Positions 1 to 64,000 of a DNA stretch of 64,000 nt are shown piece after piece. Under the pieces are notes generated by a model. It was not told where the DNA came from, did no database searches, and was given only the letters and a program-made list of their open reading frames with translations. Both the position numbers and the translations under genes were made by a program. Each line of letters opens with the position of its first letter. The stretch's first letter is position 1. This DNA comes from an uncultured Verrucomicrobiae bacterium (GTDB taxonomy: Bacteria > Verrucomicrobiota > Verrucomicrobiia > Chthoniobacterales > UBA10450), in the NCBI GenBank assembly GCA_963726745.1, contig CAVSDR010000004.1, positions 1 through 64,000 on the forward strand. Reading direction: 5' to 3'.

Positions 1-2929
1 CCTCCTTTCGATTGGCCTAACCACTGCCCACACCCAGACGGTCACCAATCCCAGTTTCGAAGCCGACGCCGTGCCGCCGGGCAATGGCGAAGGCACCCCG
101 AGCGGCTGGAGCAGCACCAGCGCGGGGATCAACGACTCCGCCGGTCCTTACGCTGAGAACGGGGCCATTCCTGACGGCGAAAAAGTAGCCTTCATCTTCG
201 GCGTCGGATCGCTCCGCCAGACCGTGGGTGGCTTCGTCGTGGGGCGGCAATATCGGCTGCGCTATTTCGAGAACGCGCGCACTGGCCCCGCGCAAGGCCT
301 GGAAGTTCGCGTGGGTGGCAACTTGCTCGACAGTCACACGGTCGCGGCGGTGGGCGGGACGAATCCCTACACGCTTCGCTTCACCAATGCCTTTACCGCG
401 TCCGCCACGAGCCTCGAGATTGCTTTCAATACCACAGCATTTAACGCCATTTTGCTGCTCGACGGCGTGGCGGTCGAGCTGATCACGGTCGAGGGCTCCA
501 GCACCTTTCGACCGCTGCCCGACCTGCCGTTCGGACGCACGGAGCATACGAGCACCCTGCTGCCGAACGGGACGGTCCTGGTGGCTGGTGGCAATCCCGA
601 GCAGGTCGCCGGGCAGGGACTTTGGACCAATGATTGCCGCCTTTACAATCCGGCGACCAACTCGTGGAGCGCGACGGATTCGATGAAATACGGCCGCCGG
701 GGCCACACCGCCACGGTCCTGGAAGGACCCCAGGATTTCAGACCGTTCTCCGACCCGGGCGCGGTCATCACGAAGAAGGTCATGGTCGTGGGAGGAAAAG
801 GGGACGTGCCTGCCGGCTCAATCTACTTGAAGCGCACCGAGGTCTACGAAACGGCAACCGGGAAATGGGATGCGCAGCCCTGTTCCACCTCGCCCGCGGC
901 GCGGGATTCGGTCTACCAGCATTTCGGGCACACGGCCACGGCAATTCTGGAGCCGGATCTATTTGGAGGACCTGCCGTGGCCTACAGACTTTTGGTCTGG
1001 GGAGGCTATTACGATCAAAGCAGTAACAATCTCCGGCAGGGAGAGACTTATTCCCTGAACAACAACAGTTGGCGGGCGACCGACATTCAGGTGAATCCGC
1101 AGAACCCCTATCCGCCCGAACGAACCGCAGCGACGCCTCTTTCGAATCAGCGTGTGCTTTTCATGGGGGGAACAACCAATGGAGGCTCCACCCCGGTCAC
1201 GACCTCCTACATCTACAACGCCGCCAGCGGTGTGACCTCGAACCGTTGGACACTCACCGGCCCGCTCGCCGAAGCGCGGCTGGGACATACCGCCACGACC
1301 CTGCTCAATGGCGATGTCCTGATCGTGGGCGGCTCCGGCTCCGCCGGCACCTTGCTCGGCACGGCGGAACGCTACAGCGACGGCCCGCAAACCTGGGCCT
1401 CCACTGGCATCCCCGGCTTCGGCTGGACGGCGCAATATTTCCCCGATGCAGGCAATGGCACCCATCTCGTCGGCAATCCGATGGATACGCGCACGGATTT
1501 GACCATCGACTTCAACACCGGCTCCGGCTGGCCCGTCAACGCGGGTCCCCTCCCGAGCCAGCAAAACTTCAGCGTCCGCTGGACCGGCCAGCTCACCGCC
1601 CCGGTCTCCGGCACCTATACGTTTTACACAACGTCGGACGACGGCGTGCGGCTCCGGGTGAACAACCAATTACTGGTCGATAACTGGACCGACCATGCGC
1701 CGATCGAGAACAGCGGCACGATCGCTCTGACCGCCGGGCAGGTCGTTCCGGTGGTGCTGGAGTACTACCAGGCTGCAGCCGGCGGCGTCATTAAGCTGGA
1801 ATACTCCTCCGCTGCCGGGGTTGGGCGACAGGTCGTTCCCGCCGCCCAGCTGCGCACGCATTTTATTCCGCGTCAGAATCACACGGCCACGCTGCTCGCC
1901 GCCGGCAAGGTGCTGGTGATCGGCGGACGAGATGGTAGCGGAGCGCCTCTGGCCAGCGCCCAACTTTACGACCCCGCGACCGGCTTCTGGACCAACACGA
2001 GCTCGCTGAACACGGCGCGCTACGGCCATACCGCTACCCTCCTGGCTGACGGCCGGGTGCTTGTCGTTGGCGGTCGCACGTCGGATTCGGCGGAGCCCCT
2101 CCGCAGCGCAGAGATCTACGGCGCCCAGAACGCGGACATCGTCATTGAACGTCCCGTCAATGCGGCCATCGCCAATGGCGCAACGCATGATCTCGGCTTC
2201 ACCGCCGACACCATTTCGGGCAGCTTCCTTATCCGCAACCCCGGCCCGAAGCCGCTGGGCGCACTGAGCGTGAGCGTCAGCGGCGCGAATGCAGCCGACT
2301 TCGTTATCCTCCAACAGCCAGCCAGCGAAGCAGCCCCCGGTAGCGGCACGCAATTTGTCGTGCGCTTTGCCTCCGCCGGCTTGGGACCGAAGACCGCCAC
2401 GATCTCGATCGCAAACAACAGCGATCCTTCGCTCCTGAAATCGCCCTATAACATCACCCTAACCGCCCATCGCCTTTCGGACACGACCGACAGCGACGGC
2501 GACGGCATCAGCGATGCGCAGGAATGGCGCATGCGCTCGTTAGGCTTCAACTGGCAGGTGCGGCAACCTGGACTGGCGGCAAACTACTTCGCCACTGCGG
2601 GAGCTAACGGCCTTTACAATCAAACCCAATACAATGCCAACTACACGGCGGGCCAGAACGCCGTGATTAACTCACCGAACAGCTACAACCTTTATACGTT
2701 AAATCAGGTCCAGCTTCTCAATGTCGACCGGCCCTTATTGGTGCGAGACGCCAACGGCAAGTTCAAGCTCACCATGGGCGTGAAGAAAGCGAACGCGGCG
2801 AACCAGCCTTACACCGACTTCCCAATGAATCAGGCCGGTATGACCACGGTGATCAATGCCCAGGGCAAACTGGAGTTTGTTTTCCCCTCGACAAACAACG
2901 CCGCCTTCTTCCGGGTGGAGGCGCAATAG
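1..2929 (+). CDS. Secreted kelch-repeat beta-propeller protein with inserted PA14 domain, Ig-like domain and C-terminal FFRVE tail (5' partial)
   Basis: The frame is open from base 2 (LLSIGLTTAHTQTVTNPSFEAD...). It has repeated R-x-[GH]-HTATLL-x-G-x-VLV-x-GG kelch motifs, a PA14 motif (FSVRWTGQL...YTFYTTSDDGVRL) and the ending NNAAFFRVEAQ. Confidence 0.85.
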   Translation, partial: LLSIGLTTAHTQTVTNPSFEADAVPPGNGEGTPSGWSSTSAGINDSAGPYAENGAIPDGEKVAFIFGVGSLRQTVGGFVVGRQYRLRYFENARTGPAQGLEVRVGGNLLDSHTVAAVGGTNPYTLRFTNAFTASATSLEIAFNTTAFNAILLLDGVAVELITVEGSSTFRPLPDLPFGRTEHTSTLLPNGTVLVAGGNPEQVAGQGLWTNDCRLYNPATNSWSATDSMKYGRRGHTATVLEGPQDFRPFSDPGAVITKKVMVVGGKGDVPAGSIYLKRTEVYETATGKWDAQPCSTSPAARDSVYQHFGHTATAILEPDLFGGPAVAYRLLVWGGYYDQSSNNLRQGETYSLNNNSWRATDIQVNPQNPYPPERTAATPLSNQRVLFMGGTTNGGSTPVTTSYIYNAASGVTSNRWTLTGPLAEARLGHTATTLLNGDVLIVGGSGSAGTLLGTAERYSDGPQTWASTGIPGFGWTAQYFPDAGNGTHLVGNPMDTRTDLTIDFNTGSGWPVNAGPLPSQQNFSVRWTGQLTAPVSGTYTFYTTSDDGVRLRVNNQLLVDNWTDHAPIENSGTIALTAGQVVPVVLEYYQAAAGGVIKLEYSSAAGVGRQVVPAAQLRTHFIPRQNHTATLLAAGKVLVIGGRDGSGAPLASAQLYDPATGFWTNTSSLNTARYGHTATLLADGRVLVVGGRTSDSAEPLRSAEIYGAQNADIVIERPVNAAIANGATHDLGFTADTISGSFLIRNPGPKPLGALSVSVSGANAADFVILQQPASEAAPGSGTQFVVRFASAGLGPKTATISIANNSDPSLLKSPYNITLTAHRLSDTTDSDGDGISDAQEWRMRSLGFNWQVRQPGLAANYFATAGANGLYNQTQYNANYTAGQNAVINSPNSYNLYTLNQVQLLNVDRPLLVRDANGKFKLTMGVKKANAANQPYTDFPMNQAGMTTVINAQGKLEFVFPSTNNAAFFRVEAQ

Positions 2930-3078
2930 CGACCCCTAGGACTCGAATCATTCGCGGAGCAAATGCCGCTAAAAGCGGGGAGATCGAATGAGAGACCACG
3001 AAGCCAGAAAGGAAGACGTCTCCTTTTCTGGCTTTCTGGTTTCCAAATTCCTCCCTCTTCCGATTCGCCCGTTTCGGT

Positions 3079-3765
3079 TCACTTCGCTGTCCCGGGTGCC
3101 AATCCGCGCACTCTCTCCAGGCTATACTTTGCGAGCGCAAGCGGCTCCCGGTTTTCGGTAGTCTGCAGGTGGTGCAGCAAGCGCTCCCGCCGGACGCGTT
3201 CGGCCGCATCGTCGCCAGCCGACACGATCAGGTTGCGCAGGTCGGCCAGGGTTTCTTCTTCGGTCTCATTTTTCAAAGAAAGCAGTGCCAGCCCAGCCAT
3301 TGGGAACCGGTCAAAAGCTTCCAGCAAATAATCGCGCAAGGCCGGGCTCTGCCGCAGGTGGAAGCGGATGTTCTGCTCCACCCCGCGGATCGGATATTGC
3401 GGAAAGGTCGCCGAGTGAATGATCGCCGAGGCCAGGTTATCGAGGAGTAACTCCGCCATCGCTTTCACCTCATCGAGCGTGGCCTGCTCCCCGTCGCGCC
3501 ACGCTTTGTTGTCATAGAAATACGGACGCAGATAGGGCCGCTCTACCAGGATGCGGAGATGGTCGGAGGTCTCCATCATCGCGCGTTGCACGAGCTGAAT
3601 CTCCGGGCCCTGCTTCGCGCTTTCGAGCAGGCGACGCGTCGTTTCGAGTTGTTCCCGCCCTGCGCGCAGTTGCCGCAGGAAAACGGAGAAGTTCAGCAGG
3701 CTCGTCACCACCAGCAGGAGCGTGCCTGCCACCGCCAATATCGGGATAAGCGTGTCGAAGTTCAC
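3079..3765 (-). CDS. Hypothetical membrane-anchored protein
   Basis: 228 aa ORF with an N-terminal TM helix followed by a coiled coil; no recognised family. Confidence 0.65.
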   Translation of the reverse strand: MNFDTLIPILAVAGTLLLVVTSLLNFSVFLRQLRAGREQLETTRRLLESAKQGPEIQLVQRAMMETSDHLRILVERPYLRPYFYDNKAWRDGEQATLDEVKAMAELLLDNLASAIIHSATFPQYPIRGVEQNIRFHLRQSPALRDYLLEAFDRFPMAGLALLSLKNETEEETLADLRNLIVSAGDDAAERVRRERLLHHLQTTENREPLALAKYSLERVRGLAPGTAK

Positions 3766-3849
3766 GCTTCCTTTTCCCGGACAATCCCAGATCGGTCAAC
3801 CGCCCCGGAGCCGCCCTCGACGCGCGCCGATTCGACGTGGCGAAGGAAC

Positions 3850-5004
3850 CTAGGCGACAGCGGCCGTTTCCGAGGCCACATACCGGGGCAGATCGATCGT
3901 AAACACGCACCCGGAACCGGGAAGATCGCGCGCCTCGAGCGTGCCCTCGTTTAGCTCGACGCTCCGTCGCGAGATCGGCAGCCCAAGACCGAGCCCACTC
4001 TTATTGGCTCCCGTCTGCGTGAAGGGCAGAAAGAGATACTCCAACTCGCCGGCAGGCAGACCGCCGCAGTGATCTTCCACATCGATGTGCACGCGGTCAC
4101 CCACGGCGTAGGCATGCAGGATCACTTCCGTGTGCGGGTGGGTAAACTTGAACCCGTTCTGGAGCAAATTACCCAGCGCCGAGGAAAGCAGATCGCGATC
4201 GGCCTCGACCGCCAGCGCAGGGTCCACGTGCCGCACGGTCAGGACGCACTCATGCAGCCGGGCCTCGAGCGTGGCGGACACGCTTAACTCGCCGATGAAT
4301 TCTGCGAGCGTGAAGACCGTCCGCTGCGGCGGCATTCCTGCGGTGATGCGCACGTCCGAGAGCGATCGGTCGACCAGGTTCCGCAGCCCGATCAGGCTCC
4401 GGTCGAGCACGGCGCCGGTGGCTCCCTGCAAACCGACACTGCCTCCCTTGATCGCCGTGAGCGCGAGCGTCGCCGAGTTCAGCAGATTGCGCACTTCATG
4501 CGCGAAGGCGCCCAGACGCAGGTTCAACGCATCCGAGTGGACGTTCGCGATCACGAAATCTCGCTGCTTGGTAAACTCGGTTACCGCATCCGCGATCGCG
4601 TTATCAAGGCAGCGGTTGAACGTGTGGAACTCATCGGTAGTCACCGGCGCCTGGCGCTCTGCCGCCAGTTCGGTGATCGCCTGGCAGAGATCGCCGTAGT
4701 CGTGCACCACGGAATCGACCGTGAAGCCGTGCAACATCAATTCCCGGCCATGCTTCGTCGCGGTATCCCCCATCTCGGAAAGGTGCGAGAGCGCGCCGCC
4801 CGATGGCCCCGAGATTTGCCGGCTGCGCATCATCGAGTCGGGCCTTTGTTCGACCTCCAGGGTTTCAATCAGTTGATCGAGAAAGAAAGCAATCCCGAAG
4901 ACGAGCTTGGCGTCCCGGGTGTTCGGCGCGGCTCGATCGGCGACTTTGCGCTGACAGCGCGCGATGAGCTCAGCCCGATTCTGCGTGAGGAATTCGTGCA
5001 TCAT
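3850..5004 (-). CDS. Soluble sensor histidine kinase
   Basis: H box (FAHEVRNLL), N box (NLLQNGFKFT), G boxes (DHCGG, GLGLGL, GSGCVFTIDLP); start taken at MMHEFL. Confidence 0.9.
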   Translation of the reverse strand: MMHEFLTQNRAELIARCQRKVADRAAPNTRDAKLVFGIAFFLDQLIETLEVEQRPDSMMRSRQISGPSGGALSHLSEMGDTATKHGRELMLHGFTVDSVVHDYGDLCQAITELAAERQAPVTTDEFHTFNRCLDNAIADAVTEFTKQRDFVIANVHSDALNLRLGAFAHEVRNLLNSATLALTAIKGGSVGLQGATGAVLDRSLIGLRNLVDRSLSDVRITAGMPPQRTVFTLAEFIGELSVSATLEARLHECVLTVRHVDPALAVEADRDLLSSALGNLLQNGFKFTHPHTEVILHAYAVGDRVHIDVEDHCGGLPAGELEYLFLPFTQTGANKSGLGLGLPISRRSVELNEGTLEARDLPGSGCVFTIDLPRYVASETAAVA

Positions 5005-5114
5005 GGGGGAACACCACCTTCGCACATGCCGGCATTATCCCTAGGAGAAATACCGACCGGCGGGCAGGGATTTATTTGATCACGGGTAGCTCCGCGTGGC
5101 TGGCGCCGGGCCGT

Positions 5115-5130
5115 GGTGACGCAGATCACA
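5115..5130. promoter_or_regulatory. CRP/FNR-family-like binding site
   Basis: GGTGA-CGCAGA-TCACA is one mismatch from TGTGA-N6-TCACA and lies in the divergent intergenic region upstream of the DoxX gene. Confidence 0.4.
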
Positions 5131-5207
5131 CCAGGAGCGACGCGATTTTGACGTTGCGATGACGCCCGGGCCTGCTCCATCCTCGAGCGCTCAATCCCAG
5201 GCGCTCC

Positions 5208-5570
5208 ATGGAATTCTTACGCATTGCCCTTCTTCTCGTCGTCGCCTTGGGGATCCTTAACGTCTGGCTCCTCCGCGCCGGCCAGTCGACCGCGTTCCGC
5301 GGCGGCGATGCGCACAGCTTGCGGGAGGAGTTTGCTTCTTACGGTCTGCCGGTCTGGTTCATGGTTTTCATCGGGGCGCTCAAGGTCGGGCTGGCGCTCC
5401 TGCTCCTCGCCGCCATCTGGCTGCCTCATCTCGCCGCGCCGGCGGCGATCGCTTTGGGCGTGCTCATGCTCGGGGCGCTCGCGATGCACTTGCGCGTGCA
5501 CGATCCGCTCAAAAAATCGTTCCCGGCACTCGCGGTCCTGTTCCTTTGCCTAGTGATCGTCCTGCTCTAG
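5208..5570 (+). CDS. DoxX family membrane protein
   Basis: 4 TM helices with EEFASYGLP and MLGALAMHLRVHDP motifs. Confidence 0.85.
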   Translation: MEFLRIALLLVVALGILNVWLLRAGQSTAFRGGDAHSLREEFASYGLPVWFMVFIGALKVGLALLLLAAIWLPHLAAPAAIALGVLMLGALAMHLRVHDPLKKSFPALAVLFLCLVIVLL

Positions 5571-5583
5571 CCGCATCCGCTTT

Positions 5584-5922
5584 TCAGAAAACGGCCAGCG
5601 CCAGGTAGGCGTTTAGCAACAGGTAAAAAATCGCCGGCACTGTCTGCCAAAGCGTGTCCTTGATCCGAATCCGCACGCCTACCGCGACCAACATCATCAA
5701 CGCCAGCCCGCCCGCGGCCGCACGCCCGAGCCACGGATGGTGCCAGCCCAGCACGAGGCCCGCAGCCGCCGCCACCTGCAGCGCCCCGACCAGCCAACGC
5801 TGCGAAGGCAAGCCGTAGCGCTTGAACTCGAGCCGCAAATGCCGCGAGCTAAAACAGCCGAGCCCGTAGAAAAAGAACGAGACCGCGGAAAATGCGATGA
5901 GGACGAACTTCAAGACGCACAC
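5584..5922 (-). CDS. DoxX family membrane protein
   Basis: EFKRYGLP and MMLVAVGVRIRIKD motifs; similar to the convergent neighbour. Confidence 0.8.
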   Translation of the reverse strand: MCVLKFVLIAFSAVSFFFYGLGCFSSRHLRLEFKRYGLPSQRWLVGALQVAAAAGLVLGWHHPWLGRAAAGGLALMMLVAVGVRIRIKDTLWQTVPAIFYLLLNAYLALAVF

Positions 5923-5996
5923 CTTAGGGCCGCTTGAGCTTGTCGGCTAACTTGGCCGTGGCTCGACGGAGTCCGTCGCAACGCGTAAAGACAAAA

Positions 5997-6449
5997 ATGC
6001 CTAACGAGGATGCGCACTACTTCGTGGTCGACGGCCGGCGCTGGCGCAAGACCGATCCGCACATTCCCGAGAATCTGCGCGCCGAGTTGGTGAAAGAATT
6101 GATGGCCGCCCGTCGCGTCCAGGATCGGCCGCGGGTGCAGGACGCAAAGGTGGCGCTCGGCGAGCGCGGAGAAAAGTGGTGGCAAAAGACGTCCGAGGAA
6201 GGAAACCGGAAACGTCTGCGCGCCGCCATCCGCGCTCTCCTGCGCGCGCGACCGGCCGCTTCCTCGATCTGCCCGTCCGATGCGGCGCGCATCGCCGGCG
6301 GTTTGCATTGGCGCGCCCTGCTGCCCCAGGCCCGCGAAGCAGCGCGCGCGGCCGCCCACGCCGAAGAATTGGTCATTACCCAGCGAGGCGAAGAGATCGA
6401 TCCCACGGCCGACTGGCGCGGCCCCGTCCGCCTTCGCCTTCCGCGCTAG
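5997..6449 (+). CDS. DUF3253-like domain protein
   Basis: VVDGRRWRKTDP N-terminus and SICPSDAAR...ITQRG...GPVRLRL C-terminus. Confidence 0.75.
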   Translation: MPNEDAHYFVVDGRRWRKTDPHIPENLRAELVKELMAARRVQDRPRVQDAKVALGERGEKWWQKTSEEGNRKRLRAAIRALLRARPAASSICPSDAARIAGGLHWRALLPQAREAARAAAHAEELVITQRGEEIDPTADWRGPVRLRLPR

Positions 6450-6559
6450 GCGTCTCGGTCGCATCACTCCAGGCTTGGCCTGCGCGCGCCCTGCGTCATG
6501 CTGCGGCGACAAGGCGCGAACGGTAAGCGCCGCCTCACCAATCGCGGAAACCTAGTCCT

Positions 6560-8376
6560 ATGACGAACGACCAGATGCTTCTTTTCGCGCTCCTGGCAGT
6601 CGTCCTTGCACTGCTCCTTTGGGGGCGGTTCCGCTATGACTTGGTGGCCGCAGCGGGATTGATGTGCGGCGTCGTCCTTGGGCTCGTGCCGCAGAAATCA
6701 GCCTTCAGCGGCTTCTCCAATCCGGCGGTCATCATCGTCGCCCTGGTCTTGATCGCTTCGCGCGCGTTCGAAAATTCCGGCGCGCTCGGGTTGCTGGCTA
6801 AATTGGCCGCGAACGAAAAACGCTCCGCCGGCGTGCACATTGCGGTCATCGGCGGAATCGGCGCGGCGCTTTCGGCGGTGATCAATAACGTGGCCGCGCT
6901 CGCCATGCTCATGCCGGTGGACGTGCAGGCCGCGCGCAAGGCTGGGCGAACGCCGGGGTTAACCCTGATGCCGCTGGCTTTTGCCACCATCCTGGGCGGC
7001 ATGGTCACGCTCATCGGCACGCCGCCGAACATCATCGCCTCCGCCGTGCGCGAGCAACGGCTGGGTGCGCCCTATGGCATGTTCGACTTCACGATGGTCG
7101 GCGGCGCGGTCGCGATCGCCGGGGTGATCTTTGTGGCGCTCATCGGCTGGCGCCTGGTGCCGCAACACCAGGACCGCTCGGCTGAGCTCGATCCCTCGTC
7201 CTTTCTCGCCGAGCTGCTCGTGCCCGAGGAATCGAAGCTCGCCGGACGCGTCGGCGTCGAGCTCGATGAAGAAGCGGAGAAAGCCGATGTGCTGCTGGTG
7301 GGCCTGATCCGCGAGGGCAAACGGCATTCCGCGCGCGCCCGGCGCATCCAGGCGGGCGATCGCCTCGTGGTGGAAGGCGCCACCGACGCCATCGCCGCTT
7401 TCATCAAGGCGCTCGATCTGCAAAAACCGAAAGCAGACGAAGAACAGCCAGCAACTTCAAGAATGGAGGAGCTGGAAGAAAAAGAAGACAGCGACTCGAA
7501 GGATGACGACGAGTCCTTCCGCGGCCCGGAGATCATCGAAGCAGTCGTTAGGTCCGATTCCTACCTGGTCGGGCGTTCCGCCATCTCGATGAAAATGCGG
7601 CCGCGCTTCGGCCTTACCCTGCTCGGGATTGCCCGAGCCGGAAAGATGGCGCGCGAAGGCATCAGCGACCGCCGGATCGAGGCGGGCGACGAGCTTTTGA
7701 TTACCGGGCAGCCCGCATCTTCCAAGCGCACCCTCGATCAACTCGGCCTCGTCGCGGTCAATCGCACGAGCGTCGCGCCTTTCCGTCCGGTAAACGCGGC
7801 CATTACCATCGGGCTTTTCGTCGCCGCGATTGCCATCGCCACGCTCGGCTACCTCTCGTTCACCGTCGCCATCGCCATCGCCGTGGTCGCGTATGTCGCC
7901 CTCGGCCTCGTCCCGGCCGGCGAGTTATACCAGCAGGTCGAATGGCCGGTCGTGGTCATGCTCGCCTGTCTTCTCCCACTCGGGACCGCCTTCGAGAAGT
8001 CGGCGGCACCGCCTTGATCGCCAATGGTATCGTCGACCTAACGAAGGGTTACTCCGCGGTGGTCGCGCTCGTCGCGATCATGGGGGTGACGATGATGTTG
8101 TCCGACGTGCTCAATAACGTGGCCACGATGGTCATCACCGGCCCGATCGCGATCGATCTCGGGCAACAGCTCGGGGCCAACCCCGACACCTTCCTCATGG
8201 GCGTCGCCATCGCCGCCTCCTGCGCCTTCCTCACTCCCATCGGCCACAAGAACAACACCCTCATCATGGGCCCCGGCGGCTACCGCTTCTCCGATTATTG
8301 GCGCATGGGCCTGCCGCTGGAGCTGGTCGTCCTCGCCGTCGCCGTGCCGATGCTGCTCTGGGTGTGGGGGCTCTAA
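6560..8376 (+). CDS. SLC13/CitMHS-type permease with TrkA-C domains (frameshift near 8000)
   Basis: INNVAA, TLIGTPPN and FLTPIGHKNN motifs split over ORFs 6560-8017 and 7942-8376. Confidence 0.85.
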
Positions 8377-8450
8377 GCCTCGCGGCCATTGAGACCCAGG
8401 TGGGTTTTCGGCGATCGTGCGATGCCTTGTAGCCGGGCGGATCGCCGTGC

Positions 8451-8819
8451 CTAATCGGCTAACGAGGGAAGAAACTCTTCCCGGACGATCTTGCCATCCT
8501 TTACCGTGTAAACACCGACCTCGGACATCTGGAACCGCTTTTGCGATTCTTTGTCGGTAACGTCGATGTCGTATTGAACCACAAAACGATCATGGGCCAC
8601 GAACGGTTCGCTGACCTTAAAATCGTGCACTTCCATCGCACTGATCCACCAATCCGCTTTCCCGCGAATCGCTTCAATCCCCCGCTTTTCAGGAGAGCCG
8701 TCCCTTCCGTGCGCCTCCACGCTGACGATGTCTGGCGAGTAGAGAGTATCCACCGCTTCGTGCCAGGCCTGCTTGCGGCAGAGTTCCACTACTTTCCGCG
8801 CAACTTCTTCGGTTTTCAT
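8451..8819 (-). CDS. SnoaL/NTF2-like protein
   Basis: MKTEEVARKVVELCR...LYSPDIVSVE...EVGVYTVKDGKIVREEF. Confidence 0.85.
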   Translation of the reverse strand: MKTEEVARKVVELCRKQAWHEAVDTLYSPDIVSVEAHGRDGSPEKRGIEAIRGKADWWISAMEVHDFKVSEPFVAHDRFVVQYDIDVTDKESQKRFQMSEVGVYTVKDGKIVREEFLPSLAD

Positions 8820-9186
8820 TCTATGACTCTTCGCCCGCGCGTCGGGCTGCGCAACGCCGCCTTTCAAAACTTCGCCCGAGCGTTCTTCGCAGGGGCAATA
8901 AGATACAAGGCGAAACCCAACGCATACTGAGAAATTACCTAGGACAGACCTGTGTAGCCCTCGCGAGCCGAATTGAAGGAATAGAAGTCGCCCTGACCCG
9001 CTGCTCGCAAACTTATAGGGGCGCAAGCTCTCCTGATGCCTACCTAACGAAGGGTCCCGCCGATGTGGGCGCGCATCACCATCATCGGACATTTAGCGCT
9101 GGCATCCGGGCCAAAGTGAAGAGACGGAAGCCTGGGATGCGCCGCACCGTTGCGACCGGGCGACCCGGCTTAAGCGATGCACTAGT

Positions 9187-10017
9187 ATGAAAATCGCGCT
9201 TCTCTCCGCCCTCGTTTTGACGCTCCAGCTCGCGAGCGCGCTCGCGCAGGCGGATCTCCCTGCGGTGCAGGAGAGGCTCAAGGAACGCGGCTTTTACTTC
9301 GGGGAAATCGATGGGCGCTGGAGCAGCGAGACCGGGGCCGCGGTCAGCCGCTTTCAGATTCGCAACGGTCTCGCCATCACCGGCCGGCTCGAACCCGAGA
9401 CGCTGAAGGCGCTTGGTTTCGACGAGGGCAAAACACCGACCGGCGCCGACCAACCGGCCCCCAACGTCTGGTCCCGGCTGGTGGAAGAAGACAAGCGCTT
9501 CTTGAGAAGCCTGGCCTCGCAGCCCAACGGAAAGGCCGCTCCGCCGTCCGAGTCTGCTCGGGTTGGTTCCACCCCGGTCAAGCCTACGCCTCCGGTTCCC
9601 GTTGCGGCCACCAGCCTCCCGCGAGCTAACCGAACGCGAAGCCGAGGACGCCCACTTCGACACGCGCGAGCGTCTGCGCGACTGGGTGGCGGCTTTCGTC
9701 CTCGCCGGTCTCGAGCCGACAGTGGAGGCCGAGCTCCAGTTCTCCGCCGGAAACGGCGTCGACTACTTCGGCGAGAAACGGTCGACCGGGAGTCTATCCG
9801 GCGCGATCTCCAGCGCTACCCGCGGCGGCGCTTCTGGCTCGCGGGCGATCCGGAGATCGTGAGCGAAACTGCCGACCGTTGGGTGGTCAACTTTCCGCTG
9901 CGCTTCGAAGTCCGCGGCCGCGGGGGAGAAAAGTCCGGCAAGGTCCTGAAGACTCTCGAGCTGCGCAAAGAGGGCTCCCGCTACGCTATCGTAAGCGTGA
10001 ACGAAAAGGCGTTATAG
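9187..10017 (+). CDS. Secreted peptidoglycan-binding domain protein (probable compensating frameshifts near 9600 and 9785)
   Basis: Signal peptide followed by a PG_binding_1 motif (VQERLKERGFYFGEIDG...FQIRNGLAITG). The middle reads more protein-like in the frame of ORF 9563-9862. Confidence 0.75.
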   Translation: MKIALLSALVLTLQLASALAQADLPAVQERLKERGFYFGEIDGRWSSETGAAVSRFQIRNGLAITGRLEPETLKALGFDEGKTPTGADQPAPNVWSRLVEEDKRFLRSLASQPNGKAAPPSESARVGSTPVKPTPPVPVAATSLPRANRTRSRGRPLRHARASARLGGGFRPRRSRADSGGRAPVLRRKRRRLLRRETVDRESIRRDLQRYPRRRFWLAGDPEIVSETADRWVVNFPLRFEVRGRGGEKSGKVLKTLELRKEGSRYAIVSVNEKAL

Positions 10018-10072
10018 CGCAGCCGACTTGCCGCCAAGGCAAACGAAAACAACTCATCGCTACCGACTCAGC

Positions 10073-10268
10073 ATCTACTCGCGCGTGGAGAGGCCGACTA
10101 AGATCGTTTTCCACTCTTTCCCCTTCTCGCTGGTGGCCCATTCCTGTTTGACTTTGCCTTCCCGGCAGCGGCGTCCAGGTGATGCAATTCTACTCCGGTT
10201 TCCCGCGCCGGGGATTGTAGCCGTCGCCTTCCAGGATCATCGCGCCCGCAAGTATGACAACGGTCATG
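10073..10268 (-). pseudogene. Degraded gene remnant
   Basis: The minus strand gives ITWTPLP / EGKVKQEWATSE / WKTI..GL across frameshifts and stops, resembling the C-terminus of DUF1579-like proteins. Confidence 0.35.
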
Positions 10269-10344
10269 CCCTATTTAAGTTAGCGCGTTGGTTCTGACGA
10301 TTGTGCTACCGGGCGAGCCCGCCGCCTGTTAGGACCTCGCGGTG

Positions 10345-12096
10345 ATGAAGAGGATTTCGTGCGGCTTGCTTCTGGTCGGATCAGTGATGCTTTCGTCTTT
10401 CGCGTTTGCGGCGGACCAGCCGGACCCGGCCAAGGAGGTCACCCGGCTGGCGGACGCTTACGTGCAGGCCTACCTCGAACGCTTCCCGGAGAGCGCCGCT
10501 TTTGCCGGGATGACACTGCCGCACAACGACCGCTTTTTCGATAACTCCGAGGCCGCTTACAGGGCTTGGGAAAAGCGCGAGGACGGCTGGCTGGCTGAGC
10601 TCTCCAAGATCGACGAGTCGGCGCTCGATCGGATAAACCGGAATGGGTGACCTACGGGTTCCTGCGCAAGGCGCTGGAATCGGCGCGCGGCCTGCGCGTC
10701 TGCCGGGAGGAACTCTGGACGGTGAACCAGATCGGCGGCTGGCAAACTGCGCTGCCGGATTACCTTGGCCTTCTGCCGGTGGGCACGCCGGAACGCCGGG
10801 CGGATTTGCTCAAGCAATGGAACACGCTGCCGAAGTTCCTCGCGACACGACCTCGCGAACCTCAAAGCCGGACTAGCCGCGGGCTACTCTACCCCGCAGC
10901 ACAATGTCGAGCTGGTCATCGCACAGCTCGATGGCTACTTGGACGTCCCGGTGGAGAAATCGCCGCTTTACGCGCCCGCCTTGCGCGACACGGACCCGGC
11001 CTTCGTCGCGAGCTGGAAGAAGCTTTTAGCCGACAAGATCAATCCCGCGATCAGCCAATACCGCGAGTTCCTGAAGAAAGACTATCTGCCGAAAGCGCGC
11101 ACCGAAATCGGAGTCTCGGCCAACCCGAACGGCGCGGCCTGTTATGCCGCTTCCTTGAAGGCGCAAACCGGCCTCGACATTTCGCCCGAGGAGATGTTCG
11201 AGAAAGGCCAGCAGGCCGTCGAGGAACAGCAAGCCACAGCCAAAGTGCTGGCAAAAAAAGTCTACGATACCGAGGACCTAAGCGAAATCCGCAGCAAACT
11301 GGAAGCGGATCCCGAGAATCACTTCAAGACGCGGGAGGAAGTGATGGCTTACTCCCAGGCCGCGGTCGATCGCGCCTGGGCGGCTTTGCCGAAAGCGTTC
11401 GGCATTCTTCCAAAGGCGAAGGTGCGGATCGAACCGATCGGCGCCTTCGATGAGGAACACGGCGTGCCGCATTACGTCCCCGCCTCCGAAGATGGCAGCC
11501 GCCCCGGCACTTATTACATCTCGCTGTTTGAGCCCAAGAAGCAGTTAAAGTCGCGCGTCGAGATGGTGGCTTTCCATGAGTGCGTCCCTGGTCATCATCT
11601 GCAGATCGCCATCGGCCTTGAGTTACCTAAGACTCATCCGATTACGCACCTGATCTGGAACGGTGGCTTTGGTGAAGGTTGGGCCGTTTATTCGGAAAGT
11701 AAGCTGGCCATGGCGATGGGACTGTTTAGCTCCGAGCGCAATCAGCTCGGCGAAGTGGTGCAATTCCCCACCGGCATGGTGGCCGATCCTGGCATCCACG
11801 CGAAAGGGTGGACCCGCCAGCAGACGATCGATTACTTCCTCGCCACCCGTCCCGATTACTCGGCCAAGCTGGCCGAATCGCAGACCGATCGCATCGTCGT
11901 CACCCCGGGCCAGCTCACCACCTACTGGGCCGGCGCGCTCGAGATCATGGCCTTGCGCGCGCAGGCCGAGAAAGCATTAGGCGACAAGTTCGACCTCCGC
12001 GCCTTCCACGACCAGGTCCTGAACACCGGCTCGATCACACTCCCGATGTTGCAGGAGAAGATCGGCCGCTGGCTCGCTGGTTCGAAAGGCCGGTAA
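10345..12096 (+). CDS. DUF885 family protein (frameshifts near 10645 and 10850)
   Basis: Signal peptide with HECVPGHHLQ, EGWAVYSE, PGQLTTY and FDLRAFHD motifs spread over three ORFs. Confidence 0.85.
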
Positions 12097-12133
12097 CAAC
12101 TGCCGTCGAACGCCAGCAGGCTTCGGCTTTCAC

Positions 12134-13591
12134 TCACGGCGTCACTTTCGCGAGCGCTTCCATCTGCCAGTGGAGGTACTCGGGTTTGCCGTCCTTACTG
12201 CGCAGAACGAGGAATTCCGTCGCCTCCTCGCTTCCCGGCAGGTTGTAGGCAAAACGATCGCGGCCGATCTTTCGCACCGGCGTCTCGATCTCCCAGCCTG
12301 GACCTTCGCCGACGGTGGTCGGATAGCTGGCTTTGCGATGCAGCTTTCCATCGCGGATGACCAGCTCGGTGCGGAGCAGGCCGTTGCGATAAACGCCCGC
12401 GACTTCTTCCATCTCGGCTAACGAGAGCGGCATTTCCTCGACCGGCGGCAAAGAAGGCTTAGGCGACAATTTCAGAAACATCTCCATCGCTTTCTCCGTC
12501 GTCTGATCCAGGATGAGCGCCGTTTTGTTCGTGATCGTGATGACCGCGAAACGTTCTTTCGGCGCGAGCACCATGAAGGCGCCGAATCCCGGGATGATCC
12601 CGCCGTGGAATGCGATCGGCACCCCGCGATGCTCGTGCATGAAGAAACCAAAGCCGTAGGTCGTGCCCGTCCAGTAGCCCTTCGGGTTATCGAACGACGG
12701 CGGCACTTCCGCTCGCGGCTTGGTCAGCGTCGCGAAGAGCGTCGGCGCGAGCACTTGTTTGCCGTCGATCTTGCCGCCGTTCATGAGCGCGAGCGCAAAC
12801 CGCCCGAGGTCGCCCGCCGTGGTGAAATAAAATCCCGCCGGCCAGTCACCCACGTTGTTCGCCACCGGCCGCACCACCGTCGGCTTCGCTTTGCCTTCGG
12901 CGTCGTGCCCCTGCGCATGCGGGTAAGTCATGGCCGTGGTCGGGCGAATGAAGGTGTGCGTCATCCCCAGCGGCGCGAACAACCGCTCCTGCATCACATC
13001 CGCGAATGGCTTCCCGCTCAGTTGCTCGATCGCGTAACCGGCCAGGATGTAACCCGCGTTCGAGTAGGAAAAAACGCGGCCCGGTTCGGTAAAGAAATAA
13101 TCTTCGTCGCGATAGGCGCGCACCTCCGCGGCCAGCGCACTCTCTTCCTGCGCGCAACAAATGCGCGCGAAGGAGATCAGCCCCGCCGAATGACTGAGCA
13201 ACTGCTCAAACGGCAACCGCGAAAGCCGCGGCGCCAATCCCGGCGCCGCCTTCTCGAGCGGCGCATCCGTCGCAATCTTGTGCTCCTCGAGAAGCGCAAG
13301 CAGCACCGACGCCGTCAGCATCTTCCCGATCGACCCCGACCGAAAAAGCATCCCCGCCGTCACCGGCGCGCCGCTCTCGACATCCGCCACGCCGAAGCCC
13401 TGCTCATAGATCACGCGGTCCCCGCTCACGATCGCGACCACCGCGCCGGGCGTGTTCTTTTCCTGCAACTCTGCCCGGACCACCTCCTCCAGCTCGCGGA
13501 AATCACGCCCGGCGGCGAAAGCGTTTCGCTCCACCCCAAGCATGAAACCAAGGAGCGCGACCAACCGAAGCAGATGCCAGTGCTTCTTCAT
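12134..13591 (-). CDS. Serine hydrolase, beta-lactamase class C-like
   Basis: Signal peptide with SxxK (SIGK), LLSHSAG, YSN and HGG motifs. Confidence 0.9.
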   Translation of the reverse strand: MKKHWHLLRLVALLGFMLGVERNAFAAGRDFRELEEVVRAELQEKNTPGAVVAIVSGDRVIYEQGFGVADVESGAPVTAGMLFRSGSIGKMLTASVLLALLEEHKIATDAPLEKAAPGLAPRLSRLPFEQLLSHSAGLISFARICCAQEESALAAEVRAYRDEDYFFTEPGRVFSYSNAGYILAGYAIEQLSGKPFADVMQERLFAPLGMTHTFIRPTTAMTYPHAQGHDAEGKAKPTVVRPVANNVGDWPAGFYFTTAGDLGRFALALMNGGKIDGKQVLAPTLFATLTKPRAEVPPSFDNPKGYWTGTTYGFGFFMHEHRGVPIAFHGGIIPGFGAFMVLAPKERFAVITITNKTALILDQTTEKAMEMFLKLSPKPSLPPVEEMPLSLAEMEEVAGVYRNGLLRTELVIRDGKLHRKASYPTTVGEGPGWEIETPVRKIGRDRFAYNLPGSEEATEFLVLRSKDGKPEYLHWQMEALAKVTP

Positions 13592-13851
13592 CTCGATAAA
13601 GCTGCGCCTCGCCGTCCCGTCTTTATGACAAGACCTCCCGAAGTCTTATCACCGCTGGAGGCGCGGCTGCGAGCTTTTCGAAATGCGGAAGAAGGACAAG
13701 GTCTTTCCTTCGGTTGGAAGTGAGTTGCTTTGGGCGATCCAAAATCCCGCGGAAACGGCAGCCACAATAGGGGCGCCGGACAAAGTGCCGGGCGCGGATC
13801 GCGTGCGTTTTTGGCGTTGACGAAAAGATGGCCGGAGCTGCTTGATAAGGC

Positions 13852-15168
13852 ATGCGGACGGCAACGTCCTTGTTCTGCTTTTCGGCTTGCCTTGTCGCCG
13901 GGCTCAGCCGCTTCCTGCTCGCGGAAGAACCGCCCGGCCTGCATCGCGCGCTCGAGAAGCTGGCTCGCGAAGGAAAATTCAGCGGCGCGGTCGTGGTGCG
14001 CGGGGCCGATGGCGTGCGCTTCGCGCGCGGCTACGGCTGGGCTGATCCGTTCGAGAAACGGGCCTTCACGCCCGAGACGCCGGCCGACAGCGCCTCGCTC
14101 GCCAAGCCGGCGACGGCGGCCGCGGTCCTCCTCCTCGCGCACGAGGGGAAGATCGAGCTCGACGCGCCGGTGCAGCGTTATCTCCCGGAGTATCCGCATC
14201 CCGACGCGACCGTGCGCCATCTCCTATCGCACTCGGCCGGCTTGCGGTTCCCGAAGGAAGTGACGGAGAAGAGCAACGCCCAGCTCCTGGCCGAGGCGGG
14301 CGACCCGCGATTTCCTCCCGGCAGCGCATTCACCTACTGCAACCTCTGCTCGGTCACGCAGGCCATGCTGATCGAGCGCGTCAGCGGCACCGATTATCTC
14401 GAGTTCGTGAAGCAACACCTCGCCCTGCCGTCAGGTGTAACCCTGCGGCCGGCGCGACTGGCCGACTGGACCGGGCGGGCGATCGGTTACCGGCGGACAA
14501 AAGACGGCAAGTTCGAGCGCTTCGATAGCTGGGAAGGCGAGCAATTTTATGGCGCAGCTAATTTCAGCATCTCGGCGTCGCAGCTCGCCGAGTGGGGCAG
14601 CGAATGGTGGCAGCCGCGTCTGGAGCCGATCCGTAAGGCCGCGACCACACGCGCGCGGATTGGCTCGAATGAATTAGGGCTCACGCTCGGCAATTGGTAT
14701 TGGGCACCCGATGGACGGCAATTCCATTACCTCGGGCACCACGAAGGCTTTCACCACCTGCTCTACTGGGACGCGGACCGCCGAATCAGTGTGGCGATGA
14801 TGAGCAACAACACGCTCGCGCCCGGCCTGCAGCAACCTCTGCAGCGCGCTCTGGTCGCGTTCGCCCGGGGCGAACCCGACCGCGCGACGCGCGAGCTGGG
14901 ACGCGAAATGGAGGATCAGCCGGTGCCGGCGGGGCGATTCAAACTCGACTCGGGCGAAACCGTCGAGGTGCTCGCGAACGGCGATGACCGCTCTGTTCGC
15001 CGCAGCGGCATCGAGTATCCCGCTTACCTCGTTGCTTCCGGCATCCGCTACGTGCCAGGGTTGGATCTCTACCTTGCCGGAACGCCGGATGGAAAGCTGC
15101 GCTGGCTGACCCTCTACGAAGATCTCACCGGCAGCCCTGCGCCGGATGCCAGCCGGCACGCTCCCTAG
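13852..15168 (+). CDS. Serine hydrolase, beta-lactamase class C-like
   Basis: SxxK (SLAK), LLSHSAG, YCN and HYLG motifs. Confidence 0.85.
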   Translation: MRTATSLFCFSACLVAGLSRFLLAEEPPGLHRALEKLAREGKFSGAVVVRGADGVRFARGYGWADPFEKRAFTPETPADSASLAKPATAAAVLLLAHEGKIELDAPVQRYLPEYPHPDATVRHLLSHSAGLRFPKEVTEKSNAQLLAEAGDPRFPPGSAFTYCNLCSVTQAMLIERVSGTDYLEFVKQHLALPSGVTLRPARLADWTGRAIGYRRTKDGKFERFDSWEGEQFYGAANFSISASQLAEWGSEWWQPRLEPIRKAATTRARIGSNELGLTLGNWYWAPDGRQFHYLGHHEGFHHLLYWDADRRISVAMMSNNTLAPGLQQPLQRALVAFARGEPDRATRELGREMEDQPVPAGRFKLDSGETVEVLANGDDRSVRRSGIEYPAYLVASGIRYVPGLDLYLAGTPDGKLRWLTLYEDLTGSPAPDASRHAP

Positions 15169-15505
15169 CGAAGCGCTCGGAAAGATTGATTAAGTCGGTG
15201 CAATTAAACCGCCGCCGCGGTTTTGGCGCGACTTCCGCCTCGCGGACAACAGGAAGCTCGTAGGACTGGTCTTTACTAAGCAGACCCTGCCCCCTGCGCT
15301 AAGGACATAAATCGTCCGCTGCGGGCGCCGTTCGCGCGCCTCCCCGCGGCGCAGGCCGCGACCTGCTGGGAGCTTTCTCGGATGTCCCGAAAGTATTTCG
15401 ACCGGCCCCCCAGAAGACATTCCAACCGGTCCTGCAGACATTTTGCGGGTCCGGAAATCGTTTTCTTAAGCCTTTCCGCGTTCCCGATTTTGCCCATCGT
15501 CCCCC

Positions 15506-16873
15506 ATGCCAAAACCGACCCCTTCCGGCCAGAGCGGCCTGCTCGTCCTGCTCGGAGTCTTGTTCACCATCATTCTTGCCGGGCTCGATAACACCATCGT
15601 CAGCACGGTCATCCCGGTGGCTTTGCCAGAGCTTGGCGGCGCGCATCTCTACGCGTGGACCTTTGCCGCCTATATGCTCGCCGCGGCGGTCTCGATGCCA
15701 ATCTGGGGACCGGGCTCGGATCGCTGGGGACGCCGGCGCACTTATCTGATCGGGATCGCCGTCTTCACCATCGGGAGCGGGCTCTGCGCGCTTGCGCAAA
15801 CAATGATGCAATTCATCGCGGCGCGCGCGGTCCAGGGGATCGGCGCCGGCGCGGTCGCGACGCTGCCCTTCGTCCTCCTCGGGGTGGTTTATCCGCCGGA
15901 GAAACGCGGCCGCGCGCTTGGCGCTGCCAGCACCGCATGGGCGATCGCGAGTGTCGCCGGCCCGCTGCTGGGCACACTCATCGTGACGCATGTTTCATGG
16001 CGCTGGGCATTCTTGATCAACGTCCCCATCGCCATCGTGGCGGCGTTCCTCGTCATCTCCGGAACGGGCGAAAGCACCGGGCAAAGCAGCGGACGTTTCG
16101 ACCTCGCGGGCGCGCTCCTCGCCGGCGCAGGAGGCAGCGCTTTGATGTGGGCCTTTGTCGATCTCGGTGAAGGGAAAATCGGGTTGCTTCAGGCTGCGCT
16201 CATTGCCACGGGCATCATTCTGCTGGCCGTCTTCGTCTGGCATGAAGGACGCACGGAGCACCCGATCCTGCCGCTTAGTTTCTTCCGTCACGCTGGCTAC
16301 GCCTCCTCGATCTCCTCGTCGTTCCTCGCCTTCTTCAGCGGGTTCGGCCTGAGCTCGTATCTGCCGCTCGCGACTAACACCGCGTTTCATGAGAACCGCG
16401 CGATCGTCGGTCTCGTGGTCGGCGCATTCACCATCGGCTGGAGCACCCTCGCATTCGGCACTGGACGCCTGGTGCATCGCATCGGCGAACGTCTTCCCTG
16501 CGTCGTCGGGATCGTCATCCACATTCTCGGCCTGCTTCTGTTCATGGTGGCCTTCGCCCAAGGCTTGGTCTGGGTGGTGATCGCTGCGCTTGTCTCCGGC
16601 GCCGGCATGGGTTTGCTCTCGCCCGCGCTCACCGTCGTCGTGCAAAACAGCGTGCCCGTTGCCCGCATGGGCAGCGCGACGACTAGTCAGCAATTCATCC
16701 GGCAAGTTGGCGCAGCCCTAGGTGTGAGCTCGTTCGTGTTAGCCGCGACCGCTGGCGGATTTCGCGTCGCTCTGCTGGTGATGATTGCCGTCAGCGCCGG
16801 CGCATTCGCCTGCATCCTGGCCCTGCCCGCGCATAGCTTGCACGAGGCGCACAGCAGAGAAATAGCGCCATGA
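15506..16873 (+). CDS. MFS transporter (DHA2-like efflux)
   Basis: LDNTIVS, SDRWGRRR and WRWAFLINVP motifs; about 14 TM helices. Confidence 0.9.
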   Translation: MPKPTPSGQSGLLVLLGVLFTIILAGLDNTIVSTVIPVALPELGGAHLYAWTFAAYMLAAAVSMPIWGPGSDRWGRRRTYLIGIAVFTIGSGLCALAQTMMQFIAARAVQGIGAGAVATLPFVLLGVVYPPEKRGRALGAASTAWAIASVAGPLLGTLIVTHVSWRWAFLINVPIAIVAAFLVISGTGESTGQSSGRFDLAGALLAGAGGSALMWAFVDLGEGKIGLLQAALIATGIILLAVFVWHEGRTEHPILPLSFFRHAGYASSISSSFLAFFSGFGLSSYLPLATNTAFHENRAIVGLVVGAFTIGWSTLAFGTGRLVHRIGERLPCVVGIVIHILGLLLFMVAFAQGLVWVVIAALVSGAGMGLLSPALTVVVQNSVPVARMGSATTSQQFIRQVGAALGVSSFVLAATAGGFRVALLVMIAVSAGAFACILALPAHSLHEAHSREIAP

Positions 16874-16909
16874 GGCGGTAATCCCGCAACACGCGACCGC
16901 GCCCGTGGA

Positions 16910-17229
16910 TTACGCCGTCGCGAGAAGCGCACGGACCACCTCCGACAACGACTTCCCCGTCACGCACGGTGCGGCCATCGCCGACGAAGGCGTCGGCTAT
17001 TTCCGCGCCAGGTAACCGGTGCGCAGGCCGGCTTGGCTGGCGCCATCGACGTCCCAATCGTGCGCTGCGATCAATGCCAGCTCTCCCGGCGCCAGCTCCA
17101 GCCTCTTCGCTGCGTGCTGGTGAAAACAGATCACAGCGAGCCCGCAGGCAGTCCGAGCGCGCTGAGCTTCTCGTCGATCGGATCAATCGCAAAAAGCGTC
17201 TCGATGACGTCCAAGGCCACAGCCTTCAT
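16910..17229 (-). pseudogene. Haloacid dehalogenase type II pseudogene
   Basis: N-terminal MKAVALDVIETLF is joined out of frame to C-terminal LIAAHDWDVDGASQAGLRTGY, with the middle missing and an in-frame TAG. Confidence 0.65.
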
Positions 17230-17907
17230 TCATCGTTCCGCGGGCGGGCTGGCGGTTCGCTCCGGGTGAAAGAAGGCCGAGAAGGAATCCGCGTCCGTGC
17301 TCGCTGGCGCGCGCGGGATCCGCGCAGTCATGCGTCCCGCAGCGGCGCCCCAACCGCCCACCTTTTGCGCCTGCGCTTCTCGCTCGAGCCGCGCCAGCTT
17401 TTCTTGCTCCCGCTCCGGCGAGGCCAGGCCCACGGGAGCCGCCTGCGCGCCATAGACGCGGGCCAGACCATTGGCCACGAGCAGCTCCGCGAGGTCGCCT
17501 TCGCGCGTTTCCACGAAAGCGAAAAAGCGGGGCAACGCGCTCCGGCCCCGCGCGTCCTGCAGGCAGGTGCGAACGGTGAACGGCGTCGCCAGTTTCTCCG
17601 CGGCGAAGCGCTCCGCGAGCTCGCCCACCTTCAAGGCCTGCGGAACCGTGACGTGAAAATAGGCAGCCTGCTCGCCGACGCGCTCGGGAAAGCTGGCATC
17701 CGTCTCGGGCGCGTCCACCAGGTAAAGCCGAAAGATGTATTCCTTCCCACCGGCGCGGACGTGGAAGCTGTCGCCATCGTTGGCCTTGTTAGGCAAGAGA
17801 CGGCAATCCTTCAAGGTGATCCATGGTCCGTGGGCCCAGGCCGCGCTGGCGGACAGCCAGAGGAAGAAGGACAACCACGCGCGCCGCAAATTTTTCCAGG
17901 ACAACAT
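17230..17907 (-). CDS. Secreted thermonuclease (SNase) family protein
   Basis: Signal peptide with DGDSF, RLYLVDAPE, LLVANGLARV and ...AQAQKVGGW motifs. Confidence 0.85.
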   Translation of the reverse strand: MLSWKNLRRAWLSFFLWLSASAAWAHGPWITLKDCRLLPNKANDGDSFHVRAGGKEYIFRLYLVDAPETDASFPERVGEQAAYFHVTVPQALKVGELAERFAAEKLATPFTVRTCLQDARGRSALPRFFAFVETREGDLAELLVANGLARVYGAQAAPVGLASPEREQEKLARLEREAQAQKVGGWGAAAGRMTARIPRAPASTDADSFSAFFHPERTASPPAER

Positions 17908-17914
17908 CGAAGAT

Positions 17915-19177
17915 TTAGTCAGCCAGTTCTTCTGCGCCGACATTCCAGGATCGCGTTTTGCCATCGGCCAGGTCAAGGGAAACGAGGTGCTCGCCGGTGG
18001 CGGTAACGCCGTTCCTGGTCTGCTGGACCACGCCGTAAAGCAGCAGGTGCTGCGGCGTCTGGTAGCGGTGGCGCAGCTCGTGGAACGGCAGCTTGGCCAT
18101 CCACTGCGGCTGCAAATCATTCGTTAGGCGAGTGAGCGCCAGCCGGCCGTCCTCGTCCAGGCGGGTGCGGTGGAGCACGAGGAAACCGTCGGGATCCTGC
18201 ACGCCCATGACTTGCCTGGTTCCCTGCTGGACCAGCAAGCCAGCCTCAAGAAACTCCGGCGCGCCGGGAATGCGCGCGAGGTCGAAGAGCCGGTCGTGCG
18301 TCCCTTCGGAGAACTCTCGCGTCTTCCCGAGCCGCGCGCTCCAGAAGGTCCGCCGCGCCCGCGAGCTTTCGTAGAAGACGCTGTCAGCCTTTGAGCCCGG
18401 CTCCCCCGTGGCCAGCTTGTCGCCAAACTCGTCGTTCGCCGCATCGGCCGCTTCCTTCTCACTGAAAAGCCCGAGCCAGCGCCCATCGAGCCGCATTTGC
18501 CTAACGAGGAAATCGCGCGTGTGATAGCCCCCGCTCCCTTTGGCCACGGCCTGGAGCTGTCGGAAATAATCGTCGCTCGGCGGCGTGTAGGGCTCGGCTT
18601 TGCCGTCGGCTCCGCCAATCCGGAAACGGCGCGCATCCGCCGCCGTCACCACCAGGCCGCGATCGAAAAGGTAGAAGTCGAGCTTCGACGGAAGCAAGCC
18701 GCGCAGGGCGGGATTCTCTCGCTCGATCGTGGCCCGGTCGGCCAGCTGGCGGCCGTCCGCCGCGGAGAGCGCGACCGGCCCGTCATGCAGGAAAAGCCAG
18801 ACGACGGCGCCCGCCTGTCCGAGAATGCGCGCCTCAGCCACGCGCCCGCCGGCGTCTTCCTTCACCGTGAGCAGACGCTTTTTCCAAAGTCGCGCCGCGC
18901 TCGCTGGATCATGCGCCTGCAGGTCGAAGTGATACGACGTTTCCGTGACCAGCTTCCCGAGCAGCCGCCGGCTGCCGCCGAGACTGCGGGTTCGTTGTTC
19001 CTCTTGCTTCAGGAGCAACCAAAGCCGCGGCTGGCTCTCGTGCTGCACCAGCGCGGGCGGACCTTCGCGCTCCGGCGCACTCACACTGCTCTGGCTGCAC
19101 GCGGCGAGCATGGCTGCCAGCAGGCCACCGATCCAGATGGTGCCGACTTTCCGGGTAACCATCCGCCGAGTCTCCAA
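17915..19177 (-). CDS. Lipoprotein, possibly PA2928-like
   Basis: Lipobox LAAC and FLEAGLL...DGFLVLH motif; the family call is from recollection only. Confidence 0.55.
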   Translation of the reverse strand: METRRMVTRKVGTIWIGGLLAAMLAACSQSSVSAPEREGPPALVQHESQPRLWLLLKQEEQRTRSLGGSRRLLGKLVTETSYHFDLQAHDPASAARLWKKRLLTVKEDAGGRVAEARILGQAGAVVWLFLHDGPVALSAADGRQLADRATIERENPALRGLLPSKLDFYLFDRGLVVTAADARRFRIGGADGKAEPYTPPSDDYFRQLQAVAKGSGGYHTRDFLVRQMRLDGRWLGLFSEKEAADAANDEFGDKLATGEPGSKADSVFYESSRARRTFWSARLGKTREFSEGTHDRLFDLARIPGAPEFLEAGLLVQQGTRQVMGVQDPDGFLVLHRTRLDEDGRLALTRLTNDLQPQWMAKLPFHELRHRYQTPQHLLLYGVVQQTRNGVTATGEHLVSLDLADGKTRSWNVGAEELAD

Positions 19178-19210
19178 TGGGACGGCGACGCGTCAATCCG
19201 AAAGGACTCG

Positions 19211-20110
19211 CTACACCACCGCGGTTTCCGTTTCCTCGATCACTTCCGGCTTTCGCGGTTTCCCGAAAAGGACCGCGAGAAGCACGCCGGCGACGACGAA
19301 CCCCAGGCCCAGCACGGTCTGCGCGGTGTAGCGTTCGCCGAAAAGGAGCACGCCGAAGAGGAGCGCGTAGACCAGACCGAGGTAGTTCAAGGCTGCGACC
19401 GTGGCCACGCGCTCGGCCTGGAGAGCTCTCGTTAGGCAAACCTGCCCGATCTGCGTCAGCCCACCGCAAAGGAGGAGGCAGAGCCATTCCCACGGCACCG
19501 GCGTGCGCCAGTGGAAGAGCGTGAAGACGAGCCCGGCCCCGATGCCGACAAGCTGGAAGTGGAGCACGACCACGATCGTCTCCTCGCGCTCGCGCAGGCG
19601 GCGCACGAGATTGTAGGCCATGCCGGAGCAGAGCGCGGAGACGATGCCGAGGAAGAGGTAAAAGCCCGAGACGCGCGCGTCGAAGCCCTTGAGCACGAAG
19701 ACGCCGGCAAAGGAGAGCGCGTAGAAGAGCCACTGCCGCTTCGGCACCGCCTCGTGCAGCACAAAGACGCCGATGAGCGCAGTGAAGACGGGCGAGAGAT
19801 ATTGGATCGTGACCGCGGTCGCGAGGTGCATGTGCTGCAGGGTGATGAAGAAGGTGAAGAGCGCGAGCGTGCCGAAGCTGCCGCGGGCGAGCAGGAGCGC
19901 GTGGTTGTTCCCCTTCCAATCAAGCCGGCGGCGCGCGATCTCGACTGCGCAGATCAACCCGGAGATGAGGCAGCGGAAGAAGACGATCTCCATCGCCGGG
20001 ATGCGGTCGAGTTGCTTCACCAAGACGTTCATGACCGCGAAGGCCAGCGTCGCCAGGAGCATGTTGGCGACAGCGGGCGAGAGGCGGCGCGGAGCGGTCG
20101 AGGCAGACAT
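19211..20110 (-). CDS. DMT/EamA family transporter
   Basis: 10 TM helices in two EamA-like halves. Confidence 0.9.
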   Translation of the reverse strand: MSASTAPRRLSPAVANMLLATLAFAVMNVLVKQLDRIPAMEIVFFRCLISGLICAVEIARRRLDWKGNNHALLLARGSFGTLALFTFFITLQHMHLATAVTIQYLSPVFTALIGVFVLHEAVPKRQWLFYALSFAGVFVLKGFDARVSGFYLFLGIVSALCSGMAYNLVRRLREREETIVVVLHFQLVGIGAGLVFTLFHWRTPVPWEWLCLLLCGGLTQIGQVCLTRALQAERVATVAALNYLGLVYALLFGVLLFGERYTAQTVLGLGFVVAGVLLAVLFGKPRKPEVIEETETAVV

Positions 20111-20193
20111 GCCCGTAGCTCATACGCGGGCCGGTTCCGCGGACAAGAGGGATGGACAAATGCGCCGCCCGCGCCGAATTAGCCGGCACTTTC

Positions 20194-21295
20194 ATGAGCG
20201 AGACCGAGGAAATTACCGCGCGGGAGCGCTTCGAATGTCCCTCTTGCGGCGGCGCGGCCGAGTGGTCCGCGGCCCGGCAGGCGCTGGTCTGCCCCTTCTG
20301 CGGCACGGTCTCGCCGATGCAACCGCCGACCGATGGCTCGAGCGTGCGCGAGTACGATCTCGCGGAAGCGCTGCGCAACATCCCGCAGAGCGAGCGGGGC
20401 TGGGACACGGCCACGCGCTCGGTAAAGTGCCAGAGCTGCCAGGCGATCTCGGTCTTCAAGCCGGAACGCGTGGCGCAGAACTGCGACTTCTGCGGCTCCC
20501 CCGCGCTCGTGCCTTACGATGAAATCAAGGCGCCGATCCGGCCGGAAAGCGTGCTGCCGTTTCAGCTCGCCGAGAGCGCCGTGCGCGACCGCGTGCATGC
20601 GTGGTATCGCAGCCGTTGGTTCGCGCCTAACGAGTTCAAGCGCCGCGCCTTTACCGATACGCTCCACGGCGTCTACTTGCCCTACTGGACCTTCGACGCG
20701 CAGGTCGCAGCCGAGTGGACCGCGGAAGCGGGCTACCACTACTACACCACCGAGAGCTACACCGACTCGAACGGCCGCGAGCAAACCCGCCAGGTCCAGC
20801 AGACCCGCTGGGAATATGCCAGCGGCGCGCTCGCACATTTTTTTGACGACGAATTGGTCGCGGCTTCGCGCGGCGTGCCGGAGAACTTGTTAGGCAAGAT
20901 CGAGCCCTTCCCCACAAAGGAACTCGCGCCCTACGACGCGGGCTACGTCTCCGGCTGGGTGGTCGAGCAATATCAAATCGACCTCGTGGCCGCGGCCGCG
21001 AAATCGCGCGAGACGATGGACGCCAAGCTCCGCCGCATGTGCGCCGAGCAAATTCCCGGCGACACCTACCGCAATCTCGCGGTGCAGGCCGATTACAGCG
21101 CGCAGACCTTCAAGCACATCCTCGTGCCGGTCTGGCTGCTGAACTTATCAATACGGCGCGCGCACTTTCCGGATCATCGCCAATGGTGTCACCGGTGAGA
21201 TTGCCGGCAAATATCCCAAAAGCTGGCTCAAGATCGCGCTCCTGGTGCTCGCGATTCTCTCGGTGCTCCTGATCGTCGCTGCGACCCAGAGCTAG
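20194..21295 (+). CDS. Double zinc-ribbon membrane-anchored protein (frameshift near 21150)
   Basis: CPSCGG, CPFCG, CQSC and CDFCG motifs plus YLPYWTFD. The alternative frame continues NGVTGEIAGKYPKSWLKI and a TM helix to TAG at 21295. Confidence 0.75.
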
Positions 21296-21316
21296 CGCTC
21301 GTTAGGCAGCGCGCAC

Positions 21317-22448
21317 CTACTTCAACTCGGTCGCTGCGGCCGGGACGACCAGGCTTTCGCCCTGGAAGGAAATCATCACCTCGGAGCCCGTGCGCGCGAC
21401 CACCCTCACCTGCGCGCCTTCCGGGATGGCGACAAATTTGCCAGCAACTTCCACTGAGAGCGGCCGGGTAATGCGCGTGCTCCAAACCGGCTCGACGCGC
21501 GGCGTGGGCGAAGGGGACCCGCTCGAGAAAGCGAGCCGATCCCGATTCGCTTCGAGCACATGGAAGAAGGCCAGCAGCGCCATCATGCTGCCGCCCATCC
21601 AGAGCGCAAGCGTCAGCCTTTCGCGCCGATAGCTGCGCCGCGGCGAATGCGCGATGGAATTTCCGGACCCTCGGTGCCGCTTGCGTTTCCGGAGTCAGCG
21701 CGCCAATCGCGGCGATGATCTCGCCGGCAAATTCCGGCTCCGCCAGGTGCGCCCAGCGCTCTTCCTCGAGGTGGTAACCGAAGCGCTCGTAGCTCTCACC
21801 CGCCGGCGCGAAAACATCGGCCCATCCGTTCGGCTTCGCGCTGGAATACAGGATTTCGATCCCGCCCACCGTGAGCAACCCCCAGCGAGTGCGCGGAGAT
21901 GGCGGCCAGGCTTGATCGATGAAGGCCTCCAGCCAGCTCCCGTCGCGCTCGCGAGCCACCTGCGCGAGAGCCTCGAGAATGTGCCGGCAACAGCGGCTGA
22001 GATGACCGACTGGCAAACGCGCCCGGCGTTCGCGCCATTCCGAGCAGGTGCACTCCGGGCCGCGCAGGTCGACCGTATGGGAAAGGCCCAGGCGCCCGCG
22101 CGATGCGATGCGGAATTGCGCCTTGACCGACGGCAGGCGCGCCTGGCTTTGGCTGGCCGGCAACAGCACCGGCGCGGCCCGCGTGTCCTGCGGCGCGCGG
22201 GAAGCGTCGCGCTGCAGACGGACGAGTAGTTGCTCGAGCCGGCGGAGCTCCCTTTGATCAACCGCACCTTCGGCCCAAATCTTCTCTAGCGGCTCGAGCA
22301 ATTGCGCCGCCGGCCAACTCCCCGCGGTTTCCGGGTGTTCATTGAGCCACGCCGCAATCCCGGCAGCTTCCTCCGCCGAAACCTCGCCATCCTCCAGGAT
22401 GGCGGCGCAGAGTTGCAGGAGATCGCGGGTTTCCTCGTCGTCCGGCAC
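21317..22448 (-). CDS. Multidomain protein with SWIM-like zinc finger, TM helix and C-terminal SH3-like segment (frameshift near 21630)
   Basis: CTC...CCRH motif; ORF 21317-21598 supplies a TM helix and a beta-rich tail. Confidence 0.55.
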
Positions 22449-22476
22449 GGCGCTCGATCAACTGCTCGTTAGGGCT

Positions 22477-23682
22477 TTACTGGCCCGGAGGCCGCCCGCC
22501 ACCGCCGCCACGTCCACCGCGCCCGCCGCGAATTTGATCCGCGGGCAAGCCCGCGCTTTGCAGGAGGGCCGCGCCGTTCTGCGGATCGCGCCACATGACC
22601 ACGCCGCTGATCCGCTGCAGGGTGCGCTGGCGGGTTTGATCGTCGGTGATCGTGCCGACCCAACCGACCGCGGTCTGCGGATCGGCAAAAGCGAGCGACT
22701 GCGCCAGCCCGGCGACGGCGTTGTCGCGCGAGGGGCCGGGCTCGAGCGCGTAGATCCAATTGGCCGCGCCCTGCGGATCGTCGCGCGACCATTGCCGCAT
22801 CACCTGGTCGAGCGAACGCCGCTGCGCTTCCGCGTCCTTCATCGCAATGGAAAAATTTGCCGCCGCCACCGGATCCTGCGCCGCCCAGGTATCGACCACG
22901 CTGCGCACGGGCGAGCGCCAGCCGTCGCCCTCAGCGGGCGTTTGCGCGGCCGCGTGATTTGCCGCCGCCTGCGGATCGACCGCGGCCCATTGCCGGTAGA
23001 CCACGCTGGCGAGCGATTCCATCCCGCGGAAATCGCCCATGGTGCTGGCTAATTCCAAGGCGGCGCGCGGATCGCTATCGGCCTTGAAACTGAGGATGCC
23101 CTTGAGCGCGCGATAGCGCAGGTCGTTTCCCGGGATCGCGCTCGCCCGCCCCATCGCGGCGCTGAAGTCCGCCGCGGCGAAGGCTTGGAAAACATCCTCG
23201 GCCACATATTCGAAGCCGCGATTGCCGGCGGCGAATTGTAGCGCGCCATCGGGATCGCTTTGCACCCAGCGGGCAACCAGGAGGCGTGAGGCGAGCTCGC
23301 GCTCGTTGCTATGCGGGATTTGGCGCAGGCGCTTGAGCGCGTCGGCAAACCCGGAGACCGGCAGGTGATTGATGAAGTCCTGGAGTGAAAGAAGCCGCTG
23401 CCGCGGATCGTGCTCCGCGAGGACGGAATCCAGCCCGGCGCCCGACTCGCCCGCCGCAGTGCGCACGTCCGTCGCCGTCGCCGGGGCGGTCTTCTCAACA
23501 CCACCGCTTCCGCTGGCCGCAGCGGCCGCTTCTTGCGCGCCGCCTCGGGTCGCCGCGATCGCGCTGGCGCGACGAGTTTCCGGGACACCGCTGCCGGCCA
23601 GCAGCAACCGATCGACCAGGACGCCCACGATCATGGCCCCGACAATGAGGGCCACCTGGAGAAACGCGGGAGGTCGGTTCAT
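22477..23682 (-). CDS. Membrane-anchored helical-repeat protein
   Basis: Repeated W-x-x-x-DP-x-x-A units and an N-terminal TM helix. Confidence 0.75.
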   Translation of the reverse strand: MNRPPAFLQVALIVGAMIVGVLVDRLLLAGSGVPETRRASAIAATRGGAQEAAAAASGSGGVEKTAPATATDVRTAAGESGAGLDSVLAEHDPRQRLLSLQDFINHLPVSGFADALKRLRQIPHSNERELASRLLVARWVQSDPDGALQFAAGNRGFEYVAEDVFQAFAAADFSAAMGRASAIPGNDLRYRALKGILSFKADSDPRAALELASTMGDFRGMESLASVVYRQWAAVDPQAAANHAAAQTPAEGDGWRSPVRSVVDTWAAQDPVAAANFSIAMKDAEAQRRSLDQVMRQWSRDDPQGAANWIYALEPGPSRDNAVAGLAQSLAFADPQTAVGWVGTITDDQTRQRTLQRISGVVMWRDPQNGAALLQSAGLPADQIRGGRGGRGGGGGRPPGQ

Positions 23683-23726
23683 GCGCAGGGCGAGTCTAGC
23701 GCAGGCAATTGCGGATTAGCCAGCGC

Positions 23727-24443
23727 CTAGGTGGCCGCTTTTTGCGCGACGTACACCGTGCTGCGGGAAGTGCAGTCGAGCACCGGATTTGGGAAGGCGA
23801 CCACCTCCGCACGCACCTCGGGAAAGACCTCGCAAAGCAGCGCGAGGAACTCCTCGTCCGGCGCCTCGTCCGACCAGAGCGCAAAGACCCCCGCCGGATG
23901 CAGCTGCGCTGCCAGCGCCTGCAGGCCGGTGACGGTGTAAAAGCTCGCGTTCCCCGGCGCGAGGAGATCGCGCGGCGAATGATCGATGTCGAGCAGGACG
24001 GCGTGAAATTGCCGTCCCTCCGCGAACCCCCTCGCGGACTGCGCCAGCGCAAAGAAGTCCGCCTCGAGAAATTTTACCCGCGCATCACTCGTTAGCCGAG
24101 GACCCAGCGGGACCAGCCCGCGGCGATGCCAGGAGATCACCTGCGCGAGCGCATCGATCACCAGGAGCGAGCGCACTTCCGGATGCTCCAGCGCGGCGCA
24201 GGCGGTGTAGCCCAGCCCGAGACCGCCCACGACCACATCCCATTCGCTCCCGGGCAGGTCCCCCAGCCCACGGTGCGCCAGCGCTTCCTCCACCACATGG
24301 AAGAGGCTCGACATCAGGAAAGCCTCGCCCAGCTTCACCTCGAAAATCTCGAGGTTGTCCAGCGAACGAATCCGCCGCCGGCGCAGGAACAGATCGCCCA
24401 ATGGCGTCTGGGCAAAATCCAGTTCCTCAAAGTCGCGGCTCAT
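23727..24443 (-). CDS. Spermidine synthase-like SAM-dependent protein
   Basis: VVVGGLGLGYT and LLDIDHSP motifs. Confidence 0.85.
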   Translation of the reverse strand: MSRDFEELDFAQTPLGDLFLRRRRIRSLDNLEIFEVKLGEAFLMSSLFHVVEEALAHRGLGDLPGSEWDVVVGGLGLGYTACAALEHPEVRSLLVIDALAQVISWHRRGLVPLGPRLTSDARVKFLEADFFALAQSARGFAEGRQFHAVLLDIDHSPRDLLAPGNASFYTVTGLQALAAQLHPAGVFALWSDEAPDEEFLALLCEVFPEVRAEVVAFPNPVLDCTSRSTVYVAQKAAT

Positions 24444-24531
24444 AAGCCTGCGGTGTCCCCACCGGCAGGGGGCCAACGTTGTTCACCTGGACGGGGCACG
24501 CAACCGCCAGCCCGTCTCCAGACACACCTCT

Positions 24532-24654
24532 GCCTAACGAAACAAAAGATCAGCGGCCGCTGACGAGGGCGCGCGTCGCGCGGGGTGAAAGTGTGGAAGT
24601 TACTTCACGAGTGGGCACAGAGCGGCCGCCAGTCGCTCCCTTGGTTGGTTGAAG
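24532..24654 (-). mobile_element. attC-like site 1 (123 bp)
   Basis: The minus strand runs CTTCAAC...GCTGATCTTTTGTTTCGTTAGGC, an imperfect palindrome with an intact GTTRRRY, directly downstream of a small ORF. Confidence 0.7.
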
Positions 24655-24677
24655 CGTCGCGGCGGTCGTCCCTGGAT

Positions 24678-24917
24678 TCATTCCTTATGGCTTGGCTGCG
24701 GCGTGGGACGACGCCAACGCCACAGTGAGACCATGGCAAACAAGCAGACTGCCCCGGCCATACCGTAACCGAGCTGCCAAGGCAGCCGTTTTGTAGGCTC
24801 CGCATACTCAGAGGATGCAAGCAAACCAAAGACACAAAACGCGAAAATGGCGAGAAGACAGAGCGTGAGAACTGCGCGGGCAATGAGATTCATGTCTCGG
24901 CCATTCCTGGTCTTCAT
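24678..24917 (-). CDS. Small two-TM protein, gene-cassette ORF
   Basis: 79 aa hydrophobic ORF between attC-like sites 2 and 1; lower GC than the flanking genes. Confidence 0.65.
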   Translation of the reverse strand: MKTRNGRDMNLIARAVLTLCLLAIFAFCVFGLLASSEYAEPTKRLPWQLGYGMAGAVCLFAMVSLWRWRRPTPQPSHKE

Positions 24918-24952
24918 CTCAGGGTCGGCGTTTACCAGTGGCGCCGGGCTCC

Positions 24953-25016
24953 GCCTAACGAGCTCAAACAGTGGACCGCAGGGCGCTCCGCCGTTCGCTC
25001 CGCCGCAGATTTAGAC
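24953..25016 (-). mobile_element. attC-like site 2 (internally deleted, 64 bp)
   Basis: The minus strand runs GTCTAAA...GGAGCGAACGGC...CTCGTTAGGC and aligns with one half of sites 1 and 3. Confidence 0.6.
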
Positions 25017-25299
25017 GGCTGAGCTTCCATGCGAAAAGTAGACCGAGCAAACCGCCAAGGAGAAATCCGCCACCAAGGCCAAGAAACGCGGCAAGCGAGG
25101 TCAAGCGAGACGGACCGAGAAGTCGCTCAGTGACAAGCCCGCCGCCCCAGAAGCAACAGAACGCGAGAAAAGCTGAACCGAACAACGGAAAGCAAACAAA
25201 CGAAGCGAGGAACCGGACGCGTTTGAAGGGCAGCAGGCAAAGGCCAAAGAAAACGCCCGCCAGCGCGATCATGAAGAGAAGCCCGATCAAAGGAAACAT
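24964..25299 (-). CDS. Small three-TM protein, gene-cassette ORF
   Basis: 111 aa hydrophobic ORF starting about 15 bp after attC-like site 3 and reading into site 2. Confidence 0.65.
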   Translation of the reverse strand: MFPLIGLLFMIALAGVFFGLCLLPFKRVRFLASFVCFPLFGSAFLAFCCFWGGGLVTERLLGPSRLTSLAAFLGLGGGFLLGGLLGLLFAWKLSRLNLRRSERRSALRSTV

Positions 25300-25314
25300 C
25301 GGCGTACGCTGTCC

Positions 25315-25438
25315 GTCTAAGGAGCCACAAGATCAGCGAAGGCCAAGAGGCCCATCGCTCGGAGTAATGGCGTGGAAGTCATCTCAAAAAGAGAACGCGC
25401 GTTGGTATCCGTCGTTTCGGTGCATCGCCTGGTTAGGA
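25315..25438 (-). mobile_element. attC-like site 3 (124 bp)
   Basis: The minus strand runs TCCTAACCAGGCGATGCA...GCTGATCTTGTGGCTCCTTAGAC. It shares AAGATCAGCG and GTGGAAGT (plus strand) with site 1; R' is mutated (CTTAGAC). Confidence 0.7.
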
Positions 25439-25515
25439 CTTGGGCTCATCGAGGGAGGCAGCGCAGTATGGACATAACTGAAGGTCGTCGCAGATGCGCA
25501 ACGGCGAGCCACCGG
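25433..25515 (-). pseudogene. 3' remnant of a cassette gene
   Basis: ...DDLQLCPYCAASLDEPKS* with its TAA inside the R'' box (TCCTAAC) of attC-like site 3; no start codon. Confidence 0.5.
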
Positions 25516-25530
25516 GACGACGCTCGCGCG

Positions 25531-27226
<1,696 letters not shown>

Positions 27227-27334
27227 CGCTCCACTAGACCACGGGAGCAGCCCAGCGTCGCGCGCGGATAATCTTTCGAGCGGGCGTGCCCGCTGTGCCG
27301 AAAACTGGCCAGACGGGCGGGACGCTCGCCTTCG

Positions 27335-28411
27335 TCAGCGCGAAACGTGACGTGCGGCCGGGTATTTGCCGGCAACCTGCCGGCGAGTTGCCGGACTGGG
27401 TGTCCAGGAGGCGATCGTGCGCGTGAGCAACTCGAGCCGCTGGCTGCGCGCAGCGAAATCGCTTTTCAACTGCCAGCCGACGCGCGCGCGCAGGTCGTCG
27501 CTTGGGCCCTGGCGCGCGAAGTTCCAGGCATCCTCGCCCTCAGCCTCCTCGACGCTTTTCTCCAGCGCCCAGACCGCGCGCTCAAGCTCCGCGAGGAGCG
27601 CGCGCATCTGGCCCACGCTGGTCTGCGCGCTCACCTGGTCGGACTCGAGATCGCTCAAGGCCAGGAGCAATTCCATCCGCGCGACATCGGCCGCAAGATA
27701 GGCTTCCTGGACCTCGTGCCAGAGAGAAGAGACAGCGACTTCACCATCGGCGCGGAGATCGGGATGCAGCCGGCGCACAAGCAGGCGGTAGAGTTCTTTG
27801 ACCCGCTGGTCGACCAGTTCTTCGACCGGTTCTTCTTCCGGCAGTTCGGGCGGGCGCTCCACCCGACGGGCCGAAGGCGGTGGTGCCGGTGGGCGCGCCT
27901 GGAACATGTGCGTCTTGAAGGTGGCAAAGCTGGCCTCGTAAGCGTCGTCGTCCATTTTGTCGGGATTCGTGCCTAACGAGCGCTGGACCCATTCCTGGAA
28001 AAGCGCCTCCTGCTCGAATTCGCTCAAGCGCCGGCCTTCCCCGCCATCGGCTGGAGCCGCGGCTGCGGCTGTTTCCGGGGGCGTCTCGCCGGGATGCGCG
28101 CGGCGGAAGAGCACCCGTTGGTAGGCCGAGGCGGCATCCTGGAAGAAGCGGCGCATCTCCATCTCCACTTCGTGGATCAAGGCCTGCGCCTCGGCGATCT
28201 GCACTTCCACTTCGCGAGCGCGGCTGAGCAGTGGACCGAATTCCCGCGCCCGCCAGCGGGCAAAGGCCGGCTTGTCCTCGTGCTCGAAGCGATGCCACGC
28301 GGCCCGGGCTTCCTCCAAGCGCCGGCGCGCCGCGGTGCACTCCGCGGCGGCGGAGGCGCGCAACGGCGCTTGGTCGATCACAGCCAGCAAAAGCATCGGG
28401 CAATAAAGCAC
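27335..28411 (-). CDS. Coiled-coil protein with an internal J-domain
   Basis: VKELYRLLVRRLHPD...WHEVQEAY. Confidence 0.75.
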   Translation of the reverse strand: MLYCPMLLLAVIDQAPLRASAAAECTAARRRLEEARAAWHRFEHEDKPAFARWRAREFGPLLSRAREVEVQIAEAQALIHEVEMEMRRFFQDAASAYQRVLFRRAHPGETPPETAAAAAPADGGEGRRLSEFEQEALFQEWVQRSLGTNPDKMDDDAYEASFATFKTHMFQARPPAPPPSARRVERPPELPEEEPVEELVDQRVKELYRLLVRRLHPDLRADGEVAVSSLWHEVQEAYLAADVARMELLLALSDLESDQVSAQTSVGQMRALLAELERAVWALEKSVEEAEGEDAWNFARQGPSDDLRARVGWQLKSDFAARSQRLELLTRTIASWTPSPATRRQVAGKYPAARHVSR

Positions 28412-28438
28412 GGCTGCCTCCCGAGGTGGAGGCGGCAG

Positions 28439-28936
28439 CTACGGCGTGAGAAAGATTTTCCCGGTGAACGGGTCTTTCACCTCGGTGCCACCGGGAAAAT
28501 TGCGCACGTCCACCAGGCCCTGCTTGGGCGCGTAGGGACTGGTGACAAAGCCCGGGCGGTTCGGCACGGGAATGCCGTAAGGCAAATCCCGGCGCAGCCC
28601 GGGCGTGGCCGCGACATGCGAAGCCTGCCGCACCATCGGCGGCTCCGGCGTGGGACTGGGCGTCGGCAACGCCGGGCGCGTCTCCCCGGGCGAAGCAGCC
28701 GGCGAGGGTGCGGGCGACTCGTTAGGCTCGGCCGCGTCGGTCCCGGCCTTCTTCTTCGCCGGCCGCGGCGGTGTGGGCGTGGGCCGCGATTTCTTGCGCG
28801 CTCCCGGATGCGCGATGGAGTTGCCGACCGCGCGGAAAAATTCCTTTAAGCTGCGCGCTTCCGCCGCCACCGGGCCGGCCCACCCAACGAGAAAGAGGGC
28901 GACAAGGAGCAGGCGAGAGATGCGGGCGGCGCGCAT
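28439..28936 (-). CDS. Secreted proline-rich hypothetical protein
   Basis: Signal peptide, PTP-rich linker and compact C-terminal domain (PYGIPVPNRPGFVTSPY...KDPFTGKIFLTP). Confidence 0.8.
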   Translation of the reverse strand: MRAARISRLLLVALFLVGWAGPVAAEARSLKEFFRAVGNSIAHPGARKKSRPTPTPPRPAKKKAGTDAAEPNESPAPSPAASPGETRPALPTPSPTPEPPMVRQASHVAATPGLRRDLPYGIPVPNRPGFVTSPYAPKQGLVDVRNFPGGTEVKDPFTGKIFLTP

Positions 28937-28960
28937 GATCGGGAAAGGGAAGACGCGCGC

Positions 28961-29467
28961 TTAGGAGGCGCGTTTCCGATTGCGAGTGGCGGAGGCGGTT
29001 TTCCGCTTGGTCCCGGCCGGCTTTTTCGCCGTGGCCGGGCGCTTCTTCGCCGGCTTCCGCGCGACCAGGGCATCGAGGATCGGGTCCGGCGGCGTCTCAA
29101 ACTGAGCGAGCCGATCGATCGCCGCGAGCAATGCCTCCGGCGTGGTCCCTTTGACCACGTGCTCCTCAAACCCGGCCTCGCGGCTGCGCTCGACGTGCTC
29201 GGGATCGTCGAAGGCGGAAAAGGCGATGCCGCGCACCTTGCGGTTCTTTTCCTGGAGCGCCTCCATCAATTGCCAGCCCGTGCCATCAGGCAAATTCAGG
29301 TCGCATACGAGCACGTCAAAGCGTGCCTTCCCGGCGATCTTCAAGGCGGAGTCGAGATCGCTTGCGATGTCCACCTGGTAGCCGGAAAGCTCCAGGAACA
29401 TCTTCAGGCCACGCGCGGTCGCCGGATGATCTTCCACCACGAAAACACGAAATTCCCGACGGCTCAT
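28961..29467 (-). CDS. Single-domain response regulator with basic tail
   Basis: VVEDH, CDLNLPDGTG and HVVKG motifs. Confidence 0.85.
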   Translation of the reverse strand: MSRREFRVFVVEDHPATARGLKMFLELSGYQVDIASDLDSALKIAGKARFDVLVCDLNLPDGTGWQLMEALQEKNRKVRGIAFSAFDDPEHVERSREAGFEEHVVKGTTPEALLAAIDRLAQFETPPDPILDALVARKPAKKRPATAKKPAGTKRKTASATRNRKRAS

Positions 29468-29626
29468 AAATTCCCCTGCGCCCTCCTGGCGCTCCAATGT
29501 GTTGGTTGCTTGCTCATGGCCCCGTAACAGCTTTCCGCTTGCAGTCTGCTAGCTCACGCGAGACCGCGGGAAGATGCAAACGAATTGCAGCGTCGAGCGC
29601 ATTTTCTCGCGAAAAATCGCCGCGAC

Positions 29627-31189
29627 TTATGGGAGCAACTCGACTTTGTAGAATTTTTGAGAGCCGTCCGCAGCCGACGAGTCGACGAAGCTCTGGGTCG
29701 TTTCGCCGGCCCCGGCGGTGAGCGCTCCGCTCAAGGGCGCGAAGGGCGTCCGCAGGTCGTCCGTGGCCAGCACGCGATAACTCAGGCCGGGCACTGCGCT
29801 CCACTGCAGCTCGATCGCGTTCCCGCCGCTCCGCACGATCGCGAGGATGCGCGGTCCGGCAGCCGCGGCGGCGCCCCCCTCGACCGCGCGGGCCACGTTT
29901 AAGCGCCCGCCGGCGACGACCAACCCCGCCCACTGCGGCAGGAGATCGACCGTGTTCAGCAGCAGCGCCTTGATGTTGCCGGCTGAGAGTGCCGGGTAAA
30001 ATTGCGAGAGCAATGCGCCCGCGCCGGCAACGTGCGGCGTGGCCATGCTCGTGCCGGAGAGCGTGACGTAGCCGCCGATGTTATTGCCGCTCAAAATTTC
30101 ATCGCCCGGTGCGGCCAGGTCCACCGTGGTCGGTCCGTAGTTGCTGTAGTTGCTGCGCGCGTCGGCCCGGTCCGACGCCGCCACTGCGATGATCGCGGGC
30201 GATGGAAAGCTGGCCGGATCGAAGGGCGCGCTGTCGAGGTTGCGCCCGCCCTGGTTTCCGGCGGCACAGACGTTCAAAATGCCGGCTGCGCCTAACGAGT
30301 TGAAGGCCGCTTCCAGGATCACCGGGTATTCGTCGCCGGGATCGCGCACCCCGCCCCAGCTGTTGTTCGTTAGGCGCAGGTTCACCCCGCGCTGCTTCAG
30401 CGCCAGGAGGTAATCGAGGCACTCCACCGCCTCGGCGTCGGTGCCGTTGCCGGATGCGTCGAGGAATTTGCAGACAACCAGCTTTGCTTTCCAATGCACT
30501 CCCACCACGCCCAGTCCGTTGTTCCCGACAGCCGCGAGTGTCCCGGCGGTGTGGGTGCCGTGGTGATGGTCGTCCAGCGGCGCACCCGTGTGATGGACCA
30601 CATCGATCCCGTGCACGTCGTCGATGTAACCGTTGCCGTCATCGTCGAGGCCGTTATCCGGAATCTCGCCCGGGTTCACCCAGATGTTGGCGGCGAGATC
30701 GGGGTGGTTGTAGTCCACCCCGGTGTCGACCGCGCCCACGACCACGTCGTCATTTCCCGGCGCGAGCAAGCGCTGCCAGGCCGGCTCCACCTGGATGCGC
30801 TCCATCCCCCAGAGCGTCCCGTCGAGCCAGTACGGGTCGTTAGGCGGCGCGCCCCCGGCGATGTGCCGCAGGTAATTGGGCTGCACCAGGAGGACGGCGG
30901 CGTTCGCCCGGAGCGCCTGCGAAGCCGCTGGCAAATCCTTGCTCGCAGCCACGCGTACGTGCTCCACCCCGAGGTGCGGAAAACGCCGGATAAGGCTCAA
31001 CCCGCAAGCCGCGCGCACGTGGCGGCGCTCCGTTGCGGAAGCTTCCTCGCGGAATTGCACCAGCAACTCGCCCGGGACCGCGCCGTGATTGGCCCACTGC
31101 GCCTCCGCCGGCCGGGCGAAAAACCAAGCGAGCAACAGGAGCACCAGGCGGCCCCGAACCGGAAGCGGAAGGTGCACGGAGCGAAGCAT
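29627..31189 (-). CDS. S8 family subtilisin-like serine protease
   Basis: Catalytic triad motifs DTG, HGTH and GTSMA; C-terminal QKFYKVELLP. Confidence 0.92.
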   Translation of the reverse strand: MLRSVHLPLPVRGRLVLLLLAWFFARPAEAQWANHGAVPGELLVQFREEASATERRHVRAACGLSLIRRFPHLGVEHVRVAASKDLPAASQALRANAAVLLVQPNYLRHIAGGAPPNDPYWLDGTLWGMERIQVEPAWQRLLAPGNDDVVVGAVDTGVDYNHPDLAANIWVNPGEIPDNGLDDDGNGYIDDVHGIDVVHHTGAPLDDHHHGTHTAGTLAAVGNNGLGVVGVHWKAKLVVCKFLDASGNGTDAEAVECLDYLLALKQRGVNLRLTNNSWGGVRDPGDEYPVILEAAFNSLGAAGILNVCAAGNQGGRNLDSAPFDPASFPSPAIIAVAASDRADARSNYSNYGPTTVDLAAPGDEILSGNNIGGYVTLSGTSMATPHVAGAGALLSQFYPALSAGNIKALLLNTVDLLPQWAGLVVAGGRLNVARAVEGGAAAAAGPRILAIVRSGGNAIELQWSAVPGLSYRVLATDDLRTPFAPLSGALTAGAGETTQSFVDSSAADGSQKFYKVELLP

Positions 31190-31239
31190 ACCGCACCGAC
31201 CAAGTTGCTGGCTAACCTTTCCCCAGGAGGCGGCGCGTC

Positions 31240-31935
31240 TCACAGAAAGCGATCGATCGAGCCTGGCGCGAGCTCCAGCGGCGGCAGTTTCCGCCGGAAA
31301 AGTCGCGCGCCCGCGGCGCCCTTGAGCGCGCATTTCCCCTGCTCCAGCCGCAGCCAGGCGCCTTCGCGCAAGCCGATCACGGGCGTCTCGTTTTCCTCGA
31401 GGAATTGCAGGATGCGCTCCTCGCGGGTTTCGCCCATGTGCCGCGAATGCGGGTCCGGATCGAGGTAATGCGGGTTGATCTGAAAGGGCACCAGCCCGAG
31501 CGCCTCGAACGAGGGCGGCTCCACGATCGGCATGTCGTTTGTCGTGCGGATGGTCGGCCCCGCGACGTTCGAGCCCGCGCTCGAGCCCATGTAGGGCAGG
31601 CCCGCGGCCACGCGTTCGCGGATCACGCCTAACAAGTTCCGGTCGTAGAGCGCGCGCAGCAGGCGGAAGGTGTTCCCGCCGCCGATGAAGAGCGCCTCCG
31701 CTTCGCGCACCGCTTCCACCGGGTCGCTCGCCGCGTGCAGTGACTCGACCGGCAGGCCGAGCGGCTCGAAGAACTGGCGGACGCGGCCGGAATAGGCGGC
31801 GTGATCATGCAACGCAAAAGGGACAAAGAGGAGCCGCCGGGCCGCGCCAAAAAACTCCCGCACTTCCTCCTGCGCGTAATCCAGATACTGGCCGCCAAAA
31901 ACCGTCGAGGTGCTGAGAAGCAAAATCCGGCTCAT
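31240..31935 (-). CDS. pepE: Dipeptidase E
   Basis: GGGNTFRL, GSSAG, FQINPHY and HMGETRE motifs. Confidence 0.92.
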   Translation of the reverse strand: MSRILLLSTSTVFGGQYLDYAQEEVREFFGAARRLLFVPFALHDHAAYSGRVRQFFEPLGLPVESLHAASDPVEAVREAEALFIGGGNTFRLLRALYDRNLLGVIRERVAAGLPYMGSSAGSNVAGPTIRTTNDMPIVEPPSFEALGLVPFQINPHYLDPDPHSRHMGETREERILQFLEENETPVIGLREGAWLRLEQGKCALKGAAGARLFRRKLPPLELAPGSIDRFL

Positions 31936-33077
31936 GCCGCGGAGAGATTGCCACGAAAACGCCGCAGCGAAAGGAAGTCGATCGCGTGCGGCGTGCCGCC
32001 CTCGAGCGCGAGCTGCGCCGCGATCTCGCCGATGACCGAGGCAAACTTGAAGCCGTGCCCGGAGAAGCCGCCGCAAAGAATCACATCCGGATGTTCCGGG
32101 TGGCGATCGACCACGAAATGCTCGTCGTCGGTTAACGAGTACATGCAAACCTTGGCCGCGAGCAGGCGTCCGGCCGCGCCCGGCATCCAGCTTTCCATCG
32201 CGGCGACCAGCGGCGCGATGTCGCGCGCCTCGTCGATCTCGCGGTCGAGCTCCGGCGCGGAAGTGACCGTGCCGGCGCCGTGGAAGGCGGCCTTCACCCC
32301 TTCGCCGAAATCGGGGAAGCCGTAGAGCGGCGCCGGGAAGTGGTCGCGCGTGACCAGGAACGAAGGAAAACCGGGAGCCGCGTAGCCTCCCTGCGTCGGC
32401 TGGAACCACGCCTGCACCATGCGTTCCACCCGCAGCCGCACGCCGAGCGCGGCCAGCGTCTCGCGCACCCACGGCCCGAGCGCGAGCACCAGCCGGCGCG
32501 CCGTGACCGTCTCGCCGTTAGCCAGCGAGATGGCGAAACCGACGCCGCGCGCTTCCCAGCGAGTGAGCGCGGTTGCAAAACGCAACTCCGCGCCCGCGCG
32601 TCGCGCGACCCCGAGCTGCGCCGCGATCGCCCGCTCCGGTTGCAAGACGCCGCCATCCGTCTCCCAAAGCGCGACCTCTCCCGGCGCCAAGCGCAGGGTG
32701 GGAAAGCGCTTCCGCAATTCCTCCCGGCCTAACGAGTCCACCGCCAGGCCGTGCTCCTGCGCTGCCCGCAGGGTGCCGCGAATGATCTCGCTCCCTTCCG
32801 CGCCGATCGTGAGCAGCCCGGTGAGCCGGAGCAATTCCTCGCCACTCGCGTGCTCGAGCTCGCGCCAGAGCTCGTAGGCTCGCAAGACCAGCGGCACGTA
32901 GGCGGCATCTTCGAAATACGCTTTCCGGATCATCCGGCTGCGTCCGCTGGAGGAGCCGAGCTCGTGACCTTCGGCGAATTGCTCCAGGCCGAGGACGCGC
33001 GCGCCCCGCCGGGCACACTGCGCGGCAATGGCACTCCCCATTCCGCCCAATCCGATCACGGCCACGTCAAATTCCAT
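31932..33077 (-). CDS. solA: N-methyl-L-tryptophan oxidase / monomeric sarcosine oxidase
   Basis: GLGGMGS, CMYS, D.HFVVD and GFSGHGFKF motifs. Confidence 0.88.
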   Translation of the reverse strand: MEFDVAVIGLGGMGSAIAAQCARRGARVLGLEQFAEGHELGSSSGRSRMIRKAYFEDAAYVPLVLRAYELWRELEHASGEELLRLTGLLTIGAEGSEIIRGTLRAAQEHGLAVDSLGREELRKRFPTLRLAPGEVALWETDGGVLQPERAIAAQLGVARRAGAELRFATALTRWEARGVGFAISLANGETVTARRLVLALGPWVRETLAALGVRLRVERMVQAWFQPTQGGYAAPGFPSFLVTRDHFPAPLYGFPDFGEGVKAAFHGAGTVTSAPELDREIDEARDIAPLVAAMESWMPGAAGRLLAAKVCMYSLTDDEHFVVDRHPEHPDVILCGGFSGHGFKFASVIGEIAAQLALEGGTPHAIDFLSLRRFRGNLSAA

Positions 33078-33131
33078 CGCTTGCAGAACATGACGCTTTC
33101 CGCAGAAAGACAAATTGGGCAAGCTCCCGCC

Positions 33132-33939
33132 GTGCAATCGCCTCCCGCACCCTGGCTCGTCTTCATCGGCCGCATCGGCTTTCTCGCGCAAGGCCTGGTC
33201 TACGTTTGCATGGGACTCTTCTCGGCCACGGCCGCGCTCGAAGGGGCCAGCCGCGCGACCGGCTCGCGCGATCTCCTGCAAACGATCGTGCGCCAGCCGT
33301 TCGGTCGCGTTCTCCTGCTTGTGCTCATCGGCGGGCTCTGCTGCTACGTCGTCTGGCGGGTTTTAGCCGCGCTCCTGGATGTCGCGAACGACGGCCGCGA
33401 TGCCAAGGGCCTGGCTCTGCGCGCGCGCTCCTTTGTTGTCGCGCTGATCTATGCCGGCCTCGCTTTTGCCGGCATTAAGACGCTCGTCGGCACGGGCGGG
33501 AAATCCGGCGGCGGCGACCAGGCGGCGCGCGACGTGGACCGCGACCGCGCTGGCCTCTCCGTTTGGGAAAACGCTGGTTGTTCTCATCGGCGCGGGCGTG
33601 GCCGTGGCTGGGATCGGGCAAGGTTATCGCGCTTTCCGGCAAAAATTTGCGGAGCAACTCGACCTCGGCGAGCTCGACAAGACCGCGCGCACCTGGGTGC
33701 TGCGGGTTTGTTCCTTCGGGCTGGCCGCGCGCGGCCTGGTCTTCCTGCTCGCTGGCGGATTTCTCGTGGCCGCCGGCTTGCATTCGAATCCCTCGAAAGC
33801 GCGTGGCCTGCCCGGCGCCTTGAGTTCGCTGCACGCGCAGCCGTTGGGCCGCTGGCTCTTCGCCTTCACCGCGGTGGGCCTGGCGGCATACGGCGTGTTT
33901 GCCTGCGTGAAAGCGCGCTACGGGAAAATCGCGCAATGA
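33132..33939 (+). CDS. DUF1206 membrane protein (frameshift near 33540)
   Basis: Repeated RIG..A.GLVY / QPFGR.LL units split over two frames. Confidence 0.8.
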
Positions 33940-34601
33940 CCGCGCCGGCGCGCTTCCTCGACCTGAGCCACACGGTCGAACACGGGATGGTGACCTACCA
34001 AGGTCTGCCCGCGCCGGTGATTTGCGATTGGCTTAGCCGCGAAGCTTCGCGCAGCCGCTACGCGCCCGGGACCGAGTTCCAGATTGGCAAGATCGAGATG
34101 GTGGCGAACACCGGCACTTACATCGATAGCCCATTCCATCGTTATGCCGATGGGATCGATCTCGCGGAGCTGCCGCTCGAGTCGCTGGCTAATTTGCCCT
34201 GCCTGGTCGTGCGCGCGACGGAGCGCGAAAGCCGCGCGGTGAAAATGCTGCCTAACGAGTTGGATTGCCGCGGCGCTGCGGTCCTCTTCCACACCGGCTG
34301 GGCCAAACACTGGCGCACCGAGCGCTACTTCGCGGGGCATCCGCATTTGACCGCGGAATTAGCCGACGATCTGGTCGCGCGCGGCGCGGCGCTCGTGGGG
34401 ATCGATTCCTTTAACATCGACTCGACCGACGACGGCACGCGCCCGGTCCACTCCATCCTGCTCGCGGCCGGCATCCCGATCGTGGAGCACCTCCGCGGCC
34501 TGGAGCAACTACCCGATGCGGGCGCGCGGTTCTACGCGGTGCCGGTGAAGGTCAAAGGCATGGGCACTTTCCCGGTGCGCGCCTTTGCCCGGCTCGCTTG
34601 A
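33936..34601 (+). CDS. Cyclase family (kynurenine formamidase-like) protein
   Basis: DLSH, NTGTYIDSPFH, VGID and PIVEHL motifs. Confidence 0.9.
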   Translation: MTAPARFLDLSHTVEHGMVTYQGLPAPVICDWLSREASRSRYAPGTEFQIGKIEMVANTGTYIDSPFHRYADGIDLAELPLESLANLPCLVVRATERESRAVKMLPNELDCRGAAVLFHTGWAKHWRTERYFAGHPHLTAELADDLVARGAALVGIDSFNIDSTDDGTRPVHSILLAAGIPIVEHLRGLEQLPDAGARFYAVPVKVKGMGTFPVRAFARLA

Positions 34602-34603
34602 AA

Positions 34604-34635
34604 GAAAGGCGCGGGAGCGAACCCCCGCGCCTTTC
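34604..34635. terminator. Hairpin between convergent genes
   Basis: GAAAGGCGCGGG-N8-CCCGCGCCTTTC. Confidence 0.7.
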
Positions 34636-34658
34636 CGCTGCAACCAACAACTTGTTGG

Positions 34659-35003
34659 CTAAAATTCGAGCTCGAGGTCTTCCTCGCAGAAGTCGAAGGC
34701 CTTCGCCTCCGATTCTTCGCCGTCGGCAAACTCCGCCTTGAAGAACCATTTGCAGCCGCTGTCGTTCGTCTTCTTGTCCCAGTTTAAGGTCACCGTCTTG
34801 CCGGCGGGGATGCCCGCGCCGATGTCGAAAGCGCCGTAGGACTTGCCGTCTTCCGAGGCCATCAGCTTGGTGATTTTGTCCTTCGTGCTGTTATGCACCT
34901 TGAACGAGAACTGATCGTCCGCCGCGGCCAACTGGCGCACTGGGGTCATCAGGGTGGCGAAAGCGAGCGCGGCGAGCGCCGCCAACTTTAGGTATTTTTT
35001 CAT
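34659..35003 (-). CDS. Small secreted hypothetical protein
   Basis: Signal peptide, beta-rich body and two Cys. Confidence 0.8.
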   Translation of the reverse strand: MKKYLKLAALAALAFATLMTPVRQLAAADDQFSFKVHNSTKDKITKLMASEDGKSYGAFDIGAGIPAGKTVTLNWDKKTNDSGCKWFFKAEFADGEESEAKAFDFCEEDLELEF

Positions 35004-35043
35004 TGGGGCTCGAAATAGCAGTTGATGTGCCGAAGGTAAAGCG

Positions 35044-35610
35044 ATGCCTACGCAAGCCGAAAGCGCCCTCGCCCTGCTGCACGAATGGGTCCAGGCGGAG
35101 AGTCTCCGCCGCCACTGCTACGCGGTCGCCGATGCCATGCGGCACTTCGCAAATCTGCGCGGCGCCGATGCCGATCTCTGGGAAGCCGTCGGCCTCTTGC
35201 ACGATCTGGATTACGAGCGCCATCCCACCGTCGAGGAGCATCCTTTTGTCGGCGTCGCCTTTCTCCGCCAGGAAGGCTGGAGCGAGGAAGTCTGCCGCGC
35301 GATTCTCGCGCATGCCGACTACGCCAACAGCCCGCGCACGACGCCGCTGGAGAAAACGCTCTACGCAGTCGACGAGTTGAGCGGCTTCGTGACCGCAGTC
35401 GCGCGGGTGCGCCCGACAAAAAACATCCGCGACGTCGACGTGGCCGCGGTGAAGCGAAAGATGAAGGACAAGGCCTTCGCGCGAGCGGTCAACCGGGAAG
35501 ACATCCTCCGCGGCGCCGCGGAACTCGAGCAACCGCTCGAGGAAGTGATCGCGCACGTCATCCAGGCGCTTCAGGCCGATGCCGCGCGGCTGGGGCTGGC
35601 GGGCACCTAG
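35044..35610 (+). CDS. HD-domain metal-dependent phosphohydrolase
   Basis: RRHC, LLHDLD, ILAH and VDELSG motifs. Confidence 0.9.
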   Translation: MPTQAESALALLHEWVQAESLRRHCYAVADAMRHFANLRGADADLWEAVGLLHDLDYERHPTVEEHPFVGVAFLRQEGWSEEVCRAILAHADYANSPRTTPLEKTLYAVDELSGFVTAVARVRPTKNIRDVDVAAVKRKMKDKAFARAVNREDILRGAAELEQPLEEVIAHVIQALQADAARLGLAGT

Positions 35611-35644
35611 GGCGCGCCCGCCAGTGCCCACCAGAAGTCGCCGG

Positions 35645-36106
35645 CTAATCTTTGTCGGTCTCTTTCTCCTTGGCGTCGTCCTTGTCGTCGTCGTCCTCGC
35701 CGGCGCCCTTGCCTTCGATCTTAAACTTCCCGGTCGTCGCCAGCTTCTCGCCTTGGTAGATCTCCACGCGGTACTGGCCCACCGGCCAGCCTTTGGTCGG
35801 CTTGGTGAGCGAGAAGGCGCCAAAGAAATTGTCCTTGTCCGCGGTCAACGAGGCTTCGTCGATCTTGGTGCCCTTCGGCGCGGCGTCGCCCACGTCGTCG
35901 GCAATCCAGACGCCCTTCAGGACGTCGCCTTTTTTGGTCCCGGTGCTTCGGAAAAAGGCGTAGATCTTCGGCACGTCTGCGGAAAATTCATCCGTTGGCT
36001 TGGTTTCCTGGTCCTTGGCGAAAGCGACCTCCACTTTGGCATCCCCCGCGCGCGCGATCGAGAGACCGAAGGCGGCGCACAACACTAGAGCAAACATGCG
36101 TTTCAT
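35645..36106 (-). CDS. Secreted hypothetical protein
   Basis: Signal peptide and GWPVGQYRVEIY Ig-like motif. Confidence 0.8.
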   Translation of the reverse strand: MKRMFALVLCAAFGLSIARAGDAKVEVAFAKDQETKPTDEFSADVPKIYAFFRSTGTKKGDVLKGVWIADDVGDAAPKGTKIDEASLTADKDNFFGAFSLTKPTKGWPVGQYRVEIYQGEKLATTGKFKIEGKGAGEDDDDKDDAKEKETDKD

Positions 36107-36206
36107 GCGCGCGAGCTTGCCTAGCGTTCGCTCCGCGTCAAACCAGCGCGCGCCGGGCACGGGAAATCTGCCGCGGTGGTATGCAACTTTCTCTCCGAAG
36201 GGAGGT

Positions 36207-36560
36207 ATGCGGGTTTTGATCGCAGAGGATAACCACGAGGTCGCCGGGGCGCTCTCGGAGCTGGTTGGCGCGGCGCAGCACGAAGTCGTGGAAATCGCCG
36301 CCTCCGGTCTCCGGGCAATGAGCGCCTACGAGCGGCTCCGGCCGGACGTAGTCATGATGGATTACATGATGTCCGGGCTGAACGGCGCCACTGCCTGCCG
36401 CAACATCATGGCGAAACATCCGGCCGCCCGCGTGGTCCTCGTGTCCGCCGCGCTCCAACCGCATGATCTCTCGCGGATGGACTGCGGCGCGCGCGCGATC
36501 CTGCGCAAGCCGGTCGACTTGCTCGAGGTGCAGCGCGTCCTCGCAGAAGTTGCTGCCTAA
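36207..36560 (+). CDS. Single-domain response regulator
   Basis: LIAED, MDYMM and RKP motifs. Confidence 0.85.
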   Translation: MRVLIAEDNHEVAGALSELVGAAQHEVVEIAASGLRAMSAYERLRPDVVMMDYMMSGLNGATACRNIMAKHPAARVVLVSAALQPHDLSRMDCGARAILRKPVDLLEVQRVLAEVAA

Positions 36561-36573
36561 CGAACGCCGCCGC

Positions 36574-36999
36574 TCAGTCTTTCACCTTCAAGAGCAGCAC
36601 CGGCACGTCGACCCGGTGCCGCACCTTGTCCGCGGTGCTCCCGTAGATCACGTCGCCGATGAAACCATGCCCATGCGTGGTCATGGCGATCAGGCTGACC
36701 TGCGCCGATTCCGCGAGCTTGATGATCTCGCTCGCCGGATCACCCATCGCCAGGACCGAGCTGGCCTCGAAGCCTTCGCTCCGCAGCTCGCCCTCGATGC
36801 GCGCGAGATACTCACGATCGCTCCGGATCTCCTCGCTCTCCTGCAACCGCAGTTGCTCGAAGTTCCGCGCGGCCCAGCCATCGGCCACGTGCACCAGGAT
36901 CAGTTTCGAATGCGCCATCCGCGCGAGCAGCCGGATGTGCTCCAGGATGGTGCGATCGGTCGCGCGGTTTTCCAAGGGGACAAGAATCGTGGAATACAT
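36574..36999 (-). CDS. Universal stress protein
   Basis: ILVPL, GDPA and HGHG...YGSTADKV...PVLL motifs. Confidence 0.9.
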   Translation of the reverse strand: MYSTILVPLENRATDRTILEHIRLLARMAHSKLILVHVADGWAARNFEQLRLQESEEIRSDREYLARIEGELRSEGFEASSVLAMGDPASEIIKLAESAQVSLIAMTTHGHGFIGDVIYGSTADKVRHRVDVPVLLLKVKD

Positions 37000-37010
37000 C
37001 GGGGGGTCTC

Positions 37011-38372
37011 CTAGCTGATCCATTCACGGACGGTTTGCACCAGCAACCAGGCGTTCAGCGCGGCGATCACCAGGGCGATGATCCACGCCAGTCCCTTGAC
37101 GATCACGCCATTCGCAAACTCGCCCATCTTCAACTTGTCGTTAGTAAACATGACCAGCGGGAAAACTGCGAAGCTCAACTGCAAACTCAGGATCACCTGG
37201 CTCAGGACCAGCAGGTCGGTCGTGCCGCGCTCCCCGTAGATCGCGGTCACGATCACCGCCGGCACGATCGCAATCCCGCGCGTGATCAAGCGCCGCAGCC
37301 ACGGGCGCATGCGGATGTTAAGAAATCCTTCCATCACGATCTGGCCCGCGAGCGTCCCGGTGAGGGTGGAGTTTTGGCCGGAAGCGAGGAGAGCGAGCGC
37401 GAACAGGGTGCTCGCTCCGGTCACCCCAAGAAGTGGCGTGAGGAGTTGATAGGCTTCCTGGATTTCGGCGACGTCGTTCCGCCCGCGCGTGTAAAAAGTG
37501 GCCGCGGAGACGATCAAGATCGCGGCGTTGATGAAGAGCGCGAACATCAGCGCGAGCGTGGAATCGATCGTGGCGAATTTGATCGCCTCGCGTTTTCCCG
37601 GCGCGTTCAGCGCGTAGCGCCGCGTCTGCACGATCGAGGAATGCAGGTAGAGATTATGCGGCATGACGGTCGCGCCGAGGATGCCGATGGCGATGTAGAG
37701 CATCCCCGGATCGAGCACGATTTCCTTCGTGGGGATGAACCCCTTCGCAATCCCGAACAAGTCCGGCCGCGAGGCAATCAGCTCCCAGGCGAAGCAGCCG
37801 CCGATGACCGCGATGAGCGTGATGACCAGCGCCTCGATGTAGCGGAAGCCCTTATTCTGCAGGAACAGGACCACGAAGACATCGAGTGCGGTAATGCAGA
37901 CACCGTAGATCACGGGAATGCCAAAAAGGAGATAGAGCGCAATCGCCGAGCCGATGATTTCCGCGAGGTCGCAGGCCGCGATCGCGAGCTCGCAGATGAC
38001 CCAGAGGAAAAACGAAACCGGCCGGCTGTAGTGATCGCGGCAGGCCTGCGCGAGGTCGCGCCCGGTCACGATCCCGAGCTTGAGCGAAAGCGCCTGGAGC
38101 AGGATCGCCATCAGGTTGGAGATCATGATCACCGAGAGGAGCGCGTAGTTGTATTTCGAACCGCCCGCGAGATCGGTCGCCCAGTTGCCCGGGTCCATGT
38201 AACCGACCGCGACCAGGAAACCGGGCCCGGCAAAGGCCAGGAGCTTGCGGAAGAAGCTCGCGCCCGAGGGCACCAACATACTCCGGTGCACCTCGGAAAG
38301 GCTGGCCCGCACCGGCTGGGTGCGGAAACCCGCGGAGGTGTGAGCCTCCTCGGGCTCCTCGGAGTTAGACAT
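37011..38372 (-). CDS. mntH: Nramp divalent metal (Mn2+) transporter
   Basis: [15 protein letters not shown] and GQIVMEGF motifs. Confidence 0.95.
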
Positions 38373-38465
38373 GGCTAACTTTGTTGTCGTTGGGCAGAAA
38401 AGTGTCAACGGCAAAACTTTATCCGTTTGACCGAGGCCCGCCTTTGTCGAAACATCGGCAAGCCC

Positions 38466-38900
38466 ATGCCCGCCCGCGCCCAGTCTGCCGCTCGCAATTC
38501 CACTGCGGTGGAGGATTACCTCGAGCGCATCCTTGAGCTGATCAATTCCAAGGGCTACGCCCGCGTGGTCGACATCGCCTCCAGCCTCAAGATTTCCCAG
38601 GCGAGCGTGAGCAACATGGTCCAGCGGCTCGATGGCGAAGGCCTCTTGAAATACGAAAAGTATCGCGGCCTCGTCCTGACTACTGCCGGCGAAACGCTCG
38701 CGCGCAACATCGCCCGCCGGCACGAGTTGCTGGCTGATTTTCTCCAGCTCCTCGGGCTCGACGAGCGCGTGATCGAACACGACGTCGAGGGCATGGAGCA
38801 CCACATCAGCCCGCCCACGCTCCGCGCGATCGAGGCTTTGACTGCCCTCCTCCGGCGCCGCCCGGCGCTGCTTGCGCAGCTCGCGAAGTCGATCGCCTAG
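38466..38900 (+). CDS. mntR: DtxR/MntR family metal-dependent repressor
   Basis: EDYLE, HTH, RRH and EGMEH motifs; divergent from mntH. Confidence 0.9.
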
Positions 38901-38914
38901 CCGCTCCGCGTCGC

Positions 38915-40303
38915 ATGCAACCGCTCGTGCTGGCGATCGATCTCGGAAGCTCCTCGGTGCGCACGGCGCTCTTCCGTGCGAACGGCGCGCGCCTCCTCCC
39001 GAGCAGCGCCAGCCGCTCCTACGCCATCCGCTATTCCGCCGATGGCGCGGCCGAGCTCGATCCCCTCATCCTCCTACGCGCCGCCCGCGCCTGCTTCCGC
39101 GAGACGGCGTCGAAAGCGCCGCCTAACGAGAGCATCGAGCTCATCTCCGGCTCCGGTTTTTGGCACAGCCTGCTCGGTTTGGACAAAGCCGGGCAGCCGC
39201 TCACTCCGGTCTACACCTGGGCCGATGCGCGCGCAGCGCCCGATGCCGCGCGGCTGCGCGAGGAATTCTCCGAACGAGAAATCCAGCAGCGCACCGGCTG
39301 CATGCTCCGCGCTCCTTTCTGGCCGGCGAAGCTCCGCTGGCTCCGCCGCACCGAGCCCGCGGTCTTTCGCCGCGTGGCTGTTTGGATTTCACCCGCGAGC
39401 TGGATTTTCCGGGAGCTCTTCGGCGTGCTCGCGACGAGCGCTTCCATGGCCAGCGGCACCGGTCTCTACCAGCTCGCGACCGGGCAGTGGGATGCCGACT
39501 TCTGCCACGCCTGCGACGTGGACCCGGTCCAGCTCGGACCGATCGCGGCGAGCTTCGATATCTTCAACGCCCGCGTCTTCACCACGATCGGCGACGGCGC
39601 CGCGAGCAATCTCGGCTCGGGCGCGAACGGCGCGGGCAGGCTGGCGATCAACGTCGGCACAAGCGCGGCCGCGCGCTTGATCCTGCCACGCTCCGCGCGC
39701 GTCCCGCGTGGCCTGTTCAAGTTCGTAGTCGATCAGCAGCGTGTGGTCGTCGGCGGCGCGATCAGCAACGCGGGGAATTTGCGGAAGTGGAGCCTGCGGG
39801 AGTTGCGGCTCGCGCAAGACCCGCCGCTCGACCGCGCGGCCGCGGCCCACGATGCGCTCACGGTTTTGCCGTTCTGGGTCGAGGAGCGCGCGCCCACCTG
39901 GCCGGGCGAAATGCGCGGCGCCCTCGTCGGCTTGACTGCGGTCACTTCCGCGACTGACATCCTCCGCGCGCTCACCACGAGCGTCTTTTACCGGCTGGGC
40001 GCGATCGTCGATGCGCTTGCGCGCAAGTTCGGCGAGCCAGGGGAAATCATCGTTTCGGGCGGCATCCTGCAATCACCCGAGGCGCTGGCAATTTTAGCCG
40101 ACACTTTGGGCCGCGACCTGCGCCGCTGCCGGGAAATGGAAAGCTCGCTCCGCGGCGCCGCCGTGCGCGCGCTGGAGCAATCCGGCGCCGCGGTGAAGGC
40201 GCTGCCCGCGGGTCGCCTGGTGAAACACCGGCCTTCTCTCAGCGAACGGCACCGTGCCCGCCGCGCGGAACAGGAAGCGCTCGAGCGGCGCCTCGCTCGT
40301 TAG
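38915..40303 (+). CDS. FGGY family sugar kinase (gluconokinase-like)
   Basis: IDLGSSS, TWAD, GDG, NVGTS and ERAP motifs. Confidence 0.85.
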
Positions 40304-41715
40304 GCCGCGGCGTCGCTTTGCGCTTTTTCCTGCGCCTGCGCTTCGCTGCTTAGCTTTTGAAAATGCAGTTCCTCGACCCGGCGGCCGTCGGTCTTGGTAA
40401 TCGTGACCAGGTAGTTTTCGATCCGCACCTGCTCGCCGTGCTTCGGCAGATGCCCCAGCAAATGCGTCACGTAACCGCCGATCGTGCTCACGTCCGAGCT
40501 CTCGAGCGTGAGGTCGGCCATATCCTGCAGTTCATACAGCCCGACCGCCCCTTCGAGGGTGAATTCGTTCTCGTTGATCGCGCGAAACTCCGCCTTCTCG
40601 GCATCGAACTCGTCCTGGATGTCGCCGACTAATTCCTCGAGCACGTTCTCCAGCGTGACCATGCCGACGGTGCCGCCGTATTCATCCACCACGACCGCGA
40701 GATGCGCGTGCTTCGTGAGGAAAAGATTGAGCAACTTCTCGAGCTGCATCATCTCCGGGACGTTCAAGACGTCGCGACGGATCGCCATCAAATCCGGCTG
40801 CGGGTGGCGCATCATCGGCACCAGCTCCTTGATGTGGATCAGGCCAATGGTGTTGTCGAGATGGCCGCGGCAAAGCGGGAAACGCGTGTGCCGCGACTCG
40901 AGCGCCTTGCGCACGTTATCCTCGAAGCTCTCCTCGAGATCGAGCGACACCACTTCGCCGCGCGGCGTCATGATATCGCGGACGACGCGACGGCGCATGT
41001 CGAGCGCGTTCACCAGAATGTCACGCCCGAGCGTGGAGACTTCCGCGGAGCCTTCGCTTTCCTCGAGGATCAAGCGCAGCTCTTCTTCGCTGTGCGCGAG
41101 CTCGCCCTCGGCCGCCGGTTCCAGGCGCAGGATCGAGCGCAGGACCCAATTAGACGACGCATTCAGAAACCAGATCGCCGGCCGGAAAATCGTGTAGAAG
41201 AACCGCAGCGGCGCACTCACCCAAAGAGTTGTCGGGAGCGGCTTGCGAATCGCGAGAATTTTCGGTGCCTGTTCGCCGATCACGATATGCAGGAAGGTGA
41301 TCAGCGAGAAAGCGATCGCGAACGAAACCGAGGTGATGATCGTGACCGAGGTAATGCCAACAAGAGCGAAGGCAGGCTGAAGGATCTGCGCCAGGAATGG
41401 CTCACCCAGCCAACCGAGCCCGAGGCTGGCGAGCGTGATCCCGAGCTGGCAGGCGGACAAATAGGCATCGAGATGGGAAGTGACGTGCTGCCCGGCGAGC
41501 GCGCGTTTGTTTCCCTCGGCTGCGAGCATCTCGAGCTGGCTCGTGCGGATCTTCACGAGCGCGAACTCCGAGGCCACGAAGAAGCCGTTCAGGAAAACCA
41601 ACAGCCCGATAATGCCCAGCTTCGCGAAAATGGCACCGGGCGATTCCCAGTGCTGCGCCAGCTCCGCGGCCGCGAGGGGCCACGAAGATTCAAAAACCAA
41701 AAATGAAATGCTCAT
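40300..41715 (-). CDS. CNNM/hemolysin family protein (DUF21-CBS-CorC)
   Basis: [25 protein letters not shown] and GDIQDE motifs. Confidence 0.92.
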
Positions 41716-41766
41716 CGCGCGGATGCCCTCCCTGGCATCCGGAACCTAACGTCTGCGGGCTCGGGA

Positions 41767-42036
41767 CTACCAGCTCGACTTTGTCACCCCGGGGATGAGC
41801 CCGGCGGAAGCGAGCTCACGGAAAGTGAGACGCGAAATTTTGAAGCGGCGAATAAAGGCGCGCCGGCGACCGCTCACTTCGCAGCGGTTGACTACGCGGG
41901 TGGGGCTGGCGTTACGCGGCAACTGCGAGAGCGCGGCATAGTCTTTCTTTGCCTTTAGCTCGGCACGCAGCGCGGCATACTTTTTCACGGTTTCACGCTT
42001 GCGTTCGTTGCGGTTGATCCAGGAAGTCTTCGCCAT
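41767..42036 (-). CDS. rpsN: 30S ribosomal protein S14, zinc-independent 89 aa type
   Basis: MAKTS...LPRNASP.R..NRC...GR...IPGVTKSSW. Confidence 0.97.
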   Translation of the reverse strand: MAKTSWINRNERKRETVKKYAALRAELKAKKDYAALSQLPRNASPTRVVNRCEVSGRRRAFIRRFKISRLTFRELASAGLIPGVTKSSW

Positions 42037-42151
42037 AAAAATTGAACGCGGAACCTATCGTCCGAAGCGGGCATTGCAAGGGCTTTTTCGGGCGAATCTC
42101 GTTAGGGCCGCAGGCCCGCGCGCACCGCATCCAACGCCCCCGCCGCGCGCG

Positions 42152-42961
42152 ATGCAGTTCTACATGCTTCCGCTTCATTCCGCCACTTTTCCCGCGACCG
42201 CCGCTGAATTGAAAGCGCTGCTTAATCGGAGCGTGCAGGAGCTTTTCGAGGGCGCCCCGGATGCCGTCGCGGTCGAGGACCTGGCCTACCCGGAACTGCG
42301 CGCGCTCACTCTTACGCTCGACGGCGCCAGCCTGCGGCCCAATCCGCCGCGCCCGCCGGCGCTCGCCGGTGCCACCTCCCCCGCCCTCACCGCGGAGAGC
42401 CTGCAGCTTGCGGCCGCGCCGCTTCGCCTCGGGCCGGTGGGGTTGCAGGTGCGCCTCGCGGCCGAGGACGTGGCGCTCCACCAAGGACGCGATGCGGCCG
42501 GCGAGATCATGCTCGTCCTCCAGAGCGCGAAAAACGGCACCGTGGAAATCAGCGCCCCCGCGACCGAGGTCGAGCAGGCGATCGCCGCGCTCGCGAAAGC
42601 GGAAGCTGGCAAGCACGGCGTCACTATTGAGGAAGTGAAGCTGCACGCACGCAGCCGCGACGAACGCAGCGTGGATGCGGAAGTGCAGGTCCTGGCGCGG
42701 AAACTTTTCTTTCGCACGACCGTGCGCATCCGGGCGCGCCTGGAATTAGACGACGACTTGAACGCGCGACTTTCCGAAGTGTCCTGCGAGGGCGAGGGCG
42801 CGATTGGCTCGGTCGCTTGCGGTGTGCTCGAGCCGCATGTGCGCAAGCTCGACGGCCGCGTTTTCCCGTTAATGGCGCTGCCTCTCGGCGAAATAAAACT
42901 GCGCGAGGTGCGGTTGGCCGCAGGCGACCAACTCCGCGTCTCCGCGGAATTCGGCGCCTAA
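42152..42961 (+). CDS. Hypothetical protein
   Basis: Long ORF with host-like codon usage; no family recognised. Confidence 0.7.
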   Translation: MQFYMLPLHSATFPATAAELKALLNRSVQELFEGAPDAVAVEDLAYPELRALTLTLDGASLRPNPPRPPALAGATSPALTAESLQLAAAPLRLGPVGLQVRLAAEDVALHQGRDAAGEIMLVLQSAKNGTVEISAPATEVEQAIAALAKAEAGKHGVTIEEVKLHARSRDERSVDAEVQVLARKLFFRTTVRIRARLELDDDLNARLSEVSCEGEGAIGSVACGVLEPHVRKLDGRVFPLMALPLGEIKLREVRLAAGDQLRVSAEFGA

Positions 42962-42963
42962 GC

Positions 42964-45435
42964 TCACTCCTCGCGCAGCGCAACCATCGGATCCACCCGA
43001 GTCGCCCGCCGCGCTGGAAAAAAACAGGCGAGAAACGCGACTGCACTGAGCGCGACCATGGCCGTGGCGAGCGCGAGCAAATCGACGGCGCCCACGCCGT
43101 AGAGCACGCTCGCGAGCGCGCGACCGGTAGCCAAAGCGCCGGCTAAACCGAGCGCCAGGCCGATCGTGATGAGCACCGCGCCCTGGCCCAGGACCAGCCG
43201 GAAGACATCGCCGCGCGCGGCACCGAGCGCCAGGCGAATGCCGAGCTCGCGCGTCCGCTGGGTCACGCTCAAGGCCATCACGCCGTAGAGGCCTACGCTC
43301 GCGAGAAGCAGCGCCAGCCCGGCGAAGGATGCCAGCAGCGTCATCGTCAGGCGACGCGTCGCCAGGCTATTGGCGATGTTTTCCTCCATCGTGGCCACGT
43401 TCCCGATCGGCTGCTGCGGATCGAGCGCCTGCACTTCGCGCCGGATCGCCGGGAGCAGCGCGTGCGGATCGCCGCCCGCCACGCGCACCAGGAGGACGTT
43501 GCTCTCGTTAGGATTCTGCGAGGCCGGGAGATACAGGTGCACGAAATTCAACGCCTCCACGTTCTCTTCCCCGGGCGCTTCGTTCCGCGTTCGCGGGACC
43601 ACGCCCACGATGGTCAAGGGCGGCACGGTTTCCTCCGGATTCTGCGACGGTGGCCGCTGGTTGTCGTCCAGTTGCTGCCCGATCGGATCGCGCCCGGGGA
43701 AATAACGCTGCGCAAACGTCTCGTCGATGATCACCGTGCGCGGGCCGTCCGGCGTCTCTTCCGGGCCAAAGTTCCGGCCGCGCAGGATCGGCATCTTGAG
43801 CACGCGAAAATAATCCGGCGAGATGATGTTGATCTCGGCGGACGGTTCCTGGCCCGGCTCGGGCTTGGGCGTGCCGACGATGTGGAAATTGCTGTCCCAC
43901 TCGTTCTCGTCGAAGGGAATATTGACCCCAACCGCGGCCGCTTCCACGCCCGGCAAGGCGCGCACTCGCTCGAGCAACCGCTCGTAGAATTGCCGGATCT
44001 TGGCCTCGGAATCGAAGCGCGCCTGCGGGAGCGCGAGGGAAGTAGTCAGCACATTGTGCGGATCGAAATGGAGCGGCGCGCTTTGCGCACGCCAGAAGCT
44101 TTTCAAGGTGAGCCCAGCGCCGGCGAGGAGCACCACCGCGAGCGCCACCTGCGCGATCACGAGAAAAGAGCGCGCGCGTTGCCGGGCCGCGCCGCCACTG
44201 CCGCCGCGCGTCCCGGCTTCGTGGAGCACGATCGCGAGCGACGCCGTGCGCGAGATCCGCCACGCCGGCCAAATCCCCGCGAGCATGCCGGCCCCCAACG
44301 CCATCGCCGCAGTGAAAAGGAGCACGACGCCATCGATCTGCGTTTCCCGGAAACGAGGCACGCGTCCCGGGCTGAGCGCGATGATCCCGTCGAGCGACCA
44401 GATCGCAAGGAGCACGCCCGCGGCTCCGCCGAAGAGCGCCAGGAGCGTGCTCTCCGCGAGCAATTGCCGCGCGAGCCGCCAGCGACTCGCACCGAGGGCA
44501 GTGCGAATGGCGAGTTCCTTGGCCCGGGCGACCGCGCGGGCGAGCTGCAGATTGGCCACGTTTGCGCAAGCGATCAGAAGCACGCAGGCCACCGCGGCCT
44601 CGATCAAGCGCAGGCTTTTGCGGTATTCCCCCACCGAAGCCTGGAGCAAGGTCACCACGTCGATGCGCCGGCCGCTGTTGGTCTTTGGATATTGCCGTTC
44701 CAGCGCGACCGCGATCGTGTCCAAGTCCGCCCGGACCTGTGCCAGCGAGACTTCTGCGCGCACGCGCCCGAGGCCGCTGAAGCCCGGATGATTTCCCCGT
44801 TCGGCGACGGTCGGCTCCTTCCGGAGATCGCCCAAGGGCACGAAGACCTGCGCGAGACGCGGATATTTCACCGCCTGCGGAAGCACGCCCACGATCTCGC
44901 GCCCGACGCCGTCGACGATCACGACCTGGCCGAGCACTTTCGGTGAACCGCCGAAACGCGCGCGCCACAATTCTTCACCGAGCACGATCACCGGCGCTGC
45001 CCCGATGGTGTCGTCGGCCTCCGCGAGGTCGCGGCCGAGGACCGGCCGCACGCCGAGAATGCTGCCAAAATTTGCGGTCACGCGCGCGCCGTTGACGCGT
45101 TGCGGCCCGTTCGCGCCGCCGGGGAGCGAGAGATTAAACGGCTCGCGCCGGACGAGCGCGAGATCTGTCAGGGTGCGCTGGCCCGCGCGCCAGTCCATGT
45201 AATTCGGATAACTCACGGACCCGAACGGGAACGTCGCGGTCGTCTCGCGCAACACCACCAGACGATCCGCGTCGGGGTAAGGGAGCGGCCGCAGGAGAAC
45301 CGCGTGGATCACGCTGAAGATGGCGGTATTGGCGCCAATCCCGAGGGCCAGGGCAAAAATCGCGATCAAGGTAAAGGCCGGCGATTTAGCCAGCATTCTC
45401 AGGGCGTAACGGAAGTCAGTAAGGATGGAGTTCAT
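42964..45435 (-). CDS. ADOP-type duplicated MacB/FtsX ABC permease (6th in array)
   Basis: [24 protein letters not shown] and RATRVDPMVALR motifs. Confidence 0.93.
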   Translation of the reverse strand: MNSILTDFRYALRMLAKSPAFTLIAIFALALGIGANTAIFSVIHAVLLRPLPYPDADRLVVLRETTATFPFGSVSYPNYMDWRAGQRTLTDLALVRREPFNLSLPGGANGPQRVNGARVTANFGSILGVRPVLGRDLAEADDTIGAAPVIVLGEELWRARFGGSPKVLGQVVIVDGVGREIVGVLPQAVKYPRLAQVFVPLGDLRKEPTVAERGNHPGFSGLGRVRAEVSLAQVRADLDTIAVALERQYPKTNSGRRIDVVTLLQASVGEYRKSLRLIEAAVACVLLIACANVANLQLARAVARAKELAIRTALGASRWRLARQLLAESTLLALFGGAAGVLLAIWSLDGIIALSPGRVPRFRETQIDGVVLLFTAAMALGAGMLAGIWPAWRISRTASLAIVLHEAGTRGGSGGAARQRARSFLVIAQVALAVVLLAGAGLTLKSFWRAQSAPLHFDPHNVLTTSLALPQARFDSEAKIRQFYERLLERVRALPGVEAAAVGVNIPFDENEWDSNFHIVGTPKPEPGQEPSAEINIISPDYFRVLKMPILRGRNFGPEETPDGPRTVIIDETFAQRYFPGRDPIGQQLDDNQRPPSQNPEETVPPLTIVGVVPRTRNEAPGEENVEALNFVHLYLPASQNPNESNVLLVRVAGGDPHALLPAIRREVQALDPQQPIGNVATMEENIANSLATRRLTMTLLASFAGLALLLASVGLYGVMALSVTQRTRELGIRLALGAARGDVFRLVLGQGAVLITIGLALGLAGALATGRALASVLYGVGAVDLLALATAMVALSAVAFLACFFPARRATRVDPMVALREE

Positions 45436-47852
45436 TCAGTGCGGAGGGCTTCGCTGGGTTGGATTTGGGTCGCGCGGCGGGCCGCGCACCCGCTGGTCGC
45501 GAGTGCGGCCAGCAACAAAAGAAAACTGGCGGCGCCGTAACTCCAGGGATCGCCTAACGAGACGCCAAACAACGAGGCCCGCAGGACGCGAGCCACGCCG
45601 GCGGCCCCGGCCAGGCCGAGCACCAGGCCGACGAAGACCGCGCGCATCCCCTGCCCCATTAACATCCCCACGACCTGCGCGCGCGTGGCCCCGAGAGCCA
45701 TCCGGATCCCGATCTCGCGCGTTCGCTGAGAGATACCGTGCGCCATTGTTCCATAGAGGCCGGCCGCGGCCAGAGTGAGCGCGACGAGCGAGAAAAAGCC
45801 GAGCAACCAGGCGCGCAGCCGCGCCTGCCAGACCGAGTCGGCAACTTCTTTGCCTAACGAGACAAAATTAAAGACGCCGACATCGGGCGCGATCGCAGCC
45901 AGTTCGCGCTGCACCGCGGGCGCGAGGCTCAGCGGGTCGACACCCGTTCGCGCGCGCACCAGGAAATGCGTCTGCTTCCAGGCGAGTTGCAGGCTCGGCT
46001 TGTAAAGATCGGGACCGGCGGCGCGTTCCAGCGCCTGGTGCCGCACGTCACCGACCACGCCCACGACCGTCATCCAATCAGGGCTCGGTCCGCCGGGCCG
46101 TCCGAGCTGCAAGCGTTTGCCAACGGCGTCGGCGTCCGGCCAAAGCGATTGCGCGAGGCGTTCGCTGATCACGCAGACGTGCGGTGCATCGAGCTTGTCG
46201 CGTTCATCGAAGACGCGGCCGCGCCGCACCGGGATGCGCAGCGCGCGGAAGTAATCCGGGCTGACCGTTTGAAAATTCGCCAGCGGATTGCGCGCTTGTT
46301 CGTCAGGTGATTGGCCATCAGCGGTGAAGTCGACGCGGTTCCAAGGACGCTGCGCGACAAAGGGTGGGCTGTTATTCGCCGCGGCCGCTTCCACGCCCGG
46401 CAACTGCGCGAGGTGCGCCAGAAGCTTCGCGAAACGATCAATTCGCGTCTGCGCGTTCTCCGTTTCGCGATAGGTCGGGTTGACCTCCATCAGCAAAACC
46501 TGGCGCGCGTCGAAGCCGGGATTGACCTCGTCGAGCTTCATCACGCTGCGCAGGACCAGACTTGCGCCGACCAGGAGAATCATCGAGACCGCGATCTGCG
46601 CGGCCATGAGCAGCTCGCGTGTCCGGCCGCCGGCGCCGGCGTGACCGCCGCCAGTCGCCTTTAAAGTTTCGGCAATGTCGACCTGCGTCGCGCGCCACGC
46701 GGGCAGCGAGCCGGCGGCGAGCGCCGCGAGGCAGGAAATCGCAACCGTGAAGGCGAGCACGGCCGGGTTCACGTCGATCGTGACCCAGAACGGCAGCTCG
46801 ACCGGAATGGCGCGCGCGAGGAATTCCACCAGCCAAAACGCGAGCACGATGCCGAGCGCACTGCCCGCAAGCGCCAGGACCGCGCTCTCGGTCAGAAGTT
46901 GCCTAACGAGTCGCAGGCGGCTCGCGCCCAGGGCCGCGCGCACGGAAAACTCCCGCTGCCGCGCAACAGCGCGCGCCAGCAGAAGCTGGCTGACATTGGC
47001 GCAGGCAATCAGCAGGACCCCGCCGCAAGCCGCGAGCAGGAAGACGAGCGACGAGCGCACATTGCCGACCGTCTGCTCGCGCAGACTAACGACTGCCGCG
47101 CCGACGTCCTTGTTCGTGTCCGCATGCTCGCCTCGCAAGCGTTCGGCGATCAGATTCATCTCCGCCTGTGCTTCCGGAATGCTCACGCCGGGCCGAAGGC
47201 GCGCGATCGCCTGGTCGATCCGCCAGGAACGGTCCGTGCCCTGATTGAAAAACGCGGCCATCGGCACCCAGAGGTCGCTTTGCAGCGGGAAACGAAAGCC
47301 CGCCGGCATCACGCCGACGATCGTGCGCGGGGTCCCGTCTAACGAGACTTCGCGCCCGACGATCGCGCGGTCGCCGCCGAAAGAGCGTTGCCAAAGGCGA
47401 TGGCTGATGAGGAGGACGCGCGGCGCATTCGGCGCGTCATCCGCCGCGGTCAGGTTGCGCCCGAGCAGCGGCTCGACGCCGAGGAGGCTGAAGAGGTTCG
47501 CGGTCGTGAAGGTCGTCTTGAGGGTCTCGGTGCTGCCGCCGGCGGATTGCAGGTTGCCGTTCCAGCGCAGATTGAAAAAGGCCGCGTCGCTGAAACTGCG
47601 CGCCTGCTCCTTCCAGTCCTTGAAGTCGAGATAACCGACCCCGAGATCGCTTCCGGAACGCAGATTGCGCGATTGCAGACTAACGAGTGCTTCTGGTTGC
47701 GCGTAGGGCAGTGGCCGGAGGAGAAATCCGTAGACCACGCCGAAGATCGCGGTCGTGGCGCCGATGCCGAGCGCGAGCGCGAGGATCGCCACCAAGGTCA
47801 CCCCGGGTTTCTTGAAGAGCTGGCGAAAGGCGAAGCGGAGGTCGTGCATCAT
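45432..47852 (-). CDS. ADOP-type duplicated ABC permease (5th)
   Basis: Same motifs; start and stop overlap with the neighbours. Confidence 0.93.
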
Positions 47853-50266
47853 TCAGCGCGCAAAGTTTCCATCGGGTTGACCCGCGCCGCGCGGCGCGCC
47901 GGAATCCAGCAGGCCGCGGCCGCGGCGCAGACCAGAACCAGAGTGACCGCGCCATAAATCAGCGGATCGTTCGCGCTCACGCCGAAGAGCACGCTGCGAA
48001 TCGCGCGGGACAAGGCGATCGCTCCGGCGAAACCGAGGAGCAGACCGAAGCCGAGCAAGCGCATGCCCTGCCGCAGCATCATCATGCGAATCTGCGCCGG
48101 TTGCGCGCCGAGGGCGAGGCGCACGCCGATTTCGCGCAAGCGCCGCAGGCCATTGAAGGCCATGACTCCATAGAGGCCCACGACCGCGAGCGTGAGCGCG
48201 AGCGCGGCGAAACAGACGAGCAGAAAACTGAGCAGCCGCGGCGTGGCCCACGTTTCCTCCACCCGCTCCTGCATCGTGCGGAACTCGAAGGCAGGTTGCG
48301 CGGGATCGAGCGAGGCCACGATTTCGCGCACCGGTTTCTCGAACGATTTCGGAGCCAGCGCAGTGCGGAGCAAAACGACGAGGCCGGTATTCGGTTGCTG
48401 CGCCATCGGGAGATAGGCCTGCGGCAAGACGGTCACTTCCTCGAAGCCGTAGACTTTCAGGTGCGGGACGATGCCGACGATGGTCCAAAATTCACGAGTG
48501 CCGTCTTTGCCGGTCAACATGCGGATGCGTTTCCCGAGCGCGTCCTGTCCGGGGAAATAGCGCTCCGCCATCAGTTGATCCACGATCATGACCAGCGGCG
48601 CATCCTTCGTGTCCGTTGCGGCAAACGGCCGGCCGCGGAGCAGCGGCGTCTTGAGCGCCTGGAAATATCCGGGCGTGACCACGTTCATTTCCGCCGAGGG
48701 CATCTGCCCGGGCGCTGGCTCCGGCGCGCCTTCGGGGACGAAGGAAGTTTGCCAGCCCGTCATCAACGGCGGCGTCGAGGCGAGCGCGACCTGTTCCACT
48801 CCGGGCAGCGCAGCGATCTTGTCGACTAAAGTCGTGGCAAAATTCAGCACCTTCCTGTCGTCCTCATACGCCGGCTGCGGCAGATCGACGCGCGCCGAAA
48901 GCAGGAGCTGCGGATCAAACCCGAGTCCGAGCGACTTGGCATTGGCGAAACTCTTCAAGACCAAACCCGCAGTGCTCAAAAGCACGAGCGTCAGCGCCAC
49001 CTCTGCGATCACGAGGAGATCACGCGAGCGCCGCGCGCCCGGCGCATCCGAGCTGCCGCGGCCGCCGGCTTTGAGCGCGAGTTGAATATCCGCGCGCGAA
49101 GTGTGCCAGGCCGGCCAGAGACCAAAGAGGACGCTGGTCAAAAGCGTGAGCGCCAGGCTGAAGAAAAGGACCCAGCCGCCTAACGGAATGTCTTGAAAGC
49201 GCGGCACGCCCGGCGGCGCCAGCGCGACCAGCAGATCGCGGCCCCACGCGGCCAGGCAAAGTCCGAGCGCGCCGCCGACGAGCGCGAGGACAAAGCTCTC
49301 GATGAGCAACTGACGAATGATTTGCCAGCGCGACGCGCCAACCGCCGCGCGCACGGCAAACTCACGCGCGCGGGCCGCGCCGCGGGCCGCGAGCAGATTG
49401 GCCAGGTTGGCGCAGGCGATGAGCAAAACGAGCGCAACCGCGCCTAACAAGAGCTGAAGACTGGCGCGATAATCGCCCACCTGGTTCTCCAGCAGCGGCG
49501 TCACGGTCACGCTCACGCCGGCATTGGAATCAGGATATTGTTTGGAGAGCCGCGCGGCGATTTGCTTGAGGTCGTTCAGCGCGCGCTCCTGCGTGACCCC
49601 CTCCTTCAACCGTCCCCAGGCGAAGAGGCCCGGATGATTGTCGCGCGTCTGCCAATTCGGACTCGCCGTCCGTCGCATGATGGGGAACCACACCTCCACC
49701 GTGCGCGGCGAAAACATCTGCGGCGGCATCACGCCGATGATGGTGTACGGCTGATTGCCGAAATTGACCACGCGCCCGAGCACGTTCGGATCGCGCGCAA
49801 AAACGCGCTGCCAAAGTCGATCGCTGATCACCGCGAGAAATCCGCCGCCGACCGTGTCTTCTTCCTCGGTGAAGACGCGGCCGAGTTGCGGCTCGAGCCC
49901 GATGACCTTGAAGAAATTAGCCGTCACGATGGCGCCGCTGACCTGCTCCGGTGCGCGCCCTTGCAATCCGCTCAGTCCGAACGATTCGCGCCGCGAGATC
50001 GCGAGTTCAGAGAAGCTGGTGTTGTCGCGTTTCCAATCGACGTAGTCCGGATACGAAACGGAGATCTGCGGCTGGTTCGAATCGCTTTCGGTCACGATCA
50101 TGAGCCGGTCCGCTTCCGGATAAGGCAACGGCCGGAGCAACACCGCGTAGATCACGCTGAAGATGGCGGTGTTCGCGCCGATGCCGAGGGCGAGCGTGAG
50201 CACGGCCACGATGGTGAAGCCGGGTGATTTCCGGAGTTGGCGAAAAGCGTAGCGGAGGTCGTTCAT
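47849..50266 (-). CDS. ADOP-type duplicated ABC permease (4th)
   Basis: Starts [11 protein letters not shown]; same motifs. Confidence 0.93.
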
Positions 50267-50291
50267 AGGAGTATTAATCTCTGATTGAAAT

Positions 50292-52704
50292 TCATTCTGC
50301 GCGCAGCGCGACGATCGGGTCGACTCGGGCAGCACGGCGCGCGGGCAACCAACTGGCGACGAGCGCAGCGAATGCGAGCAGCGCACTCACGCCCGCATAC
50401 ATTGCGGGATCGGTCGCCTGCACCTGGAAGAGAAGTCCGGTGAGCAGGCGGGAAGTCGCAAGCGCCCCGGCTATCCCGAGCGCCAGGCCGATGAGGAGAA
50501 GCTTCATCCCCTGCCCCACGACGAGCGCGCGGATATCACTGCGCTGCGCGCCGACTGCGAGGCGAATCCCGATTTCGCGCGAGCGACGGACAACGCTGTA
50601 AGCCAGCACGCCGGCGAGGCCGATCGTCGAAAGCAAAAGCGCGAGCCCCGCGAAGATAACCAGGAGCAGACTGAGGAAGCGCGAGCCGGCCAGCGTCTCC
50701 TGCACGCGCGCCGTCATCGGACGCACGTCATAGACCGGCTGCGCGGGATCGATCGCGGCGACGGCGGCGCAGACCGATCGCTCGAGCGCGGCCGGGTTGC
50801 CGGGCGTGCGGAGGAGCAGGACGAAATTCGTCCGCTCCACCTGCGCCTGCGAAAAATAAACGATCGGGAGCGAGCTGATCTGATCAAACCCGCGCAGCTT
50901 CATCCGCGCGACCACACCGATGATTTCAAACATGCGCCCGCTGCCGCTGTCATCCGGATCGATCCGCAAGCGGCGACCGATCGGATTCTCTCCGGGAAAG
51001 AACTTATCGGCGACGGATTGATCGACGATGACGACAGGTGGCGACGTGCCGGAATCGCGTCCATCAAAGACGCGCCCGCGCTGAAGCGTGCCTTGGAGCG
51101 TGACGAAGTAATCGCCGCGCACGATCTCGGTGTCGGCGGAGATTTCCTGGCCGGGCGGCGGCTCCGGCGCGCCTTCCGGCAGAATATTCGTCTGCCAACC
51201 GGCGAGCATCGGCGGGTTCGAGCTGAGCGCGGCATTCTCAACTCCGGGAAGTGCGCGCACGCGCTCGAGCAGCCGATCGGAAAATTGCACGACCTTTTCC
51301 TTGGTCGAGTAGACGCGAAACGGCAGGTCGAGCCGGGCGGTGAGCAATCCTTCCGGTTGGAAGCCTAACGAGAGCGCCTGGGCGCGCGCAAAACTCTTCA
51401 GCACTAAACCGGCAGCGCAAAGAAGCACGAGCGTGAGGGCGATTTCACCGATCACGAGCCAGTCGCGTGCGCGCCGCGAGGCAGGCGAGTCGGCGCTGCC
51501 GCGCGCGCCGGCATTCAAAGCCAACTGCGCATCAGTGCGCGCCGCGACACGGGCCGGCCAGAGGCCGAAGAGGAAGTTGGTGCAGAGCGCCAGGCCGAGC
51601 GTGAAAAGCAGCACCGGCGCGTCGAGACTGACGGAATCCAGCCGCGGAATACCCGCAGGACTGAGGGCGATGATCGCGTCGCGTCATCCAGAAGGCGATC
51701 AACAACCCGCCGGCGCTTCCGAGAAGGGCGAGGAGCAAACTTTCGCAAAGCAATTGCCTAACGAGCTGTCCGCGGCTCGCACCGAGCGCGGTGCGCACGG
51801 CAAATTCCCGGGCGCGCGCGGCGCCGCGCACCGCGAGCAGGTTGGCCAGATTGGCGCAGGCGATGAGCAGGACCAATCCGACCGCGGCCAGGAGCAGGAA
51901 AAGATTTTCGCGATAAGGCCCGACCTGATTTTCCAGGAGCGAGGTCACCGCGACGCCGACGTTCGTGTTCGTCTCGGGATATTTTTTCTCGAGCACCGTC
52001 GCGAGCGTGCGCATCTGCGCGCGGGCCTGCTCGAGCGTGACGCCGTTTTTCAAGCGACCAAAGGCGTAGAGGCCGGGATGATTTTCACGATTCCAACCCT
52101 CCGGCACGCGACGCATGAGCGGCACCCACACATCCGCTCCGCTTGGAAGCGACATCTGCGGCGGCATCACGCCGACCACTTCGAAGAGCTGGTTGTGCAG
52201 ATTGATCGAACGGCCGACGACATCGGGCGCGCGCTGAAAGGCGCGTTCCCACAGCGCGTCACTGAGCACGACCAGCGCCGGTCCGCCGCGCCGATCTTCC
52301 GCTTCGGTGAAGACGCGGCCGAGGCGCGGCGACGATCCGATGACGGAGAAAAAATTAGCCGACACGAACGCGCCCGAGACGCGCTCGGCCTCGCGACCCG
52401 CGATGCCGCTCAAGTTAAAAGACTCGCGCCGGCTAACGGCGAGATTTTCGAAGACCTTGTTGTCGCGCTGCCAATCGAGAAAATCGAACCACGAAATCGA
52501 GATCACCGGTTGCGCGGCATCCGACTCGGTCAGGTAAACGATGCGCTCCGCATGCGGAAACGGCAGCGGCCGCAGGAGGACCGCGTTGATCACGCTGAAG
52601 ATGGCGGTGTTCGCGCCAATCCCGAGCGCGAGCGTGAGAACCGCAACCAACGTAAAGCCGGGCGATTTGCGCAGTTGCCGAAAAGCGAAGCGGAGGTCGT
52701 TCAC
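50292..52704 (-). CDS. ADOP-type duplicated ABC permease (3rd; frameshift near 51688)
   Basis: ORFs 51532-52704 and 50292-51614 join through [15 protein letters not shown]. Confidence 0.88.
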
Positions 52705-53600
52705 GGCTGCTCGGCGGGTGGAGTTGGGACCGGTTCCGCCAGGGCGGCGGTCGGCTCGAGATAAATTTGGCCATGCGGCGCGTCGAAGGTGACGATGAAA
52801 CGGCGCAAAATTTCCATCCCGACAGATGGCGGCGCGCCGCCCGGACCCCAGACACGTTTGATCACGAAAGGTCCAATTTTCACCGAGGTGAAGACGCCGG
52901 AGTAGGCTTTGAAGTTCTCTCCCAGTCCGCCGCCGAGCGTGCTCGTGCGCACTTCTTCCGATTGCCTAACGACTTCATCGTTCACAGAGGATTCCGAGCC
53001 GGTGTCGATCCGCAGCTTGTGCGTCACCTTTTTTCCGGCGGGCACTTCGAGTTCCGCCTCGAGGAAAAGCCGACCGTTCTCCACGGAGAGAGGAATCGCG
53101 GCGCCGGAGCCGGTGTATTGGAAAGTGGCGGGATCGAAGACGCTGAAGCGCGCTGCCACCGGATCCATGCGGACGACGAACTTCTCGAACAGCTCCGCGC
53201 CGACCAATCCGCGGACGTTTTTCGGAATGGGAACGTTGCTCAGGTCGATGACCCAAGGCTCCGGCAGCTCGACCTTGAAGCCGTGCAAGCTCATCGTCTG
53301 CGGCGCGGTGATGGACTTGGCCACGGAACCTTTGCCCGTCCCGGTGACGGCGGTGGAGCTTTCCACTTTGAGTCCGAGCTCGTGCGCAAATTTGGGATCC
53401 AAGATGCTGTGCGGAGCACCGGTATCGACGAGAAAGAGCGCGGGCTCGGCGTCGTTGATGCGCGCTTCGACGAGCAGGAGCTGGCCATCGCGGCGGAAGG
53501 GAAATTCCGCCAACGGCTTCGACGGTTCCGCCCGGGTGAACGACGCGCCCGCAAGCGCCGTTATCACCAGCACAAAAGCAAAGCGGAGAGCGTTCATCAA
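52701..53600 (-). CDS. Secreted retropepsin-like aspartyl protease
   Basis: Signal peptide and two catalytic lobes (FLVDTGA...GLVG; IDTGS...SVG). Confidence 0.85.
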
Positions 53601-56042
53601 TTAATCCGCGCGGAGCGCCAGCATGGGATCGACTTGCGCGGCGCGGCGCGCGGGGATGAGGCAGGCCACGAGCGAGACGAAGCTCATAACCAGTGCGGTT
53701 CCGAGGAGCGTAGCGACGGGCAACGCTGGCACATCGAAGAGAACACTCTGCATCGCCCTTCCCGCCATCCACGCGCCGATCAATCCGAGGATGGTTCCGG
53801 CCGCGAGCAGGCGTAGACCTAACGAGAGGAATTGCGTGCCGACCTGTTTCCTTTGCGCACCCAGGGCCATGCGAATGCCGATTTCGCGTCGGCGTTGGGC
53901 GACGGCGTAACTGAGCACGCCGTAGGTTCCAATCGCCGCGAGCAGGAGCGCGACGCCGGCGAAGATTCCCGCAAGCAGTGCGGGCGAGCGCCGCGCGATC
54001 AGGCTGTCGGCCACGCGGGTTTCCATCGACTGGATATCGTCGATCGCCAGACGCGGATCAGTCGCGCGCACCAGACGACGCAGCGTCGCGGCAAACGCTT
54101 CCGGACGCTGGCTGGTGCGCACGACGACAAAGACGTTGGCGGCGTCGCGATCGATGAAAGGGAAATACACTGCACCCTGCCCCTGCGGTTCTGTGAGCTC
54201 CGCTTGTTTTACCGTGCCGACGACGCCGACAATGGTGGATAGTTTTGCCTTGTCGGAATCGCTGCCTTGGAACACGCGTTGACCGAGCGCGTCGCCGTGG
54301 GGCCAGTAACGCCGGGCGAAGTCTTCGTCCACCACACAGACCCGCTCCCCGCGGCGCGAATCCTCTGAGTTGAGGAACCGTCCTTCGCGCAACGGAATGC
54401 CGAGGGCACTGAAGTAATCGCCGGCGACGCCGTAGGAATAATGGCCGTGCAAGGATTCACCCGGCTGCGGCACATATCCTTTTGGTGTGACGGCGGCTTT
54501 TCCATTATCTCCGCTCAGCGGCACGTTCGTAATCGTCCCGGCCGCGGTGACTCCCGGTTGCTGGCCGATGGCGTCCAGCAAGCTATCGAGCACGGCCACG
54601 CGTTGGGGTGATTCAGCCGGATAGGCTCCCCACGGGAGGGTGAACTGGCCGGTGAGCACGTGATCGGCGCGAAAGCCGGGCGACACGGCCATCGCCTTTT
54701 TCAGGCTCAACCCGAGCAACGCCGCGCCGGCGAGCAAAACAAAAGCGAGCGCGATCTGTGCGATGATGAAGCCGTGGCGAAGACGCTGCGCGGCGCGGCT
54801 AACCGTGCCCGTGCGCGATTCCGATTGGAGTGCATTCGCCAGATGACTGTGCAGGTTGAACCAGGCGATCGGCAGCGCGATTACGACTCCGAGAAGAATG
54901 GCGCCGGCCAAGCCGATCACCGCGAGCCAGCCATCGAACACAATGTGTGCCCCTAACGGCAACCGATCCGCGCCGAGAACTTCGAGCAGGCCCATTCCCC
55001 ACGCCCCCACCGCCAGACCGAGGACTCCGCCGATCACGGTGAGGAGAACGGTCTCCACCATCACTTGCTGCACGACCTGCCTCCGGCTCGCGCCCAGCGA
55101 TTGGCGGATAGTCATTTCTTTCGCGCGCCCGCTCGCGCGGATGAGCAACAGGTTCACGAGGTTGACCGCGCCGATGAGCAGGAGGAACAACACGCCAGCC
55201 TGCATCAACCAGAGGGTCGGACGAATCGAGCGCACGTGATCCGCATGAAGTGAAACCACCGGCGAACGGAAGCCGGCCTCAGCCATTGCTTTCGCGTCAG
55301 GATTATCTTTCTCGACCGCGGCATTGTGCGCATCGATTTGGGATTGCGCCTGATCGATCGTCGCACCCGGTTTCAAGCGCGCGATCATGTGCGTCCCGCC
55401 GCCGCCGGAATGGCGCTGCTTCGGACCGCGTTGAGACAACTCGGAGGTGAGCGGTAGGAAAAGTCTCACTTCCGAGGAGAGGAAGCGAAAATCAGGAGGC
55501 AAGACGCCCACAATCTTTCTGGGCACTCCGTTCACCTGGATTTCCCGACCGAGAATTTTAGGGTCGGAATCGAGACGCTGGCGCCAATAGGCGTCAGTCA
55601 AAATGGCCTGGCGCATGTCCACCATCGCCGTCACGTCTGTGTCGTTGAAGCCCCGGCCCATCACCGGGCTGACGCCGAGCGTCGCGAAAAACTCCGGCGT
55701 GATCCGCATGACCTGCACCTGCTCGGTCGAACCTGCTTCGCCGACGAGTTCACTGTTGTCACGATAGATGGACAGGCTGGAGAAGGCCGGGATGTGGCCG
55801 CGCCGCTCGTAATAATTAGTGATCGACGAGCCATCGTTCTCGACGCCGGCTTTCGGGTAGGTGTTGTAGATCGTGACCAGGCGATCGGATTGCGGGAACG
55901 GAAGCGGCCGGAGCAGGATGGAATTGATGACCGCGAAGATGGCCAGGTTCGCGCCGAGGCAGAGCGCAATCGTGGCCAACGCGGTGAGGGTAAAAATGGG
56001 CGACTTGCGCAATTGGCGGAGGGCGAAGCGCAGGTCGTTCAT
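53601..56042 (-). CDS. ADOP-type duplicated ABC permease (2nd)
   Basis: Same architecture with more divergent motifs (LCLGANLAIF). Confidence 0.92.
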   Translation of the reverse strand: MNDLRFALRQLRKSPIFTLTALATIALCLGANLAIFAVINSILLRPLPFPQSDRLVTIYNTYPKAGVENDGSSITNYYERRGHIPAFSSLSIYRDNSELVGEAGSTEQVQVMRITPEFFATLGVSPVMGRGFNDTDVTAMVDMRQAILTDAYWRQRLDSDPKILGREIQVNGVPRKIVGVLPPDFRFLSSEVRLFLPLTSELSQRGPKQRHSGGGGTHMIARLKPGATIDQAQSQIDAHNAAVEKDNPDAKAMAEAGFRSPVVSLHADHVRSIRPTLWLMQAGVLFLLLIGAVNLVNLLLIRASGRAKEMTIRQSLGASRRQVVQQVMVETVLLTVIGGVLGLAVGAWGMGLLEVLGADRLPLGAHIVFDGWLAVIGLAGAILLGVVIALPIAWFNLHSHLANALQSESRTGTVSRAAQRLRHGFIIAQIALAFVLLAGAALLGLSLKKAMAVSPGFRADHVLTGQFTLPWGAYPAESPQRVAVLDSLLDAIGQQPGVTAAGTITNVPLSGDNGKAAVTPKGYVPQPGESLHGHYSYGVAGDYFSALGIPLREGRFLNSEDSRRGERVCVVDEDFARRYWPHGDALGQRVFQGSDSDKAKLSTIVGVVGTVKQAELTEPQGQGAVYFPFIDRDAANVFVVVRTSQRPEAFAATLRRLVRATDPRLAIDDIQSMETRVADSLIARRSPALLAGIFAGVALLLAAIGTYGVLSYAVAQRRREIGIRMALGAQRKQVGTQFLSLGLRLLAAGTILGLIGAWMAGRAMQSVLFDVPALPVATLLGTALVMSFVSLVACLIPARRAAQVDPMLALRAD

Positions 56043-56044
56043 GA

Positions 56045-58504
56045 TTACTCCATGCGCAGAGCGATGATGGGATCGACCCGGGCGGCGCGGCGCGCAGGCA
56101 ACCAGGAGGCAATGAGGGCCACCAGCGAAACCAAGAGAACGATTCCGATGAAGGTGAAGGGATCGAAGGCGCCGACGCCAAAGAGCAGGCTGCTGAGCAG
56201 GCGAGTCGCGGCGAAAGCGCAGGCTAAACCGATCGCAAGGCTGATGGCCACGAGCGTCATAGCCTGTCCGACGATGAGGCGGAAGATGGAGCCCTGCTCG
56301 GCCCCAAGAGCCATGCGGATGCCGATTTCGTTCGTCCGCTGCGCGACCGAATAAGCGAGCACGCCGTAGATGCCAATGGCGGTCAGGAGTAGGGCGACGC
56401 CGGCAAAAATCGAGAGCAGCAGCGCATTGAAGCGGGGCCGCGCGAGGGTGCGGGCGAGGTATTCATTGAAGACACGCACCCGCGTGAGCGGAATGTTGTG
56501 ATCGAGCGCGGCGACTTCCGCGCGCACCGCAGCGAGGAGCGTGGCGGGATCGGAAACGCTGGTGCGCAGAACGAGCGTGGGCGAGCCGACCGGGATCTGC
56601 GTTTGCGGCAGATACATTTCCGGGGTGTCGGCGCGGTTCAAAGACTGGTGCTTCACGTTCCCGACCACGCCGACGATTTCGCGCATGGCGGGCTGGTCGT
56701 TGCCCGAGCTAAAGCCGGGCCGGATGCGCTTCCCAATCACGTCCTGGCCGGGGAAGAATTTCTGCGCGAAGCGCTCGTTTACGATCGCCACCGGCGCGGA
56801 ATCGAGCCGATCGCGCTCATTGAAGACGCGGCCCTGTCGCAAGGGAATCCCCATGGTGGCGAAGTAGTCGCTTCCGGCCAGTCGCGCCGGCGCATCCGCC
56901 TGCTGGCCCTCGGGCAAGGGGCGCTCCTCGATATCGAAGGAGGTGACCATGTTGCTGCCACTGAGCGGCAGCGGCAGGATCGTGCTGGCCGCCTCGACGC
57001 CGGGGAGCGCGCGCAGGCGCGGCATGAGCTGGTCGAAGAATGCATTCACGTTTTCGTTCTTGGGATAGGCGATCTCTGGCAATCCGATGCGTGCCGTCAG
57101 GAGATGGCCGGGGCGCATTCCGGGGTCGACCCGGCCCAGACGCGCAAAGCTTTGAATGAGCAGGCCGGCGCAAATCAAGAGCACGAGAGCAAGGGCCACC
57201 TCGGCCATCACGAGCGCGTTGCGCAGCCGGCCTTTTCGTTCGCCGCCGCCGCCCGCGCGCGAGCCGGATTTCAGCGAGGTGTTCAGGTCGACGCGCGAAG
57301 CCTGCCAGGCAGGCACGAGGCCGAAGAGCACCCCGGTTATCAGCGAAACGAGAAGGGTAAAGCCGAGGACCGCGCCATCCAGCCGGATATTGCCGACGCG
57401 CGGGATATTCTGCGGGATGGCGGCCACGAGGGCCTCGGTGCCCCACAGCGCAAGCAGTAATCCCAGCACGCCGCCAAGGCCTGCGAGCAGGATGCTTTCC
57501 GTGAGCAGCTGCCGCACGAGCCGGCTGCGGCTTGCTCCCAAGGCGGCACGCAGGGCGATCTCTTTCCCACGCACAGAAGCGCGCGCCAGGAGGAGGTTAG
57601 CGACGTTGGCATTGGCAATGAGAAGAACACAAAGGACGGCACCAAAAAGGACGTAGAGCGCCGTCCGCACATCTCCGACGAGGTCGTCGCGTAGCGGCTT
57701 CATCTTGACTCCGAAATACGAATTGGTATCCGGGTATTGCCGCTCGAGCGCGGCGGCGATCGCGTCCAGGTCGGCTTGCGCCTGTGCCATCGTCACGCCC
57801 GGTTGCAAACGCGCGACGCCGTTCGCGCTGTGGTTTCCGCGCTGTTCCGTATTCGGCTTCGAGCCCTCAGACGTCATCGCTTCCTCGGCGATGGTCACAT
57901 AAACGTCGATCGACTCGCTTTGGATGGGAAATTGAAAGCCGGCCGGCAGGACGCCGATGACCGTGAAGTTGCGCCGGTCCATCTGCAGGATCTGCCCAAG
58001 GATCTCGGGATTGCCGGCAAATTGCTGTTTCCAAAAGGCGTGGCTGAGGATCACTTTCAGCCCTCCCGGGCCGCCCCCAGCCTGCTCATCGACGCGGTGA
58101 AAAGCGCGCCCAAGGATGGGCTTGATCCCGAGAACGTCGAAGAACTCGCCGCTCACGACTTCGCCCCGAACACTTTTCGCTTCCTGATTCGTCGCCAGCG
58201 CCAATCCGCGGTCCCGGTAAAGCGCGATTCCGGCGAGCGCGCGGTTCTGCTCGCGAAAATCGAAAAAATCCGGGTAGGAAAACGAAGAAAGATCCACCGC
58301 GGACTTCTGCCGTGTGTCCGTCATGCCCACTGCGACGAGCGCCTCGGGTTGCGGAAAAGGCAGCGGCTTCAGGAGAACCGCGTCGACCACACTGAAGATG
58401 GCGGTGTTGGCGCCAATGCCGAGGGCAAGCGTTAGGATGGCGACGAAGGTGAAGCCAGGATTCTTGAGCAACTGCCGAATGCCATAGCGGATGTCGGTAA
58501 GCAT
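56045..58504 (-). CDS. ADOP-type duplicated ABC permease (1st)
   Basis: Same motifs. Confidence 0.93.
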   Translation of the reverse strand: MLTDIRYGIRQLLKNPGFTFVAILTLALGIGANTAIFSVVDAVLLKPLPFPQPEALVAVGMTDTRQKSAVDLSSFSYPDFFDFREQNRALAGIALYRDRGLALATNQEAKSVRGEVVSGEFFDVLGIKPILGRAFHRVDEQAGGGPGGLKVILSHAFWKQQFAGNPEILGQILQMDRRNFTVIGVLPAGFQFPIQSESIDVYVTIAEEAMTSEGSKPNTEQRGNHSANGVARLQPGVTMAQAQADLDAIAAALERQYPDTNSYFGVKMKPLRDDLVGDVRTALYVLFGAVLCVLLIANANVANLLLARASVRGKEIALRAALGASRSRLVRQLLTESILLAGLGGVLGLLLALWGTEALVAAIPQNIPRVGNIRLDGAVLGFTLLVSLITGVLFGLVPAWQASRVDLNTSLKSGSRAGGGGERKGRLRNALVMAEVALALVLLICAGLLIQSFARLGRVDPGMRPGHLLTARIGLPEIAYPKNENVNAFFDQLMPRLRALPGVEAASTILPLPLSGSNMVTSFDIEERPLPEGQQADAPARLAGSDYFATMGIPLRQGRVFNERDRLDSAPVAIVNERFAQKFFPGQDVIGKRIRPGFSSGNDQPAMREIVGVVGNVKHQSLNRADTPEMYLPQTQIPVGSPTLVLRTSVSDPATLLAAVRAEVAALDHNIPLTRVRVFNEYLARTLARPRFNALLLSIFAGVALLLTAIGIYGVLAYSVAQRTNEIGIRMALGAEQGSIFRLIVGQAMTLVAISLAIGLACAFAATRLLSSLLFGVGAFDPFTFIGIVLLVSLVALIASWLPARRAARVDPIIALRME

Positions 58505-58584
58505 GAGGGTCTAGTCAGGAGGTTCAACAGGGCACAATCAGAGTCTTCTCATGGCAGCTGACTTTGCCGTTAAGGCCAAGGCTT

Positions 58585-58600
58585 TGCAGGCCTCGTGCCA
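58585..58600 (-). promoter_or_regulatory. Sigma-54 -24/-12 promoter of the permease array
   Basis: Minus strand TGGCACGAGGCCTGCA (GG-N10-GC), about 80 bp upstream of the first start codon. Confidence 0.65.
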
Positions 58601-58794
58601 TCGTCAAAACCGAGTTCTAAATAACTTGCAGAGAGCCATTTAAGTATATCGTCGAAATCCCAGCTCGTCGCTTCGTTTCCCGCCATCGGGATTCAGTCGT
58701 CCCGTATCCGAATTTCTGATTCCCGATCAAGTCCTCCAACTCCAACCCCGTCCAAGCACTCTTGCCGCAGTTCCTATCGGGGCCGCACCGGTAC

Positions 58795-58830
58795 AAAAAA
58801 AACCGGGCGGGGAATTGCTTCCCCGCCCGG
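58795..58830 (-). terminator. Rho-independent terminator
   Basis: 12-bp stem CCGGGCGGGGAA/TTCCCCGCCCGG followed by T8 on the minus strand. Confidence 0.9.
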
Positions 58831-58856
58831 CAGATTCGATTTCGTGAAGTGTTGGC

Positions 58857-59435
58857 TTAGGCCTTGGCGAGCTTGCGGCGGAGACCTTCGACCGCAATCA
58901 AGCCGACGCCAAGGAGCACAAGGGCGGTGCCGCCTTCAGGAGTCGCAGCGGTGCTCGCCGCGAAGCTAAAGGTCGCGCTTCCGCCGCCACCACCCGTAGG
59001 GATGGTGAAGCTCCAGGTTCCGGGCGTATCGGTGAAGCCGGCCTTCTTGATGACGCCGATACCAGTGACGTTAAGAAACGTGCTGTTCTGCATCACCACC
59101 GAAGAGGAGATCAGGTTGAAGGTGAAGCCGCCCACCGCGGTCGTCCAGAACGGGGTAATAGGCACCACCGTGTTGAAGTTCCAAGGAGCGGTAAACGTCA
59201 CTGCACTGCCTTGAGTGGCCGCGGTGAAGTCGCCCGTATTACCGAAACCAACCACCGGGCTAAGCCAGGCGGTCACTTTGGTCGCGGTTGCGAGGTTGCT
59301 GTTATCCAAGGTCACGCCGCCGCTGAAATTAATTTCACCGGTGATCGGGACAGCCTGCACGCTGGTTTGGAAGGCGGTGCAGGCGAGAAGAGCGACCGCG
59401 AGAGCGGCCATCAGAGTTTTAGTGGGATTTTTCAT
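58857..59435 (-). CDS. VPDSG/PEP-CTERM-type sorted surface protein
   Basis: Signal peptide, Thr/Ser-rich body, C-terminal TPEGG + TM helix + RRK. Confidence 0.88.
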   Translation of the reverse strand: MKNPTKTLMAALAVALLACTAFQTSVQAVPITGEINFSGGVTLDNSNLATATKVTAWLSPVVGFGNTGDFTAATQGSAVTFTAPWNFNTVVPITPFWTTAVGGFTFNLISSSVVMQNSTFLNVTGIGVIKKAGFTDTPGTWSFTIPTGGGGGSATFSFAASTAATPEGGTALVLLGVGLIAVEGLRRKLAKA

Positions 59436-59508
59436 AGCTTGTTTGGTTGTATGTTCACGAACCGAACCTTGTTTCTGCGGGGACTCGGTTACAGTCATGT
59501 TCCCAAAT

Positions 59509-59524
59509 AGCAGAGGGGATGCCA
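59509..59524 (-). promoter_or_regulatory. Sigma-54 -24/-12 promoter
   Basis: Minus strand TGGCATCCCCTCTGCT (GG-N10-GC) upstream of the PEP-CTERM-type gene. Confidence 0.6.
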
Positions 59525-59676
59525 ACGTGGCGGAGTGAAACATTAAGTCTCTCATTAGCAGCAGTTTAACCGTTTAAAATTCTTTTCGCTCTTACGGCAA
59601 CCAGAGAGCATTCGTAAAACTTTCCGACGTTCTCGTCCTATCAGCCTTGTGGCGCCGTTGCGAGCCGCGCTTCCAT

Positions 59677-60783
59677 TTATCTCCGGGAGAGCCGCACAAA
59701 TAGCCAAAGCCCGAGTCCCACAAACAGCACATTGGGGATCCAGACCAAAAGTTCCGGATGCATCGCCGGCTTCGCCCGAAGCGTGTCGGCCGCGATCACG
59801 AACAAAAAGTAGGCAAACGCAACGACCAGGCTGATCAGGAAACCCATAGAGGTCTCCCGCCGATGGGCCGTGATCCCAAGCGGCACGGCCATCAGCGCGA
59901 AGGCCACACAGGAAAATGGGAAGGAGAATCGCTTGCTGATTTCGGTGCGACTGGCACTGGCTGCGCCTTGATCGCCGCTCCGGAGTTGCTCGATTAATTG
60001 CTCGAGCGACAAAGTCGACCGGCTGGTTCGGCGTTTCTCTTTCAAATATAGCTCCTCGAGGCTGATCGGCAGCGTGCCTTCCTCCATATTGATCCCGTCC
60101 TTGATCTTCCGCAGGTCAAACGGGTCGCGCTCGTCGCGCTGCTGGTAACGCGCGTCGTAGAGGTGCATCAAGAGGCGCTGATTCGGCAAGTCCGCCTCCA
60201 GGGTGCCAGTGCGGGCGTGCGTAACCCGGATGGGCATGGCGTCGACGTTCATCTCGAAGACGATGATGTTCTCGAGCTTGTTCCCCTCCTTTTTCCCAAC
60301 GTAAATTTTCCGGCCCGGGAACTGGTCGATCACCTGGTCGCTCCCGAAAAGAGCCATCGGGTTGCGCGTCGCCAGGTTGAAGATCGTGCTGCGTAATTTT
60401 AGCTGCGCCGCGGGGGCCACGACCACGTTCAACCAGAGCGAAATACCGGTGCAGACGGCCGCGATCACACCCAGAGAAACGCACAGCCGCGGAATGCTCA
60501 CCCCGGTCGCCCGGAGCGCGACCAACTCGTTCTCGGCCGAGAGTCGTCCGAAGACCAGCAGGATCGCGGTCAGCAGTCCCCACGGAATCGTAAAGATGAG
60601 CGAAAACGGCAGCACATACGCGATGAACGTCACCAAATACTCCATCGGCACGTCGTGGTTCACCAGCAGCGGCAACAACCGCCGGAAGATGTTTCCCACC
60701 ACGAGCACCAGGCTGAGCACCGCGACGGCGAAGAGCAGGTTCACAATGAGCTCCCGGCTCATGTATCGATCGATCAGCTTCAC
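59677..60783 (-). CDS. LptF/LptG family permease
   Basis: IDRY, GRLSAENEL.ALRATGVS and WIPN motifs. Confidence 0.9.
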   Translation of the reverse strand: MKLIDRYMSRELIVNLLFAVAVLSLVLVVGNIFRRLLPLLVNHDVPMEYLVTFIAYVLPFSLIFTIPWGLLTAILLVFGRLSAENELVALRATGVSIPRLCVSLGVIAAVCTGISLWLNVVVAPAAQLKLRSTIFNLATRNPMALFGSDQVIDQFPGRKIYVGKKEGNKLENIIVFEMNVDAMPIRVTHARTGTLEADLPNQRLLMHLYDARYQQRDERDPFDLRKIKDGINMEEGTLPISLEELYLKEKRRTSRSTLSLEQLIEQLRSGDQGAASASRTEISKRFSFPFSCVAFALMAVPLGITAHRRETSMGFLISLVVAFAYFLFVIAADTLRAKPAMHPELLVWIPNVLFVGLGLWLFVRLSRR

Positions 60784-60837
60784 GCGCCGTCACCTCTCCA
60801 CGCGAAGTCTAGCGGCGACAAATGCAAAACGTGCATA

Positions 60838-61389
60838 CTAATGCCGGCGGCCTTTCGCAGGGGCCGGCGTGGGCGAAGAGGGAGCCGTGGGGGAAGGCGT
60901 CGCTGCCGGCGTAGGCGTGGGCGGCGGCTGCCAGGTCCAGTTGATCGCGTCGATCAGCCAAAGCACGCCCGGATGCGAGATCTGCAATTCGAGAAAGCCC
61001 GGCCCGGTGGGCGTGGCTACCTCCGCGACGAAGCGCCCGGTCGGCTCGCTGAACTGGCTGACGAAATTAACCTGCCCTTTCACCCGGAAGTCCGGCCGCG
61101 CCGGGCCCGGCTCGCGGATGCTCTCCAGCAAGCGCATTCGCCAGGACGGCGGGTAGAGCACCTGGGCCCGCGGCGAAAGGTGAAAGCCGAGAAAGTGCGC
61201 ATCCTGCTGGAGCACGATTCGACGCGTGGCCTCCTCGGCAAAGGCGCGGCCTTCCTGCTCGCGTTGCGCCCGATGCTTTTTTAAATACCACCAGCCGCCA
61301 CCGAGCACGGCCAGCACCACTAGGAGGAGGATGATCACCGAGCCGCCTTCGCCGCGAAAACCGCTCGCCGCCTGCCGAGGTCGACGCAT
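60838..61389 (-). CDS. Hypothetical membrane-anchored protein
   Basis: One TM helix and a Pro/Thr-rich tail; start uncertain. Confidence 0.65.
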   Translation of the reverse strand: MRRPRQAASGFRGEGGSVIILLLVVLAVLGGGWWYLKKHRAQREQEGRAFAEEATRRIVLQQDAHFLGFHLSPRAQVLYPPSWRMRLLESIREPGPARPDFRVKGQVNFVSQFSEPTGRFVAEVATPTGPGFLELQISHPGVLWLIDAINWTWQPPPTPTPAATPSPTAPSSPTPAPAKGRRH

Positions 61390-61471
61390 GCGGGAACGAG
61401 CACACCAGCTTCGCCGCTCGTTAGCCAGCCGCATTTTGCTTCGGGCGCTTCTTTGCTACCTTCCTCGCGGA

Positions 61472-62758
61472 ATGTCGGAAACGCTTTACGATGTCGCGAT
61501 CATTGGCGGCGGCCCTGCCGGGAGCACCGCCGCGGCTTTGCTTGCGCAATACGGTCGCCGCGTCGTGGTGCTCGAGCGCGAGCGATTCCCCCGCTTCCAC
61601 ATCGGCGAATCGCTCCTGCCCTTCAGCATGAAGGCGTTCACCCGTCTGGGCCTGCACGAGAAATTCCGGCGTGCTGGTTTCATCGAGAAATTTGGCGGCG
61701 AGATCCTCGGTGCCTGCAGCCAGGAAGGCGAAGGAGTAAAGTTCTACTTCGAGGATGGTTTTCGCGCCCAAACGGATCGTTCTTATCAAGTCACGCGCGC
61801 CGAGTTCGATAAAGTACTGCTGGATCACGCCGCCGAACTCGGTGCGGAAGTGCGCGAGGAAAGCACGGTCGCGGCGATCGATTTCGGCGCCGAGGAAGTG
61901 CGGTTGACCGTGAACCAAACTGAGACCGTCCGCGCGCGTTACCTGATCGACGCCAGCGGTCGAAATTCCCTCGTCGGCGCGAAGTTCAAGCTCAAGAAAA
62001 GCTACCCGCAGCTGCAGAAAATCTCCCTCTTCGCGCACTACGAAGGCGTGGTCCGCGATGCCGGCCGCGATGGCACCCTCACCCGCATGGTCCGCGCGAG
62101 CGATCGCTGGTTTTGGATGATCCCGCTCAAGGACGGCCGCACCAGCATCGGCGTCGTTTTGGATGCAGCCGTCTATAAGCGCAGTGGCCAAAGCCCGGAG
62201 GCATTCCTCACCGAGGCGGTGGCGGCGCAGCCCCTCCTGGCCGATCGCATGGAGGCGGCGCATCGCGTCGGGCCGGTGAGCACCGCGGCCGATTTTTCGT
62301 ATCGCAACGACCGCCTCACTGGCGACCGCTGGATGCTTGCGGGCGATGCCGCGGGCTTCATCGATCCGGTCTTCAGCAGCGGCGTTTTCCTGGCTATTCT
62401 CGGCGGCGAACAGGCGGCCGATGCGCTCCACATCGTGCTGTCTAAACCGGCGCGCCGCCGCCGGCTTTTCGCGCGCTACGCGCGCACCCTGCACCGCGCG
62501 ATGGATGTTTACCTGCGCTTCGTCGAAGCGTGGTATTCGAAGGAATTCATCGAGGTTTTCCTCAACCCGCAGGACGTCCTGCAAATCCCCCCCGCCGTCA
62601 ACGCCGTCCTCGGCGGCAACGCCGGCACCAGTTGGCCGATCCGCTGGCGCATGGAAATCTTCTATCTGCTTGTGCGCCTTCAGAAATACTTCCCGCTCTC
62701 GCCCCGCCGCACCCTCGTGCCCGCCGCGCGCCGCGAGCGCGCACTCGCCGCCGCCTGA
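61472..62758 (+). CDS. FAD-dependent oxidoreductase, flavin halogenase-like
   Basis: GGGPAGS, FPRFHIGESL, WFWMIP and GDAAGFIDPVFSSG motifs. Confidence 0.88.
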   Translation: MSETLYDVAIIGGGPAGSTAAALLAQYGRRVVVLERERFPRFHIGESLLPFSMKAFTRLGLHEKFRRAGFIEKFGGEILGACSQEGEGVKFYFEDGFRAQTDRSYQVTRAEFDKVLLDHAAELGAEVREESTVAAIDFGAEEVRLTVNQTETVRARYLIDASGRNSLVGAKFKLKKSYPQLQKISLFAHYEGVVRDAGRDGTLTRMVRASDRWFWMIPLKDGRTSIGVVLDAAVYKRSGQSPEAFLTEAVAAQPLLADRMEAAHRVGPVSTAADFSYRNDRLTGDRWMLAGDAAGFIDPVFSSGVFLAILGGEQAADALHIVLSKPARRRRLFARYARTLHRAMDVYLRFVEAWYSKEFIEVFLNPQDVLQIPPAVNAVLGGNAGTSWPIRWRMEIFYLLVRLQKYFPLSPRRTLVPAARRERALAAA

Positions 62759-62762
62759 TCCT

Positions 62763-63170
62763 ATGCGTCTCTTTTGCCTCCTGCTCGTCGTCCTCGGCCT
62801 AACGAGTTGCGCCGTCACTTCCAGCCATCAGTTCGCGGCGCCCGGCGCGCAGTGGCAGACCCGCGCCGGCCAGCTCGCTTATCGCAGCCCCAAGATCTCG
62901 CTCATCGGCGACGTGCTCGTGCGTTTCTCCGCTGCCGGCGACATGGAGCTGCGCTTCAGTAAAGCCCCCGGCCTCACGCTCATGACCATTCGGCAGGATG
63001 CGAATTTCGGCAGCGCCGAAGGTCCCCTCGCCCGCGGGAAATGGGCCGGCCCGCTCACGACCGCGCCACCACGTCTGCGCGGCTGGTTTGCGCTCCGCGA
63101 AAAAATCCTCGCCGGCCAGGCCGCGGTGCAACTTCAAAGCGGCGGCGAAAGCTTCAATCTCCGCTTTTGA
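62763..63170 (+). CDS. Lipoprotein
   Basis: Lipobox LTSC. Confidence 0.75.
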   Translation: MRLFCLLLVVLGLTSCAVTSSHQFAAPGAQWQTRAGQLAYRSPKISLIGDVLVRFSAAGDMELRFSKAPGLTLMTIRQDANFGSAEGPLARGKWAGPLTTAPPRLRGWFALREKILAGQAAVQLQSGGESFNLRF

Positions 63171-63218
63171 CCCCTGCGGCGGGAGACGCGAGCTTCGCGC
63201 CTTCGCCCCGCTTTTCGC

Positions 63219-64000
63219 ATGCCGCTTCACACAACCATCAGCCGACTCGTCACCGAACGACGCGGCCTGGTCTGGCTGGGCGTTCTCCTAATCATCGGCG
63301 CCTCGCTCTTCATCCTCGTCACCCGGATGAAGCTCGACACCGAGGTGCTCAATCTCCTTCCCTCCGGCTTCGAATCGGTCGAAGGCCTGAAGATTTACAA
63401 TCGGGACTTTGCGCAGGTGCGCGAGCTCACCTTCGCGCTTGTCGCGCGCCCGGAGGATGCCGACAAGCTCGAGGAATTCGCCCCGCAATTTGCCGACGCT
63501 TTGCGCGCCCAGCCTTGGTGCACCCGTGTGCTCGCGGGCGCGCCGATTGAAACGCCCGAAGGCATTCGCGACTTGCAGGCCATCGCCGTGCCGCTCCTGC
63601 TCAATCTTGAGCCGGGGGCCTTCAAGGAAACGATCGCGCTGCTGGAGCCGGTGAAGATCCAGGAGCGGCTCGCGCGCTTGCACCAGGAGATCGAGGCTGG
63701 ATCGCCGCGCCCGCAGTTTGAGCTCTCGTTAGACCCGCTCGGGGTGATCGCGCCCGCGCTCAAGCCTTTCGCGAGCAACGCCGCGATCGAGGAGGACCAG
63801 CCGCTCACCTCTCCCGATCGCACCATGCGCGTCTTCCTCACGGTCACGAATCAACCCACGATCAGCGCCTTCGATTGCCAGGCCTTGATGGAACAAGTGA
63901 ACGCCTTTCGCGCCCGCGCGAGCGAGGGCTGGGAAGGCGGCCCGCTCGAGATCCTGGTCACCGGCCGCTCCGCTTACGTCGCGGAGATTTCGCTCAGCAT
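63219..64000 (+). CDS. MMPL family transporter (3' partial)
   Basis: MPLHTT... followed by a TM helix and KLDTEVLNLLP; the frame is open to the window end. Confidence 0.75.
   Translation, partial: MPLHTTISRLVTERRGLVWLGVLLIIGASLFILVTRMKLDTEVLNLLPSGFESVEGLKIYNRDFAQVRELTFALVARPEDADKLEEFAPQFADALRAQPWCTRVLAGAPIETPEGIRDLQAIAVPLLLNLEPGAFKETIALLEPVKIQERLARLHQEIEAGSPRPQFELSLDPLGVIAPALKPFASNAAIEEDQPLTSPDRTMRVFLTVTNQPTISAFDCQALMEQVNAFRARASEGWEGGPLEILVTGRSAYVAEISLS

Follow-up and report, generated by a model that had tools for sequence, protein, structure and literature searches.

The uptake sequences of the Neisseriaceae (DUS) are read by the minor pilin ComP, and the two types of uptake sequence in the Pasteurellaceae (USS) differ from each other at a few positions only. 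The HIP words of cyanobacteria are palindromes linked to cognate methyltransferases, and the words Chi and KOPS, recognized by DNA-processing machines, show a modest enrichment and a strong bias of orientation along the direction of replication. In the accessible part of a recent preprint, uptake sequences are treated as a feature of the Neisseriaceae and Pasteurellaceae, with about half of the DUS and USS copies located in terminators, often as inverted pairs (bioRxiv 10.1101/2025.10.24.684340), and the accessible part of another names ComN as the predicted USS receptor of the Pasteurellaceae (bioRxiv 10.1101/2025.06.16.659825). Here we analyze the word GCCTAACGAG in a window of 64,000 nucleotides, the whole stretch of DNA under study, in the genome to which this window belongs and in related genomes.

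Results

The word in the 64-kb window

A first-pass annotation of the window had pointed out a highly iterated 10-mer, and this observation is confirmed. An exact scan yields 20 perfect copies of GCCTAACGAG, 15 on the plus and 5 on the minus strand, as had been counted by hand, whereas 100 dinucleotide-preserving shuffles of the window contain 0.08 copies on average and never more than 1. The copies with one mismatch number exactly 22 and are the very 22 positions, from 8457 to 63725, that had been listed as examples. In all 22 the CTAAC core, described as invariant, is intact, and the changes fall on motif positions 1, 2, 8 or 10. A further 39 copies have two mismatches, part of them expected by chance. 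The perfect and one-mismatch copies are the following:

2536..2545, minus strand, perfect GCCTAACGAG
5999..6008, plus strand, perfect GCCTAACGAG
18499..18508, plus strand, perfect GCCTAACGAG
19428..19437, minus strand, perfect GCCTAACGAG
20625..20634, plus strand, perfect GCCTAACGAG
21298..21307, minus strand, perfect GCCTAACGAG
24953..24962, plus strand, perfect GCCTAACGAG
27971..27980, plus strand, perfect GCCTAACGAG
28718..28727, minus strand, perfect GCCTAACGAG
30290..30299, plus strand, perfect GCCTAACGAG, antisense in the minus-strand gene 29630-31333; TCG TTA GGC encodes S-L-G, orthologues have R/A-A-G
32727..32736, plus strand, perfect GCCTAACGAG
34250..34259, plus strand, perfect GCCTAACGAG
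39121..39130, plus strand, perfect GCCTAACGAG
40296..40305, minus strand, perfect GCCTAACGAG
45552..45561, plus strand, perfect GCCTAACGAG, within the minus-strand MacB/FtsX-type permease gene 45432-47852
45852..45861, plus strand, perfect GCCTAACGAG, within the same permease gene
46901..46910, plus strand, perfect GCCTAACGAG, within the same permease gene
51363..51372, plus strand, perfect GCCTAACGAG
51756..51765, plus strand, perfect GCCTAACGAG
62797..62806, plus strand, perfect GCCTAACGAG
8457..8466, plus strand, one-mismatch GGCTAACGAG
12416..12425, plus strand, one-mismatch GGCTAACGAG
17785..17794, minus strand, one-mismatch GCCTAACAAG
18120..18129, minus strand, one-mismatch GCCTAACGAA
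20886..20895, minus strand, one-mismatch GCCTAACAAG
22465..22474, minus strand, one-mismatch CCCTAACGAG
24088..24097, minus strand, one-mismatch GGCTAACGAG
24532..24541, plus strand, one-mismatch GCCTAACGAA
25945..25954, plus strand, one-mismatch GCCTAACAAG
30366..30375, minus strand, one-mismatch GCCTAACGAA, sense in gene 29630-31333; CTA ACG encodes L-T, orthologues have V/A-T
30836..30845, minus strand, one-mismatch GCCTAACGAC, from a synonymous CCG to CCT change in conserved P-N-D
31627..31636, plus strand, one-mismatch GCCTAACAAG
36555..36564, plus strand, one-mismatch GCCTAACGAA
42098..42107, minus strand, one-mismatch CCCTAACGAG
43504..43513, minus strand, one-mismatch TCCTAACGAG
47337..47346, plus strand, one-mismatch GTCTAACGAG
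47678..47687, plus strand, one-mismatch GACTAACGAG
49442..49451, plus strand, one-mismatch GCCTAACAAG
52964..52973, plus strand, one-mismatch GCCTAACGAC
53817..53826, plus strand, one-mismatch ACCTAACGAG
61417..61426, minus strand, one-mismatch GGCTAACGAG
63725..63734, minus strand, one-mismatch GTCTAACGAG

Note that the permease gene alone has six CTAACGA cores inside.

Genome-wide abundance and distribution

The enrichment extends beyond the window to all 7 contigs at even density. There are 820 perfect copies of GCCTAACGAG in 3.41 Mb, where a 3rd-order Markov model predicts 6.1, and the word is the commonest 10-mer of the genome. The called genes contain 638 copies; after synonymous-codon shuffling, a null model named beforehand in the first-pass annotation, 10.3 ± 2.6 remain, with no more than 16 in any of 20 replicates. 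Enrichment over the null models is thus 60- to 130-fold. The core CTAACGA, with 2025 copies in 3.41 Mb against 194 expected, makes up 73% of all genomic CTAAC, and near-matches to it are at or below chance (for example GCGTAACGAG, 1 against 11.6 expected; CTAACAT, 15 against 86 expected). The motif logo, G-[C>G]-C-T-A-A-C-[G>>A]-A-[G>A,C], combines a strict core with looser flanks.

Throughout the genome the sequences flanking the copies are unrelated, with no conservation past 10 bp and no AT-rich segments seen beside them, and therefore the word is not a mobile repeat. Together with the intragenic position of 87% of the copies, this also rules out a dispersed repeat of the REP/MITE type. Repeated DNA in this genome comprises only 26.6 kb, an assembly overlap.

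The word occurs about once per 1.7 kb, with a core density of 25-35 per 50 kb on all contigs, one island excepted. DNA of atypical or acquired character has fewer copies: the biggest gaps in coverage fall on O-antigen/EPS clusters with 58% GC and on genes encoding large secreted proteins, and the density drops from about 0.6 per kb in typical genes to 0.33 per kb in the lowest GC3 decile. The 820 copies are split into 445 on the plus and 375 on the minus strand, and both orientations are found in every 50-kb bin irrespective of the sign of the GC skew. With GC skew as a guide, the comparison of strand and replication proposed earlier reveals no polarity, with 345 of 633 copies on the plus strand in contigs of negative skew and 85 of 148 in those of positive skew. 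Short spacings are under-represented, gaps below 300 bp amounting to 9.5% against the 16.5% expected from an exponential distribution. The 44 pairs less than 100 bp apart (10 +-, 10 -+, 15 -- and 9 ++, i.e. 20 inverted and 24 direct) show no excess of inverted arrangement and no terminator-pair pattern.

Word sites within genes

Intergenic copies (106 of the 820 ten-mers, 13%) are found in proportion to the 12% of non-coding DNA, and the intragenic ones use each of the four open frames and either gene strand. The preferred frame, TCG TTA GGC, accounts for 332 of the 820 copies, and 433 of 764 S-L-G tripeptides are written TCGTTAGGC. TTA accounts for 3.1 of every thousand codons, and the word harbors 21% of them genome-wide. 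As evidenced by the orthologues of gene 29630-31333, the word arises by synonymous as well as by amino-acid changes, the latter from D-R-A-G to N-S-L-G and from V/A to L. Certain sites are common to genomes whose proteins are only about 50% identical. Conservation of the word is at the level of DNA and not of protein, and the word overrides codon usage and alters amino acids in orthologues.

The word and its alternatives among relatives

Conservation in related genomes, also put forward as a check, turned out to be family-wide, with at least 100 copies of GCCTAACGAG in 63 of 121 family genomes. All 24 same-genus genomes examined have 51-1549 copies, a range that widens to 51 to 1749 within one genus when the wider family survey is included; 16 genomes from other families of the same order have 0-14. 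In other genera its place is largely taken by a second word, AAGATCGACA, unrelated to GCCTAACGAG and with no common core, that reaches a maximum of 4653 copies in 2.9 Mb or one copy per 620 bp. With word type assigned at a threshold of 200 copies, 33 of the 121 genomes have GCCTAACGAG only, 37 AAGATCGACA only, 3 both and 48 neither. The two words are largely mutually exclusive between genera, with a third, accessory word in a few genomes, and some family genomes are without any of them. This third word, GYYGGCTAAWT, co-occurs with GCCTAACGAG in the genome of the window (G000) and is sporadic, being found only in G000, G015 and G046 among the 121. The CTAAC core itself exists in three versions, with CTAACCA in G068 and CTAACAT in G028; in another family CTAACAT occurs 36 times against 2.0 expected.

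The further word in the window's own genome and the unrelated one of the sister genera are observations additional to the first-pass annotation. Our literature search found no paper connecting these words with these bacteria.

Uptake machinery

The genome has ComEC, DprA, three secretins, 10 T2SSE-type (PilB/PilT-type) ATPases, about 11 prepilin-like ORFs and a weak match to a ComEA-like HHH domain. A co-occurrence of ComEC or ComP with the motif, for which the first-pass annotation had suggested to look, did not emerge. ComEC is intact in G002, which has few copies, and equally in the word-less relatives G063, G079, G027 and G031; competence genes therefore do not track the word, and the presence of the machinery is non-discriminating. 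The ComP_DUS family (Pfam PF16732) has no member in this genome, the best match in a profile search scoring 21.9 bits against a cut-off of 27.3 bits. Two pilin-like candidates likewise fail to track word type, the first being patchy and present in genomes of both types, the second family-wide with 38-63% identity in both types and broken in the word-rich G145. Nothing tested tracks the words, be it ComEC, the two pilin-like genes or the four DNA methyltransferases considered below.

Discussion

We assign a probability of roughly 45% to the reading that GCCTAACGAG is an uptake or transfer-bias signal maintained by molecular drive, and the same to its being a lineage-specific 'self-DNA' word of the kind of the DNA uptake sequences in Neisseriaceae and Pasteurellaceae. 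The basis is its abundance, its even and non-polar distribution, its conservation as DNA, its occurrence across the family alongside alternative words, and the machinery genes present; preferential uptake or transfer of word-carrying DNA is suggested by the resemblance of this pattern to the known cases. Fragments that carry the word would be preferred by a DNA-binding element of the transfer machinery, most probably one belonging to the type IV pilus/competence apparatus, and homologous recombination of these fragments would spread new copies and restore decayed ones, so that the word would accumulate to about one per 1.7 kb despite rare codons and amino-acid costs. The analogy to DUS and USS drawn in the first-pass annotation is strongly supported as far as the pattern goes – spread through genome and family, lineage words, frames, override of coding sequence, regular spacing. 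ComP is missing, and competence genes are present also in word-less relatives. Only slightly less probable than the preferred reading is that the words form an interchangeable 'self-DNA' system in a large uncultured family, with a swappable DNA-specificity module that would steer gene exchange. The use of three mutually unrelated words by a single family, with one occurring sporadically, would also fit another kind of mobile specificity module.

It is unlikely that the word is instead the binding site of an abundant cytoplasmic chromosome protein acting in nucleoid organization, condensation, segregation or repair loading, with some 2000 sites under weak selection for regular coverage and with protein and sites co-evolving in each lineage. 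Even density on all contigs, the scarcity of short spacings, the use of both orientations, the conservation of sites as DNA across deep relatives and the failure of every gene tested to tie the word to the uptake machinery are all in accord with such a role. Selection at each of about 2000 sites would, however, have to beat codon bias and protein sequence, and the known arrays (parS, matS, Noc and SlmA sites) comprise tens of sites rather than thousands. Copy numbers from 51 to 1749 in one genus and word-less genomes fit a core function poorly, and no candidate protein was identified.

Patchiness, as in the third of several unrelated words (3 of 121 genomes), and the wholesale replacement of one main word by the other between genera are typical of swappable specificity domains, and the words might be targets of modification or defense modules whose specificity can be exchanged (Type IIG/MmeI-like, BREX PglX-like, Type I or III), enriched through a repair or conversion bias linked to modification, the mechanism put forward for HIP1 in cyanobacteria. 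G000 and G015 share both the third word and a 99%-identical fragment of an Eco57I-type methyltransferase. A possible further hint is that all three words have an A near the 3' end, as do the targets of MmeI-family and BREX methyltransferases. Nevertheless we consider this quite unlikely, and the option of a modification target raised in the first-pass annotation gained no support: none of the four DNA methyltransferase genes found in G000 (N6/N4, HsdM, Eco57I-type and C5) tracks any word across the relatives. The gene for the conserved N6/N4 enzyme belongs to the family core, with a presence in 114 of 121 genomes of any word type, word-less ones included; in G000 the genes for HsdM and the Eco57I-type enzyme are truncated and lie in a decayed defense island, and neither has a homologue in G046, which has the third word; and the C5 gene is absent from G015 and G002. 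Furthermore, the words are non-palindromic, they are enriched whereas restriction targets are normally avoided in genomes, and one repair enzyme would hardly be able to clear all kinds of near-match at seven positions.

Chi words are over-represented and unpredictably different between lineages, and the density of GCCTAACGAG is of the same order as that of Chi in E. coli. That helicase-nucleases of the RecBCD/AddAB type acting at double-strand breaks recognize it as a Chi-like stop or 'self' signal, devoid of replication skew because breaks would occur mostly away from replication forks, is nonetheless very improbable: on none of the contigs does its orientation follow the GC skew, and we know of no Chi that reaches 60- to 130-fold enrichment with rare codons and amino-acid changes. 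As there is neither strand polarity nor a palindrome, the earlier exclusion of Chi/KOPS and of HIP1 holds.

There is next to no chance that the enrichment is an artefact of composition, a repeated protein motif, a mobile element or sequencing or assembly error, a reading for which no support was found and which is already refuted by dinucleotide, 3rd-order Markov and synonymous-codon null models that all fail to reproduce it, by unrelated flanks, by copies in four reading frames and between genes, by the mere 26.6 kb of repeated DNA, by enrichment of the same word in dozens of independent assemblies of 1 to 800 contigs and by orthologue differences that span several bases per site.

Under the preferred reading, the genomic signature would have evolved convergently in a third, unrelated lineage, and it would indirectly point to frequent and selective DNA exchange of these uncultured bacteria with their own kind. 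Should natural transformation be the route of this exchange, uptake sequences would be known for the first time from outside the Proteobacteria, with a receptor unrelated to ComP. In places the signature is stronger than in the known families, with 4653 copies in 2.9 Mb and at least three words. Two unrelated, nearly exclusive words in one family constitute a natural experiment on the joint change of a recognition system and thousands of sites. In practice, the words separate resident from acquired DNA within a genome, could help to assign contigs to lineages and provide a defined bait for the reader protein.

Comparison with known systems

With Chi and KOPS the word has in common that it is short, over-represented and non-palindromic, but it lacks their polarity and is enriched 60- to 130-fold. 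Like HIP1 it is a hyper-abundant short word imposed on coding sequence in lineage-specific forms; unlike HIP1, neither GCCTAACGAG nor AAGATCGACA nor GYYGGCTAAWT is its own reverse complement, and none of the four tested methyltransferases tracks them. The USS of the Pasteurellaceae resemble it in having mostly intragenic copies in preferred frames, constrained codons and amino acids, a strict core within looser flanks and genus groups that each rely on one of two word types (Hin-type and Apl-type). The two words found here are, however, unrelated, and AT-rich flanking segments are not seen.

The DUS of the Neisseriaceae are likewise non-palindromic words of 10-12 letters at about one per kb, in both orientations without replication polarity, family-wide with lineage forms built on one conserved core (in the present case CTAAC, in three versions), scarcer in atypical or acquired DNA and accompanied by a type IV pilus/competence gene set. 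In contrast to them, this genome has no ComP_DUS member, the alternative word AAGATCGACA shares no core with GCCTAACGAG, a third word is present within the same genome, and the host phylum is a different one, going by the label Verrucomicrobiota (Chthoniobacterales) in the first-pass annotation. Unlike both DUS and USS, only about 13-15% of the copies are intergenic and inverted terminator pairs are missing. With three unrelated words per family, the turnover of specificity exceeds that known for either DUS or USS.

Abundance and form of the first word

The CTAAC-centred ten-mer GCCTAACGAG, here called the first word, has 20 perfect copies in the window, 15 on the plus and 5 on the minus strand, as the first-pass annotation had counted, against a mean of 0.08 in dinucleotide-preserving shuffles of the window. 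The 22 further positions named there coincide exactly with the 22 one-mismatch copies of the window, in all of which (22/22) the CTAAC core, taken for invariant, is intact. Two-mismatch copies number 39, and the longer core CTAACGA occurs 42 times. The word had been proposed as a signal of the whole genome, and this is borne out: the genome under study, G000 (3.41 Mb in 7 contigs, 64% G+C; the window is C4:1-64000), holds 820 perfect copies, 445 on the plus and 375 on the minus strand, spread over every contig, compared with 6.1 expected from a third-order Markov model, and the word is its commonest ten-mer. Coding constraints were assessed in 2937 called ORFs, long ones selected on their GC3-GC2 contrast, which together cover 88% of the genome. 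When synonymous codons were shuffled within each called ORF, 10.3 +/- 2.6 copies resulted (maximum 16 in 20 replicates), compared with 638 observed in the same ORFs. Neither outcome that the first-pass annotation named as refuting, no excess over such a null or an excess limited to the window, is seen.

The logo of the word reads G-[C>G>A>T]-C-T-A-A-C-[G>>A]-A-[G>A,C], and its flanks in G000 show no conservation beyond these ten positions. CTAACGA is present in 2025 copies, 73% of all CTAAC. One-mismatch variants at positions 1, 2, 8 and 10 are enriched as well. Those at core positions do not exceed chance. GCGTAACGAG is found once (11.6 expected), GCCCAACGAG three times (11.4 expected) and CTAACAT 15 times (86 expected).

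By place, 106 perfect copies are intergenic, 279 lie sense and 435 antisense to genes, with non-coding DNA making up 12% of the genome. All four stop-free reading frames are used, and 332/820 copies read TCG TTA GGC in called genes, counts that are approximate because genes were called crudely, from the GC3-GC2 contrast of long ORFs. TTA is a rare codon in this genome (3.1 per thousand codons), and 21% of all TTA codons are located in the first word. Serine-leucine-glycine tripeptides are written TCGTTAGGC in 433/764 cases, and proline-asparagine-glutamate tripeptides CCTAACGAG in 146/236.

As to strand skew, a further point raised in the first-pass annotation, there is no replication polarity: every 50 kb bin contains the word in both orientations, and the slight plus excess is equal in contigs of negative and positive GC skew. 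At short range the copies are spaced more regularly than random, with 2.2% of gaps below 100 bp (5.8% expected) and 9.5% below 300 bp (16.5% expected). No inverted-pair or terminator arrangement was found among close pairs in G000.

The longest word-free stretches are an O-antigen/polysaccharide cluster (C7:60-85 kb, 58% G+C), an exosortase/EPS region, genes that encode very large secreted proteins, and a cluster of minor pilins. Core density is 0.33 per kb in genes of the lowest GC3 decile, compared with about 0.6 in typical genes.

Origin of individual word sites

We aligned the window gene at 29630-31333 (minus strand) with six alignable orthologues of the genus, one of them from the unpublished genome G001, at 50-54% protein identity. 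In one instance the word arose synonymously, by CCG to CCT within a conserved P-N-D. In others it was made by residue changes, namely D-R-A-G to N-S-L-G, V/A-T to L-T and S-P-A/S to S-L-G. One word column is shared by 4/7 genomes, one by 3/7 and one by G000 and G148 only, and two sites are private to G000. From this alignment, the force behind the first word acts at the level of DNA and is able to override the protein sequence.

Distribution among relatives

Conservation in related genomes, which the first-pass annotation had proposed to test, is extensive. The first word was present in 24/24 same-genus genomes examined, with 51 to 1549 copies, and within the family counts ranged from 6 to 1749, reaching at least 100 in 63/121 genomes (36 genera). 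Outside the family, 0 to 14 copies were counted in each of 16 genomes, which represent 15 further families of the order. As a control, the pattern read backwards reached about 60 copies in a genome at most. Note that the copy numbers of G001, G008, G042, G046 and G053 come from unpublished genomes.

Samples of 85-254 kb from genomes with few first-word copies were searched for other words. Many sister genera proved to be dominated by a second word, AAGATCGACA[A/T], which was dominant with unrelated flanks in the samples of G073, G071, G082 and G074.

Example stretches with the second word
L025-L034, genome G073
L067-L072, genome G082
L087-L092, genome G074

Across the family scan the second word has 8 to 4653 copies, the maximum being in G066 (2.9 Mb), and it largely excludes GCCTAACGAG. 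With 200 copies as the cut-off, the first word alone is found in 33 genomes, the second alone in 37, both in 3 (a single genus) and neither in 48. Word type is uniform within a genus in all sampled members. G068 uses CTAACCA besides the first word. No over-represented word appeared in the samples of G079 and G063, and in the low-copy congener G002 a search for a variant word (254 kb) returned a residual excess of the first word only.

Beyond the family, G028 (stretches L103-L107), from another family of the order, has a shorter word of the same core, CTAAC[A/C][T/A], with 36 CTAACAT (2.0 expected in 100 kb) and 22 CTAACCA (3.5 expected). In G026 there is a faint trace. The out-of-family samples of G027, G029, G030, G031, G038 and G039 (24 kb for the last) yielded no word of this kind, and G030 has moderately enriched words of its own, at about 7-12 copies per 100 kb. 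In public reads only small shares were matched, as short Logan contigs from three runs that belong to a single soil-metagenome study, and paralogues cross-map.

A third word and other features of the genome

G000 carries a third word, [C/G]AWNKYGYYGGCTAAWT, with the logo [C/G]-A-W-N-K-Y-G-Y-Y-G-G-C-T-A-A-W-T, which is identical in each frame class and between genes. GGCTAAW occurs 1235 times. GCTGGCTAA is found 479 times (15.7 expected from the Markov model), and 384 times in called genes, compared with 27.7 under codon shuffling. Its positional profile around the first word is flat, and the two are independent in G000. Of the 121 genomes of the family, only three are enriched in it: G000, G015 and G046, the last unpublished.

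GGCTAAW core starts in the window (16, both strands)
6796, 11025, 20178, 23047, 23715, 33362, 34187, 34358, 34657, 35643, 40093, 43141, 45385, 49916, 52354, 56222

Outside the window, the hexamer GCCAAC forms six tandem arrays of 17 to 39 units each.

Tandem arrays of GCCAAC in G000
C1:5127-5258
C3:82903-83070
C3:731719-731832
C4:146754-146855
C6:313696-313929
C6:1027519-1027668

The C1 array and the last of the C6 arrays fall in a duplicated assembly overlap, recognized as such because C1:1-12776 and C6:1022417-1035158 duplicate each other. No multi-copy insertion sequence of at least 500 bp was found in G000. In the window, at 42964-58504 and from 63219 onward, ORFs of about 810-845 aa form a run on the minus strand, with one more on the plus strand. 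One member is assigned by Pfam:

45432-47852, MacB/FtsX-type permease, six CTAACGA cores

Candidate genes for reading the words

The first-pass annotation had proposed looking for a competence gene or a methyltransferase that accompanies the word. Among ComEC, two pilin-like genes and four methyltransferases, none tracks any word, and no member of the ComP_DUS family scored above cut-off in G000. The genome does encode ComEC, DprA and a weak ComEA-like HHH domain, together with three secretins, ten PilB/PilT-type ATPases and about eleven prepilin-like ORFs. ComEC is intact in 33/34 genus genomes and in 5/5 further genomes, four of them word-free, and low-copy relatives do not differ in this from word-free ones. 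The pilin at C3:432284-432952 is family-wide and occurs with both word types; the minor pilin at C3:1034137-1034820 has a patchy distribution, again with both. C3 also holds a cluster of small pilin-like ORFs (C3:1032627-1034820, stretch L198), of which two match Pfam N_methyl and another has a pilin-like N-terminus. It sits within one of the longest word-free stretches, and one member has full-length homologues dispersed in distant genera, with none found in the same genus.

Four DNA methyltransferase genes emerged from a motif screen followed by Pfam. The N6/N4 enzyme (C3:981068-982042, stretch L044) belongs to the core genes of the genus and the family regardless of word type, being present in 114/121 family genomes at 66-77% identity; in some of them the match breaks in two near residue 115. 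The C5 enzyme tracks no word, nor do the HsdM and Eco57I-type genes, both truncated in G000.

Locations of the truncated methyltransferase genes
C4:370168-376686 (L220:10168-16685), contig end: decayed defence island with NERD nuclease, truncated HsdM, truncated DarT and DUF4379 zinc-finger ORFs
C6:1-1458 (L219), contig start: Eco57I-type fragment, 99% identical to a contig-start fragment in G015

Interpretation

The word forms searched for occurred in papers only in contexts unrelated to bacterial genome signals among the matches listed, none of the matches listed for the second word with Verrucomicrobia or Udaeobacter contained that word, and no paper, judged by title and abstract start, dealt with uptake sequences in Verrucomicrobia.

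The most economical cause of the first-word pattern would be a molecular drive, in which biased uptake or transfer is followed by homologous recombination. Such a drive would create and restore sites whatever the type of mismatch, and could fix mildly harmful changes of codon and residue. We tentatively read the first word as an uptake or transfer-bias signal, with a probability of about 0.45. That the copies form a chromosomal array of protein-binding sites seems unlikely. A drive linked to modification or defence is more doubtful still: G000 and G015 have in common both the third word and the near-identical Eco57I-type fragment, but G046 has the third word with neither an Eco57I-type nor an HsdM homologue, and the methyltransferases of G000 follow no word. 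To a non-polar Chi-like signal we give very little credence, and to an artefact practically none; what probability remains falls to something outside these five readings.

The uptake or transfer-bias reading invites comparison with the DNA uptake sequences (DUS) of Neisseriaceae, whose receptor is ComP, and the uptake signal sequences (USS) of Pasteurellaceae. Unlike these systems, G000 has no ComP, few intergenic copies and no terminator pairs. Nor are the words dialects of one another: they are unrelated, and the third is sporadic. Since ComP is lacking, intergenic copies are few, the words are unrelated and no gene was found to track them, the function is one that we infer. Like DUS and USS, the first word is hyper-abundant, non-polar and regularly spaced, prefers certain frames, overrides codons and residues, has depleted core near-matches and fewer copies in atypical DNA, and is used family-wide alongside alternative words. 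Jointly, these features make up the pattern that DUS and USS are known for, described in part in bioRxiv 10.1101/2025.10.24.684340.

Follow-up and report, generated by a model that had tools for sequence, protein, structure and literature searches.

The last bases of a gene-cassette site in this DNA are the same as a word that is scattered over the whole chromosome, which raises the question whether the two are connected and, if they are, which was modelled on which. The stretch analysed, referred to as the window, is the 64-kb beginning of contig C4 of a genome of 3.4 Mb with 64% GC. A sequence-only reading had noted that two attC-like sites end in a window-wide 10-mer, and had offered three options: that cassettes carry a host signal, that the dispersed copies act as secondary integrase targets, or that the process generating the motif had converted the attC ends. 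The features concerned are the following.

2536..63734, both strands: dispersed word TCGTTAGGC, present as 26 exact 9-mers, 20 exact 10-mers and 42 copies within one mismatch
23727..24476, minus strand: flanking spermidine-synthase-like gene (Pfam Spermine_synth under cut-off); one near copy of the dispersed word inside it, 24088-24097
24532..24654, minus strand: attC site 1, last in the cluster, R'' and L'' decayed (family attC profile, 59.2 bits, E 1e-15; alignment)
24541-24532, minus strand: right end of attC site 1, TTCG/TTAGGC; minus strand 24532-24541 reads TTCGTTAGGC
24678..24893, minus strand: hydrophobic cassette ORF of 71 aa, no Pfam family above cut-off
24953..25016, minus strand: attC site 2 (family attC profile, 14.5 bits, left half alone; alignment)
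24953-24962, minus strand: right end of attC site 2, CTCG/TTAGGC, intact; reads CTCGTTAGGC
24964..25299, minus strand: hydrophobic cassette ORF of 111 aa that runs into attC site 2, no Pfam match
25315..25438, minus strand: attC site 3, which heads the cluster (family attC profile, 49.6 bits, E 1e-12)
25531..27117, minus strand: flanking DeaD-type DEAD-box helicase gene (Pfam DEAD, Helicase_C, DbpA); one near copy of the dispersed word inside it, 25945-25954

The cluster thus consists of three minus-strand attC sites and two short hydrophobic ORFs, with the helicase gene on one side and the spermidine-synthase-like gene on the other. The sequence-only reading had recognized two of these sites and had missed the third, at 25315-25438. 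Its statement that sites 1 and 2 end in the motif was confirmed by reading TTCG/TTAGGC and CTCG/TTAGGC directly on the minus strand. The window sites could be aligned with attC sites that adjoin an intact intI in relatives (six alignment rows). With R' taken as GTTRRRY and R'' as RYYYAAC, the alignment revealed at sites 1 and 2 an intact R' but a damaged R''; L''/L' boxes were found at sites 1 and 3, and L' was gone from site 2. The latter site had lost about 60 nt including its L' box, which explains why it scored only 14.5 bits over its left half, and its R'' had changed from AAC to AAA; it is likely to be non-functional. At site 3 the right end was damaged (CTCCTTAGAC, in which the G of R' is replaced by C), the upstream cassette and its junction were lost, and about 90 nt separated the site from the helicase stop codon. 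Predicted folding of sites 1 to 3 was no better than that of shuffles (z 0.45, 1.31 and -0.71), and Rfam gave zero matches for the cluster region. All three window attC sites are decayed.

An intact intI was not found in the source genome (95% complete), which carried a single intI fragment on contig C2 and four attC clusters in addition to that of the window, one with about 17 sites. Records with the same attC type were mostly labelled Chthoniobacterales or Verrucomicrobiota. In the available text of PMC4889954 a CALIN is defined as an attC cluster without an integron integrase. By its co-oriented attC sites (two or more), its intervening ORFs and the lack of a neighbouring intI, the window cluster is a decayed CALIN of the ordinary kind. 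It differs from this class in the company it keeps: 29 of 43 clusters examined in its family, a family of the Chthoniobacterales denoted f1, still open with an attI-like site, and f1 clusters look like integrons that lost intI.

The dispersed word was characterized in the source genome. In the window the 20 exact 10-mers and 42 near copies compare with a shuffle mean of 3.8, and genome-wide the 10-mer CTCGTTAGGC occurred 820 times exactly against 24 expected, which made it the top-ranked 10-mer. The identity of the attC end with the 10-mer noted earlier therefore stands; the true unit, however, is the 9-mer TCGTTAGGC, of which the genome holds 1,312 copies, since the base before it is loose (C 820, G 237, T 226, A 29) and in the genome G110 nearly free. 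It had also been stated that many variants satisfy the integrase core GTTRRRY. This applies to 1,451 of the 2,025 TCGTTAG copies, but among the 713 non-consensus variants only 139 fit and 574 break the core, and the variants show no bias toward it.

According to our own gene calls, 638 of the 820 exact copies lay within genes, 82 across stop codons and 100 in intergenic DNA, and the genic copies occupied every stop-free frame. Comparisons with orthologues (43 sites covered) were gapless in 130 of 146 cases, and in 19 of these 130 the core was kept. Inside genes the word thus appears to arise by point substitution. That the dispersed copies are remnants of attC sites was ruled out by the absence of an upstream attC or attI signature and of gaps in the orthologues. 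The density of the word climbed with GC (rho 0.53), low-GC stretches being poor in copies, and short spacings between copies were depleted. Chi and KOPS have a polarity relative to replication; unlike these, the word was without strand polarity (1,018 versus 964 copies, 51% on the G-rich strand). The word is also a source of rare codons, as 449 of the 2,926 TTA codons lie in TCG TTA GGC, and many stop codons are situated inside copies. Separately, 12-mers built from GCCAAC-type hexamers were strongly over-represented (about 145 each), which is probably due to one tandem repeat.

Enrichment of the word was restricted to f1. It was counted 138-2,435 times in 36 of 36 f1 genomes and 13-4,336 times in a second set of 120 f1 genomes that overlapped the first; these tallies take in the unpublished genomes G001, G008, G030, G035, G068 and G075, and the ranges are independent of them. 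Twenty-four genomes from 15 other families of the order had 1-35 copies, the family f5 had 6-35 in the seven of seven genomes counted, and across the phylum 159 non-f1 genomes had 0-12. A record labelled Ca. Udaeobacter contained 286 copies, and f1 is probably the family that holds this genus. In a quick tree of the single gene RpoC, two rows of which were less than half filled, f1 formed one clade (SH-aLRT 99) to which f5 was not the sister; motif-rich genomes flanked both sides of the first split within f1, and motif-poor genomes were nested. One of the latter, G085, had 13 copies (0 in a 100-kb sample), and its attC and attI still ended in CTC/GTTAG.

The ends of attC sites were then compared between families with and without the dispersed word. 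Sites were found by their left arm; those for which a right end could not be detected, 34 of 197 arms, were omitted. The ending TC/GTTAG was present in 23/24 sites of f5, 9/12 of f6, 65/67 of motif-rich f1 and 57/60 of motif-poor f1. The full 9-mer ended 27 of 36 non-f1 sites, which come from three genomes and are not independent within one array, versus 37 of 127 f1 sites. The comparison of R' sequences that the sequence-only reading had proposed thus showed the motif-free families to carry the 9-mer end more often. As the f5 and f6 arrays were first located through clusters of the 9-mer, whole-genome lists of left arms, matched by hand, were used as a check, and here attC sites ended in the 9-mer in 14/19 (G040) and 18/26 (G054) cases. 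Many of the few word copies in motif-free genomes were located at attC sites. Records labelled Chthoniobacter, Chthoniobacteraceae and Prosthecobacter, found via a TCGTTAG-containing pattern, had the same attC end and 4-24 copies of the word. A phylum-wide search with an attC pattern gave mostly single matches, candidate attC sites at best.

These counts bear on the option that the motif-generating process converted the attC ends, which is the least credible of the readings weighed here. Ends with the 9-mer were indeed slightly more frequent in motif-rich than in motif-poor f1 genomes (24/67 versus 13/60, p 0.12), and the spacer end CTC of attI was found in f1 only. Nevertheless, the match was better in the motif-free families, f5 ending in the exact 10-mer at 13/24 sites without having the dispersed word, against 33/127 in f1; and decayed attC sites, with 9-mer ends in 21/55 versus 18/59 cases (p 0.43), did not carry them preferentially. 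The commonest f1 attC end, moreover, was GTTAGAT (51/127), and this sequence followed TC just seven times in the whole source genome. Therefore, neither a conversion of attC ends nor an adaptation of cassettes to the word fits the data. The option that cassettes carry the host signal fails likewise in that cassettes are not adapted to the word, although, should the word be an uptake tag patterned on cassettes, these might be preferred as substrates.

A related possibility is that the word arose in f1, shaped the ends of f1 cassettes, and that these cassettes then spread to other families. Cassettes do cross families, as a few attC sites of the f1-type length of 123-124 nt were present in f5 arrays. 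However, f5 and f6 have attC bodies of their own (103, 93 and 154 nt types) that carry the identical end, non-f1 sites fit the word better than f1 sites do, and f5 is not the sister of f1; an export of this kind is very improbable. By parsimony on the RpoC tree, together with the shared end, the word is placed on the stem of f1 and the attC end earlier. This suggests that the attC end is likely to be older than the word, and that the word was modelled on the end, the direction being from integron to genome.

The remaining option of the sequence-only reading was that the copies are secondary integrase targets. In the available text of bioRxiv 10.1101/2022.09.11.507474, integrases insert cassettes at genomic GWT, and the consensus given for such insertion is GWT only. 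The copies resemble the attG sites described there in being chromosomal, double-stranded DNA with the crossover triplet GWT: a GTT is present in each copy, and 72% fit GTTRRRY. They differ from attG as described there, which is not an over-represented word, and cassette insertion was not found at copies here. Cluster starts were surveyed in 40 regions around clusters in seven f1 genomes and in the five clusters of the source genome; two were unscorable. Among the 43 examined, 29 started at a site judged by eye to be attI-like, 14 had no recognizable junction, and none clearly began at a plain copy of the motif. Three of the 43 had a word copy upstream, with no tie to the first cassette made, and a split host gene was not seen among the regions inspected, a set that leaves aside the attI-headed L268-L270. 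Orthologous empty sites for the window cluster were not found among 29 loci of the downstream gene in relatives; five of these had a DEAD-box match, and in the four inspected the best match was another paralogue.

Nor do the copies themselves look like integrase products. Of the 1,312 copies, 16 were preceded by the L-box TAA and 46 by the att-type spacer TTCTC, the variants of the word were unlike the attC pool, and to the 190,625 GWT sites of the source genome the copies add only about 1%. An intI was present in 17 of the 36 genomes of f1 and in 12 of the 24 from other families, and motif density was unrelated to its presence (158 per Mb with versus 147 without, p 0.64; 158 versus 132 with the unpublished genomes removed). 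Finally, the word is missing from f5, although this family possesses intI and an identical attC end. That the copies serve as integrase targets, or were written by integrase activity, is hardly credible. Taken together, taxa free of the motif share the attC end, and in the 43 clusters examined insertions showed no clear association with motif copies, which contradicts the link in the form first proposed.

The survey gave some further observations on arrays. Several attI-headed arrays were present in each of several f1 genomes (L250-L289; in the source genome C3:632370, C4:149615 and C6:745290), and 25 of the 29 had no intI match in the fetched flank, which suggests repeated loss of intI. One type of attI lay just downstream of a co-oriented intI (L017, L019, L020), the others upstream of a divergent one. 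The same two flanking genes surrounded clusters in G033 and G028 (L253, L260), and by this synteny some array sites appear to be conserved across species.

The attI sites proved to have the same end. In f1, attI ended in CTC/GT in 36 of 42 cases by hand tally, comprising at least three sequence types, with intI of both orientations and including the motif-free G085; in two other families of the order the CTC end was seen in 0 of 4. In f1, therefore, attC and attI agree in their ends with each other and with the word. Restricted to attI, the proposal of conversion retains some ground that it lost for attC, given that the spacer end is f1-only. The attI spacer TTCTC is, however, nearer to the attC spacer than to the ACTC preferred by the word, and it is equally plausible that attI was homogenized from attC or that the word overwrote it.

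Is the match between the attC end and the word more than chance? Of 131,072 9-mers, 77 were present in at least 25% of the family attC sites, and TCGTTAGGC was among the three most conserved 9-mers of 60 non-f1 attC sites; membership of both sets depended in part on this end, and the test was applied post hoc. On this basis, we put the probability per word of landing on a 9-mer conserved in attC at about 1e-4 to 1e-3, which makes an accidental match unlikely. Furthermore, the word lies exactly across the crossover and matches the cut end and not the R'' end, which is one base off (1,312 versus 23 copies). We consider a causal link between the attC end and the word to be fairly probable.

That alternative is a coincidence, in which an uptake-like drive in f1 fixed a word that happens to equal an attC end shaped by integron biology alone. 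GTTRRRY is the general integron core, and the attC bottom strand in mobile integrons is enriched in purines according to the available text of PMC5027507, from which a pyrimidine-rich spacer on the top strand would follow. The independence of word density from intI agrees with a coincidence as well, and so does the existence of two other dispersed f1 words without a match in attC. The first, motif B (approximately AWWTAGCCRGCRMNWTS), had 489 strict matches in the source genome against 0-14 in 60 relatives, with an estimated 1,400-2,600 sites, 82% of them in genes and without strand bias; it was abundant only here among the genomes searched, and 15 copies lie in the window (for instance at 11025, 23039, 34358 and 45385). 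Its likeness to an upstream box of attI was noted by eye only. The second, AAGATCGAC(A), was found in the motif-poor f1 genome G095 (L409-L413) at 36 per 100 kb versus 0-3 in other samples. Comparison with the family attC sites gave no close match to either. As f1 makes words unrelated to attC too, the drive can act without the integron model, and there are more draws from which a coincidence could result. Against this stand the exact position of the word on the cut end, the low chance per word, and the fact that f1 attI sites of several types have the same end. A coincidence is on balance somewhat unlikely, and has to be taken seriously.

A search of the literature, mostly outside subscription papers and with supplements excluded, gave no description of the word or of a link between an integron and a dispersed word; for the word itself only primers were found among the matches listed. 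The earlier remark that a link between an integron core site and a chromosome-wide motif is not described agrees with this search.

A host DNA-binding or repair factor that has no part in uptake may have recognized the att crossover end and may have been co-opted chromosome-wide in f1, its sites being kept by selection or biased repair. The even spacing and the constraint at the DNA level would suit a nucleoid or repair factor too, and attI and attC have a common end in f1. There is also a precedent in HIP1-type words, which according to the available text of PMC6604393 are found inside a functional repeat, CRISPR, as well. The word is like HIP1 of cyanobacteria in being hyper-abundant in coding DNA; it is unlike HIP1, which is palindromic and tied to methyltransferases, in that TCGTTAGGC is asymmetric. 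However, the only tyrosine recombinases in the source genome were two XerC/D-like proteins, and a core kept in just 19 of 130 orthologous comparisons suits a drive better than fixed sites. A domesticated or stand-alone IntI N-terminal domain was not found in the source genome with the queries used, nor was a dif site resembling the word. Such a factor is quite unlikely.

Our tentative preference, put at a little below an even chance, is that uptake specificity was tuned to the cassette junction and that the word then spread by biased uptake. The attC crossover end TCG/TTAGGC, common to Chthoniobacterales families without the dispersed word, would be the older element. On the f1 stem a sequence-specific step of DNA uptake would have adjusted its preference to the cassette junction; ordinary genes would then have acquired the word through biased uptake with recombination. 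This could have come about by selection for importing cassette DNA, or by a self-recognizing receptor that locked onto a word already repeated by cassette arrays, which would make it one of the most repeated rare words open to such a receptor. We infer all three elements of this proposal, namely the order of events (by parsimony), the causal nature of the match, and uptake bias with recombination as the force.

The word behaves like an uptake sequence (USS or DUS), and by this analogy its role in uptake is putative. Like the USS of Pasteurellaceae and the DUS of Neisseriaceae, as far as these are described in the available text of PMC3458573, it is non-palindromic, has nine bases and occurs about once per 2.6 kb here; it is limited to one family, is found in genes in all open frames, has a strong inner core with looser flanks and no strand polarity, and is accompanied by competence genes. 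In the same text the genomic USS consensus of H. influenzae matches the uptake bias. Unlike USS and DUS, the word equals an integron crossover end. Neisseria-type DUS form inverted pairs in terminators; unlike these, 1,663 copies of the word formed just three such pairs within 40 bp. In Vibrio, transformation supplies cassettes to chromosomal integrons (PMC12614218, available text), which would give a receptor reason to favour cassette junctions. A point against the uptake interpretation is that GTTAGAT, frequent as a cassette end in f1, is almost absent from the genomic word.

Competence genes present in the source genome encode ComEC, DprA, a ComM-like ATPase, pilus ATPases and prepilins. 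ComEC was found in 114 of 120 f1 genomes, motif-poor ones included, and thus does not explain the 300-fold range in density. The only match to a ComP-like receptor in the source genome was below the Pfam threshold: one of about 11 prepilin-like proteins (G000:C3:432329-432952, L393) scored 20.4 bits with ComP_DUS against a cut-off of 27.3. ComEA-like matches were ruled out as a family-specific factor, because they were secreted nuclease-HhH proteins that are present order-wide. A gene for a secreted SNase-like nuclease is situated in the window at 17230-18120 on the minus strand; its homologues throughout the order have a C-terminal ComEA-like HhH domain that is apparently missing here.

What is new in these results is the direction of the resemblance, the junction survey and the attI result. 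In its widest form, the proposal of tuned uptake would be that f1, a large family of soil Verrucomicrobiota, made the cassette junction into a DNA-uptake tag: its uptake machinery would have come to prefer TCG/TTAGGC, borne by every ancestral-type cassette, and through biased uptake the word would then have been carried across the chromosome and into attI. As a whole this is unlikely, and we put it forward as a conjecture. To our knowledge, known uptake sequences have no traceable source, and for that reason their origin is unsettled. If the tag reading is true, f1 would join two other families known for uptake sequences, and would be the first to reveal where they came from. The candidate word here equals a conserved site that has a function of its own and is likely to be the older of the two, and motif-free and motif-rich relatives allow comparison. 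Should the match be accidental, what is left is a commonplace decayed CALIN alongside a putative uptake-like tag. If the link is causal, the traffic of gene cassettes would have shaped the specificity of DNA uptake in abundant soil bacteria.
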